This document shows positions 1 to 64,000 of a stretch of 64,000 nt of DNA, one piece after another. The stretch lies in the IMG/VR virus record IMGVR_UViG_3300027852_000036; one strand, written 5' to 3'. The notes under the pieces were generated by a model, which searched no databases, was not told the DNA's origin, and saw nothing but the letters and a program-made list of their open reading frames with translations. Source of the stretch: a virus. Every line of letters begins with the position of its first letter. Positions within the stretch are counted from its first letter, which is position 1. The translations under genes and the position numbers were made by a program.

Positions 1-3000
1 CTCCAAAGTGTCTGGAGTGATAAGGTTGCCAGATAAGTCAACGCCTTCGCCCGCTGCGCCAAGTACCTTAGAGTATTGATCCCAAACGGTGCGGAACCCT
101 AATAGTGCTTGCTTAGAGGTTATAGCCCCTGACTCTAGATCCATAGACAAGGTTTGCAGTTCATTCCCAAGCAAGGCAGCTCCCGATATATTGGTAACAT
201 CCAACGCCTGTGATATAGAACGCTCAAGTCCTGCACCCACATCAGTACCTAGTACTGATACTTTGTTTTCTAACGCCTCAGCTTCTGTAAGAATTACAGA
301 GGTAAACTCTTCCGCTAAGGAAGCCCATACACCTGCGTCTTCAAACCCTTCAAACAAACCCTTCTGGAAAGCCAGATTAGCTTGTACACCTGCTGAGTTC
401 ATTACTGAGGGATCAAACATCGAACCTTCAAAACCCAAGTAGGCGAATGCATTAACAGCTGCGGCAGTTTCTTCTACTAACCTAGCTAATGTGTCGCCTA
501 TCTCTTCGCCCGCCCTTCTGAAGTCATCAATAGGACGGAACAGTTGTTCAATCATTGAGTCAGATAAGCTATTAAAGTATCCAGATATACGATCGGCTGC
601 TTCACTACTGCTTAACCCGTCAAGGGATATGCTAGTGTTAAAGTCGCTAGCTAGTACGTTTTGGTCTACGAACCCTGCGTTTCCAACGTTCCCCTCAAAT
701 AAGGTTCCTGACTCGAAACTAGAGATCATATTGTCTACTAGATCCTGCTGGAAAGACTTAGAAGCTTTACCGAAGTGTGCTCCAGGGTCTAAGGCCATGA
801 TAAGATCAAATGTAGTATCTATAGTGTTAATGAATGCAGAAGATAAGTCATCGGATAGCTCTCCAGCAATATTCTGAGTAAACTCGTCTATACTGGCTGA
901 CTTGATGGCTCCTGTAGAAGTCTTACTAATAGTTAACTTAGTGATTACTAGAGCAGTAAGATTGTCAAAACTGTTCTTGATATAATCACTAGCCTTAGTT
1001 ATATTAGCAGGGTTAATCTGACTACCCTGAAGTTCTAAGTTAGGCTGTAATAGTACATCTTCTATTGTTCTTTCTGCACGGCGTTTAGGGCTACCTATAG
1101 CTAGGTCAGGACCAATCTCAGGCAAGTTATCAAACTGAGCGGCAACGCCTCGGTCAGTTAATCCACCGAACGCCTGCTTAGCTGAACTACCTACTGACTT
1201 GAAACTCTTACCAAGCTCTACAATAGAACCTTGCAAGTCGTACATAGATGAGAACAATCTAGTGTCAATCTCTACTAGGTCATTTATACTCTCTACTAGT
1301 GCGTTTGTTTCTAAGTCCATTACATTAGTAATGCCGTTTTCGCCTAGATTAGCTTCGTGGTTAGCTAACTGCTTCTTAACTAAAGCCTGTCCGCCGTCCC
1401 CGCCTGCTGAACTACCGCCAGAACCACCCATTAAGGAGGCCATCATCGCAATAAACCCTGCACCTATCGCCAAGCCGGGAATACCGCCTTCAGATACAAT
1501 TGCGCCGAAGCCAGAAGCTATCTTACCGGGTATGGTCGCTTGGTCTGCTGCCGCTGCCGAAGCTACGGAGGCTATATGAGCAGTTGCTGCCTGTACTTCC
1601 ATAGCTAACCTAGCTATGTGTATGGCTTGCTCTATAGCGTGTGCTGCCTTAGCTGCTGAACTACCTTCCTCAAACATACTTACCATCGCCGAAGCTTGGT
1701 CTCCGAAGCCTTTTAAACGCTGCTTCTGAATGTCTGCGTCAGTAGAGTTTTCATCTTCCTTCAGTTTAGAAAGGACTTTGTTATTCTTAGCAGTTACTTT
1801 AGCGAACTGGTTCGATCCGTCAATCCACTTCTTGAAAGGCCCATCATCTAGCCCCTCTAGTGCACTTCCTATATCCTTGAAAGGTGCATCAATAGTAGCT
1901 AATTCTCCCTTAAACTTTAGCAAGTCCTTAGTAACGCTAGAAGTCTTCTCTAGGTTCTCAAGGGCTGCTCTCTCTAAGGATAACTGGGCTTGAGCTGCGG
2001 CCAAAGCTTCCTGAACTTCAGCAGGTGCGCGGCCTCTTAACAGAGCTATTTTAGCCTCTAAAGCTGCGGTGACCTCTAGAGCTTGGTTTATCTTAGCCTG
2101 CTGCTCTAGCTTCTTAATATCTGCCTCTTCTTCAAAAGTTTTCAGCTGTATCTTAGCCTGCATAGCGGCAGTGTCCTGCTCACGCATTTCAGCCAACATA
2201 ATGAACCTATCAGACTCAACGCCTCTAATAGAGGATCTAAGATCATATTCCTGCTGAAGTTGCTGTAACGCCAACCCTTGGGAAGTCTTAAGAGTATTCA
2301 TACGTTCAGCTTGTTCAATCTCCAAGGTGAATAACTCTAATCTAACTTCTGCATTATCCTGGAGAGCTACTTTTTGCTTAGTAAGAACAGCAATACTACG
2401 CTCATTTGTAGCTATACTCTTATTCTGCAGATCTATGGCGTCTTTAATAGCTTTAGGAGCCGCATCTCGCGACCCTAGGCCATCTATCTTAGCTTGTAAA
2501 GCTGCATTCTTATTCCTAATAGTAGCAATCTTATTCTCTAGAAGCACCCGCTCTCTTCCTAGCTCTAAGGCTTTAGCGGCCACCCTAACTTCAGTATCAC
2601 CAACCTCTCCAGCCTTTCCACTGGCTTTCAAAGTACGTAGCTCTGCTTCATACTTTAGCTGAGATTCATAAGTAGATGCTTGAAGATCTTTATTGGCTAG
2701 TGCGATATTCCTCTGCTTCTCCATTGACCCAGTAAGTCTTTCTAACCCTTCCCTAGTCTTATCGGTTAAGCTTGAGAACTCCCTTAACTGGTCAAGGTTA
2801 TTAGACAGACTATCCAGTCCTTCGGTAGGCGTCTTCGCCAGCTCCAACAACCTTTTGGCTTCGGTAACACTTAAACCAATAGTTCGTAGAGTTTTCTCAC
2901 CTATCTTGGCAATATCACCCTGTACGTTACGTAAGGCTTCCGAACTAATAATATCCGAAGGTAAAGTAACTACAGCGTTGGTGACTATCGTATCTATCTC

Positions 3001-5298
3001 TTTCCTAGTTCGATCTATCGCAGCGTTTAAATCCCTAGTTACACGGTATCGCTGCTGACTAGTAATGCCCGCGTCGGCACCCCCGGCTGCTTCGCCTCGT
3101 CCACGGCTCCTAGTACCTTCAATAGCTTTCAAAGCCTTCTGCGAACTGAGTATGGTCGCTTGTAGTTTTTCTACCCTACCGGCATTAGCAGTAACTTCTA
3201 AGGAGAACTCACCGGTGTTAATTAACTCTTCTAACCCTTCCAGTTCTGTCTTAAACTCTACTAGCGAGGAAGAGTTAAAGGCCGATGATACTTTATCTAG
3301 CTGAGTATTACCTTCGAAAGACTTTAAGTACTTAGTGGTTTCTCTTTCTAAGTCTTCAATAGCCTTAGCGTACCCTTCAGTCTTTCCTTGAGCAGTTTGA
3401 GCAACAACAGCCTGAGCCTCAATTGCGGCCTGAGCTTCTTTAAGTATCGCAGGAATTTTAGCGAAGTCTTTGGGATCTACGTTTAATAGGTCCTCTAGTC
3501 GCTTTTGTAGCTTGGTCTGTTTTAGTGCTTTAGCTCCGTCCAAGATCTCCTTCTTAACATCTTGAAACTTCTCTAAAGTATATTGCAGGTTACGTTCTGG
3601 TACCTTTTCGAAAGCGTCTATGGTCGCCGTTAAGCCGCTACCAAGGTTTACTAAGTTATTAGCCAGTAATTTGGTGAGCCTTGTTGGTTCTATAAATGCT
3701 TCAGTTGCTGCGGTACTTAACTCTTTAAACCCTTCTAAAGGTTTCCTCAATTCCTCTGAGTAGCCTTTAGTGGCCTTAGTTAGATCTTCTATACCTTTTG
3801 GGTTATATAACCCAGTGGCAGCACCTATTCTGTCAAAGACACTTACGAGCGGCTCTAGTATACCTAGTGCGCTTGCTAATTTCTCTAAAGGTTTTGCGAA
3901 TAACTGGAAAGCTATCGTGGCCATAGATATCCACCCCGCCAGTTTAAATACTAGTCCACCGAGAGCTCTGATACCGCCCGCAGCCTTACCGAAAAGCTGC
4001 ATAGAGGCAGAGGCTGCAACTAATAGAGGACTCATGGTACGTAGTTGACTATTTACCCCGGCCATTACTGCCTGAGCTTCTATACCTCCTACCATACCTG
4101 CTGAGAAAGCTACCTGCATAGAGGTTCCAGCTAACCTTGCGCCACTAGCTACAGCACTTAATGAGGTATTGAAAGAGGTCATCGTTCCAGTAAGGGCCCT
4201 AGTAGAGAGGGATGACCTTATAGTGGCCTTCTCGAACTGAGCTAGGTTTGCTGTATGTTTTTCTACTATCTTTGTAGATAAGGAGTTATGCCAATCAGAA
4301 AGGGCTGGTATTGCCTGTTTTACTAGTCCTCTAACCAATAAGAACATACCTGCTTTAAGTGCTCCTGCACTTTCGGTAAACACACCTATAACACCAGTAG
4401 CGTCGATAAATCCTGTAACCATAGAGAGTACACTGTCTTTCAAGTCTACCATCTGTGAAGCTACTTTACTATAGGGATTGTTTGCTGCTTCTTTACCTAT
4501 CCGCTCGAATACTTCTAAACCTTGACGCATAGCTTCATTAGAGAACGCTTGACGTCTCTGTAACTCAGATAACTCAGACTGTGCTAAGTTATTCGCGTCA
4601 GCATACTTACGAGTAGCTTGTTCAATCTTAACGAAGATACCCAATTCATCAAGTATTTCAGGTTCCATCTTAGCGATACCCTTGGTGAGACGTTCTACGG
4701 AATCCGTAATATCCCTACCGAAAGCTTTAGAAGCTCCAAGAGCTACCTTTGCTAAGTCTTTTGTGAATTTAGTATCAAACCCTGCTGCAGCAGCCTGAGA
4801 AGCGAGCTTCATAGCAGTTGCTAGGGTGATTGTGTTATTGGTGCCTTCCTTCAGTGCTGCGGACATAGAGGTAAGTGATCTACCTGTCTGGGCTGCAAGA
4901 GACTCCTGTGCTTTAATTACGCCTTTTAAATCAGCAGACTGCTTCAACTGATCGAAGGCAGCGCCTACAGCCCATATATTAGCGGCTACTGTTGCGTATA
5001 CGTGTACTAAACCGCCCAACCCTTGAGACTGTTTAGCGAAATCCTTGGCACCCCTGCTAGAGGTGTTGCTGAAAGACTTGGCGGCCCGATCGGCTTCGCT
5101 GATCGACGTAGTGTAAGACTTAACACCTTCTGTAGTCTTTCCAAGAGCCTTACCAGCTCCTTGAGTAAATTTAGTAGGGTTTATTGGTTTCTCTAATTTA
5201 TCTAGAGACGCGCTTAATTTGCTAATTCCATCAGTTACCTTCTTCAGACCTTTGTCTGTTATCTCGATAACTACCTTTCTTTTCTCGTCTTTAGCCAT
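1..5298 (-). CDS. Tail tape measure protein (T5 pb2-like), runs off the left edge of the window
   Basis: Missing from the ORF track because it has no stop in the window. ATG at 5298 reads MAKDEKRKVVIEITDKGL...SRGAKDFAKQSQGLGGLVHVYATVAANIWAVGAAF...EILDELGI, which is T5 pb2-like. It lies directly after the tail chaperones. The frame was only spot-checked for stops (up to 1766 codons). Confidence 0.85.
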   Translation of the reverse strand, partial: MAKDEKRKVVIEITDKGLKKVTDGISKLSASLDKLEKPINPTKFTQGAGKALGKTTEGVKSYTTSISEADRAAKSFSNTSSRGAKDFAKQSQGLGGLVHVYATVAANIWAVGAAFDQLKQSADLKGVIKAQESLAAQTGRSLTSMSAALKEGTNNTITLATAMKLASQAAAAGFDTKFTKDLAKVALGASKAFGRDITDSVERLTKGIAKMEPEILDELGIFVKIEQATRKYADANNLAQSELSELQRRQAFSNEAMRQGLEVFERIGKEAANNPYSKVASQMVDLKDSVLSMVTGFIDATGVIGVFTESAGALKAGMFLLVRGLVKQAIPALSDWHNSLSTKIVEKHTANLAQFEKATIRSSLSTRALTGTMTSFNTSLSAVASGARLAGTSMQVAFSAGMVGGIEAQAVMAGVNSQLRTMSPLLVAASASMQLFGKAAGGIRALGGLVFKLAGWISMATIAFQLFAKPLEKLASALGILEPLVSVFDRIGAATGLYNPKGIEDLTKATKGYSEELRKPLEGFKELSTAATEAFIEPTRLTKLLANNLVNLGSGLTATIDAFEKVPERNLQYTLEKFQDVKKEILDGAKALKQTKLQKRLEDLLNVDPKDFAKIPAILKEAQAAIEAQAVVAQTAQGKTEGYAKAIEDLERETTKYLKSFEGNTQLDKVSSAFNSSSLVEFKTELEGLEELINTGEFSLEVTANAGRVEKLQATILSSQKALKAIEGTRSRGRGEAAGGADAGITSQQRYRVTRDLNAAIDRTRKEIDTIVTNAVVTLPSDIISSEALRNVQGDIAKIGEKTLRTIGLSVTEAKRLLELAKTPTEGLDSLSNNLDQLREFSSLTDKTREGLERLTGSMEKQRNIALANKDLQASTYESQLKYEAELRTLKASGKAGEVGDTEVRVAAKALELGRERVLLENKIATIRNKNAALQAKIDGLGSRDAAPKAIKDAIDLQNKSIATNERSIAVLTKQKVALQDNAEVRLELFTLEIEQAERMNTLKTSQGLALQQLQQEYDLRSSIRGVESDRFIMLAEMREQDTAAMQAKIQLKTFEEEADIKKLEQQAKINQALEVTAALEAKIALLRGRAPAEVQEALAAAQAQLSLERAALENLEKTSSVTKDLLKFKGELATIDAPFKDIGSALEGLDDGPFKKWIDGSNQFAKVTAKNNKVLSKLKEDENSTDADIQKQRLKGFGDQASAMVSMFEEGSSAAKAAHAIEQAIHIARLAMEVQAATAHIASVASAAAADQATIPGKIASGFGAIVSEGGIPGLAIGAGFIAMMASLMGGSGGSSAGGDGGQALVKKQLANHEANLGENGITNVMDLETNALVESINDLVEIDTRLFSSMYDLQGSIVELGKSFKSVGSSAKQAFGGLTDRGVAAQFDNLPEIGPDLAIGSPKRRAERTIEDVLLQPNLELQGSQINPANITKASDYIKNSFDNLTALVITKLTISKTSTGAIKSASIDEFTQNIAGELSDDLSSAFINTIDTTFDLIMALDPGAHFGKASKSFQQDLVDNMISSFESGTLFEGNVGNAGFVDQNVLASDFNTSISLDGLSSSEAADRISGYFNSLSDSMIEQLFRPIDDFRRAGEEIGDTLARLVEETAAAVNAFAYLGFEGSMFDPSVMNSAGVQANLAFQKGLFEGFEDAGVWASLAEEFTSVILTEAEALENKVSVLGTDVGAGLERSISQALDVTNISGAALLGNELQTLSMDLESGAITSKQALLGFRTVWDQYSKVLGAAGEGVDLSGNLITPDTLE

Positions 5299-5320
5299 AT
5301 TATTTCCTTAGCTTAGATAC

Positions 5321-5356
5321 AAAGAAGGCAGAGCTACGTTACATAACTCTGCCCTT
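5321..5356 (-). terminator. Intrinsic terminator after the tail chaperones
   Basis: Minus strand GGCAGAGT-loop-GCTCTGCC followed by TTCTTT. Confidence 0.55.
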
Positions 5357-5364
5357 AACGCGTG

Positions 5365-5679
5365 CTATTTCTTCTTCTTCTTAGTCTTCTTCTTCTTAGC
5401 ATTTAAGTTTGTTATTTTTATATTTTCCAGCTCTTTAATCGCACGTAGAGCCAGCATTCGGTCTTTAATCTCGAATATGTCGAATATAGTGTTTAGGCAG
5501 GATAAGTCCTTACCTAGGTAATTGCCTCCCATAGCGTCCCAGTTATCTGGTAAGTATGAGAAGGCTGCTACATAGTTTTGAAAACAGATTGGTAGGTCCG
5601 ATATCTCTATCGGTACCTCATCCTCGTTAGGTTCTTTGCCAAGCTGGTGCATTAACTCGTAGTACCTATCCTTAGTCAT
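5365..5679 (-). CDS. Tail assembly chaperone, downstream (T-like) ORF; probably also the C-terminal half of a -1 frameshift product
   Basis: Lies between chaperone and tape measure genes; its frame stays open upstream to 5769, overlapping the end of the preceding ORF. Confidence 0.7.
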   Translation of the reverse strand: MTKDRYYELMHQLGKEPNEDEVPIEISDLPICFQNYVAAFSYLPDNWDAMGGNYLGKDLSCLNTIFDIFEIKDRMLALRAIKELENIKITNLNAKKKKTKKKKK

Positions 5680-5729
5680 TCCTACTTCTTGATTACTGTA
5701 GTAACGGGTTAGGTCTTCGAATGCTCCCT

Positions 5730-6137
5730 CTACTTGGCCTTCGTAAAATTCTGTAAGTCGCCAACTATCTCAGCGACCCACGTATCGAACTCACCTGAGT
5801 CCTTCAATAATACCCGGGCATTCTCTACGGAATACTCCAGTTCTGCTTCTTCATCTACTGAGCTGATATCGATAGGTAGTAGATTAACTAAGTACTTGTA
5901 CTTTAAGCCTGACCATCCTTTAACTACAGAGTCGATATACAGTTTAGTAAACAGCTCTGAGTCAATCTCTTCAACGGGCTGTCTGCTCTTCTTATCAATT
6001 CTGGTTATGGTCGCTTTGGTTCGTAGATTTCCCAGTACTTTCTTACCTAGAAATGCTAGGTTAATACTGAAGCCTTCACAGCCAGGGTAGTCTACAGTTA
6101 CAAGTTTTTCTTCAACTAAGAGGTCTTTAAGATTCAT
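5730..6137 (-). CDS. Tail assembly chaperone (G-like)
   Basis: 135 aa, directly after the tail tube gene; YPGCEGFSINL and VKGWSGLKYKYL resemble T5-type chaperones. Confidence 0.75.
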   Translation of the reverse strand: MNLKDLLVEEKLVTVDYPGCEGFSINLAFLGKKVLGNLRTKATITRIDKKSRQPVEEIDSELFTKLYIDSVVKGWSGLKYKYLVNLLPIDISSVDEEAELEYSVENARVLLKDSGEFDTWVAEIVGDLQNFTKAK

Positions 6138-6180
6138 ATTTGTCCTTGAGGGTCAAGGGGCCGTTAAGCCCCTTTGCTGT

Positions 6181-7611
6181 TTAAACTGCGTAGTAACTAA
6201 CAGTCATTTCATCGGTAGTAGTAAGTCCTGTTCCCAGAGCAGTAGCTTCAATGCTTACTGAGATAACGTCTTCAGACTCAATTTGTGGTATTACAATGTG
6301 TGCTCTAGGCATTTCAAAAGATACGAAAGGAGCAACCGCGCCACCCATATTCAACTGAATTACGAAAGAGTTAGTCACGTCAGGATCAGCACTATTAACG
6401 TCGGCCAACATATCAGACAGTAAAGTCATTGACTTGTTAGTGTCAGTGTCCAAGTAGCAAGCAAAGCTACAAGTAATAGAGCGAGTACCTGTAAAGTGTC
6501 CGATCGGCTTGTTCACTTCACCCAACTCTTCAGGAGTAAGGAAAGTAGTTCCGTTATCGATACTTACTGTAGCACTAGTAAGTCCTAAATTATATGTACC
6601 AGAAGCAGGGCCGCCAGTCATAGTAATAGTACTTAACTTGTTCTTCAGGAAGGAAGCGGTACTAGGTACAGCTAAGTAGTCCGTGCCAGCTACTGAAGGA
6701 GTAGTTGCAGGAGTTACGATATCGTAGAATGAAGCCTGACCAGTCCAAGCGATCATGCCAATACCATCAATACTAAGATCGATTTCAGCAGCATTTACAA
6801 TTGCTTCGGTCATTCGGTACTGAGCACTACCTGTATCAATATATAAGTAGTACTTAGGAAGTTCGTGTACGTTTGAGTTAGCGAAGTCTACGTTCATAGC
6901 ACCTGGAGTAGCCTGAGCGCCTCCGTTAGTGATAGCATCCCACATAACCTTCTCTGCACAAGTATGGTTAGTAGCAGAAGCTGAACCGTCTGCAGCAGCT
7001 GAGATTGTAACAGTACCAACACCAGTCATCTGAGCAACGTCGAACAAGTCGTCATCGCCGCCAACAGTAGCTGTAATAGCGATAGTAGACGTAGCACCGG
7101 CAGTGTCGCTTACAAAGCGTAGGTTACCAGCGTGAAAGTCTACAGAAGCACCCTGTGAGCCGCCAACTAAGGCATCATTCAGCAAAGTAATCAGAGCAGC
7201 AATAGTAGTAGTTCCAGCACCAGTAGAGATTACTAGAGGAGTAACCCCACCACCGTCTACGTTGATAGAGAAGTCGTAGTCAGTAGAAGCAGTAAGTCCA
7301 GTATCTGTACCGTATGTTACAGTATTGCCAAACGTAATGTCTTGAGTACCAGGAGTAGTTGCAGCAGCTTCCTGATAAGGACGAACGTAAGTAGAGAAGC
7401 TGAAATCTACGGGATCAAGAGCGGTATTAAATACCTTCTGACCACGATTAGGAGCAGCGCCCGCTTCGTTCAAAGTAATTTCTTGAGTGGATGTGCTTTG
7501 GGAGAAAGAAAAACCATCTAATACTTTCAATTCCCAAGTGTTTGCGGTAGTCCAGCCTACACTAACTGTAGAAAGGTATACCTTCGCGTCACGTGATAGA
7601 GTTAAAGCCAT
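6181..7611 (-). CDS. Major tail tube protein (T5 pb6-like) with an internal inserted domain
   Basis: Motifs EITLNEAG...RGQKVFN...FSFSTYVRPY, LKNKL, NNxTFLTPE, PIGHFTG, IPQIESEDV match pb6; synteny agrees. Confidence 0.9.
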   Translation of the reverse strand: MALTLSRDAKVYLSTVSVGWTTANTWELKVLDGFSFSQSTSTQEITLNEAGAAPNRGQKVFNTALDPVDFSFSTYVRPYQEAAATTPGTQDITFGNTVTYGTDTGLTASTDYDFSINVDGGGVTPLVISTGAGTTTIAALITLLNDALVGGSQGASVDFHAGNLRFVSDTAGATSTIAITATVGGDDDLFDVAQMTGVGTVTISAAADGSASATNHTCAEKVMWDAITNGGAQATPGAMNVDFANSNVHELPKYYLYIDTGSAQYRMTEAIVNAAEIDLSIDGIGMIAWTGQASFYDIVTPATTPSVAGTDYLAVPSTASFLKNKLSTITMTGGPASGTYNLGLTSATVSIDNGTTFLTPEELGEVNKPIGHFTGTRSITCSFACYLDTDTNKSMTLLSDMLADVNSADPDVTNSFVIQLNMGGAVAPFVSFEMPRAHIVIPQIESEDVISVSIEATALGTGLTTTDEMTVSYYAV

Positions 7612-7628
7612 TTATAAATCCTCGATAA

Positions 7629-8078
7629 TTATAATACTTGATATTGAACCTCTAAGGATAACTCAGCCACACCCAAAGGGTCTAGTAGGCCTTCATCCGT
7701 TACGATCGAGGTAATCTGTAAATCCTGAGTTGTGGACTCAGTACCATTTGCGGAAGTATAAGGAATCTCCCTGTTTGCATCCAGCAATCTTTCAATATCT
7801 TCTAGGAGGGACTCCAAGGCAGCAGCCGGGTCTTCTCCATCAGATACATATATTCGCATAGTTATGTTAAGGAAGCCCCATTTAAATGCTGCAGGCAGAT
7901 ATTCTCTAGTTTCACTACCGGGTACGACCGATATGTATGGGAACTCTAATATTTCATCCCAAAACTTCAGCTTGCTCTCAGCCCCACACTGTATATCGTT
8001 AGTATAAGGGTCAAGACCGATTAAGTCGTCGTTTAAGATACTTACTAGGGAATTGGTTATTGATGATCTTACACTCAT
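7629..8078 (-). CDS. Tail terminator protein (T5 p142-like)
   Basis: KFWDEILEFPYISVVPGSETREY and SIVTDEGLLDPLG motifs; immediately upstream of the tail tube gene. Confidence 0.8.
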   Translation of the reverse strand: MSVRSSITNSLVSILNDDLIGLDPYTNDIQCGAESKLKFWDEILEFPYISVVPGSETREYLPAAFKWGFLNITMRIYVSDGEDPAAALESLLEDIERLLDANREIPYTSANGTESTTQDLQITSIVTDEGLLDPLGVAELSLEVQYQVL

Positions 8079-9346
8079 TCTCTAATACTCCTAAACTTCT
8101 GCCTGGTTAGCTCCATAGCTACATCGCGTATGGATTTGTCCATTAGTGGTACGGGATTGTACCCTAAATGCCCTAAAGCCCCATGAGGCTCGAAAGTCTC
8201 GTATGGTCGCTTCATATAGTTATAGTAAATATTAAGTGCCGCATCCCGACCTTCCGTAATCCGGGTAACTTGAACACTCTCCGCGAACCGTCCCGTCCTG
8301 TATATCAGATTTGGGCGACCCATGTTTTCTTCTACCGCCTTAGCGAGCTTGGCGTTTATAAGTTCTTTAAGACCTAGAGCAGTAGTTCCAGTTCTACTCT
8401 TGGGCTTTTGATTAGTTAGGCGTTTCTGTTTCGCCTTGGAAACCTTTGCTCTCTTTTTCTTTGTCTTATCAGCAGGCTTACCAAATAAGCTGCCAGAGTC
8501 TGAGACCTTACCTTTGTAGGAATACTTGTTACCCCACAGAGAGGACTTAATATCTTCAGTTATCTGATCGTTAATAGTCTTGCTTCCGGCGTATATATCT
8601 AGTATCCCGCCCATCAACTCTTTTACGGCCTTGTCTTCCGCTGCAAGAACCGCTTCCCTGAACTCCCCACTCTGAGGAATTATGTAAGAAAAGCCAAGTT
8701 CTCCAGAAAGACGACCAGCTTGAGTAGTTGCCTTAAAGCTAGCAGCATATTCCGAGGAGGCCAATTCTGCCGCGTTTAAACTATTTATGGTATTAGTTAC
8801 AGTATTAAGTAACTTCCGGGCTTCAGGCTTATTAGCTAACCTTTTCTGCAGGTTAACCAGATGCGCTGTAGAGGTGTGTTGCTTAGAAGATCTACCTACC
8901 TGACCCAAGTCATACCCTTTTGTGGGCCCGCGTAACTGTAGTTCTGATATATTTAACTCCCTAGACACATAGGCGTTAGACCTATCTAAGATATTTGTTA
9001 GGGTTCGTAAATCTTTTACTACCAGTATAATGTCTAAAGAGCCGGAGGAGCTATATAGTATAGGCTTCTTATACCCATTCTCTACTAACTTAGTTAACTG
9101 CCCCTTAGTGCCGACAGTAGTAGTCAAAGAGCTAAGATACTTCTTGTAAGACTCTGCTACTAAAGGAGCAAGGTCTCTATTCTCTTTATTTAACAGCTGA
9201 CTGCGTATGGTCGCTTCGGATAATTGGAATACGATGTACTCACTATCAGAGTCTTTACGAGTTTTCGCCAGTGATTTATACGCACTAGAGATGCGTTTCT
9301 TTAGTGTGCGCTCTAGTGCTTCTTCTAGCGTGATTCTCTTGGCCAT
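8075..9346 (-). CDS. Tail completion protein (T5 p143-like), N-terminally extended
   Basis: C-terminal MGRPNLIYRTGRFAESVQV...YMKRPYETFE...PLMDKSIRDVA; synteny. Confidence 0.7.
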   Translation of the reverse strand: MAKRITLEEALERTLKKRISSAYKSLAKTRKDSDSEYIVFQLSEATIRSQLLNKENRDLAPLVAESYKKYLSSLTTTVGTKGQLTKLVENGYKKPILYSSSGSLDIILVVKDLRTLTNILDRSNAYVSRELNISELQLRGPTKGYDLGQVGRSSKQHTSTAHLVNLQKRLANKPEARKLLNTVTNTINSLNAAELASSEYAASFKATTQAGRLSGELGFSYIIPQSGEFREAVLAAEDKAVKELMGGILDIYAGSKTINDQITEDIKSSLWGNKYSYKGKVSDSGSLFGKPADKTKKKRAKVSKAKQKRLTNQKPKSRTGTTALGLKELINAKLAKAVEENMGRPNLIYRTGRFAESVQVTRITEGRDAALNIYYNYMKRPYETFEPHGALGHLGYNPVPLMDKSIRDVAMELTRQKFRSIRE

Positions 9347-9894
9347 TACCGTACTCTATATAGGTCTAGTACACGCTTAATGTGTGGAGGCAGGTGACTG
9401 TCTTCAATCTCGACTGCTTCTGCATTAATATTAGTACTAGATATTTTATTCTGGGACTCACGCTTATGGTAGTAAGTAACTAAGTCGATAGCTGCTAACT
9501 TCATAGCGTTGGGAGTAGAAGTAAAACCACCAGAATACTCAATCACGAACGGTTTGTGTATGGTCGCTAGAGGTATTGATGTGTGGTCTAGTAACTCTAT
9601 TGAACCCTCCTCATTATATACCACGTAGAAGTTGGATGCTATTTCTTGCAGCACCATCTCGGTATCATAGTAGGAAAGTGTAGTTACTGTACTTATGGGT
9701 AGGTTTCTAACAAACAGCATTTCTTCACTAGAAGCGAGCTGTTCGGTGAAAGTAGAAGAAGTGAATACTCGGCCGCAGTAAGTTTCGATAAAACTGTCCA
9801 CTAACTCAATTGTTAGGGTCAGCTTTGCGTCTGCCTTATTATTGCTTATGCCAGAGAATGTTTTATAATCTTGTAAACTTATTAGGGTAGCCAT
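9346..9894 (-). CDS. Head-tail connector / head completion protein (T5 p144-like)
   Basis: LISLQDYKTFSGI...IETYCGR...YSGGF...MKLAAIDLVTYYHK...LPPHIKRVLDLYR. Confidence 0.85.
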   Translation of the reverse strand: MATLISLQDYKTFSGISNNKADAKLTLTIELVDSFIETYCGRVFTSSTFTEQLASSEEMLFVRNLPISTVTTLSYYDTEMVLQEIASNFYVVYNEEGSIELLDHTSIPLATIHKPFVIEYSGGFTSTPNAMKLAAIDLVTYYHKRESQNKISSTNINAEAVEIEDSHLPPHIKRVLDLYRVR

Positions 9895-9934
9895 TAGTTT
9901 CCTTTTTTAATTACCACTCGGTTGTGTAGGAATT

Positions 9935-9963
9935 AAAAAAGAAACCCGAAAGCTCGGGTTTCT
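9935..9963 (-). terminator. Intrinsic terminator after the capsid gene
   Basis: Minus strand GAAACCCGAG-CTT-TCGGGTTTC followed by TTTTTT. Confidence 0.8.
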
Positions 9964-9987
9964 CTCTATTGAACGTTAGACTAAGAC

Positions 9988-11913
9988 TTAGGAACCGTCT
10001 GCGTCATACTGACCATTGATAACACCAACATCAGCAATAACTTGTGCAAAACCTACTCGCTGAGTAGTTACAATAGTACGTGCCTGTGTAGGTACGTCAT
10101 ACTGGCTCTGCAGTGTTACACCACGCTGACGTGGAACCATGAAGTTAGTCTTATCAACTAAGATTCCGAACACGCTGTCATTAGCAACGGCAGGGAAAGA
10201 GTTAGTTACGACAACTTCGATACCGTGCAAGTAGCCAACAACACCTGTGAGAGCGTGAGCGCGCGCGCCTACTTTCTCAAGTGACTCAAACAAGGGATCA
10301 AGCATCAGATCGTAGTAAGCATCCAAGTTAACCAACATTACAAGGTTGTTTAAACGTAAACCACGTGGGCCCATCTTCTCTCGCATAGGAACTAAGTCCT
10401 CAGAAAGAATTCGAACAGTAGGACTACCAGCAATCTTAGCTACATTGTGAATTGCAGCAGCGCCTGTAGCAGTTGCACGTGTAATAAGACCAGTAGGCTC
10501 GTTAGAAGCACCGGAACCATTAAGAATACCTGCGTCTAAAGCACTAGCTTGACCTTCGATTATACTATCACGCAACAAAGGAAGGACAGCAAGAATTACG
10601 TCTTCGTCAGTCTCATCTACCAAGATAGCCTTAGAAACGAGCTTGTTAGTAGTAAGGGTGACTTCAGTCATTGCTGTATCAATTGCAACACCTGTAGTAG
10701 CAGAAGTACCGTAAGTACCAGCACCTACCCAAGCTGAATCAATGCGATCTGGACGAATCGGCAATGACAACTGCGCAGTATTCATCTTAATTTCGCGGAA
10801 CATAGGAGCCATAACCAACATGTCCTGAACATCACGCTCGATGTTAGAAGACAGAGTAGTTTCAAACTCTTCGTTAGGCATATCGTAGCCAGAAGCTGTA
10901 TTAAGTTTCTCTAGAACTTCACGACCAAACTTAGTATCACCTACTTGCTTGTTCAGAATCATAGAAGTTAAAGCTGCATCTTCGATATCGCTAGCAAATT
11001 CTTTGCTTACGTCAGAAGCTTCAGAGCCATGAAATGTACGCTTGGCTTTCTGAAGAGCAACGATTTCTTCGCTCTTTTCTTTAAGCTGTTCGGTGAGCTG
11101 TGATACAGACTCGTTGAAGCTAGCAACGTCGGTAGCACGCTTCTCTTCGAGACTCTTAACCAGTTCAGCAGCACCTGATTCAACCATACCAGCAACCTTA
11201 GCTGCAAGTTCGGCTTCTTTAGCGGCTTTCTCAGCAGCTTCAGCTTCAGCAGCTAAGCGAGCTGTCTCTGCGTCTTTAATACCTTTAGCTACCTGAGCAG
11301 CAATCTCTTTTTCCAGATCTTTAGGATCCATAACGTAATCTTCCTCTATATTAAGTTTGGTAGGCTCTTCGGAACCTGGGAGTTGTTTGAACTGATTTTT
11401 GAAACTAGCGATATCAGCGCTTCCGTCGTAAGACTTAGACACCGAAAACACACTATCTTGGTTGCAAGGAACAGATACTACTGATACTTCATGTAGCTCT
11501 ACTTCTTTGATTAGGAAAATTCCCGTACCTTCGTCATATGTAGCATCCTTAAGTCTGAATCCTACGGAGAAAGCTTGGAGAATACCTTCCTTTATAAGGT
11601 TATAAACGTTTCCAGCAGCCTTAGAGATCTCAGCGGTTATTTCTAACCCTTTACTACTTACTTCGTATGAGACCATCTTGCCGATGGGTTGTGAGTGATC
11701 ATGGTAGGCTAGGATAATTGGGTTCTTTAAGTAATTATCTAAGGCTTCGCCTTTCCAGGCATCCTCTATAATTATATCGCCAGACCTGTCTAATGTAGTG
11801 CAGTTGGCAAACCCCCTAATCACTAAGCTTTCGTTATCTCCTTCGGCTTTCACCTCCAAAGACTTTATCCCGGTTGCGAGATATACTTTATCGTCTTTAT
11901 GCACTAGTATCAT
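9988..11913 (-). CDS. Prohead protease (HK97 S78 family) fused in frame to the HK97-fold major capsid protein
   Basis: N-terminal DRSGD, YHDHSQPIG, AFSVGF, EVSVVSVPCN protease motifs, then a coiled-coil scaffold and capsid body. Likely true start is GTG 11904 (GGAGG 9 nt upstream); internal ATG at 11331 has a GAGGA RBS. Confidence 0.9.
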   Translation of the reverse strand: MILVHKDDKVYLATGIKSLEVKAEGDNESLVIRGFANCTTLDRSGDIIIEDAWKGEALDNYLKNPIILAYHDHSQPIGKMVSYEVSSKGLEITAEISKAAGNVYNLIKEGILQAFSVGFRLKDATYDEGTGIFLIKEVELHEVSVVSVPCNQDSVFSVSKSYDGSADIASFKNQFKQLPGSEEPTKLNIEEDYVMDPKDLEKEIAAQVAKGIKDAETARLAAEAEAAEKAAKEAELAAKVAGMVESGAAELVKSLEEKRATDVASFNESVSQLTEQLKEKSEEIVALQKAKRTFHGSEASDVSKEFASDIEDAALTSMILNKQVGDTKFGREVLEKLNTASGYDMPNEEFETTLSSNIERDVQDMLVMAPMFREIKMNTAQLSLPIRPDRIDSAWVGAGTYGTSATTGVAIDTAMTEVTLTTNKLVSKAILVDETDEDVILAVLPLLRDSIIEGQASALDAGILNGSGASNEPTGLITRATATGAAAIHNVAKIAGSPTVRILSEDLVPMREKMGPRGLRLNNLVMLVNLDAYYDLMLDPLFESLEKVGARAHALTGVVGYLHGIEVVVTNSFPAVANDSVFGILVDKTNFMVPRQRGVTLQSQYDVPTQARTIVTTQRVGFAQVIADVGVINGQYDADGS

Positions 11914-12430
11914 CCTCCGGAGAAGGTTTAGGTGCGGGTTCAGCTACTTTAGTAGCAGGCTTCGGCTTAGGATTCTTTGCAGCTTCCTCGGCCTTCTCAA
12001 AGTCTTCCAAAGCCTTAAAGGTCTTGGTAACTTCTTTCTTAGTACTATCTATAACAGCTTTGTGGGCTTCAACAGCGTCTTCGGCCATCTTAGCGGCGGC
12101 TAGTGCTGTAGATAGTTTATCTTCAAGCTTAGCAGCTTCTTTAGCGGCTCCTTTATCAGCTACAATAGCTAAACGTATGGCAGCCCGTAAAAAGCCAAAT
12201 ACTGATTTTCGTTTCTGTTTGCGAGATTTAACATCGCCTCGTTGCAGCATATGATGCTTAGAAGGGTCGCGACGGTACTCACCGTGCATCCTAGTCAACT
12301 CTCTGCAGAAGTTTTCGTAAGTTTGGTAGTGGTCTAGAACCTCACGCAACGTGTGCGGCGAGTCATCCTGACATCTACGAAATCGTGTTGCTGATAAAGA
12401 TACACGTCCGTCGTATCTAATACCGTCCAA
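11897..12430 (-). CDS. Hypothetical head-region protein with Ala/Lys/Glu-rich helical C-terminus; start uncertain
   Basis: Between portal and protease (the T5 decoration-gene position). The frame is open upstream of TTG 12430; a possible ATC start is at 12484. Confidence 0.6.
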   Translation of the reverse strand: MDGIRYDGRVSLSATRFRRCQDDSPHTLREVLDHYQTYENFCRELTRMHGEYRRDPSKHHMLQRGDVKSRKQKRKSVFGFLRAAIRLAIVADKGAAKEAAKLEDKLSTALAAAKMAEDAVEAHKAVIDSTKKEVTKTFKALEDFEKAEEAAKNPKPKPATKVAEPAPKPSPEDDTSA

Positions 12431-12462
12431 GTCGAAGACAAATTTAAATAAGTCTTCTAAGT

Positions 12463-13683
12463 CTAATTCTCTTCGTTGTCCGATGGGGGAGCTCCTCCTT
12501 CTTGTCCCGACACTCCAGTAGCAGAACCTGCTACGTTCGCCGGTATTCTTATTTTATCCAGTAAGGGTTCATCATCTAAAGGCGCTAAGCGCAGTTTAGC
12601 TCGTGCTTCGGCCCCTAGCATTAACCCATTGTTAGTCAGTGCAGTATAGTACTGCGCCTCATCTGCTAACTCAGGACGCAAGGCAGCCACATCGAAGTAG
12701 TTAGCAGCTATGTCGTAGCCAAAGAAGGCTTCCAACGCAGCAACAAACTTATCCAATATAGGCATAACAGTGTTTAGGTAAAATAGCTTCAGGTTAGGCG
12801 CTAGATTAGCGTTATTTCCTGAGTCTAGTAGAATAGGTGGGACGCCTATAGCTTTCAAGATGCGATCTTCTGCTACCTTGGTACTATCTGCAAAGTCTAA
12901 CTCACGGAAGTTGCTGTTACTAAGTGGGCGTACCTTTAAGCCTCCATCTACGACTACAGGGGCTTGGCCACCTGATCTAGGATTGAATCGTCGACGCCAT
13001 GAAGCAGTCATACGATCTTTAAGTCGGTCACTTAGTACATCTTCTGTTTCTAGCACAATGCCCGGTACGGCACCGTTGTTAAAGAAGTTTTCTTGGAAAG
13101 ATAACATACTTCCTAGTATGTTGATGCTATCCTGTGCAGACTTTAATCTGGAATCGCCCCGGTACAGTGAATTAATCGAGTTATCTCTAACATGAATTAT
13201 CTCATCAGGTGAGTACTTTTCCTTATTTATTCTATAGTGGTCTACAAAAGTAGTTTTAGAAGCTACTATGGTAACATCGCAAGCGGGCAGGTGGTATAGG
13301 TAGCTACCATCGAAGTAGAGGAACAAATTACCTTCAACTAGGAAGTCCATCCACATGGATCGCCTAAAAGACGAAACATCCTGATACTTATTAGGCTGTG
13401 TGTTTAATATGTTGTGAATTCGCTTATTGCGTATGGTCGCTGGTGTCCCAATATCTAGGGAACTCTTTATATCGAAGTTAATTTGCGCTATTGCGTCAAT
13501 TAGTAAGTCCGTGCCTCTACGAACTACTTCTAACTTGTCATACGCTCGATTGTATCGAAGGGAGTACTTAGTGCTAGGCACTTCACTACCTGCGTTACTT
13601 TCGGCAATATACTGTTGGGAGGGGTTTAATTTTTCCTCCCGTTGGGAGTCTTGTAGATCTTTTATTCTGGAAAATATACTCAC
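12463..13683 (-). CDS. Portal protein (T5 pb7 / HK97-like)
   Basis: IIHVRDNS...YRGDSRL...FFNNGAVPGIVL...ILKAIGVPPILL; 406 aa; synteny. Confidence 0.92.
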   Translation of the reverse strand: MSIFSRIKDLQDSQREEKLNPSQQYIAESNAGSEVPSTKYSLRYNRAYDKLEVVRRGTDLLIDAIAQINFDIKSSLDIGTPATIRNKRIHNILNTQPNKYQDVSSFRRSMWMDFLVEGNLFLYFDGSYLYHLPACDVTIVASKTTFVDHYRINKEKYSPDEIIHVRDNSINSLYRGDSRLKSAQDSINILGSMLSFQENFFNNGAVPGIVLETEDVLSDRLKDRMTASWRRRFNPRSGGQAPVVVDGGLKVRPLSNSNFRELDFADSTKVAEDRILKAIGVPPILLDSGNNANLAPNLKLFYLNTVMPILDKFVAALEAFFGYDIAANYFDVAALRPELADEAQYYTALTNNGLMLGAEARAKLRLAPLDDEPLLDKIRIPANVAGSATGVSGQEGGAPPSDNEEN

Positions 13684-13698
13684 AGAGGCTCCTTAGGG

Positions 13699-14073
13699 TT
13701 AAGTATCGAGTTTACGCTCCCTCTGTCGTTCCACCCACCGAGCTTGTTTCTCTGCAGTGGATAGTTTAGGGCTTTTACCGTAAATCTTATGTAGTCTTGC
13801 ATGGTCTTTCTTGCACAAGGTGACACACTCGTGTATCAACTGTTGCGAATGCTCCTCAATAAAGGCTTCCCTGTGATCGAGAATGTCTTTCTTATTGAGT
13901 TTGTGATCCTTTACCCACTTGTTGTACATTTCAGCTACCGAGTGGTAGTGATGGAACTCTAATAACTCGTTAGTCGCGCAAATACGGCACTCCGTACCTT
14001 TCGGATACAAAGTCTTAACTGCGTCTCTTATGTATTTTACAGGGTCTCTTTTAAGGTCGGCCATGTCACTCAC
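13699..14073 (-). CDS. HNH-type nicking endonuclease of the packaging module
   Basis: CRIC...LEFHHYHS...VTLCKKDHARLHKIYG; lies between TerL and portal as in T5. Confidence 0.8.
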   Translation of the reverse strand: MSDMADLKRDPVKYIRDAVKTLYPKGTECRICATNELLEFHHYHSVAEMYNKWVKDHKLNKKDILDHREAFIEEHSQQLIHECVTLCKKDHARLHKIYGKSPKLSTAEKQARWVERQRERKLDT

Positions 14074-14081
14074 TAAAAACT

Positions 14082-14109
14082 ATTATACCTAGGGCGTTAA
14101 AATTGTCAA
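14082..14109 (-). promoter_or_regulatory. Sigma70-type late promoter
   Basis: Minus strand TTGACA-N16-TATAAT upstream of the HNH/portal genes. Confidence 0.75.
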
Positions 14110-14150
14110 TCTATTTTTAACCCCTAAGTTAGGTTGGAGGATTGTATGCA

Positions 14151-15461
14151 TCATCTAGCAACATACGTGTATAGTGCATATCTTAACGCATCAGCCATGT
14201 GCTGAGTGCCGTTGTGTAGTGGGCGCTCCTTAGTAAGGTTAGTTCTATCGTCCCAGCGGTACTGGTCAATAGTTTTCAACACTTCAGTACAGGAAACATC
14301 GACAATCAGGTTATTGTTGTCGATAATAGAAGTTACCTTGGCAATTCCGTCTAATTTAGATTTCTTCGCCTTACTAGTAGATATGTCGTATTCGTTAGCC
14401 CAGTCAAACCTAGTCTGTGCAGCAGCGGAGTCAATAAAGATCATATCGAGACCATACTCCATCTCCATACCTTTAATAACCTTAGCCTGCTCACTAGTAA
14501 GCATCTTATTATCTAGAAACTCACTAAACACAAAGTACTTACCGCTAGAAGGTTCGAAGCCGATCACAACGAAGGCTGTGGGGTCTTTAAAACCAATATC
14601 GATACCGGCTATAAAGTCCATAGCGCGCATTCTATTCTCATCTTCCTTAATTGAAGACAAGTCCTGAACACACAGTTCTGTATCCATATCCCAGATTCGT
14701 CCAGAAAAGGACATAAAATCAGCTAGGTACTCTTGCCGAAACTCAGCCCTAGACATAGACGCTTTAGCGTCGTCAATATCTTCCTTAGAAGCTCTAGGAT
14801 TCTCTTTATAGTCCGAGTGGATACTTACCCACTTAGGATACTTCTCAGGGTCAAACCCTCTATCGTAGAATGTTTTAAAGTAGTTGTGAACCCCTCGGGG
14901 AGTACTAATAAAGATAGCTTTAGAATTAGGGTTGTCCAGAGTAGGACGAAGCTGCAAATTAAACGCATCTTCACCAGCATCCGACAGAGCCGCTTCATCA
15001 AACAGAATAAAGTCATAGGATCTACCAACAACACTATCCGCTTGCGTAACCGACCCCATGCGTATGGTCGATTCGTTACAGAGCTCAATCTCCATATCTT
15101 TCGCATTATTCTTAACTACCTCAATGTCAAACTTCTTAAGCAGCGTTCGCTGCAAGGCCCAACTAATCTGTGTCAACCTATAGTTCGGAGACATCAATAG
15201 TACATGACTACCGGGCATTAAAGTAACCAACTGCGCTAGTATATTTGCTATATAAGTCTTACCAGTACGCCTAGATAAACAACCAACAACAAAACGATAC
15301 TGTGGATCGTTCAAAGCGTTAATTATAGCAATCTGCGGAGCTATCGGATCAATATCAATAGCCTCCAGGTAGTTCTGAACAGGCAGTTTAAAGAACCTAT
15401 CTTCTACAGGGAATTCCACTATCTCTTTAAAATTAAGTGAAGGCCTTGAAACTGTTAGCAT
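14151..15461 (-). CDS. terL: Terminase large subunit (T5-like)
   Basis: Walker A SRRTGKT, Walker B ILFDEAA, ISTPRG, nuclease GIDIGFKDP and HMADALRY. Confidence 0.95.
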   Translation of the reverse strand: MLTVSRPSLNFKEIVEFPVEDRFFKLPVQNYLEAIDIDPIAPQIAIINALNDPQYRFVVGCLSRRTGKTYIANILAQLVTLMPGSHVLLMSPNYRLTQISWALQRTLLKKFDIEVVKNNAKDMEIELCNESTIRMGSVTQADSVVGRSYDFILFDEAALSDAGEDAFNLQLRPTLDNPNSKAIFISTPRGVHNYFKTFYDRGFDPEKYPKWVSIHSDYKENPRASKEDIDDAKASMSRAEFRQEYLADFMSFSGRIWDMDTELCVQDLSSIKEDENRMRAMDFIAGIDIGFKDPTAFVVIGFEPSSGKYFVFSEFLDNKMLTSEQAKVIKGMEMEYGLDMIFIDSAAAQTRFDWANEYDISTSKAKKSKLDGIAKVTSIIDNNNLIVDVSCTEVLKTIDQYRWDDRTNLTKERPLHNGTQHMADALRYALYTYVAR

Positions 15462-16121
15462 TTATGAATCCCTCGCAATTATATAGTCCCGTACAAAATC
15501 GGAACGTGTAATGTCAGTAGGTTTAAAATCAAATCGAGAAATCAACCCGTTAGTAATACTCATAAACCGTCCAAGCCCAGAGTCTCCAATATCAGCCTGC
15601 GCATGATCACCAGCTAACAACAGCCTACTGTTGTAACCTAGCCTAGTCGCTACAGAGTCTAACTCCTGAAACGTCATATTCTCAGCCTCATCAACCACTA
15701 CAGCAGCATTATCTAAGGTAATACCACGTATGTAACTAGTAGGAATGAAAGCACTTCCCATCGATTTAAGAGTCTCCCAAGACTTGGAATGACCGAGCAA
15801 TTCAGATGCAATAGACACGTAGGGTAGTTCATAGACCTCCATCTTCTCTTCTAGCGATCCAGGCAAAAAGCCTATAGATCGTACAGGCACAGCAGACCGT
15901 ACAACAATAACTCTGTTAATAGGCGACTCAGAAGATAGCATAGACATAATAGCTAAATACATAGCTAGGTAAGTCTTACCAGTTCCAGCAGAACCTAGCA
16001 AAGCTACGTTACTTCCATTAACATAGCTCTCTATAACGGCTGCTTGTGTCTTATTGGCAGGGTTAACGTTGCATAAATCTAGCAGGTGATAACTCTTGGG
16101 TAATTTACGGGGACGGGCGAT
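15462..16121 (-). CDS. phoH: PhoH-family ATPase; extended upstream of the track's TTG to an ATC start
   Basis: GSAGTGKT, RSAVP...IGFLPGSLEEK, YIRGITLDNA, DEAEN, GDHAQAD, RSDFVRDYI. The frame is open to 16148; AAGGAG lies 8 nt before ATC at 16121, giving ARPRKLPKSYHLLDLCNVNPANKTQ. Confidence 0.88.
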   Translation of the reverse strand: MARPRKLPKSYHLLDLCNVNPANKTQAAVIESYVNGSNVALLGSAGTGKTYLAMYLAIMSMLSSESPINRVIVVRSAVPVRSIGFLPGSLEEKMEVYELPYVSIASELLGHSKSWETLKSMGSAFIPTSYIRGITLDNAAVVVDEAENMTFQELDSVATRLGYNSRLLLAGDHAQADIGDSGLGRFMSITNGLISRFDFKPTDITRSDFVRDYIIARDS

Positions 16122-16134
16122 AAGAAATTCTCCT

Positions 16135-16623
16135 TTAAGGCTTCTTAATTAACTTCTCTAGAAGGTTACCATAATTAGAACCTTCTATACTATTGTCCTG
16201 AATGTTGATTGTGTTTTGAATGATCTTGTTGCGTTCATCTTCAGCTTTCATTAGCTTTAACTGCATCTCTAGCTCATCTTTCCTAAACTTTGAAGCTAGA
16301 GCTAGTAATTCTGCAATATCTTTACTAGACGTGGTTTCTGCATCAGCCATCTCTTCCAGCTTATCCTCAATAACTTTATCTAGTGCTTTTCCTAGCGTAA
16401 ATCTATTTCTGTAGCCAACCTCTAGGAACATGGTGTCGATGTAGGCTCGTACTTCTCGTTTCTGAAGATACTCGGCTACAGTGTTCTCAGAGAGATCAAG
16501 ATGTTCTGCAGTATCTTTTATTGAAGCTGTGGTTAAGTAGCTTGTTGCGACTTCTAGCATCTCTGGAGATATCTGTACAGTCGCAGTTGGGTCGTTGTTA
16601 TCTGTTGGGACTATTGTATTCAT
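16135..16623 (-). CDS. terS: Terminase small subunit (T5-like)
   Basis: SPEMLEVATSYL...EVRAYIDTMFLEVGYRNR...LDKVIEDKLEEM...NYGNLLEKL; GGAGG RBS. Confidence 0.85.
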   Translation of the reverse strand: MNTIVPTDNNDPTATVQISPEMLEVATSYLTTASIKDTAEHLDLSENTVAEYLQKREVRAYIDTMFLEVGYRNRFTLGKALDKVIEDKLEEMADAETTSSKDIAELLALASKFRKDELEMQLKLMKAEDERNKIIQNTINIQDNSIEGSNYGNLLEKLIKKP

Positions 16624-16643
16624 GTTACCTCCAAGAAAGACTA

Positions 16644-16672
16644 AATATACTGTAGTTCTTCTTGCGGGTCAA
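16644..16672 (-). promoter_or_regulatory. Promoter for the terminase operon
   Basis: Minus strand TTGACC-N17-TATATT, about 20 nt before the TerS ATG. Confidence 0.6.
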
Positions 16673-16781
16673 GTTCTTTTTAACGAGAGTGGGCGTATGG
16701 GGAAAAGTATCAGGGTATTTCTATGGGTGGGGGGTTGGTATGGGGGTGGATTTTGGGGGAAGTTATAGTCTTCTCTTTTCT

Positions 16782-16851
16782 TTTGTTTCTAACTGTTTCT
16801 TTTGTTTCGAACTGTTTCTTTTGTTTCGAACTGTTTCTTTTGTTTCGAACT
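16782..16851. repeat. 19-bp tandem repeat TTTGTTTCGAACTGTTTCT, about 3.7 copies
   Basis: Units start at 16782 (variant), 16801, 16820 and 16839 (partial). Confidence 0.95.
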
Positions 16852-16895
16852 GGGTAGGGTAGCGTCAATTGGGTTTTGTATTGAATATTTTAAAA

Positions 16896-17116
16896 AGTTA
16901 CACATGGAGATGGGCGTGCCAGAAAGACGAGGTGCATAGTCTCGTAACCGACCGGCCTCTATGCACTTGGTGGAGGGAATTAGATGTTCACTCGTTCATG
17001 GTAGCGTCAAAAGCATTATGTGTCTCGTTTTTTGGGAGTTACACATGGGGATGGGCGTGCCAGAAAGACGAGGTGCATAGTCTCGTAACCCCCCGGCCCC
17101 TATGCACTTGGTGGAG
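16896..17116. repeat. Two 80-bp direct repeats (16896-16975 and 17037-17116), each with an internal GTGCATAG/CTATGCAC inverted repeat
   Basis: Four mismatches between copies; 141-bp period. Confidence 0.95.
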
Positions 17117-17147
17117 TGGCCAACTGCATAGGGCTTATGCCCTTAAA

Positions 17148-17282
17148 TCATTTCTTCGATTCCTTCATTATGCGATTCATTCTGTATACGTGTAGAGACA
17201 TGCTGGCGGAGCAGGCAATAGCCGTGATACTAAAAAGGCCTGTCGCGAAGCCCGTCCACAATAACAATAATTCACTACTCAT
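17148..17282 (-). CDS. Small hydrophobic protein (44 aa)
   Basis: Hand-translated MSSELLLLWTGFATGLFSITAIACSASMSLHVYRMNRIMKESKK; overlaps the upstream stop. Confidence 0.5.
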   Translation of the reverse strand: MSSELLLLWTGFATGLFSITAIACSASMSLHVYRMNRIMKESKK

Positions 17283-17406
17283 CGTCTGATCCCTTCTCGT
17301 CCTTAGAAACGTTTACTATGTCGTCGTTACTGTAGCCAAACTCGTTGTAAGGCCCCATTGGGGCGCTCTCCATGCTTGCGAGGTATTCCTGCATTTCGAT
17401 GCTCAT
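17275..17406 (-). CDS. Small acidic protein (43 aa)
   Basis: Hand-translated MSIEMQEYLASMESAPMGPYNEFGYSNDDIVNVSKDEKGSDDE; its ATG overlaps the upstream stop. Confidence 0.55.
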   Translation of the reverse strand: MSIEMQEYLASMESAPMGPYNEFGYSNDDIVNVSKDEKGSDDE

Positions 17407-17531
17407 TTGGTAGCCTCTTCTATAGCTTGTGCGCGTGAGTTTGTGTCATTCTGTATTTTGGCAGCAGTGTCTACGCCTATGAACTGAATGGCTAGGAGGG
17501 TGAGGGCTGTAAGGACTATAACTTTTAACAT
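17403..17531 (-). CDS. Small N-terminally hydrophobic protein, paralog of 21914-22060
   Basis: MLKVIVLTALTLLAIQFIGVDTAA...; GGAG RBS and a TTTACA/TATAAT promoter directly upstream. Confidence 0.65.
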   Translation of the reverse strand: MLKVIVLTALTLLAIQFIGVDTAAKIQNDTNSRAQAIEEATK

Positions 17532-17627
17532 GGTGTTTCTCCGTTTGTGTGTATTCATTATAGCAAAATATCCGATGTTGTAAAGACATTTTGCTATACC
17601 AAAACGGAATAATAACATTGTGTTATA

Positions 17628-17882
17628 TTACTTAGCTACTTTTAACAAGTTAAATTCACCCTCTGCAAAAAATACGCAGTCGCGGACAGTATCGCCATCT
17701 GCAGCTTCTAAATACCGGCACGCACGTTCAAGTAGATGCATAAAATTATATTTTCTAGCAGCCTCCGTCGCGAGGGCTTCCGTAGCGTACCAAGTGCGTT
17801 GTGGAGGCAAGATAACACTATCGTTAATCTTACATACCTCTACTGTCCTATCGTTTACTGCTTCGCTCAATATATATCTCAT
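17628..17882 (-). CDS. Hypothetical protein
   Basis: 84-aa ORF overlapping the upstream stop codon. Confidence 0.55.
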   Translation of the reverse strand: MRYILSEAVNDRTVEVCKINDSVILPPQRTWYATEALATEAARKYNFMHLLERACRYLEAADGDTVRDCVFFAEGEFNLLKVAK

Positions 17883-18304
17883 AATATCACCCTACTATAC
17901 CAGTTAAGAAAACTTGCCCTGCTAAGCTCTCCTAAAGAGAAGCCCCACGGCACACCGTGCTTTAAAAAGTATCTGATACGGCTCGCGGCCCCCTGTGGGG
18001 TATTGTCTACCGCTGCCCAATGATAACTAAACAGCCACTCTACCGTTGGTTCACCTGGCCGGGACTCTGCAAAATTCTTCTGACAGTACCTAGCCCAATC
18101 TATATCCCGAGTACCATCGTAATAACAATCAAGTACCGAGATACCAATATAAGGGCCGTGACCGATCGCACAAGCCACTGTCTGACATTCCGAATCAATC
18201 AAGCTATCTTCGTTATAGCTACCCATGTCGAAATTGGGATAGCAGGCTGGCAAAGATTCTAAGTACTTTGCTAGTCTCTTGAGGTTCTTACGTCGTTTGC
18301 TCAT
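17879..18304 (-). CDS. Family A hypothetical protein (CxTxACAxGHGP motif)
   Basis: NLKRLAKYLESLP...FDMGSY...CQTVACAIGHGPYIGI...WLFSYHWAAVDNTPQGAASRI; ATG 18304 with GAGG RBS and upstream promoter. Confidence 0.75.
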   Translation of the reverse strand: MSKRRKNLKRLAKYLESLPACYPNFDMGSYNEDSLIDSECQTVACAIGHGPYIGISVLDCYYDGTRDIDWARYCQKNFAESRPGEPTVEWLFSYHWAAVDNTPQGAASRIRYFLKHGVPWGFSLGELSRASFLNWYSRVIL

Positions 18305-18492
18305 AATATTGCCTCTGTATGTAGGGTGTAATAATATCAAAAGCACGGAAGAGTGCCAATACCTTTTAGTTATAAGAAATAAAATTCATAGGGCCTATGC
18401 ACTTCGACAAACGTAATTATGCTTTCCAGACGTAAAAAACGCATAGGCCCTCACAGACCTATGCGTTTGTTGTATGCGTTTGTTGTATGCAG

Positions 18493-19230
18493 TTACTTAG
18501 CCGTGAAGTGATCCTTTAGCTGCACCCCTCTCCAGTTATATGCTTTCGGGTTTAGCCACTTTTTCTTGGGGGTGCTGTTGACAAGGGCCTTCAAAATTGG
18601 TAGCTCCCAGTATAGAACATCCTCTAATGCGGTATGCGGTTCAGCCTCGCTGGTGTCGGTCTTGCAAATAAAGTGGCGCATTACTTCAGCATTAGTTTTG
18701 TAGCTGCAGTTACCCTTCGACGTGCGCGAATTGAATAGGTGGTTTTCGAGTATGTAGTTCTTATATGCTTTCGTGAAAGCATACTTGTCGCTAGCAGCGT
18801 GCCATAAGCAAAACTGTTTGTCAGCGAATGCGGTTAGATCAATCCCAGTATTTGCACACTGGTTTAAATCGAATGTGAGGTTGTATGCGGTTAGGTATGG
18901 ATCATACGTCTCCTTCACTTTAGCAAGCCATGCGTTTATAGCTGGTACGCTTGCAAGCATTCGCGTCCCGTTTGCCACCATATCATTATACCTGTCGTAT
19001 CTCCTAGCTAGACTTGCTTTTGTCCATAACTCTCCTGCATCATTGTTGTAAAATAGCGGGTGGTTTTCTTTATCCGTGTATATGCCGTTCACTAGGATGG
19101 CGCATTGAGCTAGAACCTCGCCTTTCTTGGTGACGACTGCCGCCCCGAAATCCGCCACTTTTGACGTACTATTTTTAGTTGGGTTTGTCGTTTCTGTATC
19201 TACTATTAAAAACGTATCTCGCTTAGCCAT
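18493..19230 (-). CDS. DEDDh 3'-5' exonuclease (DnaQ/RNase T superfamily)
   Basis: IVDTETT, AYNLTFD, HTALEDV motifs. Confidence 0.8.
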   Translation of the reverse strand: MAKRDTFLIVDTETTNPTKNSTSKVADFGAAVVTKKGEVLAQCAILVNGIYTDKENHPLFYNNDAGELWTKASLARRYDRYNDMVANGTRMLASVPAINAWLAKVKETYDPYLTAYNLTFDLNQCANTGIDLTAFADKQFCLWHAASDKYAFTKAYKNYILENHLFNSRTSKGNCSYKTNAEVMRHFICKTDTSEAEPHTALEDVLYWELPILKALVNSTPKKKWLNPKAYNWRGVQLKDHFTAK

Positions 19231-19288
19231 GTTATGCATTCCTTTTGGAAAGTAAACCCCATGCTTGCATGGGGCTGGTTTACGTGGA

Positions 19289-19630
19289 TTATTCGCTATC
19301 TTGTGGGCCGTTGACGAATGCCTCTAGTGCGTCGAGAGTCGAAACGCTTGCACTTGCGAGTGTTTCGGCCTGCAAGCCAGTGAGTCCGATCACCTCGCCG
19401 ATGCGAGCCGCTTTTTTAGCTTTTGTGTCCTTAACAACTTTCGCCCCTTTCACCGTCTCCGCTTTGACGTATAACTGAAGACTAGACAGCTTGGCGATAA
19501 CACTAGCAGGCTTCTTGCCCAGTTCATTTGCGAGCTGTTGAACTTCTGTCTTGTTGTCCTGTCCAGTGTAGCCAGCTTTCAAGTGGTCGATCATGTCAGA
19601 AGTGTAGTTAGTGCTTTTTGAAGTTTTCAT
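19289..19630 (-). CDS. T5 A2-like small DNA-binding pre-early protein
   Basis: NYTSDM...LANELGKKPASVIAKLSSLQLYVK...ETLASASVSTLDAL resembles the A2 pattern (SVRSKL, LASLESAKLETLDAV); ATG 19630 below a TTGCAA/TATAAT promoter. Confidence 0.65.
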   Translation of the reverse strand: MKTSKSTNYTSDMIDHLKAGYTGQDNKTEVQQLANELGKKPASVIAKLSSLQLYVKAETVKGAKVVKDTKAKKAARIGEVIGLTGLQAETLASASVSTLDALEAFVNGPQDSE

Positions 19631-19706
19631 AAGATACAGCCTTTTTGTATGAAACGCCTTATGGTCGTTTCTGGTTAAGGAAGCATGGTTGCTTCCAGTG
19701 ATTCTA

Positions 19707-19913
19707 TTATAGCAACAATACTGATTTAATTGCAACTAAAATTAACGAAAAGTTTAAAATAATTAATGCCGTGCATTCTCCCTTTAATACTCCCCATAAA
19801 ATCCACAGTGCGTTGCCTCCTATCGCAACGTACCAACCTAATAACAATCCCTCTCCTATTAAGTAAAGACTAATCAACGTACCCGCCATCGCTAGCCACT
19901 CGATGCATTTCAT
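19707..19913 (-). CDS. Small multi-pass membrane protein, PnuC/PQ-loop half-transporter-like
   Basis: IEWLAMAGTLISLYLIG...LGWYVAIGGNALWILWG; about 68 aa, hydrophobic. Confidence 0.5.
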   Translation of the reverse strand: MKCIEWLAMAGTLISLYLIGEGLLLGWYVAIGGNALWILWGVLKGECTALIILNFSLILVAIKSVLLL

Positions 19914-19915
19914 GA

Positions 19916-20377
19916 TCAATGCCCCTGAGGTGACGGGATATAAAACCCGCGTGCGTTGAGTGCATGACAAAGATCGCGCAAATATGTATGGTTGTCTTCG
20001 TATACCTCTACCTGTACATCTTTGAACTGGCGTAAGTTTAGCATGGGTTTAATCGCTTCGATTTTCAAAGCCGCCCCGCCTCGCATATCGTCATTGCCCT
20101 GCCTATGCACTAACTTATCCGGCTGGCCTAAATGCCGGAGTACCCACTTTGTGCTATTCTCACACCACACTCTAGCAGTAGCGATGATCGTGTAAACATC
20201 CGGATCTTTCATTCCCTCAATATACCGCTTGCATAGCGGCAGTGGAGCATCTTGTAAGACCTTATGGCTGTTATCTCGCCAGTGCTGTAAGTCGATCTTG
20301 CCATCGTTGCCTAGCGCATAGCGGTGACTAGAGTCCGCTAGACAGCCGTCGAGATCGAATACTCTAATTGTCTTCAT
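19916..20377 (-). CDS. HAD-superfamily phosphatase (possible functional analog of T5 dmp nucleotidase)
   Basis: VFDLDGCLAD, IATAR, K motif and YEDN. Confidence 0.75.
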   Translation of the reverse strand: MKTIRVFDLDGCLADSSHRYALGNDGKIDLQHWRDNSHKVLQDAPLPLCKRYIEGMKDPDVYTIIATARVWCENSTKWVLRHLGQPDKLVHRQGNDDMRGGAALKIEAIKPMLNLRQFKDVQVEVYEDNHTYLRDLCHALNARGFYIPSPQGH

Positions 20378-20562
20378 TACTTCACACCTCTGTAAAATGC
20401 ATGATTACTGAAAATATGCTTTAAGATTGGCGACACTGCCATACCTTCCATAAACGGAACCGCATGGTCTTTTGATTCTACTACAGCTACCGCTCTAGCG
20501 AGTGACTGAGTTCGTGCTGGATTTTTTGCTATATGTAGTTGGATACGCTGCTGAAAAGTCAT
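20377..20562 (-). CDS. Hypothetical protein
   Basis: 61 aa; GGAG RBS; TTGACT-N16-TATTAT promoter upstream. Confidence 0.6.
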   Translation of the reverse strand: MTFQQRIQLHIAKNPARTQSLARAVAVVESKDHAVPFMEGMAVSPILKHIFSNHAFYRGVK

Positions 20563-20628
20563 GTCGTGTGCTCCGTTTAATGTGTAGTAATAATAGCAAA
20601 TTCTGGTTAAAAGTCAAATACCGTTTGG

Positions 20629-20799
20629 TTATAAGCTAGGGTCTTGTAAGATGTCGTATAGGTCGTGTAAGGTTCCGGGCAATTCTTTTCCCACATCTTC
20701 ATCGGTGCACTCTGCGTCGATAAGCGCATCCTTTAAGTCCGCTATTTCCGACTCGGTCAATTCTACAATATTTGACCAATCAAATGCGTCGTTCATCAT
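20629..20799 (-). CDS. Small highly acidic protein (56 aa)
   Basis: 16 Asp/Glu versus 2 Lys; own promoter and GGAG RBS. Confidence 0.65.
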   Translation of the reverse strand: MMNDAFDWSNIVELTESEIADLKDALIDAECTDEDVGKELPGTLHDLYDILQDPSL

Positions 20800-20837
20800 C
20801 CTGTACTCCGTTTGTGTATGGTGTAATAATAGCACAA

Positions 20838-21914
20838 CTAATCGGATGTGCAAGCAGTATCTGAAAAATATCTTTCTAGCGGGATTCTTAGGCTGGACTC
20901 TATTCTGTCCACTCCCATCGCTTCCTCAGCCTGAAAACTCAAGCTCCAAAAGTCAAGGATATTATCAAAGTAGGTAGGTACCTTCTTGTCAGCCAAGTAC
21001 CTAAGTCTGGCCACTGCCCCAGATACAGAACTATCTAGGGAGGCCCAATTGTCAGAAAAACACCAAGCCCCACCCTTCTTACTATTACTAGGTATGAAGC
21101 AACGCTCGACGTAAGAATCCCAATCCCACAGGTTAGGATCACTCAGCCCAACTGTCTCAGCGTCAATCATAGGTATACCGGCGTCTATTCCGTGATTAAT
21201 GAGACTCTTCCCAATATCAGGTACCTCACTCTCAAGATGCTCAGCCAGTTTTTTAAGGTTTGCTATCTTCATTAGATCCGGCACTTTCCGAACCTTTCCA
21301 AGCTTCGTTCCTAACGTCTTTATGTACCTCGCCTGCAATGTCCTGCAATATTCAGGCATTGCTCCAAATGACAACACCTGCCCACGTAATATGTCTAACT
21401 CCTCTTTGGTACCGGGCTCAGCGGCCTTGCGAAGGTCTTCTTGAAAAGGTGTTATAGGGCCACCAGCAACGGGATTCCCTCCCTTAATCATTAGCCAGCT
21501 GTCGAATTGCCTTCTGTGTATAAAAAACTTAGGTACCTTCTTGTCGATAGCTAAAAGTATCCGTAACCCGGCTCCTAGCCTAGAAGTGTCCTCGCCGTCC
21601 CAATTGAAACACCACTCATAGTCACTAAAGCTACCTAGGTCAGTATGCTTGAAAAAGCAACGCCGAGCATAGGAGTCCCAATCCCAATAAGCGGGGTCAG
21701 CATGTAAACCAGTTTCACTCGTCAGTAGAGGTATTCCAGCTTCGGGGCCATAAAACAGTGCACTAGGTTTTTCTGAAGTTTCTGAACGCAGCGAGTCTTT
21801 CTCGCAGTACTGCCCAATATCCGAGTGTCCTGAAGCCTCAGCTAGGCCGATTAGATGCTTAGCCAACTTACGTAGGTTCCCAACCCTGAAGCCGTTAAAA
21901 ATGCTCATAGCCAC
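20838..21914 (-). CDS. Protein with two tandem degenerate family A domains
   Basis: Twice NLxKLAxHL...G..AGIP...W..DWDSY..RCF...WCF..W...D....GA..R...L.DKKVP. Confidence 0.7.
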   Translation of the reverse strand: MAMSIFNGFRVGNLRKLAKHLIGLAEASGHSDIGQYCEKDSLRSETSEKPSALFYGPEAGIPLLTSETGLHADPAYWDWDSYARRCFFKHTDLGSFSDYEWCFNWDGEDTSRLGAGLRILLAIDKKVPKFFIHRRQFDSWLMIKGGNPVAGGPITPFQEDLRKAAEPGTKEELDILRGQVLSFGAMPEYCRTLQARYIKTLGTKLGKVRKVPDLMKIANLKKLAEHLESEVPDIGKSLINHGIDAGIPMIDAETVGLSDPNLWDWDSYVERCFIPSNSKKGGAWCFSDNWASLDSSVSGAVARLRYLADKKVPTYFDNILDFWSLSFQAEEAMGVDRIESSLRIPLERYFSDTACTSD

Positions 21915-22060
21915 TACCTCGTCATTTCGTCTATATATGCGTCCCTAGTCATATGGCCGGAAACGTTCTCATTGTGTACGTCTAGCGCGACATCAACGGA
22001 GACATTATAGAGCACTATGGCTGCTAACGCTACTAATATTAAAACTTTTAAATTGCTCAT
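21914..22060 (-). CDS. Small N-terminally hydrophobic protein, paralog of 17403-17531
   Basis: MSNLKVLILVALAAIVLYNVSVDVAL...; TTGGCA-N17-TATTAT promoter and GGAG RBS. Confidence 0.65.
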   Translation of the reverse strand: MSNLKVLILVALAAIVLYNVSVDVALDVHNENVSGHMTRDAYIDEMTR

Positions 22061-22337
22061 GGTCGTCTCCGTTTGTGTATGGTGTAATAATAGCAAAACT
22101 AGCGAGGAGTGCCAATACCGTTTGGTTATAATAAACCCCTATCTTACGTCCATACACTTGAGTCCGAAGTGCATATGTTTCAAGTGCATATGCGCTTCGC
22201 CGCGCCGATTTTACAGGAAAACAGGAGAAAAGTCAAGGACTTCCAGACGAATGGTCATAGCTCATTTATTCACACTAATGGTTGACATTAGGTACCTAAA
22301 TACGTATAGTGTAGCTTGAACTGAGAGGAATACAGCG

Positions 22338-23213
22338 ATGGGTACACATAAGTTAATGAAAGAACTAACAGAGGGTCAGTACACTATCAACGAGAATGGT
22401 AGTATAGACGTGGATGGTAGTGTTATAATCCCTACTTACATGCGGAAAATTCCTGTTAAGTTTGGGAAAGTTACCGGAAGCTTTTGTTGTGACAACACAA
22501 AAATCACCTCACTAAGGTACGCCCCTAAAAAAGTAGGCGGCAGCTTTTACTGTAACAGCACAAGGATCACCTCACTAAGGTATGCCCCTAGAAGAGTAGG
22601 TGGAAACTTTAACTGTAACAACACAGGAATAATCTCATTAAGGTACTGCCCTAGAAAAGTAGGTGGGAACTTTTACTGCAGCAACACAAAAATCACCTCG
22701 CTAAGGTACTGCCCTGAAAAAGTAGTTGTAGGTTTTTACTGTAACAGCACAAAAATCGCTTCGTTAAGGTACGCCCCTGGAAAGGTAGGTGGAAACTTTA
22801 ACTGTAACGACACAAAAATCACCTCACTAAGGTACGCCCCTAAAAAAGTAGTCGGAAGCTTTTACTGTAACAATACGGCGATCACCTCACTAAGGTATGC
22901 CCCTAGGAAAGTAGGTAGAAACTTTAATTGCAACAACACAGGAATCATCTCATTAAGACACTGCCCTAGAAAAGTAGGTGACGGCTTTTACTGCGGCAAA
23001 ACAAAAATCACCTCACTAATGTACGCCCCTGAAAAAGTAGGTGGAAGCTTCTACTGTAGCGGCACAAAAATAACTTCGTTAAGGTACGCCCCTGAAAAGG
23101 TAGGCGGAAACTTTTACTGCAACAACACAGAGGTCACCTCACTAGGGTACGCCCCTAAAAAAGTAGTCGGAAGCTTTTACTGTAACAATACAGCGATCAC
23201 CTCACCTCACTAA
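22338..23213 (+). CDS. LRR-like solenoid protein with 11 full and 1 partial 21-aa repeats (63-bp units)
   Basis: Repeat GxFxCxxTxIxSLxxxPxKVG from 22476; TTGACA-N17-TATAGT promoter and GAGGA RBS. Confidence 0.85.
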   Translation: MGTHKLMKELTEGQYTINENGSIDVDGSVIIPTYMRKIPVKFGKVTGSFCCDNTKITSLRYAPKKVGGSFYCNSTRITSLRYAPRRVGGNFNCNNTGIISLRYCPRKVGGNFYCSNTKITSLRYCPEKVVVGFYCNSTKIASLRYAPGKVGGNFNCNDTKITSLRYAPKKVVGSFYCNNTAITSLRYAPRKVGRNFNCNNTGIISLRHCPRKVGDGFYCGKTKITSLMYAPEKVGGSFYCSGTKITSLRYAPEKVGGNFYCNNTEVTSLGYAPKKVVGSFYCNNTAITSPH

Positions 23214-23339
23214 AACACTGCTCCGGGACTAGGGTGGTTCTATAACATTCCAAAAGGTTATAACAGTGGTTTTGTTATAACCTTTAGTTATACCTAGCGC
23301 CGAAAAATGCACTTCCAGCTATTACCTTTGCTATTTTAC

Positions 23340-24255
23340 GCGACCATGAGCAGATAATCAAGTCCAAACATTAGACCGTTTGATTATAAGAAACCCACTG
23401 AAACGACCATGAGCAGATAGCCGTGTATCATAACATGAGCAGATGTGCAACCCCAAACATTAGACCGTTTGGCTATAACGAAGCGACCATGAGCAGATAG
23501 CCGTGTATCATAACATGAGCAGCTAATCAACCCCAAACATTAGACCGTTTGATTATAAGAAACCCACTGAAACGACCATGAGCAGATAGCCGTGTATCAT
23601 AACATGAGCAGATAATCAAGTACCACCGGTCGGGGACATATGTGTATGGTCGTTTCATAATAGCGATTTTTAGCGCCTAGTGCGATTTCTACAAATTTTT
23701 GGTTTTTTGGTTTCCAAATTTGTGGGAGGATTATTTTTTACGATTTAGCGCCTAGTGCGATTTCTACAAATTTTCCATAAAATCGTTCCAAGTTGAAGCG
23801 ACCATGAGCATTTATTTCTCCATGAACATTTATTTCTCCATGAGCATTTATTTCTCCATAATCATTTGAATCAAGCTGCTGCGATGGAGGACGGTGGAGG
23901 CATCTGGAACAGCCTGCGTATGGTCGCATCAGACTGGATAGGACTGGATAGGACTGGAACAGGATGTGTATGGAGATATAAGACTGGATAGGACTGGAAC
24001 GGGATGTGTATGGTCGCTTCAACTCGAACCCCTAAAAGTGTACAGGAGCGGCTAGCGAAGAGCGAAAACGGTGGAGGATTTTTGAAGCGACCATACAAAA
24101 GTTACCGAAATTTCAACAACTCTAGCAGAATTGAAGCGACCATAATCATTCTGGAGCGAAACGGTTTCGAACTGGTGCTAGGGAGAGATGGAATAATGAT
24201 GCGGGAAGGATATAGTTTTGAAGGGAGTTTTCGAATGAACGAGTGTTCATGGTCG
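23340..24255. repeat. Complex non-coding repeat cluster
   Basis: CATGAGCAG x7 in nested 60-90 bp units (23345-23630); AGCGCCTAGTGCGATTTCTACAAATTT x2; 18-bp CATGAGCATTTATTTCTC x3; 10-bp GACTGGATAG/GACTGGAAC units; 11 CGACCAT heptamers in both orientations. Confidence 0.9.
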
Positions 24256-24655
24256 TTTCAGGAAGAAACTGTGATTGTACCTTATAAATATGTAAAATCC
24301 GGGTAGGTTTTAAATGCCGGATTTTTTATACAGCAAAAATATTGAAACGCAGGAGTGGTCCCAATAATCAGTATTCGTTGTAGTTGGTAGTAAATGTTTT
24401 AGTTTGTCTCAATGGGGGGGAGTCCGCGAATTCAAAGTCGGTATGTGTTTTTTCCTTTTGGTTCCAAAAAAACATACCGGATCATTCGATCCTCCCCGTA
24501 ATTATTTCTCTAGTGTTCAATTATTACTAATATAACATATTATATCAATGATTTTCGAAAAAGCAAGTCTTTTATTTTCTCTAGCCACGTGTAAAGCGTT
24601 ATTGCGTTTGAATTTATTTCTAGGTATTTTATTTACCTGAAATTAATAATATTAG

Positions 24656-24685
24656 TTGAATTGATTAGGTTAGTTTTGTTATAAT
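24656..24685 (+). promoter_or_regulatory. Sigma70-type promoter for the first gene after the repeat cluster
   Basis: TTGAAT-N18-TATAAT with an AT-rich upstream region; AAGGAG RBS before ATG 24720. Confidence 0.55.
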
Positions 24686-24719
24686 ACATTTTCAACTAAC
24701 TGAAAGAAGGAGTTTAAAA

Positions 24720-25967
24720 ATGAGTAACGAAGTGAGAACGATGAGTTTAACCGAATTTAAGAGGGCAGTGGGCGTAGCCAAGGGGTTAAGCCTCTGCAGG
24801 GTATCTTCAGAGGACCTAGATACTATTTATGAGAAATGGCCAGTGGCTGATGAAAATGAAAGGGTTGATATAGTACAAGTCTTGATAACCGCCCTAGTAG
24901 ATGCAGACCCACAACCTGCTCTTGATCTATTTCACCGTAGAGACTTGGAACCTAGTATTGGTTTGCTATTCAAGTGGCCTAAGCTAGTATCTGTTATAAA
25001 TACTGAGCGGAGTTGGTTAGGTGGTGAAGAGATTTGGGCGTTCACAGCTCTTGAGGATGGGTCAGATAGGAAATGGGATGCTTATGCAAATAGGTATCCT
25101 AATCGTAAGAAGAGCGCTGTTAAGTCTAGACTTAGAAACTTTAAAAAGGGGAATATTTCTAAATGGTATGAAAAGGCTGTCTCAGTCTCGGCCGATATTG
25201 GCTCGCCTGAATGTGCCGATGTAGGCCTTCGGCCTTACTCTCGGCTAGTACCGGCCAGTATTGCCCTGCTTGAGATGGAGTTCTTCGCTGCTGCAACTAC
25301 GCTAGACTTTACTAAAAGTTTAGAGCACTTTTCTAGCCTGACTGGTAATATTAACCTGATAGATGAGTTAGCTGCCTGCGATGCTAAACTATGGGTAGCA
25401 GACTTGATGCTTGATGCTTACAGTGCTGCTCCTGAAGAAGGTGAGAAACTTGCTGAGAAGTTGCCGGAGGTTAGGACGGGATACTACAGGTTCCCGCTAT
25501 ATACTATTAGACAATATGTAGCGATGCTTCTGATTGCCGAAAGTGGCAATAGTGCTAGCCTAATGCCTGAGTTTAATAAATTATTCCCAGAAGTACCATA
25601 CAGAGGCGCTAGAACTGCTGACGCATTAAGCGATCGCTTAGCTATGTTGAAAGGGGATTGGGGCAAGGTGCCAACTAATGCGAAGTTCTGTTGGGGTGTA
25701 GCTCCCTATAACTTCGTCTCCAGAGAACTAGGGACTTTAACGACCATACCCGAGTTTAAGGCATTAGTAGCAGCTAGGGAGAATGAGGACTTATGGATAG
25801 ACGAGAAGATTGTCCCAGTCCCCGTAAAAGGGATGCCAACTGAAGGTAAGTCTTTTGCTAGCTTAAAAGGCGCTGTAGTTGAAGCGACCATACCCGATCA
25901 GGATAAATTAGCAAGGTTAGCCGAACTGGAGAAAGAGATGGCCCAGCTTCGTAAGGATATAGGATAA
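24720..25967 (+). CDS. Hypothetical protein with possible Myb/HTH-like segments and a C-terminal coiled coil
   Basis: 415 aa; KWDAYANRYPNRKKSAVKSRL and FNKLFPEVPYRGARTADALSDRL. Confidence 0.7.
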   Translation: MSNEVRTMSLTEFKRAVGVAKGLSLCRVSSEDLDTIYEKWPVADENERVDIVQVLITALVDADPQPALDLFHRRDLEPSIGLLFKWPKLVSVINTERSWLGGEEIWAFTALEDGSDRKWDAYANRYPNRKKSAVKSRLRNFKKGNISKWYEKAVSVSADIGSPECADVGLRPYSRLVPASIALLEMEFFAAATTLDFTKSLEHFSSLTGNINLIDELAACDAKLWVADLMLDAYSAAPEEGEKLAEKLPEVRTGYYRFPLYTIRQYVAMLLIAESGNSASLMPEFNKLFPEVPYRGARTADALSDRLAMLKGDWGKVPTNAKFCWGVAPYNFVSRELGTLTTIPEFKALVAARENEDLWIDEKIVPVPVKGMPTEGKSFASLKGAVVEATIPDQDKLARLAELEKEMAQLRKDIG

Positions 25968-26035
25968 ACAAATTTTAAACCCTTGCCAGTTAGGGATCAA
26001 CTGGCTCAACTTAATTAAACAGATAGGAGAAACAA

Positions 26036-26758
26036 ATGAACAGATTAGAGAAAATACAAGACAGAGAAACTATGGTGGAATTAGCAGAAATGGTAGATAG
26101 GGTGATTAAGTCGTCAAGTAGTTCATACGATATACCTGCCGTAGTTGAGAGCCTGTGGCCCGCTATAAGCGACCATGGTATTTATCTACATGGTACTAGC
26201 GAGCAGGTAATGGAATCCCTACTGGGTCTCGCCCGTGAACACGGTGAGTGCAAGGACTTAATACATGATATAATTACCGCGGCCGGAGTAATGTACGGGG
26301 CGGACGCAGATAGTTGTTACCTTGTAGAGCACATAGCCCCGTTTTTAAGGACTAGTGAAGAATTAGGACTAGAGTTGAAACAGGCTAGAAAGGAGTTTGA
26401 TTACTTTGTAGGCTCGGAGTGGGAGAAAGACTCCATGTATAAGGCTATCCTAGTACTAGAGGATAGATACTCCTATAGGCGCGAAACAGAAGGCGCTAGA
26501 AAATCTGACTCTTGTAAGTATTGGCTAGTAACTCCTGAAGATATGGACTACTGTGAGGACGAACGGGATTTGGACTATATAGAAGAAGATCTAGAGGGAG
26601 ACTTAGTATTGATTAACGTAAAGATAGCAGAGTTAGAGCTGAAACGAGCTGAGTTAAGAATGAAACAGGCTAAAGAGGAGCTAACTAGCTTACAGCAAGA
26701 ACCCGAGCAAGGTGATTTCAGAAGCTTGCCAATGACAGGGACAGATGATTTAGGATAA
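26036..26758 (+). CDS. Hypothetical protein ending in a copy of the helicase C-terminal tail
   Basis: 240 aa; GGAG RBS; ends DFRSLPMTGTDDLG. Confidence 0.75.
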   Translation: MNRLEKIQDRETMVELAEMVDRVIKSSSSSYDIPAVVESLWPAISDHGIYLHGTSEQVMESLLGLAREHGECKDLIHDIITAAGVMYGADADSCYLVEHIAPFLRTSEELGLELKQARKEFDYFVGSEWEKDSMYKAILVLEDRYSYRRETEGARKSDSCKYWLVTPEDMDYCEDERDLDYIEEDLEGDLVLINVKIAELELKRAELRMKQAKEELTSLQQEPEQGDFRSLPMTGTDDLG

Positions 26759-26767
26759 ACAAATTAA

Positions 26768-26834
26768 ACCCGCCTAGTGCGGGTTTTTTATTGCCTCGAA
26801 TTCGAGACACAAAAAAGCCGCAATTAAGCGGCTA
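26768..26834. terminator. Back-to-back terminators at a convergent junction
   Basis: Plus strand CCCGC-CTAGT-GCGGG-TTTTTT; minus strand GCCGC-TTAATT-GCGGC-TTTTTT. Confidence 0.85.
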
Positions 26835-27041
26835 AGGGTGGTTATTCCATTCTACATCATAATTACCTATCTTATCTACTAAAGGCATTAGGGAGGGGTA
26901 ATACTTCTCTATGTTAACTACGAAAAACACTCCTCCGGAATTCATAACCACCATGTCCTTCTTAGAAGGCTTGTAACGTTTCCCAGCCTTACTAGGGTCT
27001 GGGTTATCTTTACTATAGAAAATCTTAAACTTTTTCCTCAT
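26832..27041 (-). CDS. Hypothetical protein
   Basis: 69-aa ORF, last gene of a leftward unit. Confidence 0.6.
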   Translation of the reverse strand: MRKKFKIFYSKDNPDPSKAGKRYKPSKKDMVVMNSGGVFFVVNIEKYYPSLMPLVDKIGNYDVEWNNHP

Positions 27042-27050
27042 TGTAATACC

Positions 27051-27437
27051 CTATCTAGTTGAGAATGGTTCTAGTATGTCCTGTAATTCTTGTAATAGTT
27101 TTGTTTGCTCTCGCTGTAGTTGGCTAAGCCTAACTACGATGTTCTCTCCTCTAGAGTAGTTTATTGATTCGGCCGATCTTATTAGGATATGGTCGTTGTC
27201 TTCTCCTACGAAGTATTTGCACGTTTCCTTGATTATTTCGTAGACTGTATCAGTATCATCTGATAGTTCCTGTAGTTGTGTAGCGATCTTTTCCTCACTG
27301 CTTGGTGAATGTAGCATATGTATAGCCATTATCGGCCAGAGTTTATAAATAAGCGCTAATCTCTCAGATACGTTGCCCACTCCTAGCTGTAGTGATAGTT
27401 CGTCTGATATGTGCTGAATTATTTGTTGGTTGTTCAT
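27051..27437 (-). CDS. Family C helical hypothetical protein
   Basis: KLWPIMAIH resembles SLWPAISDH of 26036; coiled-coil C-terminus. Confidence 0.65.
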   Translation of the reverse strand: MNNQQIIQHISDELSLQLGVGNVSERLALIYKLWPIMAIHMLHSPSSEEKIATQLQELSDDTDTVYEIIKETCKYFVGEDNDHILIRSAESINYSRGENIVVRLSQLQREQTKLLQELQDILEPFSTR

Positions 27438-27847
27438 AGTAGGCCTCTCAGCAAATCTATCTCGTCCTGAATGTGCTCTTGTTGCTGCCTTAAGTCTTCT
27501 ATTTGTCGAAGTACGTCATTCCGGTCAAAGAGTGCTAGGAGTTCATATAACGGGTGCTTAAAAGGTACTTCATAAAAGGTTAGTGTAGTTCTGATACATC
27601 TCTTGGCTATCTTTGCAGAAGTACCAGACTCCGCGAGAACCTCTAGTATATCCCTCTTTATTTGTTTAAGGTCGCGTTGCTTGGCTACATAACTACCATG
27701 AGCATCTGGCCCGATGTAGTTCCAAATCTCCGAAAGTGTGTGGATACTTTGTAGTATGATCTCCTCCCTAGTACTCTCCACACCTAAGGCGTATTTCCTA
27801 GTCGCAACCTTGAGAGCAATCTGTAATATGTCTTCTATTTGATCCAT
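27434..27847 (-). CDS. Family C hypothetical protein, paralog of 27952
   Basis: EIWNYIGPDAHGSY...KRC...FY...PLYELLALFD. Confidence 0.7.
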   Translation of the reverse strand: MDQIEDILQIALKVATRKYALGVESTREEIILQSIHTLSEIWNYIGPDAHGSYVAKQRDLKQIKRDILEVLAESGTSAKIAKRCIRTTLTFYEVPFKHPLYELLALFDRNDVLRQIEDLRQQQEHIQDEIDLLRGLL

Positions 27848-27951
27848 GGTTCATTGTTCCATTTAGATAAACTAAGCTTTTAGGCTTAGAACGATACTAG
27901 TAGCTTCTACACTCTAGGGCCTTTAGTCGTTTTCGTACCTCTTCCTGTTTA

Positions 27952-28494
27952 TCAAATTTGCCCCGCGTAACCATATAGACGCAAGGCCATAAAGCGTATA
28001 GGAGACCTAGCCGCTTTAGTGATTCTGCCCCCGTAGTCATCATCCATTGCTTGGCTGATATTAGCTATGGCAGCGCTTGCGATTTTATCAATAATCATAA
28101 TCCTTCCTTTAGTGTGTCTATCTCGTTTTGTAGAACTTGACGCCTGTATGTTAAATACTGTATTTTTTTTTACTAAGGTAACTTCTTTGTCAAATAGTGC
28201 CAGCACTCGGTACAGTGGATTACCTCTAGAAACAGCATAAAATTCTAATACCGCTTCGAGACACCTCTTAGTAGTGTTAGCTCCGTAGCCGTAAGATAGC
28301 AGGGCGCTGTGCGTACTGACTAAGTTCGTTCCAATATTATAACCACCATGAGCCTTTGGGCCAATGAGAGTCCACATCTCAGTAAGTGCCACTATGGTAC
28401 TTCCCAAGTTAGCTTCTCTGCTGCTACAGTATGTTGGATATTGTACCTTTACTAAACCCCGCGCAATCTCTACTATGTCTCGTGTGTTTTTCAT
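27952..28494 (-). CDS. Family C hypothetical protein, paralog of 27434
   Basis: EMWTLIGPKAHGGY...KRC...FY...PLYRVLALFD. Confidence 0.7.
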   Translation of the reverse strand: MKNTRDIVEIARGLVKVQYPTYCSSREANLGSTIVALTEMWTLIGPKAHGGYNIGTNLVSTHSALLSYGYGANTTKRCLEAVLEFYAVSRGNPLYRVLALFDKEVTLVKKNTVFNIQASSSTKRDRHTKGRIMIIDKIASAAIANISQAMDDDYGGRITKAARSPIRFMALRLYGYAGQI

Positions 28495-28793
28495 GCTGTT
28501 ACCCCCTCGAATTCTTCTTTAGTTAGTCGTTTACCTTTGATGTAGTACTCTACCGTACCGTCTGGATACTTAATAGCCGGGCCTTTTGTATTATGGTACT
28601 TGTCTTTGCGGAAGTACATCATAGTGTTATTGGCTAAGTAAACTGCTGGGCCTTCTTTTCTATCAAGTTTGTCTTTGCGAAACCAGTAGGTGTCTCCATT
28701 AGTCATTACAATAGCTGGGCCGCCTTTACGATGTCTCTTGTCTTTGTGGTACCAGAATGTACCAAACCTGTTCTCTACTACTGTATACTTCAT
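28491..28793 (-). CDS. Family B LHRxDGPA-repeat protein (3 repeats)
   Basis: HRKGGPAI, DRKEGPAV, HNTKGPAI; ends YYIKGKRLTKEEF. Confidence 0.75.
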   Translation of the reverse strand: MKYTVVENRFGTFWYHKDKRHRKGGPAIVMTNGDTYWFRKDKLDRKEGPAVYLANNTMMYFRKDKYHNTKGPAIKYPDGTVEYYIKGKRLTKEEFEGVTA

Positions 28794-28799
28794 TTTCTT

Positions 28800-28864
28800 T
28801 TCCTTTAATTCTCGATTTCAGAATATATTATACTCAATTAAGCTATGATTGTAAAGAATTAAAA
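28800..28864 (-). promoter_or_regulatory. Cassette copy 1: early promoter plus leader/RBS (no terminator)
   Basis: TTTACA (28855-28850)-N17-TATAAT (28832-28827), leader TGAAATCGAGAATTAAAGGAAAA. Confidence 0.9.
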
Positions 28865-28885
28865 TCATATTCACTTGTTTCTCCT

Positions 28886-29311
28886 TTAAATTATGTAGTC
28901 TTCAAATTCTTCTGAGTACGTGTAGGTTGCCTCTCGGCTAAAGAACCCTACGCTATCAAAGTCGTTGGGAACTCCTCGATCTAGCATATAAAGAATGCGC
29001 TTAGCAGCTCCGTGTGCCGTATCATCTACCTCCGACCAACTACTTGAGAAACACCACTCCCACTCTCGTGCGTATATACCTTTGATAAACACTCGCTCAG
29101 AGTAGTCAGGCCAGTACTCTCCTACCTCTATTGGAATTCCTGCGTAAGGCCCATGACCTACAGCACATGCCGTAGTTCCGCACTCATGTCTAGTGATGGG
29201 GGCGAATCTACTTTCTCTATCTTGACTGTAGTTATACATTCCGAAGTGACCATACCCTTCTGGTAGCCCGCTCAAATAGTAAGCTAATGTCGTAAGATTT
29301 TCAATGTTCAT
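28886..29311 (-). CDS. Family A protein, tandem copy 1
   Basis: 141 aa; CGTTACAVGHGPYAGIP; AAGGAG RBS. Confidence 0.8.
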   Translation of the reverse strand: MNIENLTTLAYYLSGLPEGYGHFGMYNYSQDRESRFAPITRHECGTTACAVGHGPYAGIPIEVGEYWPDYSERVFIKGIYAREWEWCFSSSWSEVDDTAHGAAKRILYMLDRGVPNDFDSVGFFSREATYTYSEEFEDYII

Positions 29312-29322
29312 TTGTTTCTCCT

Positions 29323-29748
29323 TTAAATTATGTAGTCTTCAAATTCTTCTGAGTACGTGTAGGTTGCCTCTAGTCCAGAGAACTCTCCGCCCTCAAAGTC
29401 GTTGGGAACTCCTCGATCTAGCATATAAAGAATGCGTTTAGCAGCCCCGTGTGCCGTATCATCTACCCCTACCCAACTACCAGAAAAACACCACTTCCAC
29501 TGTCGTGTATATCGGTCTTTAATAAACACTCGCTCAGAGTAGTCAGACCAGCGCTCTCCTTTGTTTATTGGAATTCCTGCGTAAGGCCCATGACCTACAG
29601 CACATGCCGTAGTTCCGCACTTGTATCTAGTGATGGAGTCGAATCTACTTTCTCTATCTTGATTGTAGCTATACATTCCGAAGTGACCATACCCTTCTGG
29701 TAGCCCGCTCAAATAGTAAGCTAATGTCGTAAGATTTTCAATGTTCAT
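29323..29748 (-). CDS. Family A protein, tandem copy 2
   Basis: 141 aa; 116/141 identical to copy 1. Confidence 0.8.
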   Translation of the reverse strand: MNIENLTTLAYYLSGLPEGYGHFGMYSYNQDRESRFDSITRYKCGTTACAVGHGPYAGIPINKGERWSDYSERVFIKDRYTRQWKWCFSGSWVGVDDTAHGAAKRILYMLDRGVPNDFEGGEFSGLEATYTYSEEFEDYII

Positions 29749-29975
29749 TCCGTCTCCTCCAGGAATTTAGCAATGTGGTCTAGGGACAGGCCTTCGTCGT
29801 CCTTCCTAATTACGATGCCGTTCTCTAGCTGTACTTGATCGCCTCCCTCAAAACCGTAAAATACGTCCCAATCTATGTATCCTTCCATATCTTCGATAGG
29901 TAGGAACATTAGCCCATCTGGTAAACTGTCCGAATAATCAGCTAATATTCTCAAGTTCTGTCTGTGTAGTTTCAC
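29745..29975 (-). CDS. Acidic hypothetical protein with a family A-like N-terminus
   Basis: NLRILADYSDSLPDG resembles NLxxLAxYLxxLPEG. Confidence 0.6.
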   Translation of the reverse strand: MKLHRQNLRILADYSDSLPDGLMFLPIEDMEGYIDWDVFYGFEGGDQVQLENGIVIRKDDEGLSLDHIAKFLEETE

Positions 29976-29980
29976 TTGTT

Positions 29981-30071
29981 TTTCCTTTAATTCTCGATTT
30001 CAGAATATATTATACTCAATTAAGCTGTGATTGTAAAGAATTAAAACACAAAAAACCCGCAATTAAGCGGG
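29981..30071 (-). promoter_or_regulatory. Cassette copy 2: terminator + early promoter + RBS
   Basis: CCCGCTTAATTGCGGG-TTTTTT, then TTTACA-N17-TATAAT and AAGGAAAA. Confidence 0.9.
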
Positions 30072-30656
30072 TTTGACTCTATTAAATTCTTTTTCTGTGT
30101 AGTGGTTTCCTTGTAAATACCAGTATAAATTACCGGAGTTTGTACTTACTGCTGGGCCATCTGTTCGGTGTATCAAACCTTTTCTATAGTACATAAAACC
30201 TCCGCCCTTATAGGTTACAGCAGGGCCGTATGCGCAATGTATTTTACCTTTCCTATAGCGGTAGCACGCTCCTTGTGGGTTAAAGATAGCGGGGCCTTTC
30301 TTACGGTGCAGTTTGCCCTTACGGTAGTATCTCTCGTATCCACTAGTCTGAACAACCGCAGGACCGTCCTTACGGTGTAGCTTACCCTTACGATAGTACT
30401 TAACGTACTCGCCTGTGCAAACAGCTGAGCCACCTTTGCGATGCAATCTATCATCCTTATACCAAGCATAAGCTCCGCTAGGATACTCTATCGCAGGCCC
30501 ATCTAGGCGGTGCAGTTTTCCATACTTATACCAATACTTTATCCCATCAGCTGTAATTACAGCAGGGCCATTCGGATTATGTAATACACCTTTTAGCATC
30601 CATTTAACGCTACCATCGTTACCGACCTTTACAGTGTACTCATCGTATGTAGTCAC
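30063..30656 (-). CDS. Family B LHRxDGPA-repeat protein (7 repeats)
   Basis: About 23-aa repeats; ends WYLQGNHYTEKEF. Confidence 0.75.
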   Translation of the reverse strand: MTTYDEYTVKVGNDGSVKWMLKGVLHNPNGPAVITADGIKYWYKYGKLHRLDGPAIEYPSGAYAWYKDDRLHRKGGSAVCTGEYVKYYRKGKLHRKDGPAVVQTSGYERYYRKGKLHRKKGPAIFNPQGACYRYRKGKIHCAYGPAVTYKGGGFMYYRKGLIHRTDGPAVSTNSGNLYWYLQGNHYTEKEFNRVKPA

Positions 30657-30901
30657 TTTGAGCCTCTATATATGTTAATACTATTGTCTGCACTAGCTTC
30701 TAGATCTTCTAGCCGTGTTACAAGTCCCAGAGTCACGCCACAGTCTAAGGCGTATAGTTCATGCACTACAGCTAGAGCCCTTACCAAGGCGTCTGTAGTA
30801 TCTTGGTCACTAGCTAGACCTAGTGACCCCTTAAGTCCCTGCAAAGATGTGTTATCTTTTAACTTTGCGCATACTGCTTCTGCAATATCAAGTCTGTTCA
30901 T
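30653..30901 (-). CDS. Hypothetical protein
   Basis: 82 aa, first gene after cassette 3. Confidence 0.6.
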   Translation of the reverse strand: MNRLDIAEAVCAKLKDNTSLQGLKGSLGLASDQDTTDALVRALAVVHELYALDCGVTLGLVTRLEDLEASADNSINIYRGSK

Positions 30902-30907
30902 TTACTT

Positions 30908-30998
30908 TTTCCTTTAATTCTCGATTTCAGAATATATTATACTCAATTAAGTTGTGATTGTAAAGAATTAAAACACAAAAAACCCGCAATTAAGCGGG
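30908..30998 (-). promoter_or_regulatory. Cassette copy 3: terminator + early promoter + RBS
   Basis: Near-identical to copy 2. Confidence 0.9.
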
Positions 30999-31289
30999 GT
31001 ATTTTTGATAGAACTCTTCTTTTGTGTATTGCTTATCTTCAACCCAATACTCTTCTACATTTGGCCCTTTAACAGCTGGGCCGTCTAGCCTATGTAGTTG
31101 GTCGTGCATCAACCACATCTTCGTACCATCTGCTAGAACAATGGCTGCCCCTTCGGGGTTATGCTTCTTCCCGTTAAGGAACCAATACTTAGAACCACTA
31201 TTCGTTACAGCGGCAGGCCCGCCCTTTCGATGCAGTTGGTTTTGCTTATTGAGCCAGAAAGTGCCATTGGCCTTACGCCTCTTAGCCAC
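30990..31289 (-). CDS. Family B LHRxDGPA-repeat protein (3 repeats)
   Basis: LHRKGGPAA, HNPEGAAI, LHRLDGPAV. Confidence 0.75.
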   Translation of the reverse strand: MAKRRKANGTFWLNKQNQLHRKGGPAAVTNSGSKYWFLNGKKHNPEGAAIVLADGTKMWLMHDQLHRLDGPAVKGPNVEEYWVEDKQYTKEEFYQKYPA

Positions 31290-31427
31290 CTAGAGTGCTC
31301 CCATTTCTTTTATCAACTTATCCTGTTTTTTAATATGCTCCCTCTGACTCTGTACTAACTGTATCAGTGATACTATCAGCGGACTAGCCGTATGTCTCTT
31401 TAGCAACCTTTCTAGTAAATTATCCAT
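31290..31427 (-). CDS. Small coiled-coil hypothetical protein
   Basis: Likely start MDNLLERL at 31427, coupled to the upstream ORF. Confidence 0.5.
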   Translation of the reverse strand: MDNLLERLLKRHTASPLIVSLIQLVQSQREHIKKQDKLIKEMGAL

Positions 31428-31593
31428 TGCACAACTCCAGCTCTGATAACCACTCCGATAATAAGTACTCAAGTTCTTCCACTACTATAGAGGTCTCACA
31501 CAGCTCCTCCTCTAGTTGCGTCCTACGCCTAGTCTGCGACTCAATATCTTCAATTAACTTAGTTACTTTAATTTCTATCTGTTCCCTATTCAT
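31420..31593 (-). CDS. Small acidic coiled-coil protein (57 aa), not in the ORF track
   Basis: Hand-translated MNREQIEIKVTKLIEDIESQ...LELCNG; its ATG overlaps the upstream stop. Confidence 0.55.
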   Translation of the reverse strand: MNREQIEIKVTKLIEDIESQTRRRTQLEEELCETSIVVEELEYLLSEWLSELELCNG

Positions 31594-32069
31594 GCTAGAT
31601 TGCCTTTGCTTGTATAAACGCGACCATACGCGATTTTGTAATGTGAATCAATGTCCTCAAAGTCTTCAGGATACTGGTATTTTGAAAAACTTAAATCATC
31701 CTCTAGGAAGTTCGCTGGAATGCCTTTAACGACCATGTACAGAATGCGCTTAGCTGCCCCGTGCGGAGTATCGTCTATACTGGCCCATCCTGGGGAAAAA
31801 CACCACTCCCATTCAGGAGATAAGCTATAGCTAATGAAATTCCTAGCTGAGTATATGATCCAAGGCTCGTCTGGTTTTGAGGGGATGCCTGCAAAAGGCC
31901 CATGCCCGATAGCGTCCCCACACGTACCATAAAACTCATCTAGACTAGCTGGGCAGTATTCCTTGAAAGCTGGGTGACTATTGTAGCAAGACATGTCAAA
32001 GTACATACATGCGTCATCTAGCTTCAGTAAGTAGTTTGCTAGTTTTAGTAAGTTATGTTCGTTAACCAT
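31590..32069 (-). CDS. Family A protein
   Basis: NLLKLANYLLKL...FDMSCY...CGDAIGHGPFAGIP...WCFSPGWASIDDTPHGAAKRI. Confidence 0.75.
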   Translation of the reverse strand: MVNEHNLLKLANYLLKLDDACMYFDMSCYNSHPAFKEYCPASLDEFYGTCGDAIGHGPFAGIPSKPDEPWIIYSARNFISYSLSPEWEWCFSPGWASIDDTPHGAAKRILYMVVKGIPANFLEDDLSFSKYQYPEDFEDIDSHYKIAYGRVYTSKGNLA

Positions 32070-32446
32070 CGTGTTCTCCCTAAGTCCTTTCTGTAGAAAA
32101 TACGAATCTTTATCTCGTATATAAGCCTACAACTCTCTACTCCGTTTAAGAAATACCTAGCCGGTGCCGCATTGGTGCGGGGAATAGCCGGGCCACCTAC
32201 TCTATGTAGTAATCCCTCCCTATACCACATAGTATCTCCATGTATATTAGTAACAGCCGGCCCCTCTACCCTATGTAGCCTACCTTTGTGATACCACTCC
32301 TCTACCTCTATACTAACTACCGCAGGGCCGTCATCTCTGTGAAGCCTGCCGCCTAGGTAGTGTCTATCACAACTATACTTACCTGCTTCGTCTCGCAACA
32401 CTTCCGCCCTAGAACCTAAAGATTCGTCTATTTCACTAGTGGTCAT
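32045..32446 (-). CDS. Family B LHRxDGPA-repeat protein (3 repeats)
   Basis: LHRDDGPAV, LHRVEGPAV, LHRVGGPAI. Confidence 0.75.
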   Translation of the reverse strand: MTTSEIDESLGSRAEVLRDEAGKYSCDRHYLGGRLHRDDGPAVVSIEVEEWYHKGRLHRVEGPAVTNIHGDTMWYREGLLHRVGGPAIPRTNAAPARYFLNGVESCRLIYEIKIRIFYRKDLGRTRWLTNITY

Positions 32447-32868
32447 TGTGAGCCCCTAGAGCAGATTACCATATCATCACCTACGAAACGAACTCGAACT
32501 CTTGGTTTGCTGGCACGCTTGAAATCTTCTTCAGTGTACCTAACGCCCCTTATATAGTAACGTTCGTGACCATTAAAGCTGCAAGCTGGGCCATCTAGTC
32601 GATGGCGAAGTCCGTCCTCTATATAGGAGAAACTACCATGAGGAGATTCAACCGCTGGGCCACCTATTCGATGAGCGACATCTTTGTAGTACCACTCTGT
32701 AACCCCTCCAACATACTCAACTGCTGGGCCACCTGCTCTGCTAAGCTGACCGTGGATATAATACTTCCTAGTACCTTGTGAAGTAATATAGGCCGGCCCA
32801 TCTGGGTTATGTAGCCTACCTTCATCATCGTACCATCTGATACCGTATACATCATTAACTATCTTCAT
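32443..32868 (-). CDS. Family B LHRxDGPA-repeat protein (4 repeats)
   Basis: LHNPDGPAY, LSRAGGPAV, HRIGGPAV, HRLDGPAC. Confidence 0.75.
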   Translation of the reverse strand: MKIVNDVYGIRWYDDEGRLHNPDGPAYITSQGTRKYYIHGQLSRAGGPAVEYVGGVTEWYYKDVAHRIGGPAVESPHGSFSYIEDGLRHRLDGPACSFNGHERYYIRGVRYTEEDFKRASKPRVRVRFVGDDMVICSRGSQ

Positions 32869-33260
32869 TTTTGTAGGGCTCCTAATATTTCTACGAAAGT
32901 GTTCAAGTCCTTTTCTTCCCTAATTTTCCTCTTAGCATTTTTTTGCTCATTATGCCTCTTGCTCAGCTCGTCCCACACACTAGTAGATGCGTTCTCACAG
33001 AATCCTGTTGAGCTACTTCTCAGAATTGCCGCTTGCGTATTAGCGTACCAGAAGTCTATAGTACAGGTGCTATACTTAACCTCACATATAGGAGGCGGAC
33101 AAGGTGTTCTACCTCCTGAGCTCCGCTTAATTGCCGCTAAAGTGTATTCTCCTCCAATGTCGATTACTAGTACTGAGCTATTGGGACGAAAGACCTCTTC
33201 TGAGCTACGTACTAGCTTCAACACACTAAATAGTGCTACTGTTACATCTGATTGATTCAT
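32865..33260 (-). CDS. Family D hypothetical protein
   Basis: LxLxxSSEEVxxP...VLVI...LAAI...DFWY shared with the two adjacent ORFs. Confidence 0.7.
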   Translation of the reverse strand: MNQSDVTVALFSVLKLVRSSEEVFRPNSSVLVIDIGGEYTLAAIKRSSGGRTPCPPPICEVKYSTCTIDFWYANTQAAILRSSSTGFCENASTSVWDELSKRHNEQKNAKRKIREEKDLNTFVEILGALQK

Positions 33261-33261
33261 T

Positions 33262-33678
33262 CTAGTAACCTCTTATAATCATTGATAAGTTGCGAAGGTT
33301 TTCTTCTTGCTCCTTCCTGTTTTTAGCGGCAATTAAGTCCTTTTTTCGACCTGAAAATGCCTTACCTATAACTCTGGAGTCGCCCTTATTAAACCCTGCT
33401 GACTTGCTCTGTATTGCTGCAGTAGTACAGTGGTAATACCAGAAGTCTAAGCTATCTGTGCTGCGTACTATACGATACTCGTTGCGACTGGGACTGCCTC
33501 TATTAATAGTAGTAATAGCCGCTAGAACATGGCTGCGGTCTAGTTGGATGACTAATACGCCTGCCTTAGGGCTCAACACTTCTTCCGAACTACTTATCAA
33601 CTGTAAAACCTCGTCCCTTAACTCTTTTGAATAAGATTGTTTCATTTGAATATCCTGTAAGTTGTGTTCGTCAATCAT
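33262..33678 (-). CDS. Family D hypothetical protein
   Basis: QSYSKELRDEVLQLISSSEEVLSP; ends RGY. Confidence 0.7.
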   Translation of the reverse strand: MIDEHNLQDIQMKQSYSKELRDEVLQLISSSEEVLSPKAGVLVIQLDRSHVLAAITTINRGSPSRNEYRIVRSTDSLDFWYYHCTTAAIQSKSAGFNKGDSRVIGKAFSGRKKDLIAAKNRKEQEENLRNLSMIIRGY

Positions 33679-33679
33679 T

Positions 33680-34051
33680 CTAGTAACCTCTCAAAGTGTC
33701 TGAAAATAGGCGAAGACTCGACTCTCGATCCTTTTCGTTTTTTTCGGCAGCTAAGTACTTTCTTCTGTATAAAAGCGCTTTACCTATACATAGAGAGTCG
33801 CCTGTATCAAACCCTGTCAACTCGCTATTACCTAGTGCATCATCCAATTTACACTCCCAGAAGTCTAAACTATCAGGACTATATACGATTTTGAAGCTAT
33901 CTGAAAAATAAGCACAGCGTATAGCTGCTAAAGTGAGTTCACCACTTAGTTTGATGACAAATACCCTCGCTCTAGGACTAAGAACCTTTTCCGCGCTACT
34001 TATCAACTGCAAAACCTCGTCCCTTAACTCTTTTGAATAAGATTGATTCAT
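33680..34051 (-). CDS. Family D hypothetical protein
   Basis: MNQSYSKELRDEVLQLISSAEKVLSP; ends DTLRGY. Confidence 0.7.
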   Translation of the reverse strand: MNQSYSKELRDEVLQLISSAEKVLSPRARVFVIKLSGELTLAAIRCAYFSDSFKIVYSPDSLDFWECKLDDALGNSELTGFDTGDSLCIGKALLYRRKYLAAEKNEKDRESSLRLFSDTLRGY

Positions 34052-34052
34052 T

Positions 34053-34478
34053 CTAGTAACCCCTCAAAGTGTCGCCATCTGTGTAAATACTTTTCTCGTA
34101 ACTGCGGTATTGTTTGAAATACGCTGGAACTCCGCGATCTAACATATACTGAATTCGTTTAGCTGCCCCGTGAGGAGTATTGTCTACTTTAGCCCAGGTA
34201 GCAGAGAAACACCATACCCACTCATCTGATCCTCTGTCTGTGACAAAACATCTACTAGAGTAGTCTTCGAAATCTTCTCCGTCATGTAGTGGAATCCCGG
34301 CGTAAGGGCCATGACCTACCGCGCAGGCGGCTGTTCGGCAATGGCCGTATGTTTCAACTGTATCGCCTGACATATCGTCATCATTGAATACGCTCATTTC
34401 AAAGTGTTCGTAGTCTTCTGGAAGTTCGCTAAGGTAGCGAACTAATGTCTTTAGGTTGGCTGTTTGTAGGTTAGTCAT
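34053..34478 (-). CDS. Family A protein
   Basis: CRTAACAVGHGPYAGIP...WCFSATWAKVDNTPHGAAKRI; ends DTLRGY. Confidence 0.75.
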   Translation of the reverse strand: MTNLQTANLKTLVRYLSELPEDYEHFEMSVFNDDDMSGDTVETYGHCRTAACAVGHGPYAGIPLHDGEDFEDYSSRCFVTDRGSDEWVWCFSATWAKVDNTPHGAAKRIQYMLDRGVPAYFKQYRSYEKSIYTDGDTLRGY

Positions 34479-34483
34479 TTGAT

Positions 34484-34573
34484 TTTCCTTTAATTCTCGA
34501 TTTCAGAATATATTATACTCAATTAAGCTGTGATTGTAAAGAATTAAAACACAAAAACCCGCAATTAAGCGGG
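34484..34573 (-). promoter_or_regulatory. Cassette copy 4: terminator + early promoter + RBS
   Basis: Near-identical to copy 2. Confidence 0.9.
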
Positions 34574-34579
34574 TTATAA

Positions 34580-35026
34580 TTACCACCACAGGTTCTGGAA
34601 GTATTTGCCAAACATATCAAAGCCGTACTGAACCTGTTCCCGAAAATCATCCACCCTAGCCTTGTATGCCCCATACTCCTCTTCATCTGTAACTTCTAGC
34701 TTCATTGAGGTACTTCCACAGTCTAATAAAGTCTCTGTAGACTCTAGTAATCCCTCAGGTAGTTCCTCCTCCCTAGTTTTCGGATTAAATGAGAAGATCA
34801 TAGCATCTAGGATCTCATGCCACTCCTTAAGGCCCCTAGCATGAATCTCTGGGTCACTTTTTGTAGGGTCTTCTAGCAGGCATCCTGGGAAGCCCCCACA
34901 GTTATCGTCACTAAGTAGTGCCTCTTTGAATTTGACTAGTCCTGCATAGATGATCGGCTTGAGCGTCTCATCTAGGCTGAAGGTGTCTTTGTAGTTAAAA
35001 ATAGGTTTCTTACCTTTGAATCTCAT
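34580..35026 (-). CDS. Conserved phage-type hypothetical protein
   Basis: 148 aa; sole gene between cassettes 5 and 4; WHEILDAMIFSF...GFDMFGKYFQNLWW. Confidence 0.7.
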   Translation of the reverse strand: MRFKGKKPIFNYKDTFSLDETLKPIIYAGLVKFKEALLSDDNCGGFPGCLLEDPTKSDPEIHARGLKEWHEILDAMIFSFNPKTREEELPEGLLESTETLLDCGSTSMKLEVTDEEEYGAYKARVDDFREQVQYGFDMFGKYFQNLWW

Positions 35027-35029
35027 TGT

Positions 35030-35112
35030 TTTTCCTCGATTTCAGAATATATTATACTAAATTAAGCTGTGATTGTAAAGAATTAAAACACAAAAACCCG
35101 CAATTAAGCGGG
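35030..35112 (-). promoter_or_regulatory. Cassette copy 5: terminator + early promoter + RBS
   Basis: Same elements with a shortened leader (GAAATCGAGGAAAAAC). Confidence 0.9.
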
Positions 35113-35118
35113 TTATTT

Positions 35119-35658
35119 TTAAAGCTGAATCCATCTACCTTTATTGGTATATACCGCATGTAGGTCTGAAGCCCTACCGCAGTGATCTACGAGTTGGAAC
35201 ATAGACATATTCCAGCCTTTAGCCACCCTCGTTATGAACTTCTTAAGTACGTCACCCGATACGTCTTTACCTTCTTGGTGGTACCTTATCAACATATTCA
35301 TGTTAGAGCACTCGCCAGCATGTCTAGACGTATTTATCCGGTCAGACTCAATCTGGTAGTCCTGAAGGGTTCTGTCAGATTTAAGAATGTTCACACACCC
35401 TGAGTACATAGTTCGTATATTGGAGTAGGACTGAACCCCTCGCCACACTAGGAACCCAGTGATAGTGTCCCTAGCGGTATGGTCTTCTCTGCCCATCTCT
35501 ATAAACTCTACTAGGTTATTACACACTCCAGACAGGTGAGCCCTAGGTAAAGTCTCTAAGGTATCTGCATTAGGTAAATCCTTTAAGGTACTAGATTCCG
35601 CCCTATATACTGTTGCTATTAATAGCACTGAAATGATTATAACTGCTAGTTTACGCAT
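35119..35658 (-). CDS. Putative exported protein with two related Cys-containing halves
   Basis: Signal-like MRKLAVIIISVLLIATVYRA; HLSGVCNNL and HAGECSNM segments. Confidence 0.6.
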   Translation of the reverse strand: MRKLAVIIISVLLIATVYRAESSTLKDLPNADTLETLPRAHLSGVCNNLVEFIEMGREDHTARDTITGFLVWRGVQSYSNIRTMYSGCVNILKSDRTLQDYQIESDRINTSRHAGECSNMNMLIRYHQEGKDVSGDVLKKFITRVAKGWNMSMFQLVDHCGRASDLHAVYTNKGRWIQL

Positions 35659-36211
35659 TTCGCTTACCTACTATAATGTTGAACTGTTCTTCCGATAGCC
35701 GTTTTCCAGCTATGAACCACTGCTTCTTTCCACAAGCAGTTACGATTGCAGGGCCCTCTAAGTTGTGTAGTTTACCGTGCCGGTACCACATACTGGATTT
35801 ACCTGGAATATACACCGCTGGACGGTTTTTAGCGTGTAATTTGCCTCCGTACTTATGGTATATCGAATCATTAGGCCCCTCTATAGTAACGTACCGTTTA
35901 GGCTTTTTAGGGGAAATATCTGCTAAAATCAAATCTAGGCGATTGTCTGGAACCGACCCTCTAGCGATACCTCCCGCTGTCCAACAATGAGGCTCAAAGT
36001 TGCCACACGGGAGCCTCACGGCTCCATGTATCGGCCAATCTTGGCCGGGATACACTTCATATACCACCACCTTACAACCCGACCTAGTCTTCTTGATTAT
36101 ATACTTCATAAACTCTAAACTAGAAATGCCCATATTAAACTCCGTCTGTATTACTAAACCATTTAATCTCGCGACCATGCGCGATCTCAAACATAAGTAC
36201 CAACTCGTCAA
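35651..36211 (-). CDS. Hypothetical N-terminal domain fused to family B repeats; start uncertain
   Basis: C-terminal LHAKNRPAV, LHNLEGPAI, WFIAGKRLSEEQF. Confidence 0.65.
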   Translation of the reverse strand: MTSWYLCLRSRMVARLNGLVIQTEFNMGISSLEFMKYIIKKTRSGCKVVVYEVYPGQDWPIHGAVRLPCGNFEPHCWTAGGIARGSVPDNRLDLILADISPKKPKRYVTIEGPNDSIYHKYGGKLHAKNRPAVYIPGKSSMWYRHGKLHNLEGPAIVTACGKKQWFIAGKRLSEEQFNIIVGKRNA

Positions 36212-36449
36212 GAGGTAGAACCTTCTTAGACTCGTATTTTGTTAGGAACTTGGCGAAAGCCTTCCAGTCATCGGAATTCATTATAGCTACGCCGTGTTCT
36301 ACTCCATAAGGGGTGCCGTCATATACATCAACACGACCCCCTGACCAATCATATCCGTTCTTTGCAAGCCACTTTCTATCTAATGGCCCTGTCCAATTAA
36401 GAAAGTAGCTGACCATTTTAGCCTCCAAATAGTGCGTTACAGGCCGCAT
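36135..36449 (-). CDS. Hypothetical protein; start uncertain
   Basis: ORF in a tightly packed leftward unit. Confidence 0.55.
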   Translation of the reverse strand: MRPVTHYLEAKMVSYFLNWTGPLDRKWLAKNGYDWSGGRVDVYDGTPYGVEHGVAIMNSDDWKAFAKFLTKYESKKVLPLDELVLMFEIAHGREIKWFSNTDGV

Positions 36450-36714
36450 AGACCCCGAAAAAGATCCCGCCCAGTATTGCTATGTTAAAAGCATTTGAAG
36501 CTGCCGAGTTCTTCTGACCAGAACCACCGTGCTGCAGGTAGGTTTCATTCTCTACAAGAGGAGCACCTCCGAGAGACTGCCTAGATACGTGGAATGATGC
36601 CATCACAGTATCTAGTTCCTCACACTGCTTGGGTGGTAAATGTTCCCGAGCTTGGTTTGTAATATAGTATAAAACCAGCTCTGTATTATGTACTCGTTTC
36701 TCTAAGTTACTCAT
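36418..36714 (-). CDS. Hypothetical protein with a C-terminal transmembrane segment
   Basis: Ends AFNIAILGGIFFGVYAACNALFGG. Confidence 0.6.
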   Translation of the reverse strand: MSNLEKRVHNTELVLYYITNQAREHLPPKQCEELDTVMASFHVSRQSLGGAPLVENETYLQHGGSGQKNSAASNAFNIAILGGIFFGVYAACNALFGG

Positions 36715-36988
36715 TATCTTCTCCTGGTGCTTTCACGTCTCTGTTTCGGTAGTATTCCGTTAGTGCGTCAATAAGTTCGTCCCTACGCGCGTCTAGCTCT
36801 CGGATCATATCCTGAATAGCTCGATCAGCGGTATCTGGTTCGAAGGTTCCTTTTAAGGGGTTAAGAACTATGTCGTCACTAGACAGATACGTTCCATCCC
36901 TAACAGCTTTCAGCTCATCTAGCAACTCTTTACGCTGCTCATGGAACGCTTCTGTAATATTCTCCCGTAGGTGTCGTTTGTTAGTCAT
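36707..36988 (-). CDS. Hypothetical protein
   Basis: 93 aa, overlapping start/stop with its neighbour. Confidence 0.6.
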   Translation of the reverse strand: MTNKRHLRENITEAFHEQRKELLDELKAVRDGTYLSSDDIVLNPLKGTFEPDTADRAIQDMIRELDARRDELIDALTEYYRNRDVKAPGEDNE

Positions 36989-36989
36989 C

Positions 36990-37094
36990 TTACATCACCT
37001 GCAAACTAATACCGCATAGATATAGCGCAGCAAAAAAGCTACCCGCGAACATTACTGTAAGCCCTACAATCATTAACTTATCTTTAATACTCAT
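36990..37094 (-). CDS. 34-aa membrane peptide, first gene after cassette 6
   Basis: Hand-translated MSIKDKLMIVGLTVMFAGSFFAALYLCGISLQVM; AAGGA RBS. Confidence 0.55.
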   Translation of the reverse strand: MSIKDKLMIVGLTVMFAGSFFAALYLCGISLQVM

Positions 37095-37110
37095 TGTAAA
37101 TTTCCTTGTT

Positions 37111-37164
37111 TTCTCGATTTCAGATTATATTATACTCAATTAAGCTAATATTGTAAAGAATTAA
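37111..37164 (-). promoter_or_regulatory. Cassette copy 6: early promoter only
   Basis: TTTACA-N17-TATAAT followed by CTGAAATCGAGAA. Confidence 0.85.
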
Positions 37165-37168
37165 TTAA

Positions 37169-37618
37169 CTAAATCCTACATTTAACATCATAATCAACTA
37201 TGTCTAGCGTGTTAATAGCCCATTTTGAATCGACCATGAGCGCTCCAGCCTCTAGCCTTACAGGCAGCTCCTTGAGAATCCCAATGTAAGCTGTGCTAGT
37301 AGGCTTCATATAGTAATAGCCTTGTGCTATTGTGGTAGTAAACCCGTCCATAAGTAGGGTTGGCCGAATACACAGGTGTTTGTCGCCACTATTGACGAGC
37401 CGTACCTCGTATCCGGATACCTCTACATCGGTACCACCTAGCCCCGGAATGGGACCTGCGTCAAAGTACCGGGAGTGTACGAATACTTCGTGCTCCTGGT
37501 CGTACGCAGCAAGTATCCAATCATCTGCAATGTAATGTACATCGCGTAAGGGGGACTGCGAACAGCCTATACATCCAAGTATAGGCAGCATGCATAGATA
37601 TTTGTAGACCTTATTCAT
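37169..37618 (-). CDS. Putative lipoprotein
   Basis: MNKVYKYLCMLPILGCIGCSQ: basic N-region, hydrophobic core and lipobox-like IGC. Confidence 0.6.
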   Translation of the reverse strand: MNKVYKYLCMLPILGCIGCSQSPLRDVHYIADDWILAAYDQEHEVFVHSRYFDAGPIPGLGGTDVEVSGYEVRLVNSGDKHLCIRPTLLMDGFTTTIAQGYYYMKPTSTAYIGILKELPVRLEAGALMVDSKWAINTLDIVDYDVKCRI

Positions 37619-38555
37619 CCTCTTCTTCGATACCACAGGCAGCCTTCTCAGCATCAGTACCTGCACGCTTAACAGCCTCACGGACAGCTTTCTTACTGCA
37701 CATCAAAGATAACGCAATCTCTGACCGGTTAGCGTTGTGTAAAAGTCGGCTATCCTTACGAATAACGCAATCTTTATCACTCCAAGTAGTTCCGATGGAT
37801 AGTCCAATAGTAATACCCTGACCACCTACGCTAGTACTGCCCATACAGGTATCATCTGAAGCTACCAGTGGGGCAGCCCATGTGGTACTTACTGGGTTAC
37901 GTTTCTGAGCCTCGTATCGACTGTTGTCTGTAAAGTTAACACTGTTGTCGCTAGTACCAGAAAGCTCTTTAGCTTCTTCAGCACTTAGACCGTTATTAAT
38001 TACAACAGCCCCGCTACCCATAACATCACCTGAAACACCTGTGACAGATCCTACGCTAGAATTACTACCAGAAGAGCTACTGGTTGAGCTATTATTGTCA
38101 CTAGAGCTATTGGACTTACTATTAGTCTTGCTGTTGTTATTAGCCGTAGTCTTGCTGTTGTTATTAGCCGTAGTCTTGCTGTTGTTATTAGCCGTAGTCT
38201 TGCTGTTGTTATTAGCCGTAGTCTTGCTGTTGTTATTAGCCGTAGTCTTGCTGTTGTTATGGCTAGCAGTAGTATTGCTATTAGTGTTAGTCCCATTAAC
38301 GGTGCCAGTATTAGTGCCGTTAGTAGTACCTGTTAGGATACCTGAAACAGTGCCGGTGTTAGTACCAGTGTTGTTCCCTGGGTTATTGGTAGAACTATTA
38401 CCGCCACTATTGTTGCTGCCTGAGTTAGAGTTGGCATTTGGGTTTGGGTTAGTGTTAGTATTGGGAGTATTCCCGTTACCGCTATTTGTAAGTGCAGGCG
38501 TCGCAGTCATAGCTAGTACTACCGCTGCTACGGCCAGTTTAATCTTTAAATTCAT
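37611..38555 (-). CDS. Secreted Asn/Ser/Thr-rich protein with NNNSKTTA tandem repeats and a Cys-rich C-terminal domain
   Basis: Signal peptide MNLKIKLAVAAVVLAMTATPALT; 24-bp tandem repeat at about 38120-38260; C-terminal DTCMGS...DCVIRK...LMC. Confidence 0.75.
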   Translation of the reverse strand: MNLKIKLAVAAVVLAMTATPALTNSGNGNTPNTNTNPNPNANSNSGSNNSGGNSSTNNPGNNTGTNTGTVSGILTGTTNGTNTGTVNGTNTNSNTTASHNNSKTTANNNSKTTANNNSKTTANNNSKTTANNNSKTTANNNSKTNSKSNSSSDNNSSTSSSSGSNSSVGSVTGVSGDVMGSGAVVINNGLSAEEAKELSGTSDNSVNFTDNSRYEAQKRNPVSTTWAAPLVASDDTCMGSTSVGGQGITIGLSIGTTWSDKDCVIRKDSRLLHNANRSEIALSLMCSKKAVREAVKRAGTDAEKAACGIEEEDE

Positions 38556-38564
38556 CTTCTAGTC

Positions 38565-38846
38565 CTAAGTTGATTGATCGAATTGTTTAATGGTCTTATA
38601 CGCATAATCTAAGCAGTCTTGTACTGTGGTGTGGCTCATTTCAGCCTGCAGTATGCACTCGATCAGTAAGCTACCTAAATTGTACTTTACACCGTCTTGG
38701 TTGTTTATCTCTACCTCTCTCCACAACTCTGTAACGTGCTGAGTTATGTACTTGAGTCGCTCTCTGCGGCTACCATGCGCAGTCGCAGATATTTCAGGGT
38801 GTGCTAATACTAACTCCTGAAGGTCTTCCCAGCTTCTACGGGGCAT
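38565..38846 (-). CDS. Hypothetical protein
   Basis: 93-aa ORF. Confidence 0.6.
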   Translation of the reverse strand: MPRRSWEDLQELVLAHPEISATAHGSRRERLKYITQHVTELWREVEINNQDGVKYNLGSLLIECILQAEMSHTTVQDCLDYAYKTIKQFDQST

Positions 38847-39108
38847 TGTGTGCTCCTACTTTACTGATATAAAAGTCTACCTTCTCTACCGAGCATTTAC
38901 GAATAAGAGGGGTAAGTAGGTCAACCTCTTCGTGAAATTCCATAGTAGGTTTATCCCGTATATCTAGGATGTGTATGCAGTACGTCGCGGTACCCGGCTC
39001 TTTATCTAAGTAGATAGAGTAGCCGTTATTGAACTGAATCTCTACTGTAGTGCCTGTTTCACGTATGTTGTTGTCTTTGCGGTATTTGTCAGAAGTTAGG
39101 TTAATCAT
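38836..39108 (-). CDS. Hypothetical protein
   Basis: 90 aa, first gene after the degenerate cassette promoter. Confidence 0.6.
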   Translation of the reverse strand: MINLTSDKYRKDNNIRETGTTVEIQFNNGYSIYLDKEPGTATYCIHILDIRDKPTMEFHEEVDLLTPLIRKCSVEKVDFYISKVGAHNAP

Positions 39109-39114
39109 GTCAGT

Positions 39115-39174
39115 TTTTCCTTGATTTCAGATTCTATTATAGCGCATTGGGCGGCTTTTGTAAAGTTTTATTTC
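39115..39174 (-). promoter_or_regulatory. Cassette copy 7 (degenerate early promoter)
   Basis: TTTACA-N17-TATAAT followed by CTGAAATCAAGGAAAAAC. Confidence 0.75.
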
Positions 39175-39184
39175 TAAACCAATA

Positions 39185-39388
39185 CTAAAGCCCCCAAATT
39201 AGGTAAATTAAGTAGCCTGCAAAGCCTGTATAAAGGCCGAAAGCAGCAACCGCTAGAGCGGCTACAAACGCAGCAGGTACTTTTAGTAAGTAATTTGGAA
39301 GCCTACCATCATACGCCGCAACTACTAGAGTTGAGAAGTATAGGAATGCGACTACTGATGTAAGTAGCACTTGTTCTGGTATATTCAT
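39185..39388 (-). CDS. Small two-helix membrane protein
   Basis: 67 aa, two hydrophobic stretches. Confidence 0.6.
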   Translation of the reverse strand: MNIPEQVLLTSVVAFLYFSTLVVAAYDGRLPNYLLKVPAAFVAALAVAAFGLYTGFAGYLIYLIWGL

Positions 39389-39438
39389 TGTATATCCTTA
39401 GTAAATTTTAGGCAACAAAAAACCCTGCAGCCGAATAG

Positions 39439-39657
39439 CTACAAGGTTAGTTGCAGAAACTGTTCAAATGTAAGTGTGTCACCCGTGTCCTTCTTGTACC
39501 TGGCGTACTCCTTGAAGGCGTCAGCCCGCCGAACCTTAGTCAGCGGGATAGGGTTGAGAATCTTATCAATTAAGTCCACCGCCTCTTCAGTAGCTAACTG
39601 AGCTTCTGTCTTAGGCTTCTTTGGCGGATTAATTAAGTCTTCCATACTAATTGGCAC
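39439..39657 (-). CDS. Hypothetical protein
   Basis: 72-aa ORF. Confidence 0.55.
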   Translation of the reverse strand: MPISMEDLINPPKKPKTEAQLATEEAVDLIDKILNPIPLTKVRRADAFKEYARYKKDTGDTLTFEQFLQLTL

Positions 39658-39922
39658 TAGGCGGACTCCCTAAGGACTCTGTGAAGGTATCTAAGAGGAC
39701 TTCTACTTTTGCTCTATCTTCCTTGTACTTGTTAGAATACTCATAAAAGTCTCCTAATCTTACGATCCTGTCTAAAGAGTCTTCGTAAGATACAAAAGGC
39801 TTAGACAGTTTTTTGAAGAAAGCTTTTCGCTCCTTTTCACAGCGGATCTCTGCCCCCATAAATAAGAGCAGTAGCTTGCGATGCGTGCCCGTAATAGAGT
39901 GTCTAACTTTAGAGCTATACAT
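39647..39922 (-). CDS. Hypothetical protein
   Basis: 91-aa ORF. Confidence 0.55.
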   Translation of the reverse strand: MYSSKVRHSITGTHRKLLLLFMGAEIRCEKERKAFFKKLSKPFVSYEDSLDRIVRLGDFYEYSNKYKEDRAKVEVLLDTFTESLGSPPSAN

Positions 39923-40269
39923 TACTTAGTCTCCTGCTTAGTGGAGGCTTTAATCAATAACTCACAAAAATGCACTAAGTCCTTTAGACTCATCTTATCC
40001 AAGCTGGGTAATTCAAAGTTCCTAGCCCCTATCATTATCTTGATAGCAGAGATGTATGGAACTTTAGAATCCAGTACCTTAGCCTTCTTAGGCGGTGCCT
40101 TATGGTAGATACCTAAAGCGGTCAACTTAGCGATAATATCATCCTCAGAAATTCCGAATTCCTCGGAGAGGGAGAAAATAGCTTCTTTACGTCCGTCGTC
40201 CGATAACTCACTCTGGTACGTAGAGACTAGGTATTCTACTTCTTTTAGAGAGTATTTCTTTGTGGCCAT
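39922..40269 (-). CDS. Second A2-family-like small DNA-binding protein
   Basis: KYSLKEV...LSEEFG...IIAKLTALGIYHK...LPSLDKMSLKDL parallels 19289-19630. Confidence 0.5.
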   Translation of the reverse strand: MATKKYSLKEVEYLVSTYQSELSDDGRKEAIFSLSEEFGISEDDIIAKLTALGIYHKAPPKKAKVLDSKVPYISAIKIMIGARNFELPSLDKMSLKDLVHFCELLIKASTKQETK

Positions 40270-40320
40270 TTTTAAAATCCAATTTCGCTTTGTGAAATGT
40301 AATTATAGCAAATCAAGCGA

Positions 40321-40512
40321 TTATTGTACAGTTTTATTTTGAATTAAGTTCTTACGGGCTTCCAAGTCTTTTATCCTATACTCTAGAGTACTTTTGAAGT
40401 GTTCCAACTCATTTTTCCTAGCCTTGAGGTACACTAATTCTATCTCTTTAGTACATTTATGTATTACCGCTTTGAGTGTCGCTATCATTATTCTATCCTT
40501 ACTATAGTTCAA
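40321..40512 (-). CDS. Small basic coiled-coil hypothetical protein
   Basis: 63 aa, TTG start overlapping the upstream gene. Confidence 0.45.
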   Translation of the reverse strand: MNYSKDRIMIATLKAVIHKCTKEIELVYLKARKNELEHFKSTLEYRIKDLEARKNLIQNKTVQ

Positions 40513-40753
40513 ATATTTGTTTTATTACCATTGCTAAGATGCCCACTACTATGGCGGTGAGCATTTTCTGATGTAAGGACCGTATAGGCTCGAAACTCTC
40601 TTTATTGACTTTAGTTTCCTCTAAACTCTCGATCCTCTCTAGTACATGCTCTAAATCCTTGGTCACTAGGTTCATGGACTGGTTTAATTCCAACTCCTTA
40701 ACCTGCATTTCCATCAATAGATGCTGTATTGTCTGTTCTTCTTTCCCTGCCAT
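40502..40753 (-). CDS. Coiled-coil protein with one C-terminal TM helix (XhlA/holin-like candidate)
   Basis: Coiled coil followed by MLTAIVVGILAMVIKQIF; next to a putative peptidoglycan enzyme. Confidence 0.45.
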   Translation of the reverse strand: MAGKEEQTIQHLLMEMQVKELELNQSMNLVTKDLEHVLERIESLEETKVNKESFEPIRSLHQKMLTAIVVGILAMVIKQIFEL

Positions 40754-40887
40754 TACAAACCCCTTGCATTATGCTTAATTGGGAGTTAACTATTCGAAGT
40801 GCTGAAGTATTCAGACCCCGCGCCGACCCCCTCTCACGCATTTTACTCCTTACAAGAGTTACACGCGTATGTATTTAGTATTGTGCG

Positions 40888-41277
40888 TCATTTTATGTGC
40901 AGCGCGAAGCCTCTAGAGTTTAAATGACCGTGAAAGTCCTCCATAGCCTTCCTAGAAGTGAATACGGCCTTATCTCCGTCTAGGCTAGTCCCAAAAGACT
41001 TACCAAGAAGTATGCAACCCTTAGTATCTTTACTATAGTTACCTACATGGAATAGTATATTGGTACGTCCAGGTACGTCTGCTACTCCATATACTAGGCC
41101 AAACCTGTGAGACTGCGTAAGCTCGCAGTAGTATACGCCTTTGGGTATACAAGATACGAAGGGAGCATTACTTATATCAGGTAGCTCCAGTGTGAACCAG
41201 GTTTTATCCCCCAGGGTAAGTATTCCTCTAGTACACTTGGGAAAATACTGTAGACGGGTTAGTACTGCTATGTCCAT
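40888..41277 (-). CDS. DUF5675-like protein (YkuD/L,D-transpeptidase fold), candidate cell-wall enzyme
   Basis: TLELP...SCIPKGVY...VPGRTNILFHVGNYSKDTKGCILLG (HxGN...GC); own promoter TTGACC-N17-TATAGT. Confidence 0.75.
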   Translation of the reverse strand: MDIAVLTRLQYFPKCTRGILTLGDKTWFTLELPDISNAPFVSCIPKGVYYCELTQSHRFGLVYGVADVPGRTNILFHVGNYSKDTKGCILLGKSFGTSLDGDKAVFTSRKAMEDFHGHLNSRGFALHIK

Positions 41278-41345
41278 AACTACTCCTCAAAAATTCCACT
41301 ATATCGAACCCCATGACGAGGGTCAAGAGCTAAATAGACAATATT

Positions 41346-41374
41346 TCTTTACAAAAGGTTGTTATAGTAGTATA
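41346..41374 (+). promoter_or_regulatory. Early promoter for the thyA operon
   Basis: TTTACA-N17-TATAAT. Confidence 0.8.
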
Positions 41375-41418
41375 ATATATATTCAAACTTAAAACATAAC
41401 TAGACTAACGGGTAAATA

Positions 41419-42249
41419 ATGAAACAGTATTTGGATTTAATGGCGGAAGTTCTAGCCCAGGGTGAAACTACCATAGACAGGACGGGCGTCGGTACCAAAC
41501 GTCTAGTAGGTCAGCAGGTAAGGTTTGACCTATCTAAAGGATTCCCAGCTGTGACCACAAAGAAGCTAGCGTGGAAGGCTGTAGTGTCTGAACTATTATG
41601 GTTTATGGAAGGCTCTACCGATGAGCGTCGTTTGGCGGAAATATTGCATGGTACTAGGAGTGAAGAAAAGAAGACGATTTGGACTGCAAACTATAAAGAA
41701 CAGGGCGGTGAGCTCGGGTATACGAATGGCTACACTGGGCCAATCTACGGCAAGCAGTGGCGAGACTTCGAAGGCGTAGATCAGCTGCAGGGAGCAATTG
41801 ATACTATCTTAACAAACCCATCTAGTAGGCGGAATATTGTAAGCGCGTGGAATCCCCCAAAGCTACCAGAAATGATCTTACCACCTTGTCATCTGTTGTT
41901 TCAATTTATGGTAAGCGAGGCAGGACGGTTACACTGTGTGACGTACCAGCGTTCCTGCGATGTATTACTAGGGCTTCCGTTTAATATTGCGTCATATGCG
42001 CTGCTAATGCATATAGTTGCTAGGGAGACAGATACTGTTCCGGGAGAGTTAGTAATGAACCTAGCGGACACTCATGTATACTTGAGCCACTTATTGGCTT
42101 GTGAGGAACAACTAGAGCGTGAGCCTATGGCTTTGCCAGAACTTCAATTCGCTACAAAGCCTTGGGACTTATACTCCCTCGGAGACTTTACATTAAAAGG
42201 GTATAAGAGCCACCCACCTCTAACTAACAACACGAGTATGGTCGTATGA
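41419..42249 (+). CDS. thyA: Thymidylate synthase
   Basis: DRTGVGT, FPAVTTKK, ELLWF, GPIYGKQWR, LPPCH, YQRSCD, GLPFNIASY. Confidence 0.97.
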   Translation: MKQYLDLMAEVLAQGETTIDRTGVGTKRLVGQQVRFDLSKGFPAVTTKKLAWKAVVSELLWFMEGSTDERRLAEILHGTRSEEKKTIWTANYKEQGGELGYTNGYTGPIYGKQWRDFEGVDQLQGAIDTILTNPSSRRNIVSAWNPPKLPEMILPPCHLLFQFMVSEAGRLHCVTYQRSCDVLLGLPFNIASYALLMHIVARETDTVPGELVMNLADTHVYLSHLLACEEQLEREPMALPELQFATKPWDLYSLGDFTLKGYKSHPPLTNNTSMVV

Positions 42250-42827
42250 TTCTATCAGCAATATTTTCAGCAGTTAAATTAAAGGAAACAGCCGACACAG
42301 ACTTGTGGGGCTTCGGTAATAACGACGACTTATTAGTATCCTGCAAAAAGGACTTACAGCTCTTCAAAGGTATGACAGACGGATGTACCTTGATAATGGG
42401 TAGGAAGACTTTTGAGTCTCTAGGAAGCCGTACACTCCCTGGACGCCTCAGTATCGTAATCACCTCTCAGGAGGGTTTAAAGGCTCCAGGTTGTTTATTC
42501 GTGCGTAGCTTAGATACTGCCGTACATGCGGCTGCTGAAGTATACGGAGCTAAGGTAGCTTACGTGATTGGAGGGGCTAAGCTAATTGAGCAGGTTATAA
42601 ATGAGCGAAGGGCGGCACACTTATATGTTTCCGTCTTCCAAACTAACCGCGTTCTAACTCTAGACGATGCTGAAGTGACCATAAACCTTCAGGACATCTT
42701 ACCTGCGTATAAAGAGTTTAGGTCAACTAGTGCGACGCTTCAAGGTTTGTCAGTATTAGGCGGGCCGCGGCGGGAAGGTGGAGTGTTAACGTTTATAGAA
42801 TATGAAGTAGATCAGGAGGCTTGGTAA
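42246..42827 (+). CDS. folA: Dihydrofolate reductase (divergent)
   Basis: GFGNNDDLL, DLQLFK, IMGRKTFESL, LPGR, VIGGA; adjacent to thyA. Confidence 0.88.
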   Translation: MILSAIFSAVKLKETADTDLWGFGNNDDLLVSCKKDLQLFKGMTDGCTLIMGRKTFESLGSRTLPGRLSIVITSQEGLKAPGCLFVRSLDTAVHAAAEVYGAKVAYVIGGAKLIEQVINERRAAHLYVSVFQTNRVLTLDDAEVTINLQDILPAYKEFRSTSATLQGLSVLGGPRREGGVLTFIEYEVDQEAW

Positions 42828-43123
42828 TGTTTGAGATGCGAGTAATAGTGCAAAGAGAAGAGACCGTAGGGACGGACTATAAAAAGGGTCAGTGGGTTGA
42901 TGCGATAAGCGATTACGACCCAGACTACCAAATAGACCGTGAAGAGTGGGCACACAGATCCGCTCAAAACCTTCGGGCTGGGTTAGTGCATATGTTAGGA
43001 GACGTGCCTAAAATATCAGATATACTGGAGTATTTCCCAACGTATACTATTAGACAGGCTTTGGAATGTCGCAACCACTATATTGAATCCTCTATAGAGT
43101 ACCAAGTAAGAGCACTACCATGA
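42821..43123 (+). CDS. Hypothetical protein
   Basis: 100-aa ORF within the operon. Confidence 0.55.
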   Translation: MVMFEMRVIVQREETVGTDYKKGQWVDAISDYDPDYQIDREEWAHRSAQNLRAGLVHMLGDVPKISDILEYFPTYTIRQALECRNHYIESSIEYQVRALP

Positions 43124-43815
43124 ACACTATTATATGTGGAGACTTACATGGTAAGCTAGATGTCGCAAAAGCTTTGCTAGACGTCTACAAGGAAGAGAAG
43201 CTTGTATTTATCGGAGACTACGTAGACAGCTTCACGGAGTCTGTGGCTACTCAGATAGCCTTACTAAGGTTACTGTTAGACGCTCGTAGAGACTCAGAAC
43301 AGAATGTCACAGTGTTGGCAGGTAACCACGAACTGTCTTATATAGATCAGAAGCATAGAGCTTCTGGGTGGAACGCTGCAATGAGTGCTCATATGCTACC
43401 CCTTGAGCCTGAGTTACGAGATCTACCTAAATTTTTATGGGTAGGTAGGTACTTAATTAGCCATGCTGGAGTTAGTCGTAAACTGCTTCAAACAATAGAG
43501 GGAGAAGGAAAGCTAACTAAGATGAAAGAGGCTAGACATCTACGGGAGTATTTGAGAGGTATGAAGTTCGACGAGATAGGGTACGCTAGAGGAGGCGCAA
43601 GCCCTGTAGGAGGATTAATGTGGTGTGACTGGTTTGAAGAGTTCACGCCCCTTACGGTAGCTAATCAAGTAGTCGGGCATTCCGGCACTAGGCGAGCTAC
43701 CGGCCCACAAGGTATTATAGAGCTAGAAGGTAATTACAACGTTGACTGCCTCGACCATACACAAGAGGTACTAAGTATTACGGATGAAGGTATTGTGGAG
43801 ATTATACCGCTATGA
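43120..43815 (+). CDS. Calcineurin-like metallophosphoesterase (Ser/Thr phosphatase-like)
   Basis: GDLHG, GDYVD, GNHE, SHAG, VGH. Confidence 0.88.
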   Translation: MNTIICGDLHGKLDVAKALLDVYKEEKLVFIGDYVDSFTESVATQIALLRLLLDARRDSEQNVTVLAGNHELSYIDQKHRASGWNAAMSAHMLPLEPELRDLPKFLWVGRYLISHAGVSRKLLQTIEGEGKLTKMKEARHLREYLRGMKFDEIGYARGGASPVGGLMWCDWFEEFTPLTVANQVVGHSGTRRATGPQGIIELEGNYNVDCLDHTQEVLSITDEGIVEIIPL

Positions 43816-44156
43816 TAACATTTAAAGAAGTGATAGCTAAGTGGAACACTTATGTAAATTATGTTCCTACAGTATCACCCTATGTGTTTATGTATAAGCA
43901 CAGTGATAAAGTAGTAGCTTTGTTCAACGCTAGAGACATTGGGGAGTTTTATGGCCCTAAAGCGTTAGAGCATGCACTCCTCTCTGCCCACAAGTTGAGC
44001 GATAAAGAGGTAGCAGAAGAAGGTAGTACAAAAGCTTGCCCCGAGTGTGGGAATACTAAGTTAGTCTTACTAAGGACACACAATTTAAAAGCCTGTAACC
44101 GATGTGGCCATAAGATGCAGTGGTTGCTAGAAGATGGGCAATCTAGCATTCAATAA
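43812..44156 (+). CDS. Zinc-ribbon hypothetical protein
   Basis: CPECG...CNRCG. Confidence 0.6.
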   Translation: MITFKEVIAKWNTYVNYVPTVSPYVFMYKHSDKVVALFNARDIGEFYGPKALEHALLSAHKLSDKEVAEEGSTKACPECGNTKLVLLRTHNLKACNRCGHKMQWLLEDGQSSIQ

Positions 44157-44220
44157 AATAAAACTTTACAATAGGTGGTTAATTGCCGTATAATAGTCAT
44201 TGATTAATTGAGGAAAGCAT

Positions 44221-44514
44221 ATGAATCAACAACTAGTGGATGACCTTCAGGTAGACTACCCGAAGGTTTTTAAGGAAGATGCTGAGATAACTATAGGCGT
44301 GGGTTGGTATAGCCTAGCCAAGGAAGTTACCTCTGCTATACAGAAAGTGGGTGCTAAGATAGAATCACTAGAAAGTAAACGCGGAGGCATGGTAGTTAGG
44401 TTATCTTGCGAAAAAGACACACTACCGTTAGCAAAGACAGCAATCAAAGAATACCTACATCTTAGTAAGACCACTTGCGAAATCTGTGGAACATCGGGGT
44501 GCGAGGAACACTAG
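44221..44514 (+). CDS. Conserved phage hypothetical protein with a C-terminal CEICG motif
   Basis: VGWYSL...SKRGGM...SKTTCEICG; TTTACA/TATAAT promoter upstream. Confidence 0.65.
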   Translation: MNQQLVDDLQVDYPKVFKEDAEITIGVGWYSLAKEVTSAIQKVGAKIESLESKRGGMVVRLSCEKDTLPLAKTAIKEYLHLSKTTCEICGTSGCEEH

Positions 44515-44526
44515 AGGAATATAGTT

Positions 44527-45060
44527 ATGGAACGATGGGCATTTTCAGATCCCCATTTTGGGCACAGGAACGTTATTAAGTTCACTCTACCCGAGGATGA
44601 AGGTGGTGGACTTATGCGACCATACGCAAGTTTAGAAGAGATGGATGAAGATATTGTGAAGAAGCACAATGAGCTTGTAAAGCCTGGGGATATTGTCTAT
44701 TGTCTGGGGGATTTGGCGTGGAATATCGACTCCCTAAGAATTCTATACAGGATGAATGGGGACAAGCACTTAATCTTAGGTAATCACGATACCCTGGACT
44801 TTAACGAGTACAGCAAGCACTTCAAAACGGTCAAGGCTTATTCTAAGATGAAATATAAGACATTTGGAACCAAGGTGCTACTATCCCACATCCCCATCCA
44901 TCCGCAACAATTCCATACACGGTTTTCTTTGAACCTACATGGGCACTTACATTCTACGGTTTTACCAGACCGCAGGTACATTAATAGTTGTCTAGATGCC
45001 AACGGTATGGCCCCTATCCATCTAGCAGCCGAAATTGAGGATAGGAAAAAACACTTATGA
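44527..45060 (+). CDS. Calcineurin-like metallophosphoesterase
   Basis: SDPHFGH, LGD, LGNHD, LSHIP, NLHGHLH. Confidence 0.88.
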   Translation: MERWAFSDPHFGHRNVIKFTLPEDEGGGLMRPYASLEEMDEDIVKKHNELVKPGDIVYCLGDLAWNIDSLRILYRMNGDKHLILGNHDTLDFNEYSKHFKTVKAYSKMKYKTFGTKVLLSHIPIHPQQFHTRFSLNLHGHLHSTVLPDRRYINSCLDANGMAPIHLAAEIEDRKKHL

Positions 45061-45254
45061 AAATTCAAGATATAGAGTCTGACATTATGGAATGTTGGAA
45101 CGTAGTAAACGATATAGAGGCAGTCTTGTCGACGGCTGACGAAGACCAACTCCCCGCAGCTATGAACGCTGTTAGGGAGCTGTATGATATTAAGTTCAAT
45201 AAACTATTCAATACGTATGAATCCTTCATACGTGCCAACCGCAAAAAGACATAA
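45057..45254 (+). CDS. Small conserved phage hypothetical protein
   Basis: IMECWNVVNDI...LYDIKFNKLF. Confidence 0.6.
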   Translation: MKIQDIESDIMECWNVVNDIEAVLSTADEDQLPAAMNAVRELYDIKFNKLFNTYESFIRANRKKT

Positions 45255-45265
45255 GGAACCTACCT

Positions 45266-45526
45266 ATGTATAAAGTACAAGCCCCACCCAATCTTTTAAT
45301 TCTAACCCCGCTCAAAGAGCCTGAGACCATGATCTATATGGGGGAGAAGACGGATTTACCAACACAAGGCACTGTCGTGTCCGTAGGTGCAGCCTTAGAC
45401 CCTAACTGGCTCGGACTAGAGGTTCTATTTAAGAAGTTCGGTGCACAAGCTTTTGACTACGATGGCGTTAAGTATCTGTCCATTGAGGAAAAGGAGGTAG
45501 TTGCTCTCTTAACTGAGGAGAAGTAA
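45266..45526 (+). CDS. groES: GroES-like co-chaperonin (Cpn10)
   Basis: 86 aa; QGTVVSVG...VLFKKFGAQ...DGVKYLSIEEKEVVA. Confidence 0.75.
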   Translation: MYKVQAPPNLLILTPLKEPETMIYMGEKTDLPTQGTVVSVGAALDPNWLGLEVLFKKFGAQAFDYDGVKYLSIEEKEVVALLTEEK

Positions 45527-47776
45527 ATGATAAAGTCAATCCTTAAACGGGATGGCTCAACTCAACCATTTGATCCCAACAAGGTTAACGGCTGGGGTAT
45601 TTGGGCCGCAAACAATCTAGGGGATAAAGTATCCTGGCCAGGCGTAGTACTGGGAGCTGTTAGTTCGCTTCCAGAAACTGTCACGTCCGACCAACTACAA
45701 GAGAGACTTATAAAAGTCTGCCTAGATAATGATTCTTACTCATACCAAAAGATGGCCGGGAAGTTATATTCTAGTGCCATAGACAAGCACATAAAAGGAG
45801 GTGATCTTAAATCTATCGAGGAACTTCATAAGGAGCTGCTAGATGCAGGCTTTATGCGAAAACTCGATTATACTAAGGTAGACTACGCTAAGGCGGAGAA
45901 GTTGATCGACCATACACGATCTGCTGAGATGTCACATGGGGCCCTGCATCAGATACGGTACAAGTACGCACTTAGAGATAAGGTTTCTGGGAAGGAATAC
46001 GAGACAGCCCAGTTTGTATTTATGAGAATGGCTATGGCTCTAGCGGAAACTTCTGATCATAGTGTTCGTATGCGGGACGTGGAGGAGTGGTACAACCATT
46101 TCTCGCTAGGGAGGCTTAACTGCCCTACCCCTAACTACGTCAATCTAGGAACCCCTTTGAGTGGGTTTTCTTCGTGCTGTGTGTATAAAGCTGACGATTC
46201 TGCTAGAAGTCTAGCAATAGGTGACCATATTGCCTACACTATGACGTATATGAGTGCAGGAATAGGTAGTAGGATTGATTGCCGTTCAGTCGGTGATCCA
46301 GTACGCAAGGGGGTTATCCAGCATCAAGGGAAGCTACCATACTACAAGGCGCTAACTGGTGCAGTCACAGCACAGCTTCAGAATGGTAGGGGAGGTGCTT
46401 GCACTACTTACTACACAATCTATGACCCAGAGATTGAGACGCTACTAAAGCTGAAGAACCCTAAGTCAGTTGAAGATAAGCGTATCAGAGGATTAGACTA
46501 TGCTGTTGGCACTAATCGTTTCTTTGCTACTAAAGCGGCGAAGAGGGAGAAGTTCTTCACCTTCAACGCATTCACTGCCCCAAGGTTGCAGGCTGCGCTT
46601 CACTCTGGAGATGAGGAACGGTTCGCTAGGGAATATAAGATACTAGAAGAGGATGATTCCTTCAACAAAGTATACTTAGACGCTAGGGATGTGTTGCTGA
46701 CTGCGCTTAATGAGAGCTACGAGACAGGTAGGGTTTATTTGTATTTCTTGGATGAAATGAATAAGCACACCCCGTTCAGGGAGCCTATCTATAGTTCAAA
46801 CCTATGTACGGAGATTTTCCTACCAACCCAAGGCTACCGACATATGCAGCAATTGTATATGAACGGAGGTGAAGAGGTCGGGGAAGTAGCCATGTGTACA
46901 TTGGCCGGTATCTGCCCATCTAATGTATCTAGCGAGGAAGAGTACACTAGTGCAGCCTATTATGCTCTGTTGATGATTGACCGATGCATACATGCTACGC
47001 ACTATGAGCTTCCGCACGTAGGATACACGTCTAAGTCTAGATTAAATGCGGGAGTTGGTATAGTTGGGTTAGCCCACGTATTAGCTAAACAAGGGGAGAA
47101 GTACTCTACGGAATCGGGGAAGCAGTCTATTAATGATGCTGCTGAAAGGCATATGTGGCATCTATTGAATGCGTCACTGCGACTCGGTAAAGAGTTGGGT
47201 AATGCTCCGTGGATGTTTAAGACTAACTGGCCTAAAGGCTATCTTCCTAGCGATACCAATAACAAGGCAGTAGACGATATTGTATCGTTAAGTTCTGCAG
47301 GGTATGACTGGGAAGGTTTACGTGCTAAAATCGTAGAAAACGGAGGTATACGAAACAGTGTAGTAGCTGCACATATGCCCACCGAATCCTCTAGTAAGAT
47401 AACTGGATTACCTAATGGTCTATACCCTATTAGGGATTTAACTCTTATTAAAACAGACGATAATAACAGCACTTATTGGGCCGCTACGGATGGTGAGGAG
47501 TTAGACGAACACTACGAAAGAGCTTGGGACATATCTACTAGAGATTTGATCGATATGTATGCAATCGTACAGAAGTGGACAGATCAAGGTATTAGTGCAG
47601 ATTTCTATAGGCGTATCATTGGGGATGACTCAGTGACTTCTACAGAGATGCTTAAGGACTACTTCCACATGGTTAAGATGGGCTTAAAGTCTAAGTACTA
47701 TCAAAACACTGAGGCGTCTTCTGGAGTTTCCTTACAGGGAGACGACGCAGACTGCATCGGAGGTTGCACACTATGA
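45527..47776 (+). CDS. nrdA: Ribonucleotide reductase class Ia alpha subunit
   Basis: ATP-cone start ILKRDGS, SSCC, SNLCTEI, CTLA, MPTESSS, SKYYQ and C-terminal CIGGC. Confidence 0.96.
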   Translation: MIKSILKRDGSTQPFDPNKVNGWGIWAANNLGDKVSWPGVVLGAVSSLPETVTSDQLQERLIKVCLDNDSYSYQKMAGKLYSSAIDKHIKGGDLKSIEELHKELLDAGFMRKLDYTKVDYAKAEKLIDHTRSAEMSHGALHQIRYKYALRDKVSGKEYETAQFVFMRMAMALAETSDHSVRMRDVEEWYNHFSLGRLNCPTPNYVNLGTPLSGFSSCCVYKADDSARSLAIGDHIAYTMTYMSAGIGSRIDCRSVGDPVRKGVIQHQGKLPYYKALTGAVTAQLQNGRGGACTTYYTIYDPEIETLLKLKNPKSVEDKRIRGLDYAVGTNRFFATKAAKREKFFTFNAFTAPRLQAALHSGDEERFAREYKILEEDDSFNKVYLDARDVLLTALNESYETGRVYLYFLDEMNKHTPFREPIYSSNLCTEIFLPTQGYRHMQQLYMNGGEEVGEVAMCTLAGICPSNVSSEEEYTSAAYYALLMIDRCIHATHYELPHVGYTSKSRLNAGVGIVGLAHVLAKQGEKYSTESGKQSINDAAERHMWHLLNASLRLGKELGNAPWMFKTNWPKGYLPSDTNNKAVDDIVSLSSAGYDWEGLRAKIVENGGIRNSVVAAHMPTESSSKITGLPNGLYPIRDLTLIKTDDNNSTYWAATDGEELDEHYERAWDISTRDLIDMYAIVQKWTDQGISADFYRRIIGDDSVTSTEMLKDYFHMVKMGLKSKYYQNTEASSGVSLQGDDADCIGGCTL

Positions 47777-48876
47777 CCAAGTTTGATGATTCGATATTCA
47801 AAGCAGATAAAAGTCAGTACGCAACGCCTAGTATTTTTCTAGGCGAGGCTGCTGGCCTCTTCGACACTATCCATAAGCCGTTCCCGAAACTGTGGGCACA
47901 CTACAAAACTCTAAAATCCCTAGACTGGGATGAAAATGAGATCGATTATAGTGGGTGCCTAACAGACTTCCAGAACTGCTCAGAAGACATTTACGATGCC
48001 ATGATTAAGACATTAGCATGGCAGTGGGAGGCAGATAGTGTAGCAGCAAATTCCTTAATGGGAATTCTGGCTCCCTTCATCACTTCTAGTGAAGCGTTGG
48101 CCTCTTGGTCTAAGATCGCTGAGAATGAGGTTCTGCATTCCGCTACGTACTCTGAGATAGTAAGGTCGTCTTTTAAAGACCCTGACTCAACACTACAAGA
48201 GATTCTAGAGGTTCAGGAAGCCCTTAGTAGGTTAACCTGTATTGCTAAGGTATGTAATGATGCTTCTAAGGCTGGAGCTGAATACACCCTAGGGCTAGTG
48301 GAGAATGACCAGACGCTATATAATCGGGTTTACCTGTTTATAGTAGCAGTATTCGTACTAGAGAGGATTCAGTTTATGTCTTCTTTTGCGGTTACTTTTT
48401 CTATCTGTGATACGGGCCTGTTCATACCTTTTGGCAAAGCTGTGCAGAAGATCGCACAGGATGAGCTAGAGGTACATGTTCAGATGGGCAAGGACGTACT
48501 ACGGTACGAAGCTCAAACTGACCGAGGTAAGGAAGCTGCCCGCACTTTAGGTAGTGAGGTACAGGCCCTTATTTCTGAAGTAGTGAATGCGGAACTAGAG
48601 TGGGTAGACTTCTTATTTTCTGGAGGAAGGAGCCTAGTAGGACTTAATGCTGATGTACTAAAGCAGTGGGTACTATTTAACGCTAGAGATGTGTATAATC
48701 ACCTTGGGCTAGAGTCTCCTTATGATATGCCTGCTAAAAACCCTTTAAAGTTCATGGAGCATTGGTTGAACATGAATAAAATACAAACAGCCCCTCAAGA
48801 GACCGAGATCACTGCCTACAAGGTAGGTGTTCTTCGCAGAGACGATGAGGATATGGACTTCGAGACAGACTTTTGA
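47764..48876 (+). CDS. nrdB: Ribonucleotide reductase class Ia beta subunit
   Basis: DWDENE, EVLHSATY, LERIQFMSSF, DELEVH, WVDFLF. Confidence 0.95.
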   Translation: MHTMTKFDDSIFKADKSQYATPSIFLGEAAGLFDTIHKPFPKLWAHYKTLKSLDWDENEIDYSGCLTDFQNCSEDIYDAMIKTLAWQWEADSVAANSLMGILAPFITSSEALASWSKIAENEVLHSATYSEIVRSSFKDPDSTLQEILEVQEALSRLTCIAKVCNDASKAGAEYTLGLVENDQTLYNRVYLFIVAVFVLERIQFMSSFAVTFSICDTGLFIPFGKAVQKIAQDELEVHVQMGKDVLRYEAQTDRGKEAARTLGSEVQALISEVVNAELEWVDFLFSGGRSLVGLNADVLKQWVLFNARDVYNHLGLESPYDMPAKNPLKFMEHWLNMNKIQTAPQETEITAYKVGVLRRDDEDMDFETDF

Positions 48877-49132
48877 TATTAATACAGTTTACTTCAGCAA
48901 ACTGCAACCCTTGTTCTGTACTGAAAGCAAGTATGGAACAAGTTCCGCTCCCTAAGGGGGTGGAGCTAGCGGTCGTTAACCTAAATCCGCTAACCCTATG
49001 ACAAGTTCTTATAATGTTAGATCTGTGCCTACACTGATACTGACTACAGGTACTTACGAAGAGGTAGGAAGAACAGCAGGAGCTAAGACTCCTAAGCAAT
49101 TGGAAGATTGGTATAAAGAGATGGGCTTGTAG
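48873..49132 (+). pseudogene. Thioredoxin-like gene split by a -1 frameshift near 48980-48998
   Basis: TTG 48873 gives MILIQFTSANCNPCSVLK...VNLNPLTL-stop (49001); the -1 frame continues ANPMTSSYNVRSVPTLIL...EVGRTAGAKTPKQLEDWYKEMGL-stop (49132). Confidence 0.75.
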
Positions 49133-49219
49133 GTACAGGAAAAGTAATTCTTTACAAAAGCTGCCCAATCAAGTATAATATACATTCAAATCGAGAAATA
49201 AACCAAAGAGGAAAACAAC

Positions 49220-49579
49220 ATGGCACTATGGACTGACGAACTAAAAGCGGAGTTGATTCAGGATTACGTGGATCAAAACCCTACCCCCGAAACATCAACA
49301 TCTATAATCAAAGGGCTGGCAGATAAGTATTCCGGTACCGTAAACAGTATTCGTATTATGCTTAACAAAGCTGATGTATACGTTAAGGTTGCGAAAGCCC
49401 CTAAAGCGAGTGATAATCCTGACGCTCCTCGTCGTGTATCTAAGGCAGATGCTATCGCTGAATTAGTAGCAGCTCTCTCAGATGCTGGCGTAGAGGCTGA
49501 TGATGATATTATCAACAAACTTACTGGTAAAGCAGCTCTGTACTTCTCTACAGCGTTTCGTACTCTTATCAATAAGTAA
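49220..49579 (+). CDS. T5 D3-like HTH DNA-binding protein
   Basis: WTDELKA...PTPETSTSII...RVSKADAIAEL...IINKLTGKAALYF; TTTACA-N17-TATAAT promoter upstream. Confidence 0.7.
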   Translation: MALWTDELKAELIQDYVDQNPTPETSTSIIKGLADKYSGTVNSIRIMLNKADVYVKVAKAPKASDNPDAPRRVSKADAIAELVAALSDAGVEADDDIINKLTGKAALYFSTAFRTLINK

Positions 49580-49602
49580 TCAATCAATAATCGGAGAGCA
49601 GC

Positions 49603-50235
49603 GTGGCTAACAAAAGGGTAAAACTACAAGTAGGTGAGGATTTAAGTAAGGGTAATATAGAACGTGTTCTAGAATACCTTGATACTGAATCTTCCACCAA
49701 GAAAGTAGCCTGTGACATGCTGGGAATCCGGTACAATACTACTCGATTAACAAGAATACTAGAAGAGTATTCGGAGGATAAGGAGCGGTACGCTAGGATT
49801 AGGAAAAAGAAGCGTGGAACTCCTGTACTTAAAGAAGAGGCTTGTTCCATTATTGAAGAATACCTAATACAAAGATCAATGTCTAAGGTAGCTACCATGC
49901 ACTATAGGAGCACGGCTTTAATACGACAAACCCTCATTAAGTATGGGGCTGATCTAGTGGCTGGTAAGACCGACTATTTCAATCCTGAATTGCTTCCAGA
50001 CTTGAGTATGCGGGATTCCTTTGAGAAAGATGAGCTAGTATGGAGTGCTAGGCATAACTGTATCGCTAGAGTACTCGGTCCCGTTAAAGGCGGGTACTGG
50101 GTTTGGGTTCTAGGCAGTAATGCTCAACAGTCTGCTCTGGCAACTGAAGAACTTGGCTCGTTAGAATTACTGACAGAGCTAGGCGTTAATTTGGAGAAAG
50201 TAGCTAACCAGCATGTAGGTGCTGAAAACAACTAA
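49603..50235 (+). CDS. T5-conserved HTH-like hypothetical protein
   Basis: KKVACDMLGIRYNTTRL...GELVWSARH-like segment; replication-module synteny. Confidence 0.65.
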   Translation: MANKRVKLQVGEDLSKGNIERVLEYLDTESSTKKVACDMLGIRYNTTRLTRILEEYSEDKERYARIRKKKRGTPVLKEEACSIIEEYLIQRSMSKVATMHYRSTALIRQTLIKYGADLVAGKTDYFNPELLPDLSMRDSFEKDELVWSARHNCIARVLGPVKGGYWVWVLGSNAQQSALATEELGSLELLTELGVNLEKVANQHVGAENN

Positions 50236-50245
50236 GGTGTAAAAC

Positions 50246-50521
50246 ATGAACAAAGATAACTTTTTACAGAAAATGACGGATTATGGTGATGCAGTAGTAA
50301 CTTATCGTAGCCCTGTATCTAGGCGCTCAAAGTATGTAGTAGGAACTACAGACTTTAATAGCTCAGACTACATTAAGGACAAACGTAAGCCTCGCTATCG
50401 AATACACAATGGGTCAGTTCTAATGTTTTGTTGGGATACCGATACTTTCAAACAAATCGCTGTTTCAGATGTACAGAAGATCGAACCCTTGAGCAAGGTT
50501 ATTGCACATGGAGTTCGTTGA
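50246..50521 (+). CDS. T5-conserved hypothetical protein
   Basis: YGDAVVTYRS...KYVVGTTDF...YI...LMFCWDTD. Confidence 0.65.
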   Translation: MNKDNFLQKMTDYGDAVVTYRSPVSRRSKYVVGTTDFNSSDYIKDKRKPRYRIHNGSVLMFCWDTDTFKQIAVSDVQKIEPLSKVIAHGVR

Positions 50522-50795
50522 AGAGCCGGAGCTGGCTGTAGAGGTATTTCATAACGAGGATAAGTTTGAAAAGGTATTTTTAACTATTAATACCTTCAGA
50601 GGGAAAGAGTACTTCCACATGCGTAAGTACTACTTGGATTTCGAAGGAGACTACCTCCCAACGAACCAAGGAATAGCTTTCCCAGCCTCTCTAGAAACTA
50701 CGGTGGCATTATTCGACTCACTATGCAAGATTCTTAGCGAAAGCGAAGCACTACAAACAGTCTTAGATAATAGTACAATTCTTAACAAGGAATAA
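50508..50795 (+). CDS. PC4/p15-like ssDNA-binding transcriptional coactivator
   Basis: LTINTFRGKEYFHMRKYYLDFEGDYLPTNQGI. Confidence 0.75.
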   Translation: MEFVEEPELAVEVFHNEDKFEKVFLTINTFRGKEYFHMRKYYLDFEGDYLPTNQGIAFPASLETTVALFDSLCKILSESEALQTVLDNSTILNKE

Positions 50796-50797
50796 AC

Positions 50798-51730
50798 ATG
50801 AGCCAATCATTCAAAGAACGATGCGACATTATGTATGATAAGGGTACGCCCATTATTAGTGATGCTCAGTATGACAACCTTTTTGGAGAAGGAGCGACCA
50901 TAGGCAGGCCGGGCTACTCTGAAGATATTAAGCATCCGTTCCAGATGTATTCGCTTCAGAAACACTACACGGAAGACGGCGAACCGCCTATCCCTGTAAA
51001 AGACTGTATAAAGACTCCTAAACTAGACGGGGCGGCTTGCTGCTTAGTTTACATAGACGGAGAGCTTAGTAGGGCAACTACTAGAGGTGATGGTATCGCT
51101 GGTAAGGTAATCACTGAGAAACTGAAACTACTTGTACCTAATAGTATAAAAACTAACGAACCTCTCATTCAGATAACTGGAGAGATCGTGGCACTCGCTT
51201 CCGTGGAGAATTCTAGGAATCAGGCCGCTGGGTCACTAGGTTTAAAGTCTATCGAAGACTTTAAAATCCGTATGGAAGAGATCGGACTGAAATTCATTGC
51301 TTATAGCACTACTAGCATCGAGGCTTCCTATAAACTGAGCCTAGCAGGTTTAGCTCTCAAAGGTTTCAGTACTGTAATAGGAGACTGTTCTGGTTTTCCT
51401 ACAGACGGGGAAGTGTATCGCATAGAGCGTCAGCAAGACTATATAGCTGCTGGTTTTACTAGTAAGCATCCTAAGGGTGCTTTCGCTTGGAAAGAGAAGC
51501 AAGAAGTAGTACAAACCAAACTATTGGACGTAATTTGGCAAGTAGGGAAGTCTGGTAAAGCTACCCCTATTGCCATCTTAGATCCTGTAGTAATCGGGGA
51601 AGCTACAGTAGCTAAGGCAACGCTGAATAATATGGCATTTATTGATAACCTGGGCCTGACACTGGGGTGCACTGTTGAACTTATCAGAGCAGGGGAGATC
51701 ATCCCAGAAATAGTTGGGAGGGCTGATTAA
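50798..51730 (+). CDS. NAD-dependent DNA ligase, adenylation/OB subunit (split ligase A)
   Basis: KLDG, TRGDG, ITGE, PTDG, WQVGKSG, ATLNN, RAGEIIP. Confidence 0.92.
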   Translation: MSQSFKERCDIMYDKGTPIISDAQYDNLFGEGATIGRPGYSEDIKHPFQMYSLQKHYTEDGEPPIPVKDCIKTPKLDGAACCLVYIDGELSRATTRGDGIAGKVITEKLKLLVPNSIKTNEPLIQITGEIVALASVENSRNQAAGSLGLKSIEDFKIRMEEIGLKFIAYSTTSIEASYKLSLAGLALKGFSTVIGDCSGFPTDGEVYRIERQQDYIAAGFTSKHPKGAFAWKEKQEVVQTKLLDVIWQVGKSGKATPIAILDPVVIGEATVAKATLNNMAFIDNLGLTLGCTVELIRAGEIIPEIVGRAD

Positions 51731-51810
51731 TTATAAAAGTTTATGTTGACAAAAGGTTATATTCTTTAGTATAATTACTAAATAGAAAATTAAATCAGGA
51801 AATAATTTAG

Positions 51811-52572
51811 ATGAAAATAGTAGCCCCAACAAAGTGCCCCTGCTGCTCTTTTAAGCTAGAGCTAGTGAAGGATCAACTGTTTTGTAGAAACCCTTCTTGT
51901 GGCGTAGTCAATACAAAGAAAGTGGAAGCCTTTGCTAAGGTTATGAAAATAAAGGGACTTGGCCCAAAGACTGTGGAGAAATTAGGGTTAACAAAGGTAC
52001 CTGATATATACCTCTTAGAGGAGGAGCACATAGTTTCGATAATAGGCGATGCCTTAGGCAAAAAACTATACTCCTCTATAGAGTTCTCAAGGGAAGTAGA
52101 ACTTGGCACTTTCTTTAGTGCACTATCTATCCCATTATTTGGTAAATCAGCAGCATCTAAACTTGCTCCGCTGGTTACTGGATTCGACGATGTATCTAGG
52201 GAAGTATGTAAGAAGGCTGGACTAGGTGATAAAGTTACCGACTCTTTACTTACTTGGATAGATGAAGTCTGGAAAGACATGAATTATAATAGTATAATGA
52301 ACGAACTATCAATCGTAAAGGCTGAGAAGTCTATACCTGTAGAGAATAGAGGAGCTGTAGTCATTACTGGTAAGCTTAATGATTATAAGAACCGTAAACT
52401 AGCGGCTACCTTTTTAGAAAGTAAGGGATTTACCATCAAATCTTCAGTCACTAAGGCTGTAGATTATTTAGTATCAGAGGAGGGAAGGGATTCTTCCTCT
52501 GTTTTAAAAGCAAAAAAGCTCAATATACCGATATTGAGTATAATCGAACTCTTAAACATAGAAAGCAAATAG
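51811..52572 (+). CDS. NAD-dependent DNA ligase, Zn-finger/HhH/BRCT subunit (split ligase B)
   Basis: PTKCPCC...CRNPSC, IKGLGPKT, VITGKL, SSVTKAVDYLV. Confidence 0.92.
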   Translation: MKIVAPTKCPCCSFKLELVKDQLFCRNPSCGVVNTKKVEAFAKVMKIKGLGPKTVEKLGLTKVPDIYLLEEEHIVSIIGDALGKKLYSSIEFSREVELGTFFSALSIPLFGKSAASKLAPLVTGFDDVSREVCKKAGLGDKVTDSLLTWIDEVWKDMNYNSIMNELSIVKAEKSIPVENRGAVVITGKLNDYKNRKLAATFLESKGFTIKSSVTKAVDYLVSEEGRDSSSVLKAKKLNIPILSIIELLNIESK

Positions 52573-52583
52573 GAAAGTAAAAC

Positions 52584-53309
52584 ATGGCAAAACAAACTTG
52601 GACTGACGAACGAACTGCTCACCTCACCGGTCTCGTAGAAGAGGGTGTTGAAGTAACTCAGAAAGACTTGGCGGGTATCGCTGAGGAACTTGAGACTTCA
52701 ACTCGATCAGTTGGTAGTAAGCTCCGTAAAATGGGGTACGATGTAGAGAAAGTATCTGCCACTAACACACGTAAGTGGACTCCAGAACAGGAAAGTGACT
52801 TAGTAGATTTTCTAGGTGAAAATCCCGGTTCTTATACGTTCCGAGAAATTGCTGCACTGTTCCACTCAGGACATTTCTCTAGCAAAGCTATTCAGGGCAA
52901 GATCCTTAGCCTTGAGTTGACTGGCTCTGTCAAGCCTGCTGAAAAGGTTGTAGCGGCCCGTCAGTACACTGAAGAGCAGGAATCTGTATTCTTGGCTATG
53001 GCTAAGAAAGGGGACTCTGTAGAAGCTATCGCAGAAGCTATGGGTAAGTCTCTCCAGTCTGTTCGTGGTAAAGCACTCAGCTTCATCCGAACTGTTGAAG
53101 GCTTTAAAATGCCGCATCAAGAAACCTCAACCGCTGCTTCTAAAGAAGACGCTATCTCAGGTCTCGGCGATATTTCTGGTATGACCGTAGAAGACATTGC
53201 TTCTGCAATTGATAAGACTCCACGAGGTGTTAAGACTTCTCTTACACGTCGAGGACTTACCTGTGCAGATTACGATGGCGCAAAACGTGCAGCTAAGCGC
53301 AAAGACTAG
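52584..53309 (+). CDS. D5: T5 D5-like DNA-binding transcription regulator
   Basis: Repeated HTH units; WTDER...RSVGSKLRKMG, KAIQGKILS, SVRGKALS, RGVKTSLTRRGL...DYDGA. Confidence 0.85.
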   Translation: MAKQTWTDERTAHLTGLVEEGVEVTQKDLAGIAEELETSTRSVGSKLRKMGYDVEKVSATNTRKWTPEQESDLVDFLGENPGSYTFREIAALFHSGHFSSKAIQGKILSLELTGSVKPAEKVVAARQYTEEQESVFLAMAKKGDSVEAIAEAMGKSLQSVRGKALSFIRTVEGFKMPHQETSTAASKEDAISGLGDISGMTVEDIASAIDKTPRGVKTSLTRRGLTCADYDGAKRAAKRKD

Positions 53310-53329
53310 GTAACTCTAGTAGTTAAGCC

Positions 53330-53360
53330 AAGGGAGGGCCTGAAAAGGCCCTCCCTTTCT
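53330..53360 (+). terminator. Hairpin terminator after D5
   Basis: AGGGAGGGCC-TGAAAA-GGCCCTCCCT followed by TTCT. Confidence 0.7.
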
Positions 53361-53380
53361 AGGTACAAGGAGGCGGTAAT

Positions 53381-53683
53381 ATGAAAGTAACAGTAACATA
53401 CACAGAAGACGGGGCATTAACTCCCGAAGAGCTTAAAGCCTCTGTAAAAGCTAGGGTAGGTGGGATGGCAGGAGTAACAATATCTCCCGATTCAAATGAC
53501 CCCTATCATTTAATGTATTTTGCAGCCCAAGAGCTGATAACAGTCCAACAGTTAGATTCTTTTTATGATGATAGTCAGGAGCTGTACCACGTTAAACTAA
53601 AAAAGTTTATAGAAGAAGCAGAAGACTTAGCACGTAGTGCTATATTACAAGTAATTCAAGATAACGAGACGAAGATGACTTGA
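53381..53683 (+). CDS. Hypothetical protein
   Basis: 100 aa; AAGGAGG RBS. Confidence 0.65.
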   Translation: MKVTVTYTEDGALTPEELKASVKARVGGMAGVTISPDSNDPYHLMYFAAQELITVQQLDSFYDDSQELYHVKLKKFIEEAEDLARSAILQVIQDNETKMT

Positions 53684-53684
53684 T

Positions 53685-55061
53685 ATGATTGACCTAGAAG
53701 GGGTAGTATTAGCTAAATTGCTTTCTGAATCTCCCGAGGTTGAACACTACGCTAAGTTAAAGATGGGCTTCTTTTCAGAAATGTATAAGCCTATATACAG
53801 AGCAGTAGTTCGAGTATATCAAACAACGGGCGAGGTGCCTTCCTTTGATACCTTGGAAGTTTTAGTTAAAGACGCTGAATTACAGAACGGGTTGGCTGCC
53901 CTTAAATCTATAGAGCTACCGAACGTCGACCTGGACTTAGCCATTGAGGGTTTGACGGATAAGTACGCACAAACAGAGGCTTTAACCAGTATAGACTCAT
54001 TCCTAGATAAAGTAACGATGTTGAACACTATAGAGATTAAAGAATCACTATCTATGTTAGCGTTGGAACTCGATACCAAGTTACATACGTCAGAAACGGT
54101 AGTATACGCGGATCAGATCCACTTATTCAGAACACAGGAAGAGGACAATCTGGCTAGAATTCCTACAGGCATTAGCAACGAATTTGACGCTAAGGCTGGC
54201 GGATTCTTTAATGAAGATTTAATACTATTAGGTGGTAAGCGAGGAGCAGGTAAATCCTTAGTATGTGCCAACCTAGTAGCTTCTCAATACAAATTAGGCA
54301 AGGTTAGTGTTTACTATACCATCGAAATGTCGAGAGAAGAAACATTAGGGAGAATAATCTGTATATTGGCTAATGTTAGTCATAGTAACTACAGGTTAGG
54401 CGAGCTAAGTAATGAAGAGAAAGTAGCTCTAGCAAAGACACGTAGCGGGATGTTCCTAGGTGCTGACGAGGTTTTAAATGCCTTTATAGCCTCTACGGAG
54501 AAAGACTTGGTAGAGTTTGAGAATGTCTTATTGGATACGTTCGAACTTAATCCGGTTAAACAGATTGTAGTAGTGGATGACAGAGACTTGAGCTTATCTA
54601 GTATAGATCTTACATTACAGAAGTTCAGACTACAGTATAAAGAAAACTTATCATTGGTGGCGATCGACTACCTTAACCAGATTGTATTAGAGAGTTCAGT
54701 TGACCAGTACGACTGGAAAGATCAAATACTGATAAGTAAGCAATTAAAGAATCTTGCTAGGAAGTACGAACTTCCAATTGTTAGCCCGTTTCAGATTGAC
54801 GAATCAGGGCAGGCTAGATTCTCTAAAGGTATTCTTGATGCTTGTGACGTTGCCTTTAATCTAAGCGCAGATGAGCATATAGAGCTGAAGGTTGTGAAAG
54901 CTAGATCCTTTAATGATTCACACACTTTCATACAGCCAATGAATTGGGAGACATTAACTATGGACAATAAGACTATAGAAAGGCCGAAAGAGCCTGAAGA
55001 AGGGGCAGAAGATGGCGGATTCAGGGGACTACCAATGGCTGGGACGGATGACTTAGGATGA
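53685..55061 (+). CDS. DnaB-like replicative helicase (T5 D6-like)
   Basis: IPTG, GGKRGAGKS, YTIEM, IDYLNQI, SPFQID, FSKGILD. Confidence 0.9.
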   Translation: MIDLEGVVLAKLLSESPEVEHYAKLKMGFFSEMYKPIYRAVVRVYQTTGEVPSFDTLEVLVKDAELQNGLAALKSIELPNVDLDLAIEGLTDKYAQTEALTSIDSFLDKVTMLNTIEIKESLSMLALELDTKLHTSETVVYADQIHLFRTQEEDNLARIPTGISNEFDAKAGGFFNEDLILLGGKRGAGKSLVCANLVASQYKLGKVSVYYTIEMSREETLGRIICILANVSHSNYRLGELSNEEKVALAKTRSGMFLGADEVLNAFIASTEKDLVEFENVLLDTFELNPVKQIVVVDDRDLSLSSIDLTLQKFRLQYKENLSLVAIDYLNQIVLESSVDQYDWKDQILISKQLKNLARKYELPIVSPFQIDESGQARFSKGILDACDVAFNLSADEHIELKVVKARSFNDSHTFIQPMNWETLTMDNKTIERPKEPEEGAEDGGFRGLPMAGTDDLG

Positions 55062-55912
55062 CTCCACAAGAGATATTAGACGGAGAAGGCATCTACTACC
55101 TATACAAAGGTAGAGATTTACTGGTACGGTGCCTTTCTCCCGACCACGAAGATTCAAACCCATCCATGCGGGTGGATAAAGTAACAGGTGTTTTTAATTG
55201 CCTATCTTGTGGCTTTAAAGGGAGCCTATATACTAAGTATAAAATTGCAAGAGATATTCAATTTGAACTACTTAGTAAAGTAAAAGGAAAGTTAAGAGAT
55301 ATTGTAATATCTACAGAAGGTAGAAGTATTCCGGAAGGTTCTATAGAGTATAATAGGGCTTCATTCAAAGGGATACCGGCAAAAACTCTTAAAGAATATG
55401 GGGCATTTACTAATGACACAGTATTTCCAGATAGGATAGTATTTCCTATCAAGGATGCCGTAGGAAGGATAATAGCTTTCTCAGCTAGATCTTTGTATAG
55501 CGACCTTCCCCCAAAGTATATCGTATCGCCCGCTGAGGTGGATATACCGTTTTTCCCTGCCATTATTACGCCAGAGTATAATAGTATGTTTATAGTAGAA
55601 GGTATATTTGACTACATAAACTTGAAGTACTTAGGCTGCGACAACGCAGTATGTATATTCGGCACTGTTAAACTAACAGAACGTAATGTAGTGGAAAAAC
55701 TAGCCCCTTACAGGTTGCAGGGCGTGCAGAAGATAAATATAATGATGGACGGCGATGATGCCGGACGTAAAGCTGCTAAAAAGATAAAGTATTTAATTGA
55801 TGATAAAACAGAGTTTGTAACTAACATTGTATACTTAGAAGATGGACAAGACCCCGGTGGTTTAACTCCTGAGCAAGTCGCTAAGTACAAAAGCACGCTG
55901 TATAGCAGCTAG
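55058..55912 (+). CDS. DNA primase (Zn finger + TOPRIM)
   Basis: CLSPDHEDSNPS...CLSCG, RIVFPI, VEGIFD, MDGDDAG, DPG. Confidence 0.92.
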   Translation: MTPQEILDGEGIYYLYKGRDLLVRCLSPDHEDSNPSMRVDKVTGVFNCLSCGFKGSLYTKYKIARDIQFELLSKVKGKLRDIVISTEGRSIPEGSIEYNRASFKGIPAKTLKEYGAFTNDTVFPDRIVFPIKDAVGRIIAFSARSLYSDLPPKYIVSPAEVDIPFFPAIITPEYNSMFIVEGIFDYINLKYLGCDNAVCIFGTVKLTERNVVEKLAPYRLQGVQKINIMMDGDDAGRKAAKKIKYLIDDKTEFVTNIVYLEDGQDPGGLTPEQVAKYKSTLYSS

Positions 55913-55921
55913 AGAGACATT

Positions 55922-56533
55922 ATGGGAATGGAATTACCACCGCACACTTTATATTCAGTAGAGTCAGGATCTGGCTACAAGTACAGATTGTTTGTAGGCG
56001 ATCTAGCGCACGAGCCGCAAGAACTACACGATATATTAAACGCACTTAGAGATACTACTCCGTTTGATACCTTAGAGGTTAGGGTTAACTCAGGAGGTGG
56101 CTTCTGTAAGAATGGGAAAGCGTTGATCAACGTATTGAACGATAAATTCGCTGGGCGAGTAGACACTGTACTAGAGTCAGATGCTCATAGTATGGGAGCT
56201 ATGGTATTTCTAGCAGGAAATAACCGTATTATCTACCCAGACTCGGAGATCATGTTTCACGATGTAGCGGTGGGACTACCATACACAAAACTGGGCATTT
56301 CAGCATCTCGATTAGCAACACTGAGAGACGCCGCACACGCTGGATTAGTAGCAGATTTGTCCCCGTACTTAGAAGAGGAAGTAATTGCCTCAATCTTAGA
56401 CGGTGAGGACTACTACATGTATTCTAAAGATATGTGTGCTACTGGAATTGCTACACACGTAAGCGTTGGAAGCAATACGCTGGTAACAGCACAAGATTAC
56501 TTGAAACTAATAACCTCTAGCACTGAGGAGTAA
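55922..56533 (+). CDS. ClpP-like serine protease
   Basis: VNSGGG, AHSMG (catalytic Ser), IMFHD (catalytic His). Confidence 0.75.
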   Translation: MGMELPPHTLYSVESGSGYKYRLFVGDLAHEPQELHDILNALRDTTPFDTLEVRVNSGGGFCKNGKALINVLNDKFAGRVDTVLESDAHSMGAMVFLAGNNRIIYPDSEIMFHDVAVGLPYTKLGISASRLATLRDAAHAGLVADLSPYLEEEVIASILDGEDYYMYSKDMCATGIATHVSVGSNTLVTAQDYLKLITSSTEE

Positions 56534-56535
56534 AA

Positions 56536-58830
56536 ATGAAAATAGCTATCATAGACAAGCAGCCCGGAAACATTGATTATATCAAATATTTCGGACTTGA
56601 TGAGTATACAGATAGCATAGAGTTGCACAGCCTTGTTCAAACTAAAATGAGCAAGGTCTTACGAAAGGATGTAACACTGGAGTTCGACGATACAGGTTAC
56701 GACTTTGTAGTATTAGTAGGTGCTGAGGCCTGTAAGTTTATAGCCAACGTATCTAGTCCCACGGCTAATGCGGGACTCTTGATTGAAGATAAGTATATTC
56801 CGATGATGAATCCTTCGGTACTGTCCTTCAAGCCTGCTATGCAGCCTATGTTTGATATTTCTGTTAAGAAATGCGCGGCTCATATCTGTGGGACGTATAA
56901 AGAAGTCATACTAGACGTAGACCATACGGAAGACGGAAAAGTTGCACTAGAGTGGTTAAAAGAGGCGTTGAATTACGATGTAATTGCGCTAGATTCGGAA
57001 ACCAGCTCATTTTACATTCGAGATGGCTACTTACTAGGAATATCTATAACGTGGGCGAAGGATCAAGGCAAGTATATTTCTGCTGACGTACTGGATGAAG
57101 AACGTATCGAGGTACTTCAGGAAATACTAGATACAAAGACATGTGTGTTCCATAACGCTAAGTTCGATATTAAGTGGTTTGAGTACCACTTAGGGTTGAA
57201 AGTACCTTTTGTTCATGACACGATGTTACTGCATTATTTGCTAGATGAGACTCAAGGTAGTCATGGTTTGAAAGCTCTGGCACTTAAATACACTGGGTAC
57301 GGCGATTATGACGCAGAATTAGCGGATTTTAAGGATGCCTATTGTAAGCGTCATGGAATTAATACGACTGACTTTTCCTACGCATTTATACCTTTTGATA
57401 TTATCGGGAAGTATGCTGCGATTGATACGGCAGCGACATTCGTCCTTTATGAGAAGTTTATGCCGATTGTAGCGAAGTCGGAACAGTTGAATCGAGTATA
57501 TAACGATATAATGGTTCCAGGAATGAGATTCCTGCTCGATATTGAGGAAAACGGTGTTCCATTTGACGGTACTAGATTACAACTAGCACAAACGCAGATG
57601 GATTCCGATATAGGTGTTCTAAAGAGTGAGATTTACGACTATCCGGAAGTTAAGGCGTTGGAGGCTGAGCTAGGTAAGGTATTTAATCCAAACTCAGTAC
57701 AGCAGTTACGAACTTTACTATTTACGCATTGCGGTTTGCGGCCTACTGGTAGAAAAACTGGTACTGGTGCAGATAGTACAGATGCTATCGTACTAGCCCA
57801 ATTGGCTGAGCAACATCCTTTGCCTAAGTTGATCTTAGACATTAGGCAGAAGACTAAGATTAAGAGCACGTACTTAGATAAAATTATATCAGGTATCGAT
57901 CCTGATGGAAGACTGAGAACAGGGTTCAATATTACCAGCACTACTAGCGGTCGATTGAGTAGTAGTGGTAAACTGAACATGCAGCAGCTTCCTAGGGACA
58001 ACAAGCTGGTTAAAGGCTGTATTAAAGCCCCTGAAGGATACAAGATTGTATCACAGGATTTGGGTACAGCGGAAATGTACTACGCTGCTGCCTTATCAGG
58101 AGATAAGAAGCTACAAGGCGTGTTTCAGAGCGGTTCGGATTTCCATAGTACGATTGCCCATCAAGTATTTGGGCTGCCATGTGAGATCAGTGAAGTATCC
58201 AGTTTATATGGGTCTTTCCGACAAGCTGCAAAAGCCATATCATTCGGCATATTGTACGGTAGTGGGCCAGCAAAGGTCGCTGAAACAGTTAGTACGTTTA
58301 ATGCCGAAAACGGTATTAATGAATCATTTACAGTTGAAGATGCTAAGGAAGCGATCGCGCTTTACTTTAAGACGTATAGCACGCTTAAAGCTTGGTTAGC
58401 TTCTTGTCAGAAAGAAATCAAGACCAAAGGCTGTATTTACTCAGCATTTGGAAGAAAGCGTAGGTTACGTGATGTATTCTCTAATGACAAAGGATTAGCA
58501 GGGTCTCAGGTTCGTTCTGGAGTTAACTTTTTAATCCAGTCTGTAGCTTCGGATGTTAACTTAATGGCATCTATAGACTTAAACAACTGTATAAAGAAAG
58601 AACACGCCGGAAAAGCTGAAATCTTCGCTCTAGTACACGATTCAATCATATCTCTAGTAAGGGATGACTTTGTTGAAGAGTACTGCGAATTGGCTAAAAC
58701 TATAACCCAGATGGATAGAGGTGTTAGTATCTCTAATAGTCCGATCACTGTAGACACTGAGATCGGTCAGGACTATTCCTTTGATGGGTTCGAAAAGCAG
58801 TATCCTGAGCTGTTTGAGGAGGCAGGGTGA
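56536..58830 (+). CDS. DNA polymerase, family A (T5-like) with 3'-5' exonuclease
   Basis: DSETS, HNAKFD, YAAIDT, TTSGRLSS, DLGTAE, RQAAKAISFGILYG, VHDS. Confidence 0.96.
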   Translation: MKIAIIDKQPGNIDYIKYFGLDEYTDSIELHSLVQTKMSKVLRKDVTLEFDDTGYDFVVLVGAEACKFIANVSSPTANAGLLIEDKYIPMMNPSVLSFKPAMQPMFDISVKKCAAHICGTYKEVILDVDHTEDGKVALEWLKEALNYDVIALDSETSSFYIRDGYLLGISITWAKDQGKYISADVLDEERIEVLQEILDTKTCVFHNAKFDIKWFEYHLGLKVPFVHDTMLLHYLLDETQGSHGLKALALKYTGYGDYDAELADFKDAYCKRHGINTTDFSYAFIPFDIIGKYAAIDTAATFVLYEKFMPIVAKSEQLNRVYNDIMVPGMRFLLDIEENGVPFDGTRLQLAQTQMDSDIGVLKSEIYDYPEVKALEAELGKVFNPNSVQQLRTLLFTHCGLRPTGRKTGTGADSTDAIVLAQLAEQHPLPKLILDIRQKTKIKSTYLDKIISGIDPDGRLRTGFNITSTTSGRLSSSGKLNMQQLPRDNKLVKGCIKAPEGYKIVSQDLGTAEMYYAAALSGDKKLQGVFQSGSDFHSTIAHQVFGLPCEISEVSSLYGSFRQAAKAISFGILYGSGPAKVAETVSTFNAENGINESFTVEDAKEAIALYFKTYSTLKAWLASCQKEIKTKGCIYSAFGRKRRLRDVFSNDKGLAGSQVRSGVNFLIQSVASDVNLMASIDLNNCIKKEHAGKAEIFALVHDSIISLVRDDFVEEYCELAKTITQMDRGVSISNSPITVDTEIGQDYSFDGFEKQYPELFEEAG

Positions 58831-59333
58831 AAATATCGGAAGTAACCTTTCCGGTCTATAAAATGCCTAATGGGAAGATAACTAGAGAAGGTACTGTAGT
58901 TATCATTACCAACGACCATGGACGATCTACAGTACTTGATGATACTAGCCTGTACGGGTCATTTGGAAGCAGGCGGATCAAGTTGGGTGAAAAGGTGGGA
59001 GAGAAACTCGTAGCAAAGCTGAAGAAGGGCTTTCCCACTATCCAGTCTTTAGTAGTGAGGTCGAAAGACCTCTACGTTGACTCCAACGGTAAGTTATTTA
59101 ATTATGTACCTTCCGTTACGTGCAAGATCACTTACTATCCTGTAGTAAGTCAGGTAGTCCGTAAACAATCTAGCCCATTGGCATACTTGAAGGGTTATCC
59201 TACTCCAGTTAAAATACCTATGCCACTGTCTGAAGACAGTGATTGGTATTTAGGAATCGGCGTCTACGAAGGAGGGACTATCCTATTTGATATTTCCGAC
59301 ACTATGAAAAAGAAAACGTGGCGTAAGATATGA
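58827..59333 (+). CDS. T5-conserved hypothetical protein downstream of the polymerase
   Basis: FPVY...VLDD...RRI...YVDSNGK...TWRKI; synteny. Confidence 0.7.
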   Translation: MKISEVTFPVYKMPNGKITREGTVVIITNDHGRSTVLDDTSLYGSFGSRRIKLGEKVGEKLVAKLKKGFPTIQSLVVRSKDLYVDSNGKLFNYVPSVTCKITYYPVVSQVVRKQSSPLAYLKGYPTPVKIPMPLSEDSDWYLGIGVYEGGTILFDISDTMKKKTWRKI

Positions 59334-60625
59334 AGGCAGTTATTAGTGACCATATCTACATATCTGTAGATGATGAGTTGAAAGAATCGCTTATGGCGGA
59401 ATTAACCTATAAGCTAACAAAAACAGTAAGGGGAGGAAAGAAAGTACCCTACAAAGAGAAGAAGTACGTAGTCGTTAGAGACAATATTCTAGCGATACCG
59501 GTAGGTCGATACGATCTGATACCGGAAGGGCACGAAATAGTAGATAAACGAGCAAGCCCTGAAGCAGACTTCCCGGACTTTAAGTTTGAACTACGGGACG
59601 ATCAGAAGGTAGTAGTAGAAGACATAGAAGGTAGTGCAATTATTAATGCCCAACCAAGTTGGGGTAAGACTTTCTGCGGTATCGCTACTGCCCAAAGACT
59701 AGGGATGAAGACACTAGTTATAGTACATACTCTATTATTATTTGACCAATGGGTCAGTGAGATAGAGAAGACACTAGGGATTAAGCCTGGAGTTATAACG
59801 GCAGGTAAGTATGATATAGATAGTCCCATAGTAGTATCTAATATCCAGTCTTTGAAGAAGCACGTTAGTAAGATAACTAAGGAATTCGGTGTAGTTATTG
59901 TAGATGAGGCACACCATACGCCTGCATCTACATTTACTGGAATCTTATTAAAACTACATAGTAAGGTTAAGATAGCACTATCCGCTACCCTTAACAGGAA
60001 AGATGGTTTGGGAGTATTCCTCCCCGGATTTTTCTCTACCAACATATATGTACCGAAGGAGGCTAACCATATTAAGCCTACTATTCTTACATATAATACA
60101 GGTATTACTTTTAATGATGATAACGGAGTGCCTTGGGCACTTAGGATAAACGAACTATATAACGATGAAGCCTTTCAGAATCTAGTAATGTGTTTGGCTC
60201 TTACTTTTGTGCAGAAAGGGCATCCGACACTAGTAGTAGCCAATAGAGTGGCACTGCTAGGGCACTTCCACGAAATACTGGGAGAGGGTTCCATACTTAT
60301 AACGGGAGCTACTAAGAACAGAGATGAGTTATTGGATACAGTAAGAAGTGGAGAGAATAACCTTATATTTGGTACCTCCTCTATATTCCAAGAAGGAATC
60401 AACATCCCTAGACTGTCTTGTTTGATTGCAGCGCAGCCCATTAACAATGCTTCTATGATACAACAGTTAACTGGTCGAATTGCTAGAGAGTGTGAGGGTA
60501 AACTCCCTCCTGTAGCAATAGATCTAGTGTTACATGGTCGTACTGCTAGGAAGCAATATAATAGTAGACTAGCTACTTATGCTGCTTTAGGGTACTCAGT
60601 AACTAAACTGGAGAAGATAGAGTAA
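59330..60625 (+). CDS. D10: Superfamily II helicase (T5 D10-like)
   Basis: QPSWGKT, DEAH, SAT, QLTGRIAR. Confidence 0.9.
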   Translation: MKAVISDHIYISVDDELKESLMAELTYKLTKTVRGGKKVPYKEKKYVVVRDNILAIPVGRYDLIPEGHEIVDKRASPEADFPDFKFELRDDQKVVVEDIEGSAIINAQPSWGKTFCGIATAQRLGMKTLVIVHTLLLFDQWVSEIEKTLGIKPGVITAGKYDIDSPIVVSNIQSLKKHVSKITKEFGVVIVDEAHHTPASTFTGILLKLHSKVKIALSATLNRKDGLGVFLPGFFSTNIYVPKEANHIKPTILTYNTGITFNDDNGVPWALRINELYNDEAFQNLVMCLALTFVQKGHPTLVVANRVALLGHFHEILGEGSILITGATKNRDELLDTVRSGENNLIFGTSSIFQEGINIPRLSCLIAAQPINNASMIQQLTGRIARECEGKLPPVAIDLVLHGRTARKQYNSRLATYAALGYSVTKLEKIE

Positions 60626-60966
60626 TGGATACTCCAACTATAACTAAATTTGATACAAAGGCAACATTAGGAGGCAGACCCTCCACACTGTACATGCTGT
60701 TTGCTAACTTAGAAAGTGCCCCCGGACAGTCATTCTTGACAGGGTACGATGAACTAAAGAGAACAGCATTCCAGCTAGATTTAGCCGAGTTAAAGGTTTA
60801 TCTATTTCTAGCTGGGTGTAGGAACTACGTTAAGTTCCTATACACCGGCGACTTAGGTCTCAGCGTAGACCTAGTGCCATTCAGCATGAAGGCAATAGAA
60901 CTCAATAGTCTTCTAACTTTAAGAAAACAAACGGTATTCTTCAGATTTGAAGAAGAAAGGACATAA
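60625..60966 (+). CDS. Hypothetical protein
   Basis: 113 aa between D10 and D11. Confidence 0.6.
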   Translation: MDTPTITKFDTKATLGGRPSTLYMLFANLESAPGQSFLTGYDELKRTAFQLDLAELKVYLFLAGCRNYVKFLYTGDLGLSVDLVPFSMKAIELNSLLTLRKQTVFFRFEEERT

Positions 60967-60970
60967 TACA

Positions 60971-61672
60971 ATGGCTTTAGATTTTAACAAAATTAGTGGT
61001 TCAGCGAAGAAAGGTGGTACATTTTTAAAGTGGGTTCCAGGCTCCAACCAGTTTCGTATGGTAGGTGGTGTGTTACCCCGATATATGTACTGGGTTAAAG
61101 GTGCTGACGGCTCGAATCATCCCTTTGAATGTTTAGGTTTTGATCGAGACCAAGAATCCTTTACTAACGAGGAAAAGGACTGGGTACAGGAGATGGTAAC
61201 CGTTGTAGTTGACGGTGAGAAAGTACCTGCACAGTGTGCATGGTCATATACTTGTTTAGGTATTGATCGTAAAGACGGCAAAGTTAAAGTAATCCCCCTC
61301 AAGAAGAAAATGACAGAAGCCATTATAGCTAGTGCTGGTCGCTTAGGTGATCCCACTAATCCTGAAACAGGCTACGATATTATCGTAGATCGCAAAAAGA
61401 CTGGTTCCAACGCTTACAACGTTGAGTACAACCTAGACATATTAGGTATGGCTGCTGAGACCAACAAAACCCCTCTTACTGATGCTGAAAAGCAGGCAGT
61501 AGCGGATTCCCCTACAATCACCGAGTTAACTAAGCGAGAGACTCCAGATGCTCAGTTAGCACGATTACAGAAAGTACTCGGAATAGAAGCTAAGGAAGAC
61601 ACACCTAATCCTTCTAGTAACGATGATGACGATGATCTTCCCGGCTTTGACGGCGGAGACTTCGACAGTTAA
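60971..61672 (+). CDS. D11: Single-stranded DNA-binding protein (T5 D11-like)
   Basis: MALDFNK...RMVGGVLPRYMYWVKG...PFECLGFDR...KKKMTEAI...GDPT; acidic aromatic tail DDDDDLPGFDGGDFDS. Confidence 0.85.
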   Translation: MALDFNKISGSAKKGGTFLKWVPGSNQFRMVGGVLPRYMYWVKGADGSNHPFECLGFDRDQESFTNEEKDWVQEMVTVVVDGEKVPAQCAWSYTCLGIDRKDGKVKVIPLKKKMTEAIIASAGRLGDPTNPETGYDIIVDRKKTGSNAYNVEYNLDILGMAAETNKTPLTDAEKQAVADSPTITELTKRETPDAQLARLQKVLGIEAKEDTPNPSSNDDDDDLPGFDGGDFDS

Positions 61673-61768
61673 ACAGCTTAAGCCGCTACACTTGGAACGT
61701 TTTGATGGCGAAGCCTTTCGACAGGTAAACAGACTAAGCTGTAGCGGCTTACCTTACTTGGAGGTATT

Positions 61769-61960
61769 ATGGACGGATTTTCAGTTGTATCAGAACATGA
61801 GCTGTACCTTATTAGGGAAACGCTGGATGAAGATACTATAGAGGAGACTCACGATAGTAATGGATATTACTTGACTGATATTGAGACAGGAACTGTACTA
61901 GGGTATTCTAGTAGACTAGAGGCTAGGGTTCTAACGGAGTTATTGGGGAATCTTTGGTGA
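61769..61960 (+). CDS. Small acidic hypothetical protein
   Basis: 63 aa; GGAGG RBS. Confidence 0.6.
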   Translation: MDGFSVVSEHELYLIRETLDEDTIEETHDSNGYYLTDIETGTVLGYSSRLEARVLTELLGNLW

Positions 61961-62916
61961 AAGTATTATTTATATCTGACCACCATATAAAGCTGGGTCA
62001 GCGTAAAGTCCCGGTAAGTTGGGCTAAGAACAGATTTCAGCAGTTGTGGGATAAGGTAGTAAAAGTAGCTACCGATAAAGGAGTAGCGACCATATTCCAT
62101 GGAGGCGATATATTCGATGACGTACCTTCTATGGCGGAACTAGAAGTGTACGGGAACATGCTTAACGCATTCGCAGATTTTGATAACATTTTAATGCCGG
62201 GAAACCATGAGGCATTAAAGAAAGGAACTTCATTTCTGGAACACTTGCAACCATTGACACCTTTTCCGATAGTGTCTAAGTGGATGCCAGAGGAGGAAGT
62301 GTTAGAAAGGTTTTCAATACCTAATACTAGCATTCTACCCTACACGGACTTGAAGAAGAATATATGGCATAAAGGGGCAAAGAGTAAGATACTATTTACT
62401 CATGTACGAGGTGAGATACCTCCCCATGTAATCCCCGAGGTACCATTAGAGTTATTCGATGGTTGGGAGACAGTCTACGCAGGAGATTTGCATTCACATG
62501 AATTGTGTCAGCGTAATATAGTCTACCCAGGAAGCCCTATTGGTACGACGTTTAGAAGATCAGAGGCTAAAGGCACTAACGGAGTGCTTATTATAGACAC
62601 GGAAACTAATGAGTGGGAGTTTGTCGATTTAGATATGCCCCAACTGATTAAAAAGACCGTGTACTCTGAAGATGAGATAATTCCCACAACCCCGCACCAT
62701 ACCGTGTATGAATTAGTTGGGGCCGAGACTTCCATGAGCAAGGTAGAGCATTCCGATCTGGTTGATAAAAAGATCAGCAATGTAGACTTAGTATCGGAAA
62801 CAGTTACTATAGTAGAAGCGTCAGCGGAAGAAGAGTTATCCGAGTATTTAACACAAAAAGAGGGTATAACAGACCCTAGCCCATATGTAGGGCTGTTTAA
62901 GGATATAATATTATGA
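61957..62916 (+). CDS. D12: Recombination nuclease, SbcD/Mre11-like (T5 D12-like)
   Basis: SDHH, GGDIFD, GNHE, FTHVRGEIPPHV, GDLH, YPGSP. Confidence 0.9.
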   Translation: MKVLFISDHHIKLGQRKVPVSWAKNRFQQLWDKVVKVATDKGVATIFHGGDIFDDVPSMAELEVYGNMLNAFADFDNILMPGNHEALKKGTSFLEHLQPLTPFPIVSKWMPEEEVLERFSIPNTSILPYTDLKKNIWHKGAKSKILFTHVRGEIPPHVIPEVPLELFDGWETVYAGDLHSHELCQRNIVYPGSPIGTTFRRSEAKGTNGVLIIDTETNEWEFVDLDMPQLIKKTVYSEDEIIPTTPHHTVYELVGAETSMSKVEHSDLVDKKISNVDLVSETVTIVEASAEEELSEYLTQKEGITDPSPYVGLFKDIIL

Positions 62917-63757
62917 GCACACCAGATATGGTAGCAGTAGGTATAGTAGTATTCCTATCAACATTAGCGTTAATAGCAGCATTTAATAAGGAGAAATAAA
63001 TGAGCATAATGGAAATAATTGAACTAGCAGTAGGCATTATAGTAGTATCCGTGATAGGGCACGCAGTTGGTATAGGCGTCCTGCATTTGATTAAGGGAAA
63101 GAAATGAGCGCACTTGAGTTAGCAGAATTCGTAGGATATTTTATGTTAGGTTTACTTATTATCTACGGTATTGACGAGTTTAGGAAGAAGTAACATGGGA
63201 CACGCTTTATTAGTAGTATCTCTAGCCTGTATGGGCATGGTAGTGGTGCTATTAGTGTTGGACTTTTTAGGAGATTAGGGGGTTATATGAAACAATTTTT
63301 TAGTAAGTTAATAACGATAGTAATAGGATGGCCCATTGCAGTAGTGCTAATGAACGTAATATTAGTACTAGGTCTAATATTTGGCATCTTCAGTTTAGTA
63401 GGGGTTACGACTCCTAGAGACAAGTTGGCGCTAGTGGTAGATAGCGCTATGATCAAACTAAGAGACCCAAGGTAGGAGGAAACATGGAATTTGTAGTAGA
63501 GGCAGTATTAATTATTGCTGCGTCAATTTCGGGCATGGTTATTATATCAATGTGGTGGTTTAACTAACATGCGTAAGTTGATTAGGAAGCTAGCTATAGT
63601 AGCAATAGGCTGGCCTTTGGCTTTAATGACAGTCAACATAGTAATGTTTGTTGGACTGTTATTGGCCTTAGCCAATGTGGTGGGGTTTTATACCCCCCGC
63701 TTCAGTCTAGCGGCCTGGTTAGTTCAGGCAGCTATTAAAACTAAGGGGGCTCCATGA
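62913..63757 (+). CDS. Cluster of seven tiny hydrophobic ORFs (62913-62999, 63000-63107, 63104-63193, 63195-63278, 63287-63475, 63484-63567, 63569-63757)
   Basis: Hand-translated; 27-62 aa each with a transmembrane-length hydrophobic core; abutting or overlapping start/stop codons; most have purine-rich RBSs. Confidence 0.7.
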
Positions 63758-64000
63758 TAACACTGAAGGTATTAAAATGGGGTAATATGTTCTGCTATGG
63801 TGAGGACAACAGTCTTGACTTTACTGAGCGGGGAGCAGTTACACAAATAACAGGTCAGAACGGTGTAGGTAAATCCAGCATCAATCTGGTATTAGAAGAG
63901 TTACTATTCAACAAGAATAGTAGGGGAATTAAGAAAGCCGACATTCCTAATAGAGACCTTAATGCTACGACTTATTGGGCTAGTTTAACGTTTTCTATTG
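63754..64000 (+). CDS. D13: SbcC/Rad50-like recombination ATPase (T5 D13-like), truncated by the window edge
   Basis: MITLKVLKWGNMFCYGEDN...GQNGVGKSSI...LFNKNSRGIKKADIPNR. Confidence 0.88.
   Translation, partial: MITLKVLKWGNMFCYGEDNSLDFTERGAVTQITGQNGVGKSSINLVLEELLFNKNSRGIKKADIPNRDLNATTYWASLTFSI

What the first reader, a model, noticed from the sequence alone, without database searches (positions are those of the whole stretch)
26714..55061. An early protein carries a copy of the replicative helicase C-terminal tail
Seen: ORF 26036-26758 ends DFRSLPMTGTDDLG and the DnaB-like helicase ends GFRGLPMAGTDDLG. That is 11/14 identical, and both are preceded by EPExG. The codons differ synonymously (AGA/AGG, TTG/CTA, ACA/ACG, GAT/GAC), so the peptide rather than the DNA appears conserved. 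The proteins are otherwise unrelated. Established: the acidic C-terminal tail of T7 helicase docks onto the polymerase. Inference: a shared short docking motif, so the early protein may mimic, compete with or recruit a replisome partner (polymerase, primase or a host factor), or both may carry the same degron.
Basis: partly seen in the sequence, partly recalled or inferred. Interest (0 to 1): 0.65.

Follow-up and report, generated by a model that had tools for sequence, protein, structure and literature searches.

The report
Early protein copies helicase docking tail
In this uncultured T5-like phage an otherwise unique early-region protein ends in a selection-maintained copy of the flexible tail of the phage's replicative helicase, and other T5-like phages do the same with their own tail versions, so the tail is most likely a docking peptide for a still unidentified shared partner.

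Summary
ORF 26036-26758 (E240) and the DnaB-like helicase (53685-55061) share 11 of their last 14 residues (15/24 with the EPExG linker) and nothing else. Apart from a tandem paralogue pair, it is the strongest tail match in the window.

Codon identity at conserved residues is 6/14, against 4.9 expected from codon usage. The peptide, not the DNA, is therefore maintained.

E240 and its operon partner E415 are ORFans with no relative among 1.84 billion representatives, so orthologue co-conservation cannot be tested. The helicase looks like the donor, because the acidic linker and G-x-DD-L end are ancestral in its clade.

The new result comes from 17 T5-like genomes. The only non-paralogous tail matches at z>=5.6 are helicase/early-protein pairs: this phage, G002 (DIPWDF/DIPWDV) and G006 (EDMPW/EDLPW). 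The latter two belong to an undescribed early-protein family whose tails track the cognate helicase tail (exact permutation P=0.005). E240 is not detectably a member.

Best reading: a short docking peptide for a shared partner, giving mimicry, competition or co-recruitment. The partner is unknown. Helicase and SSB tails do not co-vary family-wide (P=0.72).

This scan earlier reported the same habit in another T5-like phage (e1-146274). I class this as a new variant of the T7-type tail principle.

The parts
26036..26758 (+). E240: a 240-aa acidic ORFan (pI 4.5). Its layout is a helical N-part, an acidic stretch at 161-200, a helix at 196-220 and a disordered tail at 221-240.
   Evidence: ORF. 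No Pfam or PHROG match. No homologue in 5.8e9 or 1.84e9 protein sets, IMG/VR or GenBank phages. AF2 model; charge.
26714..26755 (+). Tail-coding 14 codons of E240 (DFRSLPMTGTDDLG). The related linker EPEQG lies just upstream, at 26699-26713.
53685..55061 (+). DnaB-like replicative helicase, the homologue of T5 D6. Its stop codon overlaps the primase start (GGATGA).
   Evidence: Pfam PF03796. 38% identity to Vibrio phage pVp-1 helicase. T5 D6 match 7e-74. Sequence.
55017..55058 (+). Tail-coding 14 codons of the helicase (GFRGLPMAGTDDLG), preceded by the acidic linker KEPEEGAEDG.
   Evidence: The tail lies beyond the part that aligns to cultured T5-like helicases (query 1-442).
24720..25967 (+). 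E415: a 415-aa ORFan and the first gene of the two-gene operon with E240. It ends ...LRKDIG. Its last 3 codons plus 3' flank are 20/21 nt identical to those of E240.
24656..24685 (+). Sigma-70-like promoter (TTGAAT-18-TATAAT, extended -10 TG) in front of E415-E240.
   Evidence: This is a consensus match only.
26766..26786 (.). Bidirectional intrinsic-terminator-like hairpin 8 nt after the E240 stop. It closes the operon against the convergent minus-strand early block.
60947..61672 (+). Phage SSB (T5 D11 homologue). It has an acidic tail ...NDDDDDLPGFDGGDFDS of the same general kind (DDL, GG-F), but it is not a copy.
   Evidence: phrog_1607; tail; T5 D11 match.
56536..58830 (+). Family-A DNA polymerase (T5 pol homologue). 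It is the prime candidate receptor by analogy with T7, but this is untested.
   Evidence: phrog_17 9e-144. Alignment A3.

Best explanation
The last ~14-20 residues of E240 are a functional copy of the flexible C-terminal docking peptide of the phage's own replicative helicase.

The helicase tail belongs to the class of acidic, hydrophobic-tipped tails that T5-like helicases and SSBs carry. These are functionally like the T7 gp4/gp2.5 tails and the bacterial SSB-Ct. E240 received a helicase-type tail, and selection has kept the two peptides matched.

E240 is made from its own promoter at the pre-early/early border. It therefore engages the same binding pocket as the helicase tail. It either competes with the helicase for that pocket, as a timing or regulatory mimic, or uses the same handle to be brought to the same hub.

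Shown: the match, its selective maintenance, its disordered terminal position, and the recurrence and covariation of the habit in other T5-like phages.

Inferred: that the peptide binds something, that both bearers bind the same site, and the identity of the receptor. The polymerase is favoured by analogy; the helicase ring itself or a host SSB-client protein are also possible.
For: - The tail match is a 9-sd outlier and the only strong non-paralogous one in the window.
- Nothing else aligns between the two proteins.
- Synonymous sites are randomised: 6 of 14 codons are identical against 4.9 expected, P=0.36. The 11/14 (15/24) amino-acid identity is therefore maintained at the protein level and is not a recent DNA duplication or an assembly chimera.
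- The same E240 sequence occurs in four independent contigs from three sources.
- The tail follows a confident helix and is coil in the AF2 model. The helicase tail lies outside the conserved RecA core.
- The helicase clade has an ancestral acidic linker and G-x-DD-[LIV] end, so E240 carries a helicase-derived peptide.
- Recurrence: among 990 long-ORF queries in 17 T5-like genomes, only two kinds of pair reach z>=5.6. Most are terminal-repeat copies or paralogues. The exceptions are the helicase/early-protein pairs in G002 (z 7.3), the window (6.5) and G006 (5.6).
- The G002 and G006 proteins belong to one family found in 8 genomes. Its tails match the cognate helicase better than non-cognate ones: 17.0 against 11.9, exact permutation P=0.005, and rank 1 of all ORFs in 4 of 7 genomes.
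- That family's tail is also disordered. It sits at the same pre-early/early border.
- Established knowledge: the gp2.5 acidic tail anchors on the front basic patch of T7 DNA polymerase (PMC12339929). That the gp4 tail docks there too is from my own knowledge.
Against: - No receptor was identified.
- E240 has no orthologues, so its own tail cannot be followed through evolution.
- E240 is not detectably related to the co-varying family. The recurrence argument is therefore by analogy.
- Helicase and SSB tails show no cognate-specific covariation across 34 T5-like loci (P=0.72). A single hub shared by helicase and SSB, as in T7, is not supported family-wide.
- The last three codons plus 3' flank are also shared at the DNA level with E415 and resemble an RBS cassette. 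Part of the very end (L-G-stop) may be shaped by DNA-level constraints.
- The covariation test rests on 7 related genomes, and phylogenetic non-independence is not removed.
Confidence: 0.6

Rival explanations
1. The shared tail binds the helicase itself. In the hexamer, the tail of one subunit docks on a neighbouring subunit or on the N-terminal collar. E240, and the analogous family in other T5-like phages, would use the same peptide to plug that site, acting as a helicase loader, brake or inhibitor rather than sharing a third-party partner.
For: The tail copies always follow the helicase's version, not the SSB's. Helicase and SSB tails do not co-vary. Both facts are expected if the receptor co-evolves with the helicase alone.
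Against: There is no structural or co-fold evidence. A self-docking tail is not known for DnaB-type helicases (my knowledge). It is equally explained by any receptor specific to the helicase tail.
Confidence: 0.15
2. The tail is a common degradation or turnover tag. Both proteins would be delivered to a protease, for example through the ClpP-like protein encoded between primase and polymerase or a host AAA+ unfoldase, so that their levels are controlled together.
For: Terminal, exposed peptides are typical degrons. A ClpP-like gene (55922-56533, PF00574 4e-8) sits in the replisome module here and in the closest relatives.
Against: The tail-copy habit is also seen in G002 and G006. In the 21-kb loci around the helicase of those two phages (L026 and L015), phmmer found no ClpP-like gene; hits came only from six loci in all. 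The acidic, hydrophobic-tipped tails of this helicase family resemble docking tails of SSBs and helicases, not ssrA-like non-polar tags. A replicative helicase is an odd obligate protease substrate.
Confidence: 0.1
3. The match is a functionless by-product. An illegitimate recombination or gene-junction cassette once placed the helicase 3' end on E240, and the similarity persists by chance or by DNA/RNA-level constraints such as an RBS or translational coupling.
For: The E415 and E240 3' ends share 20/21 nt, GAT(A/T)TAGGATAAACAAATT, which resembles the local RBS cassette TAGGAGAAACAAATG. The helicase stop overlaps the primase start.
Against: DNA-level sharing covers only the last 3 codons. Across the tail, synonymous sites are as different as codon usage allows while 11/14 residues are kept. 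Independent phages show the same habit with different peptides.
Confidence: 0.1

Closest known systems
Bacteriophage T7 replisome tails: the acidic, Phe-tipped C-terminal tails of gp4 helicase-primase and gp2.5 SSB, which dock on basic patches of gp5 DNA polymerase
   Same: A short, flexible, acidic, hydrophobic-tipped peptide sits at the extreme C-terminus of the replicative helicase. The same peptide is present on a second, unrelated protein of the same phage. Both phages have a family-A polymerase.
   Different: The second bearer here is not the SSB but an early-region ORFan of unknown function. The peptide (FRxLPMxGTDDLG) is longer, only mildly acidic and ends Leu-Gly rather than Phe. Binding to the polymerase is not shown. 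The SSB tail of this phage is only generically similar.
Bacterial SSB C-terminal tip (SSB-Ct, DDDIPF), which docks on many genome-maintenance proteins
   Same: It is an acidic run followed by a hydrophobic tip on a disordered tail that acts as a hub handle. Most T5-like helicases end D-[LI]-P-W-x-x, and several T5-like SSBs end DD-I-P-[YMQA], which is very like it.
   Different: The window's version ends DDLG, with no Pro-aromatic tip. No SSB-Ct client was tested.
Undescribed early-protein family of T5-like phages found here (alignment A4; members in G001, G002, G006, G007, G009, G010, G011, G015)
   Same: It is encoded at the pre-early/early border. It has a disordered C-terminal tail that copies the cognate helicase tail, and no known domain.
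   Different: There is no detectable homology to E240 or E415 (hhalign probability about 0.1%; hmmsearch). Its tails are Trp-tipped, like the helicases of those phages.
   Same: The same habit in the same phage group, with the same proposed reading (a common docking tag).
   Different: It concerns a different genome and a different peptide. It is an AI note that I could not inspect in detail. My recurrence evidence comes from other genomes analysed here.

Membership tests
T7-type C-terminal docking tail (works-like claim) | The peptide lies at the extreme C-terminus, outside the folded domain, and is flexible. | tested here: met
   E240 residues 221-240 are coil after helix 196-220. The helicase tail lies beyond the region that aligns to other T5-like helicases (alignment).
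T7-type C-terminal docking tail (works-like claim) | Acidic composition with a hydrophobic or aromatic residue at the carboxyl end. | tested here: inconclusive
   The 14-mer has 3 Asp and 1 Arg (net -2), with an acidic linker upstream. Leu is penultimate and the last residue is Gly. The closest helicase relatives end DD[LIV].
T7-type C-terminal docking tail (works-like claim) | The same tail is carried by helicase and SSB of one phage. | tested here: not met
   The window SSB ends DDDDDLPGFDGGDFDS, which is only generically similar. There is no cognate helicase-SSB covariation in 34 loci (P=0.72). T5 D6/D11 are reciprocal best tails in one genome only.
T7-type C-terminal docking tail (works-like claim) | The tail binds the phage DNA polymerase. 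| not testable with these tools
   It needs a binding assay or a conclusive co-fold, and none was obtained.
Bacterial SSB-Ct motif | C-terminal D-D-D-[IL]-P-F with a free carboxylate on the aromatic residue. | tested here: not met
   The window tails end T-D-D-L-G.
A4 early-protein family of T5-like phages | Sequence homology to the conserved core (YSSLVPL.MA..K, QIW.AHP..R..MILDP.DWD). | tested here: not met
   hhalign A4 against E240 gives probability 0.08%, and against E415 0.14%. hmmsearch of all six frames gives best E 0.75.
A4 early-protein family of T5-like phages | The C-terminal tail mirrors the cognate helicase tail, and the gene sits at the pre-early/early border. | tested here: met
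   E240 against helicase, z 6.5. Position.
Sortase substrate (LPXTG sorting signal) | LPXTG followed by a hydrophobic segment and a basic anchor, plus an N-terminal signal peptide. | tested here: not met
   LPMTG is present in E240, but it is followed only by TDDLG and the stop. There is no hydrophobic segment or signal peptide, and the helicase has LPMAG. I take the match as coincidental.
DnaB-like replicative helicase (for ORF 53685-55061) | A RecA-type DnaB_C domain with Walker A, in synteny with primase and polymerase. | tested here: met
   PF03796 1.3e-20. GGKRGAGKS is in the sequence. Synteny is the same as T5 D6-pri-pol.

The most novel reading that the evidence does not exclude
T5-like phages encode dedicated 'helicase-tail mimics' at the pre-early/early border. 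These are early proteins of unrelated folds (E240 here, the A4 family elsewhere) whose only shared feature is a copy of the cognate helicase tail. They act as a timing switch or decoy. One option is that they occupy the helicase-tail receptor until the replisome is to be assembled. Another is that they shield the helicase from a host factor, such as a defence sensor or protease adaptor, that recognises its tail. Independent recruitment of the same trick by non-homologous proteins would make it a general control principle of this phage group.
Probability: 0.15. Interest if true: 0.8.

Novelty: new variant of a known kind. Interest (0 to 1): 0.58.

Why it matters
Replisome assembly in T5-like phages is poorly understood. 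No interaction map exists for the D6 helicase, and most early genes are of unknown function.

A 14-residue peptide that selection keeps identical on the helicase and on an early protein gives a concrete handle. The peptide can be used as bait to find the receptor.

Proteins of different folds carry the cognate helicase tail in different T5-like phages. This suggests that early tail mimicry is a recurrent way to control or exploit the replisome.

It also shows that ORFans can be given a testable function from a terminal short linear motif alone.

Tried and rejected
- **Co-fold.** I folded the phage polymerase (38-row alignment A3) with E240 residues 201-240. On retry it ran and returned 'no answer', ipSAE 0.02. 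This is neither support nor evidence against binding. No other partner could be tried because the cap is one job.
- **Orthologue co-conservation of E240.** This is impossible. Only self-hits were found in the 5.8e9 word search, full HMMER over 1.84e9 representatives, IMG/VR, GenBank phages and the ESM Atlas. E415 is likewise unique.
- **Degenerate DNA pattern for ...PMxGTDDLG-stop in IMG/VR.** No match.
- **Helicase-SSB tail covariation as evidence for one common hub.** Rejected, P=0.72.
- **E240 as a paralogue of the neighbouring small minus-strand ORFs (27051, 27434, 27952).** Only a marginal phmmer hit to 27051, E 0.02 in a 185-ORF database. Not claimed.
- **E240/E415 homology.** None.
- **Fold of E240.** The AF2 single-sequence model has pLDDT 48 and the Atlas model 0.47, so neither is usable for fold search.
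- **Fold of the A4 family.** The model is good (pLDDT 78). There is no PDB match by Foldseek or VIA-align beyond generic helical hairpins. BFVD gives only two uncharacterised phage proteins.
- **Population variation.** All four contigs carry identical E240 DNA, so this was uninformative.
- **Whole-record search of the window's own contig.** The record is not held. I fetched about 25 kb of flanks instead.
- **Sortase LPXTG reading.** Rejected on context.
Full report
**Observation**

The window is part of an uncultured, distant T5-like phage.
- It carries a T5-type small terminase and a T5 dNMPase.
- Its replication module has the T5 gene order D5-D6-pri-pol-T5.123-D10-T5.125-D11-D12.
- Its helicase is 38% identical to that of Vibrio phage pVp-1.

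ORF 26036-26758 (E240) ends ...EPEQGDFRSLPMTGTDDLG. The DnaB-like helicase (53685-55061) ends ...EPEEGAEDGGFRGLPMAGTDDLG. That is 11/14 identical, or 15/24 when the linker is included with a 4-residue gap. BLASTP finds nothing else in common.

Among all 17,020 pairs of C-terminal 14-mers in the window, this pair scores 59 against a mean of -12.5 (sd 7.9). Only a whole-length tandem paralogue pair scores higher. No third copy exists in the window or in about 25 kb of flanking sequence of the same phage.

**DNA or peptide?**

The 42 nt are 31/42 identical. Across the 20 aligned codons, 14 encode the same degenerate amino acid. Six of those use the same codon, against 4.9 expected from the phage's codon usage (P=0.36).

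Synonymous sites are therefore as different as they can be while the residues are kept. This rules out a recent duplication or an assembly chimera and indicates purifying selection on both peptides, or convergence. The same E240 DNA is present in four contigs from ENA, JGI and Logan.

**What E240 is**

- It has a strong Shine-Dalgarno sequence (AGGAG, 7 nt before the ATG).
- It is the second gene of a two-gene unit with the 415-aa ORF 24720-25967 (E415).
- The unit has a good sigma-70-like promoter (24656-24685) and a bidirectional terminator hairpin 8 nt after the E240 stop.
- The unit lies between the T5-like pre-early block with a repeat cluster and the minus-strand early block. T5 has no genes at that position.

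Both proteins are ORFans. Neither matches Pfam or PHROGs. E240 has only self-hits in a 5.8-billion word search, in full HMMER over 1.84 billion representatives, in IMG/VR and in GenBank phages. E415 has only a self-hit in the 5.8-billion word search.

E240 is acidic (pI 4.5). A low-confidence AF2 model shows a helical N-part, a better-defined helix at 196-220 and a coil tail from 221.

**Direction of the copy**

The closest helicase relatives (59-70% identical) end ...PEEPEEEES..ARTKQGDDV...ARTKKADDL and ...ARVKSGDDI. More distant ones end ...LEGEDDL and ...LQTGEDDL.

The acidic EPE linker and the G-x-DD-[LIV] end are thus ancestral in the helicase lineage. E240 carries a helicase-derived peptide, including the phage-specific FRxLPMxG stretch and the extra terminal Gly.

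**Family context**

Helicases of this family all carry a variable tail after the RecA core. Most T5-like ones end D-[LI]-P-W-x-x, which is very like bacterial SSB-Ct. Others end with acidic residues plus L/I/V.

The D11-type SSBs end ...E-A-V-N-[DE]-L-x...DDIP[YMQA] or similar, and some end NDLG or NELG. In T5 itself the D6 and D11 tails (..EQASDI and ..EAASDLDD) are reciprocal best matches among 430 ORFs.

A permutation test over 34 non-redundant loci, however, shows no cognate-specific helicase-SSB similarity (P=0.72). I therefore do not claim a T7-like hub shared by helicase and SSB across the family. The two tail classes are only of the same general kind.

**Recurrence of the tail copy (new)**

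I assembled 15 long IMG/VR T5-like records plus T5 and the window. In each I asked which ORF has the tail most like the helicase tail.

| Genome | Helicase tail | Early-protein tail | ORF size | z |
|---|---|---|---|---|
| G002 | ...DSDIPWDV | ...ASNDIPWDF | 334 aa | 7.3 |
| Window | ...GLPMAGTDDLG | ...SLPMTGTDDLG | 240 aa (E240) | 6.5 |
| G006 | ...KEDLPW | ...IEDMPW | 282 aa | 5.6 |

As a null, every ORF of at least 150 aa in the 17 genomes was used as a query, giving 990 queries. A z of 5.6 or more was reached only by terminal-repeat copies, by paralogues and by these three helicase pairs.

The G002 and G006 proteins are homologous. jackhmmer finds the family in 8 of the genomes. Examples of its tails against the cognate helicase:
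- G009: ..TTGLW against ..GEGLW.
- G015: ..LEDDPW against ..SDLPWESK.

Cognate tail scores average 17.0 against 11.9 for permuted pairs (exact P=0.005, and no derangement reaches the observed value). The family member is the best tail match of the whole genome in 4 of 7 cases.

Other properties of the family:
- It has no Pfam or PHROG match.
- The G002 member used as query has no tblastn match in GenBank phages.
- Its fold has no PDB match, although the model is good at pLDDT 78.
- BFVD holds two uncharacterised relatives.
- Its tail is disordered.
- In G002 and G006 it sits at the pre-early/early border.

E240 and E415 are not detectably related to it. The same trick thus appears on non-homologous proteins.

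**Mechanism**

The best-supported reading is a short docking peptide. The helicase tail binds a pocket on some partner, and E240 presents the same peptide early in infection. It therefore competes for that pocket or is recruited to it.

By analogy with T7, where acidic tails anchor on a basic patch of the polymerase (PMC12339929), the family-A polymerase is the first candidate. The tail copies follow the helicase and not the SSB. The helicase itself, or a helicase-specific partner, is therefore equally plausible, and a host SSB-client protein cannot be excluded.

The one co-fold available gave no verdict (see Tried and rejected). The degron reading is possible but weaker. A ClpP-like gene sits between primase and polymerase here and in the nearest relatives, but none was detected in the 21-kb helicase loci of G002 and G006.

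A purely DNA-level by-product is unlikely. Only the last three codons and the 3' flank show DNA-level sharing. That sharing is with E415 (20/21 nt), and it resembles the local RBS cassette.

**Verdict**

The docking-motif interpretation is strengthened by selection evidence and by independent recurrence with covariation, but the partner and the role of E240 remain unknown.

This is a new variant of the known principle of C-terminal docking tails. Here the second bearer is an early ORFan, and in other T5-like phages it is an undescribed early-protein family.

Noticed in passing
G002 = IMG/VR 3300048672_000524 55659-56663 (L110:17659-18660); G006 = 3300033072_000473 79004-79852 (L138:3004-3849); alignment A4: This is an undescribed early-protein family of T5-like phages (238-368 aa; core motifs YSSLVPL.MA and QIW.AHP..R..MILDP.DWD). 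It has no Pfam, PHROG or PDB match. Its disordered C-terminal tail tracks the cognate helicase tail.
   Followed up: yes
window 25953-25974 and 26744-26765: The 3' ends of E415 and E240 share GAT(A/T)TAGGATAAACAAATT (20/21 nt, covering the last 3 codons, the stop and 9 nt of flank). This looks like a decayed copy of the local RBS-start cassette TAGGAGAAACAAATG (26024-26038). E415 therefore also ends D-I-G.
   Followed up: partly
window 55922-56533: A ClpP-like protein (PF00574, 4e-8) is encoded between primase and polymerase. It is conserved at that position in the nearest relatives (L084, L087) but absent there in T5. Catalytic residues were not checked.
   Followed up: no
window 53381-53683: A 100-aa acidic protein lies immediately upstream of the helicase. 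It is conserved in 35 T5-like loci, with a conserved C-terminal motif V-[IV]-x-D-N-E-x-K-[VI]-[TSA]. It may be a helicase partner or loader.
   Followed up: no
window 58827-59333: A 168-aa protein (T5.123 homologue, phrog_4386) overlaps the polymerase stop. It is the only strongly basic protein of the replisome module (pI 9.7) and has a conserved basic end ..DTWRK[IV]. It is a candidate receptor for acidic tails or a polymerase accessory factor.
   Followed up: no
L084:12825-15477 and many IMG/VR loci (L007, L010, L019, L024, L026, L027, L033): The polymerase ORF is interrupted at one conserved site, just after ..RQAAKAISFGIN. The intact form is seen in L086 and in the window. This suggests a recurrent intron, intein or homing-endonuclease insertion point.
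   Followed up: no
L099:9472-10308 (same phage, beyond the window's right end): The D15-type flap endonuclease (PF02739/PF01367) ends ..GSNDI. In G003 the ORF just upstream of the dUTPase gene, where the flap endonuclease sits in this phage (not annotated), ends ..IINELD, like that phage's SSB (..MNELED). Acidic L/I-tipped tails may also mark the flap endonuclease.
   Followed up: partly
T5 NC_005859 68109-69617 and 76001-76774: The T5 D6 helicase (..GEQASDI) and D11 SSB (..QEAASDLDD) tails are each other's best match among 430 T5 ORFs.
   Followed up: yes
G011 (IMG/VR record behind L035) 1753-2157: A 134-aa ORF ends ..DDSWDDDIPF, a perfect bacterial SSB-Ct tip, in a T5-like phage whose helicase ends ..TDIPWN.
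   Followed up: no
window 27051-27437, 27434-27847, 27952-28494 (minus strand): 27434 and 27952 share a W..IGP.AHG.Y motif in the alignment. 27051 is a marginal phmmer match to the E240 N-terminal part (E 0.02). Homology is not established.
   Followed up: partly

What the first reader, a model, noticed from the sequence alone, without database searches (positions are those of the whole stretch)
28800..39174. Modular array of repeated terminator-promoter-RBS cassettes partitioning the accessory region
Seen: an approximately 90-bp element (CCCGCTTAATTGCGGG-T6 terminator, TTTACA-N17-TATAAT, leader TGAAATCGAGAATTAAAGGAAAA) recurs almost identically at 29981, 30908, 34484 and 35030. Promoter-only versions occur at 28800 and 37111, and a degenerate one at 39115. 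All face the same way and separate blocks of 1-9 small genes. Established: identical regulatory repeats can mediate homologous shuffling of gene modules, as the early-promoter stem-loop cassettes of T4-type phages do. Inference: an integron-like, recombinase-free cassette system in a T5-like phage that lets self-contained expression units be deleted, duplicated or swapped; the paralog content of the units fits this.
Basis: partly seen in the sequence, partly recalled or inferred. Interest (0 to 1): 0.75.

Follow-up and report, generated by a model that had tools for sequence, protein, structure and literature searches.

The report
Repeated terminator-promoter cassettes shuffling phage genes
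A marine T5-like phage starts seven blocks of small unknown early genes with nearly the same terminator-promoter-ribosome-site unit, and two related phages carry different genes right after that unit, as in the known PeSL gene-shuffling cassettes of T4-type phages.

Summary
Seven minus-strand units (TTTACA-N17-TATAAT plus a shared leader and ribosome site) lie at the stated places. Four carry the same intrinsic terminator, and a fifth, variant terminator closes the array at 26.8 kb. Chance expectation is about zero.

The phage is a distant T5 relative from marine metagenomes (DNA polymerase 47% identical to T5's). The array sits where T5 has its own leftward early promoters, and it shares their design. 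The promoter cores are 82% alike on average, with four of the copies at least 95% alike pairwise (T5: mean 56%).

Their flanks are 91% and 73% identical to the window, and their cassettes 99-100% and 92%. Homology stops between the ribosome site and the start codon, and unrelated or only distantly related genes follow. Contigs of the probable source run also join the cassette to sequence absent from the roughly 72 kb of this genome that I could read.

I read this as PeSL-like regulatory cassettes, a known kind, here in a T5-like phage. "Integron-like" is only a metaphor: no integrase or attC-like site was found. No cassette-to-cassette junction or circle was seen.

This scan has reported PeSL-like cassettes before on other DNA.

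The parts
35027..35116 (-). Full cassette c35023: terminator (stem 35095-35114), -35 at 35074-35079, -10 at 35051-35056, short leader and ribosome site before the ATG at 35026. Heads the single-gene block o34580.
34479..34577 (-). Full cassette c34484: terminator (34556-34575), -35 at 34535-34540, -10 at 34512-34517, 23-nt leader and ribosome site. Heads a 10-gene block (34478 down to 30990).
30902..30998 (-). Full cassette c30908: terminator (30983-30998, with the stop codon of the upstream MORN-like gene in its loop), -35 at 30959-30964, -10 at 30936-30941, leader. Heads a 2-gene block.
29976..30074 (-). Full cassette c29981: terminator (30053-30074, again with the upstream gene's stop codon in its loop), -35 at 30032-30037, -10 at 30009-30014, leader. 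Heads a 3-gene block.
28794..28864 (-). Promoter-leader unit c28800 without terminator. It abuts the remnant start of a third family-A gene copy (28865-28885). Heads the last 5-gene block.
37095..37165 (-). Promoter-leader unit c37101 (82% identical to the reference copy) with a decayed hairpin upstream. Heads a 6-gene block that begins with a 34-aa membrane micro-ORF (37094-36990).
39109..39172 (-). Degenerate promoter-leader unit c39115. Heads a 4-gene block.
26816..26833 (-). Terminator-only unit. It has the same loop and U-tail, and the outer stem pair is changed on both sides (compensatory). It closes the array, convergent with the plus-strand terminator at 26766-26786.
34580..35026 (-). 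o34580 (148 aa, PHROG of unknown function): a single gene flanked by two cassettes 82 nt alike with one mismatch. It is replaced by an unrelated gene in relative L173.
30653..30901 (-). o30653 (82 aa ORFan), the first gene after c30908. In relative L090 a short family-A gene sits here instead.
41348..41376 (+). Diverged promoter of the same class, heading the plus-strand nucleotide-metabolism and replication genes. Others lie at 44165-44194 and 49151-49179; the last shares the leader motif.

Best explanation
These are PeSL-like regulatory cassettes in the early accessory region of a marine T5-like phage.

What each full unit does (inferred from sequence): a canonical intrinsic terminator (7-8 bp G+C stem, 6-nt loop, U5-6) stops the upstream block. 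Twelve bases on, an A/T-rich stretch and a near-consensus sigma70 promoter (TTTACA-N17-TATAAT), read by the host RNA polymerase, restart transcription. A roughly 30-nt unstructured A-rich leader with the ribosome site AAAGGA sits 5-8 nt before the start codon. The array thus cuts about 14.5 kb into seven insulated early transcription units of 1-10 small ORFan or paralogous genes.

What the sequence identity does (partly shown, partly inferred): four or five units are at least 95% identical over 65-93 nt, far above what promoter function alone requires. They offer direct repeats long enough for general homologous recombination. Related co-occurring phages keep the same cassette while carrying different genes behind it. 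The cassettes therefore act as shared linkers at which gene modules are replaced, gained or lost. They are kept alike by gene conversion, exchange, or both. No dedicated recombinase is involved.
For: Anatomy. The hairpins fold at -12 to -14 kcal/mol, one pair carries a compensatory change, and the leader is unstructured.

T5-like identity and position: DNA polymerase 47% identical to T5; Pfam families T5_Terminase_small, Phage_T5_Nicking_endo and T5_p143. In the annotated T5 stretch examined (9-45 kb), about 20 annotated leftward 75-bp early promoters lie between 13 and 45 kb, several abutting terminators. They share the design seen here: A/T block, GCTTAA in the spacer, TATAATATATTC..AAAT..GAG.

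Excess identity: core pairwise identity averages 0.82 in the window, with four copies at 0.95 or more. In T5 the mean is 0.56 and the maximum 0.82. None of 111 other phage loci (1.75 Mb) has more than one pair of such dispersed repeats.

The genes behind near-identical cassettes mostly differ (a MORN-like gene, a 76-aa gene, an 82-aa ORFan, a family-A gene, a 148-aa gene), and homology stops at the ribosome site.

Relatives: L090 has flanks 91.3% identical and a cassette 92/93 identical to the copy at the same position (P = 0.002) and 93/93 to copy c29981. Identity then falls to the level of unrelated sequence (about a quarter of positions matching) and a different gene follows. L173 has flanks 72.7% identical and a cassette 91.7% identical (P = 1e-5). 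The gene that follows has no homologue in the window.

In the probable source run, four of the six loose contig ends that were listed lie at cassette edges. They lead into sequence absent from the roughly 72 kb of this genome that I could read. One of them is a homologue of L173's replacement gene.

The region is rich in ORFans and recent duplicates.
Against: No junction between two cassettes (deletion, duplication or circle) was seen. Only contigs could be laid, and these drop rare variants.

The three near-identical assemblies all have the same gene order.

The comparative evidence rests on two short contigs (1.0 and 1.9 kb), each showing only one side of an exchange.

The cassettes fill the whole intergenic gap. 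Any gene replacement that survives selection would therefore appear to break at a cassette edge.

Higher conservation of the cassette than of its flanks also fits plain purifying selection on a strong promoter.

At least two or three cassettes (c34484, c29981, and the one in L090) sit before family-A-type genes, so part of the spread may be ordinary duplication of cassette plus gene.

The c28800 junction looks like an illegitimate deletion, not a homologous one.

In T5 itself the classic st0 deletion used a 10-bp repeat inside ORFs. T5 versus SP15 breakpoints are not clearly tied to promoters (8 of 26 within 100 nt, P = 0.06).
Confidence: 0.6

Rival explanations
1. The units are purely regulatory repeats. 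They are the phage's early promoters and terminators, copied by recent segmental duplication in a duplication-prone region and held alike by selection for a very strong promoter and leader. Gene replacements break at their edges only because the cassettes fill the intergenic gaps. They play no special part in recombination.
For: The T5 early promoter class has the same conserved design and the same terminator-promoter layout. The paralogs are mostly tandem. Cassette plus family-A gene recurs at least twice in the window and once in L090. No cassette-to-cassette junction was seen. T5's st0 deletion and the T5/SP15 indels do not depend on promoters.
Against: Identity is 95-100% even at spacer and inter-element positions that vary freely among T5 promoters. 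Near-identical cassettes stand before unrelated genes. The cassette is 92-100% conserved against 73-91% flanks in two relatives, with a sharp stop at one and the same point. Perfect direct repeats of 82-93 nt are well above the length that general recombination needs (about 25-50 bp; established knowledge), so exchange is hard to avoid.
Confidence: 0.3
2. A true integron-like or other site-specific system: a dedicated recombinase recognises the hairpin or another site in the cassette and excises or inserts gene units.
For: The hairpin is conserved and palindromic. The order of elements (hairpin, then promoter) is fixed.
Against: No integrase, serine recombinase, transposase or homing endonuclease family hit any ORF of 150 aa or more that I scanned, nor the precomputed gene tables covering about 72 kb. 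Each unit has its own promoter, unlike promoterless integron cassettes. The hairpin followed by a U-tract is a textbook terminator. In both relatives homology ends at the ribosome site, not at the hairpin.
Confidence: 0.03
3. A small non-autonomous mobile element (MITE-like) that carries a promoter and terminator and has transposed into intergenic sites.
For: About 90-nt near-identical copies lie in several intergenic sites in front of unrelated genes.
Against: The alignment of the copies shows no terminal inverted repeats at the unit's ends and no target-site duplications. All copies have one orientation and each sits precisely in front of a start codon. In two copies the terminator overlaps the last codons of the upstream gene. 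No transposase was found.
Confidence: 0.03
4. An assembly artefact: collapsed or chimeric repeats in a metagenome contig.
For: The source is a metagenome, and Logan contigs break at the cassettes.
Against: The ENA contig, two JGI contigs (one spanning three cassettes) and Logan pieces agree at 99.8-100%. L090 and L173 carry k141 names. By my knowledge of MEGAHIT naming, they were built with 141-mers, longer than the 93-nt repeat, so real reads span each junction.
Confidence: 0.01

Closest known systems
PeSLs (promoter-early stem-loops) of T4-type phages RB49/phi1, T4/PST and KVP40/nt-1 (Arbiol et al. 2010, PMC2839356; Comeau et al. 2014, PMC4122927)
   Same: A composite of a stem-loop terminator, an A/T-rich stretch and a consensus sigma70 early promoter, in that order. 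Many well-conserved copies lie in direct orientation. They concentrate in a plastic region of non-essential ORFans. Gene insertion, deletion and replacement between relatives is bounded by the motif. No dedicated recombinase is known.
   Different: The host phage is a T5-like siphovirus, not a T4-like myovirus. There is no sequence homology to PeSLs. The stem is CCCGC/GCGGG rather than polyG/polyC. The conserved unit extends through a leader to the ribosome site. Blocks hold up to 10 genes rather than mostly one. Promoter and terminator activity, and mini-circles, were shown by experiment for PeSLs and not here.
Early promoter class of coliphage T5 (annotated in AY543070, with named promoters such as P10a, P11, P13a/b, P14a/b, P15a-c and P-D/E 33)
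   Same: The same genome position (leftward early accessory region between the terminal-repeat side and the replication genes). The same design: A/T block, GCTTAA-like spacer element, TATAAT followed by ATATTC..AAAT..GAG, and a short leader to the ribosome site. Several abut rho-independent terminators.
   Different: The T5 copies have drifted apart (mean core identity 0.56, maximum 0.82). Their -35 is TTGCTT rather than TTTACA. The known T5 st0 deletion used a 10-bp repeat inside ORFs, not promoters. Here four or five copies are 95-100% alike, including the terminator.
Integron gene cassettes
   Same: A row of small, same-direction accessory gene units that differ between relatives.
   Different: There is no IntI integrase and no attC or attI site. 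Integron cassettes are promoterless and read from one Pc promoter, whereas here every unit brings its own promoter and terminator.

Membership tests
PeSL-type regulatory cassette | Composite of a sigma70-consensus early promoter and an adjacent stem-loop that can terminate transcription | tested here: met
   Seven promoters match 11 of 12 consensus positions with a 17-nt spacer. Four have the identical hairpin plus U-tract 12 nt upstream. The activity itself is inferred.
PeSL-type regulatory cassette | A/T-rich stretch upstream of the -35 element | tested here: met
   TTTTAATTC directly precedes the -35 in six of seven copies.
PeSL-type regulatory cassette | Many well-conserved copies within one genome, concentrated in a plastic region rich in ORFans | tested here: met
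   All seven copies lie within 28.8-39.2 kb. The genes there lack a Pfam or PHROG function and include four paralog families.
PeSL-type regulatory cassette | Gene gain, loss or replacement between close relatives bounded by the motif | tested here: met
   L090 and L173: homology ends at the cassette's 3' edge and a different gene follows. Only one side of each event is visible, and only two events were found.
PeSL-type regulatory cassette | Recombination between neighbouring copies produces deletions or mini-circles | tested here: inconclusive
   No cassette-to-cassette joint appeared in the contigs of the one run that could be laid. Contigs drop rare variants.
PeSL-type regulatory cassette | Occurs in T4-like myoviruses and is sequence-related to the RB49/phi1 motif | tested here: not met
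   The phage is T5-like. The stem is not polyG/polyC. The unit therefore works like a PeSL but is not a homologous member.
T5 early promoter class | Leftward promoters in the early accessory region with a class-specific conserved spacer and downstream sequence | tested here: met
   The consensus comparison shows shared TATAATAT, AAAT and GAG blocks and the GCTTAA spacer element. The -35 differs (TTTACA versus TTGCTT).
Integron | IntI-type tyrosine recombinase next to the array | tested here: not met
   No recombinase family hit any ORF of 150 aa or more that I scanned, nor the precomputed Pfam tables. ORFs shorter than 150 aa were only partly scanned.
Integron | Promoterless cassettes each ending in an attC recombination site and read from one common promoter | tested here: not met
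   Each block has its own promoter. The only hairpin is a terminator with a U-tract.

The most novel reading that the evidence does not exclude
Several co-occurring marine T5-like phage lineages, 73-100% alike in their flanking genes, share one cassette sequence. They use it as a common currency for homologous exchange. Single-gene or few-gene modules such as o34580 pop out as cassette-bounded circles and re-enter any other cassette, in the same or another genome. This would be a population-wide, recombinase-free gene-shuffling system in siphoviruses. The cassette is then kept uniform across lineages by that traffic rather than by promoter function.
Probability: 0.3. Interest if true: 0.6.

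Novelty: new member of a known kind. Interest (0 to 1): 0.45.

Why it matters
PeSLs were described only in T4-like myoviruses, and the paper library held no paper linking them to T5-like phages. This case puts the same solution in an unrelated phage family. Terminator-promoter units double as homology linkers for swapping small early genes. Here they arise from a promoter class that in T5 itself has drifted apart and is not known to do this. That supports the view that homogenised regulatory cassettes are a general, convergent route to plasticity in the early host-takeover regions of large lytic phages. It also names specific modules (o34580; o30653 with o30063) whose gain and loss could be followed in marine samples. 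Similar arrays have turned up repeatedly in this scan, so the main value is as a further, fairly well documented example rather than a surprise.

Tried and rejected
1. DNA searches for relatives found nothing. Megablast and blastn of the array against 50,697 phage records gave no match. Exact and degenerate promoter patterns gave no match in IMG/VR or the JGI metagenome collection. That collection also missed a JGI contig known to hold the motif (L082), so this blank says little.

2. DNA-polymerase relatives in IMG/VR reach at most 68% identity, on a 5.5-kb contig. DUF5675 relatives reach at most 53%, and the 84.6-kb one has no DNA available. These are too distant for breakpoint mapping.

3. 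Protein searches with o34580 and o30990 returned the window's own proteins and two remote hits in unrelated contexts.

4. The near-identical assemblies L081, L082 and L089 show no structural difference at cassettes.

5. In the one run I could lay, no joint links two cassettes. One weak minor joint (26837 to 27052, depth 2.8, side 29) skips the 69-aa last gene, and I give it no weight. Two of the six loose ends that were listed (31427, 36658) are not at cassettes.

6. The whole genome is not held. About 10 kb of the tail-gene end of the 84-kb contig could not be read, so extra cassette copies there are not excluded.

7. Exact look-ups of L090's and L173's own genes found no longer contigs.

8. 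I tested whether T5-like coliphages in general break at early promoters, comparing T5 with SP15 and with the st0 deletion mutant. There was no clear association.

9. A MITE-like reading was rejected: no terminal inverted repeats and no target duplications.
Full report
**1. Is it there?**

Yes. The 16-nt terminator core occurs four times exactly, at 30056, 30983, 34558 and 35097, all on the minus strand. A 2-mismatch copy lies at 26817. Chance would give 0.02 copies. The 23-nt leader occurs four times exactly, with 0 expected. The core made of the -10 hexamer plus the start of the leader occurs seven times without mismatch, with 0.39 expected.

The repeat finder groups six copies into one 85-nt family at 80-100% identity. 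The alignment adds the degenerate seventh copy at 39115. All seven copies read TTTACA-N17-TATAAT.

The same sequence and order appear in an ENA contig (L081), in two JGI contigs (L082, and L089, which spans three cassettes) and in Logan contigs, at 99.8-100% identity. The array is therefore not an assembly artefact.

**2. Anatomy**

Read on the minus strand, a full unit has these parts in order:
- a hairpin with a 7-8 bp G+C-rich stem and a 6-nt loop (-12 to -14 kcal/mol), followed by U5-6;
- twelve bases that end in an A/T-rich stretch;
- the -35 element, a 17-nt spacer and the -10 element;
- a leader of about 30 nt with no structure (-2 kcal/mol, z = 0), carrying AAAGGA 5-8 nt before the start codon.

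Units c35023, c34484, c30908 and c29981 are complete. Units c28800, c37101 and c39115 lack the hairpin. The piece at 26816-26833 is a hairpin alone, and its outer stem pair is changed on both sides (compensatory). It closes the array against a convergent plus-strand terminator.

In c30908 and c29981 the last codons of the upstream gene (Pro-Ala-stop) lie inside the hairpin.

The blocks between units hold 1, 10, 2, 3 and 5 genes in the core, and 6 and 4 further up.

**3. Surroundings**

The phage is a distant relative of T5. Its DNA polymerase is 47% identical to T5's. It hits the T5-specific Pfam families for small terminase, nicking endonuclease and p143. It comes from marine metagenomes.

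The window runs in this order: late structural genes, then a repeat-rich stretch, then the minus-strand accessory array (26.8-41.3 kb), then plus-strand nucleotide-metabolism and replication genes.

The array genes have no assigned function. They include four paralog families:
- six genes with MORN-like GPA repeats;
- four family-A genes;
- three family-C genes;
- one further pair.

No integrase, transposase or other recombinase family hit any ORF of 150 aa or more that I scanned, nor the precomputed gene tables.

**4. Comparison with T5 itself**

In the annotated T5 stretch I examined (9-45 kb), about 20 annotated leftward 75-bp early promoters lie between 13 and 45 kb. Several overlap or abut rho-independent terminators.

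I aligned them on the -10 hexamer. They share the window's design: an upstream A/T block, a GCTTAA-like element in the spacer, and TATAAT followed by ATATTC..AAAT..GAG and a short leader. The layout of terminator-promoter units partitioning the early accessory region is therefore the ordinary T5-type plan.

What is not ordinary is the uniformity:

| 65-nt promoter core, pairwise identity | Window | T5 |
|---|---|---|
| Mean | 0.82 | 0.56 |
| Highest values | four copies at 0.95 or more | maximum 0.82 |

The window's spacer and the stretch between terminator and promoter are also identical among copies, although such positions vary freely in T5.

I also ran a self-repeat survey of 111 other phage loci (1.75 Mb, including the T5 early region). 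None had more than one pair of dispersed 50-250-nt repeats at 88% identity or more. The window has 13 such pairs.

Promoter function alone therefore does not explain the identity. Recent copying, gene conversion or exchange must be added.

**5. What lies behind the cassettes**

Homology among copies stops a few bases before the start codon. The genes that follow are mostly unrelated:
- a MORN-like gene;
- a 76-aa gene whose N-terminus resembles family A;
- an 82-aa ORFan;
- a family-A gene;
- a 148-aa gene.

A few diagnostic sites make c34484 look like c35023 in its upstream half and like c29981 in its leader. That is what a crossover between cassettes would leave, but the sites are too few for a test.

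The single gene o34580 is flanked by 82 nt with one mismatch.

**6.

Look-ups of 90% protein clusters turned up two variant proteins, and these led to two short contigs from related phages.

| Feature | L090 | L173 |
|---|---|---|
| Source and length | 1007 nt, sister ENA sample | 1936 nt, same ENA sample as L081 |
| Flank identity to the window | 91.3% over 611 nt (31613 downward) | 72.7% over 1500 nt (three genes; 89, 64 and 59% at protein level) |
| Cassette identity | 92/93 to the copy at the same position, c30908 (binomial P = 0.002); 93/93 to c29981 | 77/84 (P = 1e-5) |
| What follows the cassette | Just after AAAGGAAAAA, identity falls to the level of unrelated sequence (about a quarter of positions matching). 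A 74-aa family-A-type gene and the start of a second one replace o30653 | A gene with no homologue in the window replaces o34580 |

Both contigs carry k141 names. From my knowledge of MEGAHIT naming, this means they were built from 141-mers. These are longer than the repeat, so a chimeric join through the cassette is unlikely.

Independently, I laid the Logan contigs of the one public run that holds the window, which is probably its source. Four of the six loose ends that were listed lie at cassette edges (29980, 30045, 30074, 35030). They lead into sequence that is absent from the window and from the extra 8 kb of the genome I could fetch. The loose end at 35030 begins a gene that is a homologue of L173's replacement gene.

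So at least two or three related lineages keep the cassette and carry other genes behind it.

**7. Limits**

- No junction between two cassettes, and no circle, was seen. Only contigs could be laid, and these drop rare variants.
- Each relative shows only one side of an exchange.
- The cassette fills the whole intergenic gap, so any surviving replacement would seem to break at its edge.
- Stronger conservation of the cassette than of coding flanks also fits purifying selection.
- Some of the spread may be duplication of a cassette together with a family-A gene.
- The c28800 unit abuts the first roughly 10 nt of a third family-A copy, which looks like an illegitimate deletion.
- In T5, the classic st0 deletion used a 10-bp repeat inside ORFs.
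- T5 versus SP15 breakpoints are only weakly enriched near promoters: 8 of 26 within 100 nt, P = 0.06. The shuffling role is therefore not a general property of T5-type promoters. It goes with their homogenisation in this lineage.

**8. Comparison with the known**

The closest known system is the PeSL of T4-type phages. PeSLs are strong sigma70-like early promoters with an upstream A/T-rich stretch and a stem-loop terminator. They are repeated in hyperplastic regions next to ORFans, they bound the indels between close relatives, and they can form mini-circles (PMC2839356; PMC4122927).

The array here meets the structural, distributional and comparative features. The mini-circle feature could not be tested. 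It fails membership by descent: the phage is T5-like and there is no sequence relation. It therefore works like a PeSL and is not a homologous member.

It is not an integron. There is no integrase and no attC site, and every unit has its own promoter.

No paper in the library links PeSLs with T5-like phages. Earlier reports of this scan describe PeSL-like arrays in several other phages and in CPR bacteria. The kind is therefore known and recurrent.

**9. Verdict**

- Observation: confirmed.
- First reading: partly supported. PeSL-like is supported; integron-like is not.
- Best explanation: insulated early transcription units whose homogenised terminator-promoter-leader cassettes also serve as homology linkers for module exchange among related marine T5-like phages. 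I put the regulatory part at about 0.9 and the whole statement at about 0.6.
- Novelty: new member of a known kind.
- Interest: 0.45.

Noticed in passing
window 37611-38555 (tandem 24-nt units at 38082-38273): An Asn/Ser/Thr/Gly-rich protein with an N-terminal signal-like segment holds a 24-nt tandem repeat. Its copy number differs between otherwise identical assemblies: 314 aa in the window, 282 aa in L081, 306 aa in L082.
   Followed up: partly
window 30983-30998 and 30056-30071: The stop codon and last two codons (Pro-Ala-stop) of two MORN-like genes lie inside the terminator hairpin. The repeated unit there therefore includes the end of a coding sequence, and homology between these two copies runs about 40 nt further into the genes (134 nt at 87%).
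   Followed up: partly
window 28865-28885 compared with 29302-29322: After the second tandem family-A gene, the intergenic ribosome site and about 10 nt of a third copy's start survive. They are joined directly to the promoter part of cassette c28800. This is a likely deletion scar that removed the rest of that gene and a terminator.
   Followed up: partly
window 18297-18379, 20806-20840, 22053-22135: A second family of repeated upstream units (69-97% alike) stands in front of minus-strand genes of the 17-22 kb stretch. It is different in sequence from the cassettes studied here and may be another promoter class.
   Followed up: no
window 26837-27052: A minor contig in the probable source run (depth 2.8 against about 110-130) skips the 69-aa last gene of the array and has 11 other letters in its place. 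The short side is only 29 nt, so the evidence is weak.
   Followed up: no
window 37094-36990: A 34-aa hydrophobic micro-ORF is the first reading frame after the c37101 promoter. It is called as a gene in the ENA record.
   Followed up: no
window 39109-39172 and 49151-49200: The degenerate unit c39115 and the plus-strand promoter at 49151 share most of their spacer (AAAGC.GCCCAAT) and the leader motif. They form a second subfamily of the same promoter class on opposite strands.
   Followed up: partly
window 52584-53309: A 241-aa protein among the replication genes has a weak match to sigma-70 region 4 and to GcrA. It may be a phage transcription factor.
   Followed up: no
L091 (T5 st0, AY692264) 13675-13684: The record annotates the recombination site of the classic T5 st0 deletion as a 10-bp repeat that inactivates two ORFs, so that deletion was not promoter-mediated.
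   Followed up: yes

What the first reader, a model, noticed from the sequence alone, without database searches (positions are those of the whole stretch)
62913..63757. Seven membrane micro-proteins inserted between the D12 and D13 nuclease subunits
Seen: MSTPDMVAVGIVVFLSTLALIAAFNKEK (28 aa), MSIMEIIELAVGIIVVSVIGHAVGIGVLHLIKGKK (35), MSALELAEFVGYFMLGLLIIYGIDEFRKK (29), MGHALLVVSLACMGMVVVLLVLDFLGD (27), a 62-aa ORF, MEFVVEAVLIIAASISGMVIISMWWFN (27) and a second 62-aa ORF. They are packed stop-to-start. The two 62-aa ORFs are paralogs (IGWP...N...VG..TPR). Five of the seven are absent from the ORF track. Established: the SbcD/SbcC-like D12 and D13 genes are neighbours in T5. Inference: a translationally coupled battery of single-pass peptides (superinfection exclusion, lysis timing, or inhibition of membrane defence sensors or transporters) sheltered inside an essential operon.
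Basis: partly seen in the sequence, partly recalled or inferred. Interest (0 to 1): 0.65.

Follow-up and report, generated by a model that had tools for sequence, protein, structure and literature searches.

The report
Seven tiny membrane-protein genes splitting a phage nuclease operon
A marine T5-like phage known only from metagenomes carries seven back-to-back genes for 27-62-residue membrane peptides, inserted exactly where its relatives' two recombination-nuclease genes overlap; the genes look real, but they have no relatives anywhere and their function is unknown.

Summary
Seven same-strand ATG ORFs (28, 35, 29, 27, 62, 27 and 62 aa) fill 98% of window 62913-63757. They lie between D12 (SbcD-like) and D13 (SbcC-like).

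Evidence that they are genes:
- Each has a Shine-Dalgarno-like purine-rich motif, and spacers are -4 to +8 nt.
- In all seven, the proposed frame scores best of six on the phage's own codon usage.
- No dinucleotide shuffle out of 2000 gives such a chain.
- Six have a clear hydrophobic helix; o3 is borderline.
- The two 62-aa proteins are paralogs (35% identity, E 9e-14), with conservation at the protein level.
- The two 27-aa ORFs in front of them are weakly alike, which suggests a duplicated 27+62 module.

The insert is derived. In about 900 Demerecviridae records and nine marine viral contigs, D12 and D13 abut or overlap. In the window, the sequence at the ancestral D13 start (aATGAt) now reads aAGGAt and sits where o1's ribosome-binding site is expected.

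Nothing homologous was found in Pfam, PHROGs, NCBIfam, PADLOC, 5.8 billion or 1.84 billion proteins, or the phage records.

Function is inferred only: an early-expressed accessory membrane cassette. T4 also has two small ORFs between its genes 47 and 46, but those are soluble. This scan earlier found similar micro-membrane-gene arrays on other DNA, in E. coli prophages between the lysis and terminase genes. Interest is moderate.

The parts
61957..62916 (+). D12 / SbcD-like nuclease subunit (319 aa from GTG 61957; the mechanical ORF starts at TTG 61954)
   Evidence: Pfam Metallophos, E 1.9e-8. 39-42% identical to Demerecviridae and marine D12 over nearly full length. The GTG-start form is the one on record. 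The tail YVGLFKD-IIL* aligns with the relatives' ILGxF[NH]D motif, but the ~9 tail codons that follow the motif in relatives are replaced by three codons (IIL) and a stop.
62913..62999 (+). o1, 28 aa, one hydrophobic helix (uncharged core 6-25), acidic N flank, basic C flank
   Evidence: The ATG overlaps the D12 stop (ATGA). The AAGGA motif upstream sits where relatives have the D13 ATG. In-frame codon score +0.34 per codon, best of 6 frames. Shares a 20-nt in-frame repeat with o2 (D2).
63000..63107 (+). o2, 35 aa, one hydrophobic helix (core 9-31), with GxxxG-type motifs, acidic N flank, KGKK C flank
   Evidence: AAGGAG motif; the ATG directly follows the o1 TAA. Codon score best of 6 frames.
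63104..63193 (+). o3, 29 aa, the weakest hydrophobic segment (15 uncharged residues, 9-23), acidic N flank, RKK C end
   Evidence: AAGGGA motif; ATGA overlap with o2. Codon score +0.36 per codon, best of 6 frames.
63195..63278 (+). o4, 27 aa, hydrophobic helix (1-22), acidic C end; first gene of module A
   Evidence: AGGAAG motif; 1 nt after the o3 stop. Best 19-residue hydrophobicity 2.98. Codon score best of 6 frames. Weak similarity to o6 (z 4.3, empirical p 0.004).
63287..63475 (+). o5, 62 aa: basic N end, 36-residue uncharged core with GWP...N...G, TPR hinge, amphipathic C-terminal helix; second gene of module A
   Evidence: GGAG/GGGGG motifs. Paralog of o7. AF2 helix 2-38 and helix 43-59, pLDDT 77.6. 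The collection holds only this exact sequence, seen on 3 contigs from four sources.
63484..63567 (+). o6, 27 aa, hydrophobic helix, acidic N flank, WWFN C end; first gene of module B
   Evidence: AGGAGG motif; 8 nt after the o5 stop. Codon score best of 6 frames.
63569..63757 (+). o7, 62 aa, paralog of o5; second gene of module B. Its stop overlaps the D13 ATG.
   Evidence: identity by codon position 47/68/42%, dN/dS about 0.44. GGTGG motif; 1 nt after the o6 stop.
63754..64000 (+). D13 / SbcC-like ATPase subunit, N-terminal 82 aa only (runs off the window)
   Evidence: P-loop/AAA_23/SMC_N-type weak Pfam hits. 59-66% identical to the D13 N-termini of marine relatives. Head MITLKVLKW matches the relatives' MITLK.LKW.

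Best explanation
The interval is a lineage-specific accessory cassette of seven real genes for small proteins that insert into the host cytoplasmic membrane.

Origin. It arose by insertion of foreign or new DNA exactly into the ancestral D12/D13 overlap. It then grew in place by tandem duplication: a 27-aa + 62-aa two-gene module is present twice, and o1/o2 are probably duplicates too.

Expression (inferred). The cassette has no detected promoter or terminator of its own. It would therefore be transcribed with the early replication/recombination genes, and translated from individual SD-like sites, helped by stop-start coupling.

Action (inferred). The peptides would reach the membrane early in infection. 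There they would act on the envelope or on host membrane proteins for the phage's competitive benefit. My first guess is a block on entry of other phages' DNA or of a membrane-based host defence. My second is control of lysis timing.

Shown: gene-like anatomy, hydrophobic helices, paralogy with protein-level conservation, and the derived, precise insertion. Inferred: early co-expression, membrane insertion, and the functional class.
For: - Gene reality. There is an SD-like motif plus an ATG before every ORF, with spacers of -4 to +8 nt. The chain covers 98.3% of the interval, and 0 of 2000 shuffles reach that. In all seven ORFs the proposed frame has the best codon log-likelihood of the six frames, 0.18-0.36 per codon. 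Windows of this phage's long genes score 0.27 +/- 0.16 in frame and -0.55 out of frame.
- Protein-level selection. o5 and o7 are 35% identical without gaps (E 9e-14). Identity is 68% at codon position 2 against 47% and 42% at positions 1 and 3 (Fisher p 0.003). dN is about 0.63 against a near-saturated dS of about 1.45.
- Duplication. The order is 27-62-27-62. o4 and o6 are similar (z 4.3). o1 and o2 share a 20-nt in-frame repeat.
- Membrane character. Six ORFs have a best 19-residue Kyte-Doolittle mean of 2.4-3.0, and o3 has 1.76. Charges flank the cores. AF2 models o5 as helices.
- Derived insertion. D12 and D13 abut or overlap in 3 Demerecviridae isolates and 9 marine IMG/VR contigs, and by coordinates or annotation across a spread sample of 916 phage records. 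The relatives' D13 start aATGAt corresponds to aAGGAt in the window's D12 tail, directly upstream of o1.
- Operon context. Every gene I assigned from 41.4 kb to the window end lies on the + strand. They include thymidylate synthase, ribonucleotide reductase, ligase, helicases, primase, polymerase, SSB-like, D12 and D13. There is no + strand terminator-like site, and promoter-like hits are at chance level.
Against: - There are no expression data.
- No relative carries the insert, so conservation of frame and hydrophobicity across phages could not be tested. The only close relative, a 1355-bp contig with 93% D12 identity, ends before the interval.
- All seven are orphans in every library searched.
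- Short hydrophobic ORFs arise easily in T-rich frames. Codon scores on 27-35 codons carry limited weight each.
- The o4/o6 similarity is weak; after correction for 21 comparisons p is about 0.08.
- Nothing in the data points to one function over another.
Confidence: 0.6

Rival explanations
1. Lysis-timing module. The duplicated pair (a 27-aa one-helix protein plus a 62-aa protein with basic ends) is a holin-like or antiholin-like two-component timer encoded away from the lysis cassette. o1-o3 would be further holin-like helpers.
For: o5 and o7 have basic N and C flanks around a 36-residue uncharged core, and a charged amphipathic C-terminal helix. This resembles small two-helix N-in/C-in holins. 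In F1-cluster mycobacteriophages a 2-TMD protein (88 aa) and a 1-TMD protein together set lysis timing (PMC13056207 abstract). In D29 the 1-TMD partner is encoded elsewhere in the genome (bioRxiv 10.64898/2026.08.27.747656 abstract). Clusters of up to four holin-like TMD genes are described in Gordonia phages (PMC9671378 and PMC11385102).
Against: No endolysin or other lysis gene is adjacent; the neighbours are D12 and D13. The cassette lies in the early replication block, which would make holins early. No holin family of Pfam or PHROGs is matched. AF2 draws one continuous helix 2-38, not a hairpin.
Confidence: 0.15
2. Translated filler or proto-genes. The inserted DNA has no function of its own. 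Selection only keeps ribosomes moving from D12 to D13, or the ORFs are young de novo genes under weak or no selection.
For: All seven are orphans and occur in only one phage lineage. The interval has slightly lower G+C than the window as a whole (39.6% against 42.9%). Hydrophobic peptides are the commonest product of T-rich random ORFs. The serial stop-start arrangement would preserve coupling to D13.
Against: D13 and every ORF have their own SD-like motif, so coupling is not needed. o5 and o7 keep specific residues (GWP, N23, G29-L30, VG, TPR) after diverging to 35% identity, with excess conservation at codon position 2. Two rounds of duplication were retained in a compact genome.
Confidence: 0.15
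3. Nuclease partners. One or more of the peptides tether or regulate the D12/D13 (SbcCD-like) complex at the membrane, and they are encoded between the subunits so that amounts stay matched.
For: The position is exactly between the two subunit genes, with coupling-type junctions. T4 also keeps small ORFs (46.2, 46.1) between its SbcD-like gene 47 and SbcC-like gene 46, and a 46-aa hydrophobic ORF, 47.1, just upstream of 47. From memory, not checked here: a membrane-associated DNase activity dependent on T4 genes 46 and 47 was reported by Mickelson and Wiberg in 1981.
Against: About 900 T5-type phages and nine marine relatives manage with D12/D13 alone. T4 46.1 and 46.2 are soluble, acidic and unrelated. 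Seven different peptides are more than a tether would need.
Confidence: 0.06
4. Not genes. The interval would be non-coding spacer, a decayed larger membrane-protein gene, or an assembly artefact.
For: Two of the seven (27 aa each) are not on record as called proteins. There are no homologs.
Against: 0 of 2000 shuffles give the ORF chain. The best-frame codon signal is present in all seven. An SD-like motif precedes each ATG. Internal paralogy argues against a single broken gene. Identical proteins are recorded from four sources on three contigs. There is no Rfam match.
Confidence: 0.04

Closest known systems
Tandem arrays of micro membrane-peptide genes in E. coli mEp021-type prophages
   Same: There are several back-to-back, same-strand genes for 20-60-residue hydrophobic helices. 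Each has its own ribosome site, spacing is coupling-type, annotation mostly misses them, and function is unknown.
   Different: Those arrays lie between the lysis cassette and terminase of temperate phages, and they vary as cassettes among many relatives. This one lies in the early replication/recombination block of a lytic T5-type marine phage, includes two 62-aa proteins, and has no relative carrying it. No sequence likeness was found. I did not re-examine those arrays.
Holin-like TMD protein clusters of actinobacteriophage lysis cassettes (Pollenz et al., PMC9671378; LysF1a/LysF1b, PMC13056207)
   Same: There are multiple adjacent small TMD proteins, including a pairing of a possibly two-helix N-in/C-in protein with a one-helix protein.
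   Different: Those sit beside endolysin genes, and genetics shows they affect lysis. Here there is no lysis-gene neighbour, no family match and an early-operon position.
T4 ORFs 46.2 and 46.1 between genes 47 (SbcD-like) and 46 (SbcC-like), and 47.1 upstream of 47 (NC_000866)
   Same: Small accessory ORFs sit between the two subunit genes of the phage Mre11/Rad50-type nuclease, in the same orientation and with overlapping junctions. 47.1 is annotated as a predicted membrane protein of 46 aa.
   Different: 46.1 (68 aa) and 46.2 (87 aa) are acidic, with no hydrophobic segment in their translations. There are two ORFs, not seven, and the phage family is unrelated.
Early phage membrane proteins that exclude superinfecting phages (T4 Imm and Sp, T5 Llp, HK97 gp15; from general knowledge)
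   Same: They are small, early-expressed and membrane-located, and they are dispensable accessory genes.
   Different: They are single genes of about 60-100 aa or more, and Llp is a lipoprotein. No sequence match was found here, and there is no lipobox in o4 (S-L-A-C fails the -3 position).
Bacterial small inner-membrane regulators and type I toxins (AcrZ, MgtS, KdpF; Ldr, Ibs, TisB; review PMC12648545)
   Same: They match in size (under 50 aa), in having a single helix with charged ends, and in having small-xxx-small motifs.
   Different: The AcrZ Pfam hit of o5 is far below threshold (14.2 against 26.2 bits). No antisense RNA or separate promoter was detected. Those genes are cellular, not part of a lytic phage's early operon.

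Membership tests
Phage tandem arrays of small membrane-protein genes (a descriptive kind, not a homology family) | Three or more adjacent same-strand ORFs of about 20-60 aa, each with a hydrophobic helix | tested here: met
   There are seven ORFs. Six have a best 19-residue hydrophobicity of 2.4-3.0 and o3 has 1.76.
Phage tandem arrays of small membrane-protein genes (a descriptive kind, not a homology family) | Own ribosome-binding sites and coupling-type spacing | tested here: met
   An SD-like motif precedes each ATG, and spacers are -4 to +8 nt.
Phage tandem arrays of small membrane-protein genes (a descriptive kind, not a homology family) | Protein-level selection, or conservation and turnover among relatives | tested here: inconclusive
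   Only the internal paralogs o5/o7 show it. No relative carries the cassette: it is absent from all 12 fetched loci that span the junction, and the one close relative is truncated.
Holins / holin-like TMD proteins | One or more TMDs plus a charged C-terminal tail | tested here: met
   o5 and o7 have a 36-residue uncharged core and a charged amphipathic C-terminal helix. This feature is not specific to holins.
Holins / holin-like TMD proteins | Gene lies in a lysis cassette next to an endolysin | tested here: not met
   The neighbours are D12 and D13. The block from 41 to 64 kb holds nucleotide-metabolism and replication genes.
Holins / holin-like TMD proteins | Match to a described holin family | tested here: not met
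   No Pfam, PHROGs or NCBIfam hit at E up to 0.1-1.
Holins / holin-like TMD proteins | Membrane permeabilisation that sets lysis time | not testable with these tools
   This needs expression and lysis assays.
Superinfection-exclusion membrane proteins (Imm, Sp, Llp type) | Sequence relationship to a known exclusion protein | tested here: not met
   No hit in Pfam, PHROGs or NCBIfam for any of the seven. No tblastn hit for o5 or o2 against 50,697 phage records.
Superinfection-exclusion membrane proteins (Imm, Sp, Llp type) | Exclusion phenotype on expression | not testable with these tools
   This needs a host and challenge phages.
Type I toxin-antitoxin small hydrophobic toxins | Antisense or overlapping regulatory RNA with its own promoter | tested here: inconclusive
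   No Rfam match. The single - strand promoter-like site in the interval scores 9/12, within a chance-level total. Novel antisense RNAs cannot be excluded.
AcrZ (PF10766) | Pfam score above the gathering threshold | tested here: not met
   o5 scores 14.2 bits against a cut-off of 26.2, E 0.033.
T4 46.1 (DUF5487) / 46.2 | Sequence or compositional likeness to the T4 inter-subunit ORFs | tested here: not met
   The T4 proteins are acidic and have no hydrophobic helix. Only the genomic position is shared.

The most novel reading that the evidence does not exclude
The cassette is functionally tied to the nuclease it interrupts. One or both 27+62 modules would anchor or gate the D12/D13 SbcCD-like complex at the inner membrane, for example at the DNA entry or replication site. 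This would be a membrane-tethered phage Mre11/Rad50-type nuclease with dedicated micro-protein subunits. T4 47.1/46.1/46.2 would be a distant positional parallel.
Probability: 0.06. Interest if true: 0.7.

Novelty: new variant of a known kind. Interest (0 to 1): 0.38.

Why it matters
Small membrane proteins are the least annotated and least understood part of phage genomes. Here seven of them, all orphans, can be dated as a derived insertion, because the junction they split is an overlapping gene pair in every relative examined. The old D13 start site can still be recognised, now reading as the ribosome site of the first new gene. This gives a clean natural example of two things. First, a compact lytic phage can add accessory genes inside a core operon without a promoter of their own. 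Second, such genes can multiply by tandem duplication. With the arrays this scan found earlier in E. coli prophages, it suggests that batteries of micro membrane peptides recur in unrelated phages. If one function were found, it might apply widely. The practical value is limited for now: the phage is known only from metagenomes, its host is unknown, and no function can be assigned.

Tried and rejected
**Searches for relatives carrying the insert**
- megablast of 61900-64000 against phage records: no match.
- D12 peptide-pattern scan of IMG/VR: none.
- D12 scan of JGI metagenomes: one 1355-bp contig with 93% D12 identity, cut at D12 residue 248.
- D10 helicase scan of IMG/VR: 12 marine loci at 42-44% identity. 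The nine that reach the junction have no insert.
- No whole genome is held for this window.

**Searches for homologs**
- 62-aa protein by word-index search of 5.8 billion proteins: self only.
- Profile of both paralogs against 1.84 billion representatives: the two selves plus P0008. P0008 is a 722-aa soluble protein with six repeats; its summed weak matches to the C-terminal helix I regard as spurious.
- tblastn of o5 and o2 against phage records at E up to 10: none.
- Pfam, PHROGs, NCBIfam and PADLOC: nothing above noise.
- ESM Atlas: best feature score 0.80, which is chance level.

**Rejected readings**
- A broken multi-pass membrane-protein gene: each piece has its own SD-like motif and ATG, and there is internal paralogy.
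- A structured RNA: no Rfam hit.
- A lipoprotein: the o4 S-L-A-C sequence does not fit a lipobox.
- A mobile cassette with its own terminator-promoter unit, of the kind noted elsewhere in this genome: none is present here.

**Side check that failed**
- A test for paralogy between two other small hydrophobic ORFs (17403 and 21914, - strand) found no alignment, but I trimmed the wrong end of both, so it is not informative.
- A scan of relatives' loci for small hydrophobic ORFs gave only scattered hits, many of them probably out of frame inside large genes. None formed a cluster at the D12/D13 junction.
Full report
**What is there**

Window 62913-63757 (+ strand) holds seven consecutive ATG-initiated ORFs of 28, 35, 29, 27, 62, 27 and 62 codons, here called o1-o7. 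The fourth starts at 63195.

The junctions are:
- ATGA overlaps at D12/o1, o2/o3 and o7/D13
- TAAATG at o1/o2
- a 1-nt spacer at o3/o4 and o6/o7
- 8-nt spacers at o4/o5 and o5/o6

Every start codon has a purine-rich Shine-Dalgarno-like motif in front of it: AAGGA, AAGGAG, AAGGGA, AGGAAG, GGAG/GGGGG, AGGAGG and GGTGG. D13 has AAGGGGG.

**Is it more than chance?**

- The best chain of non-overlapping ATG ORFs of at least 25 codons covers 98.3% of the interval. In 2000 dinucleotide-preserving shuffles the mean was 17% and the maximum 69%. The opposite strand reaches 44%.
- I trained a codon model on 34 long ORFs of the window. For all seven ORFs the proposed frame scores best of the six, at +0.18 to +0.36 bits per codon. 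Thirty-codon windows of the phage's long genes score 0.27 +/- 0.16 in frame and -0.55 +/- 0.29 out of frame.
- A scan of the whole 64 kb for ORFs of 20-75 codons with an SD-like motif and a 19-residue Kyte-Doolittle mean of at least 1.9 finds 19. Six of them lie in these 845 bp.
- o3 falls just below that cut (1.76; only 15 uncharged residues). It is the least certain membrane peptide.

**Internal relationships**

o5 and o7 are paralogs. They share 21 of 60 residues without a gap (E 9e-14), and the score is 18 standard deviations above shuffled controls. The invariant positions include G14-W15-P16, N23, G29-L30, V38-G39 and T42-P43-R44.

Nucleotide identity is 47%, 68% and 42% at codon positions 1, 2 and 3. 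Position 2 against the other two gives Fisher p = 0.003. The Nei-Gojobori estimates are dN about 0.63 and dS about 1.45, which is near saturation. The two copies have therefore diverged under constraint on the protein.

The ORF in front of each copy is 27 codons long. The two (o4 and o6) are weakly alike: z = 4.3, empirical p = 0.004, before correction for 21 comparisons. The order 27-62-27-62 therefore reads as a duplicated two-gene module.

o1 and o2 share a 20-nt stretch at 85% identity. It is offset by two codons and so stays in frame, encoding AVGIVV and AVGIIVV. o1, o2 and o3 all begin with ATGAGC. This suggests further, older duplication but does not prove it.

**Predicted proteins**

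- o1-o3 have acidic N flanks and basic C ends (KEK, KGKK, RKK) around one hydrophobic stretch. By the positive-inside rule this would put the C terminus in the cytoplasm.
- o4 has an acidic C end.
- o6 has an acidic N end.
- o5 and o7 have basic residues on both sides of a 36-residue uncharged core.

AlphaFold2, run on the two-sequence alignment, gives helix 2-38, a break at the conserved G-x-x-T-P, and helix 43-59 (mean pLDDT 77.6). One long membrane helix plus an amphipathic helix is possible. So is a tight hairpin with both ends inside. I cannot decide between them.

**Surroundings**

Every gene I assigned from 41.4 kb to the window end is on the + strand. In order they match:
- thymidylate synthase and dihydrofolate reductase
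- phosphoesterases
- both ribonucleotide reductase subunits
- a helicase
- an NAD ligase in two ORFs
- a D5-like regulator
- DnaB-like helicase and primase
- a protease-like protein
- DNA polymerase
- D10-type helicase
- an SSB-like protein
- D12, the seven ORFs, and D13

This is the T5-type early replication block. Between 60.5 and 64 kb there is no + strand terminator-like site, and promoter-like matches are at the level expected by chance. No Rfam family matches. Co-transcription with D12 and D13 is therefore the simplest reading, but it is inferred.

**Relatives**

D12 is 39-42% identical to the D12 of Demerecviridae isolates and of marine viral contigs. The 82 residues of D13 in the window are 41-66% identical to theirs.

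The D12-D13 junction in relatives:
- In Yersinia phage phiR2-01 and Enterobacter phage KKP_3711, D12 and D13 abut or overlap.
- In Vibrio phage 294E48.1 they also abut, although D13 appears split there.
- In nine marine IMG/VR contigs fetched through the D10 helicase, they abut or overlap.
- In three of those contigs I read the ORFs directly. D12 (318-319 aa) overlaps D13 (597-600 aa) by 32 nt.
- In a spread sample of 60 of the 916 phage records that match the D13 N-terminus, that match lies under both the D13 and D12 annotations in most enterobacterial and several Vibrio phages. For MW865341.1 and OZ196862.1, the two oyster-Vibrio records listed in both searches, the coordinates show adjacency.

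No record has an insert at this junction.

**Junction anatomy**

In the marine relatives the D13 ATG sits inside the D12 tail motif I-L-G-x-F-[NH]-D, as aATGAt, and D12 runs on for nine more codons. The window's D12 tail reads Y-V-G-L-F-K-D and then I-I-L-stop. The matching bases are aAGGAt, which lie at SD distance from the o1 ATG. The D13 head (MITLKVLKW) is intact 840 bp downstream.

The overlapping arrangement is therefore ancestral. The cassette was placed exactly into the overlap. The former D13 start context now reads as a ribosome site for the first new gene.

**Homology**

None was found.
- Pfam, PHROGs, NCBIfam and PADLOC give nothing above noise. The AcrZ hit of o5 scores 14.2 bits against a threshold of 26.2, and a PADLOC '2TM effector' hit has E 0.068.
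- The word-index search of 5.8 billion proteins returns only the query.
- A profile of both paralogs against 1.84 billion representatives returns the two selves and P0008, a six-repeat soluble protein whose summed weak matches I regard as spurious.
- tblastn of o5 and o2 against 50,697 phage records finds nothing at E up to 10.
- The ESM Atlas gives only chance-level neighbours.
- The exact sequences of o1, o2, o3, o5 and o7 are on record on three contigs. o2, o3, o5 and o7 come from JGI/IMG, ENA, Logan and MetaClust, and o1 from JGI/IMG only. The phage is therefore seen repeatedly, but without variation that could be used.
- The only diverged relative, at 93% D12 identity, is a 1355-bp contig that ends inside D12.

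**What it most likely is and does**

The evidence supports seven real, translated small genes whose products are hydrophobic helices. They were acquired as, or grown into, a cassette inside the D12/D13 overlap and are expressed with the early genes. I put about 0.85 on 'real genes for membrane peptides'.

Function is inference. By analogy with characterised early phage membrane proteins, the most likely class is an accessory function at the host inner membrane. That would be exclusion of competing phages, or interference with a membrane-based defence or other host membrane protein. Lysis timing is the main alternative.

For lysis timing, the pairing of a one-helix protein with a possibly two-helix protein recalls LysF1a/LysF1b of F1-cluster mycobacteriophages (PMC13056207). 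Such partners can be encoded away from the lysis cassette (D29 preprint abstract). Against it stand the early-operon position, the lack of any lysis neighbour and the lack of a family match.

A role as partner of the nuclease is the most interesting reading and cannot be excluded. T4 keeps 46.2 and 46.1 between genes 47 and 46, and the hydrophobic 47.1 lies upstream of 47. But the T4 inter-subunit proteins are soluble and unrelated, and hundreds of T5-type phages lack any such gene.

A filler or proto-gene reading is weakened by the residue-specific conservation between o5 and o7, and by the individual ribosome sites.

**Comparison with what is known**

Phage small membrane proteins are a known, poorly understood class. 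Clusters of holin-like TMD genes are described in actinobacteriophage lysis cassettes (PMC9671378). This scan has already noted tandem arrays of 20-47-residue membrane-peptide genes in E. coli mEp021-type prophages, between the lysis and packaging genes (AI notes that I did not re-test).

This case differs in three ways:
- its host phage is a lytic, marine, T5-type phage
- it lies inside the early recombination-nuclease operon
- its content includes a duplicated 27+62 module

It is also unusual in that the insertion event can be reconstructed to the base. I class it as a new variant of a known kind, of moderate interest.

Noticed in passing
L002:4972-6849 (Vibrio phage 294E48.1, MW824419.1): D13/SbcC appears split. 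A 162-aa ORF carries the N-terminal P-loop part (matched by the window's D13 N-terminus at 4978-5214). After a 145-nt gap comes a 414-aa ORF annotated 'exonuclease SbcC'. This could be a frameshift, an intervening element or an assembly error.
   Followed up: no
window:61679-61751: A perfect 12-nt inverted repeat (TAAGCCGCTACA / TGTAGCGGCTTA) with a 49-nt loop lies in the 96-nt gap between the stop of the SSB-like gene (61672) and the ATG of the 63-aa ORF at 61769, which is the ORF just upstream of D12. No T-run follows it. It may be a regulatory or RNA-processing hairpin.
   Followed up: no
window:61769-61960: A 63-aa acidic ORF lies just upstream of D12, and its stop overlaps the D12 GTG (GTGA). 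It is conserved at 76% identity in the only close relative (L004:427-588), so it is probably a real gene. It has no family match.
   Followed up: partly
window:17403-17531 (-), 19707-19913 (-), 21914-22060 (-), 36990-37094 (-), 39185-39388 (-): Five further small ORFs (34-68 aa) have an SD-like motif and a strong hydrophobic segment. They are scattered singly in the pre-early and accessory regions, so this phage has more candidate small membrane proteins outside the cassette.
   Followed up: no
window:50798-52572: The NAD-dependent DNA ligase is encoded as two consecutive ORFs (310 aa and 253 aa, 80 nt apart). They match the N- and C-terminal parts of the ligase PHROGs.
   Followed up: no
window:40891-41277 (-): A 129-aa protein has a strong DUF5675 match (E 2.7e-28). 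It is the last - strand gene before the + strand replication block. No endolysin or holin was recognised among the 30 window ORFs scanned against Pfam or PHROGs; the large ORFs at 1-23 kb were not scanned.
   Followed up: no
L017:8445-8585 (-) (T4 NC_000866, ORF 47.1): T4 has a 46-aa, strongly hydrophobic ORF immediately upstream of its SbcD-like gene 47, overlapping it. Two soluble small ORFs lie between 47 and 46. This is a positional parallel to the window's cassette.
   Followed up: partly
P0008 (722 aa, from the representative library): A soluble protein with six roughly 100-residue repeats. Each repeat contains G-I-T-T-S-R-D-Q-L-A-A-S-L-A-W-L, which resembles the TPR hinge and C-terminal helix of o5/o7. 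The summed E is 2.8e-10, but each repeat scores only weakly. I judge it to be chance plus repetition.
   Followed up: partly
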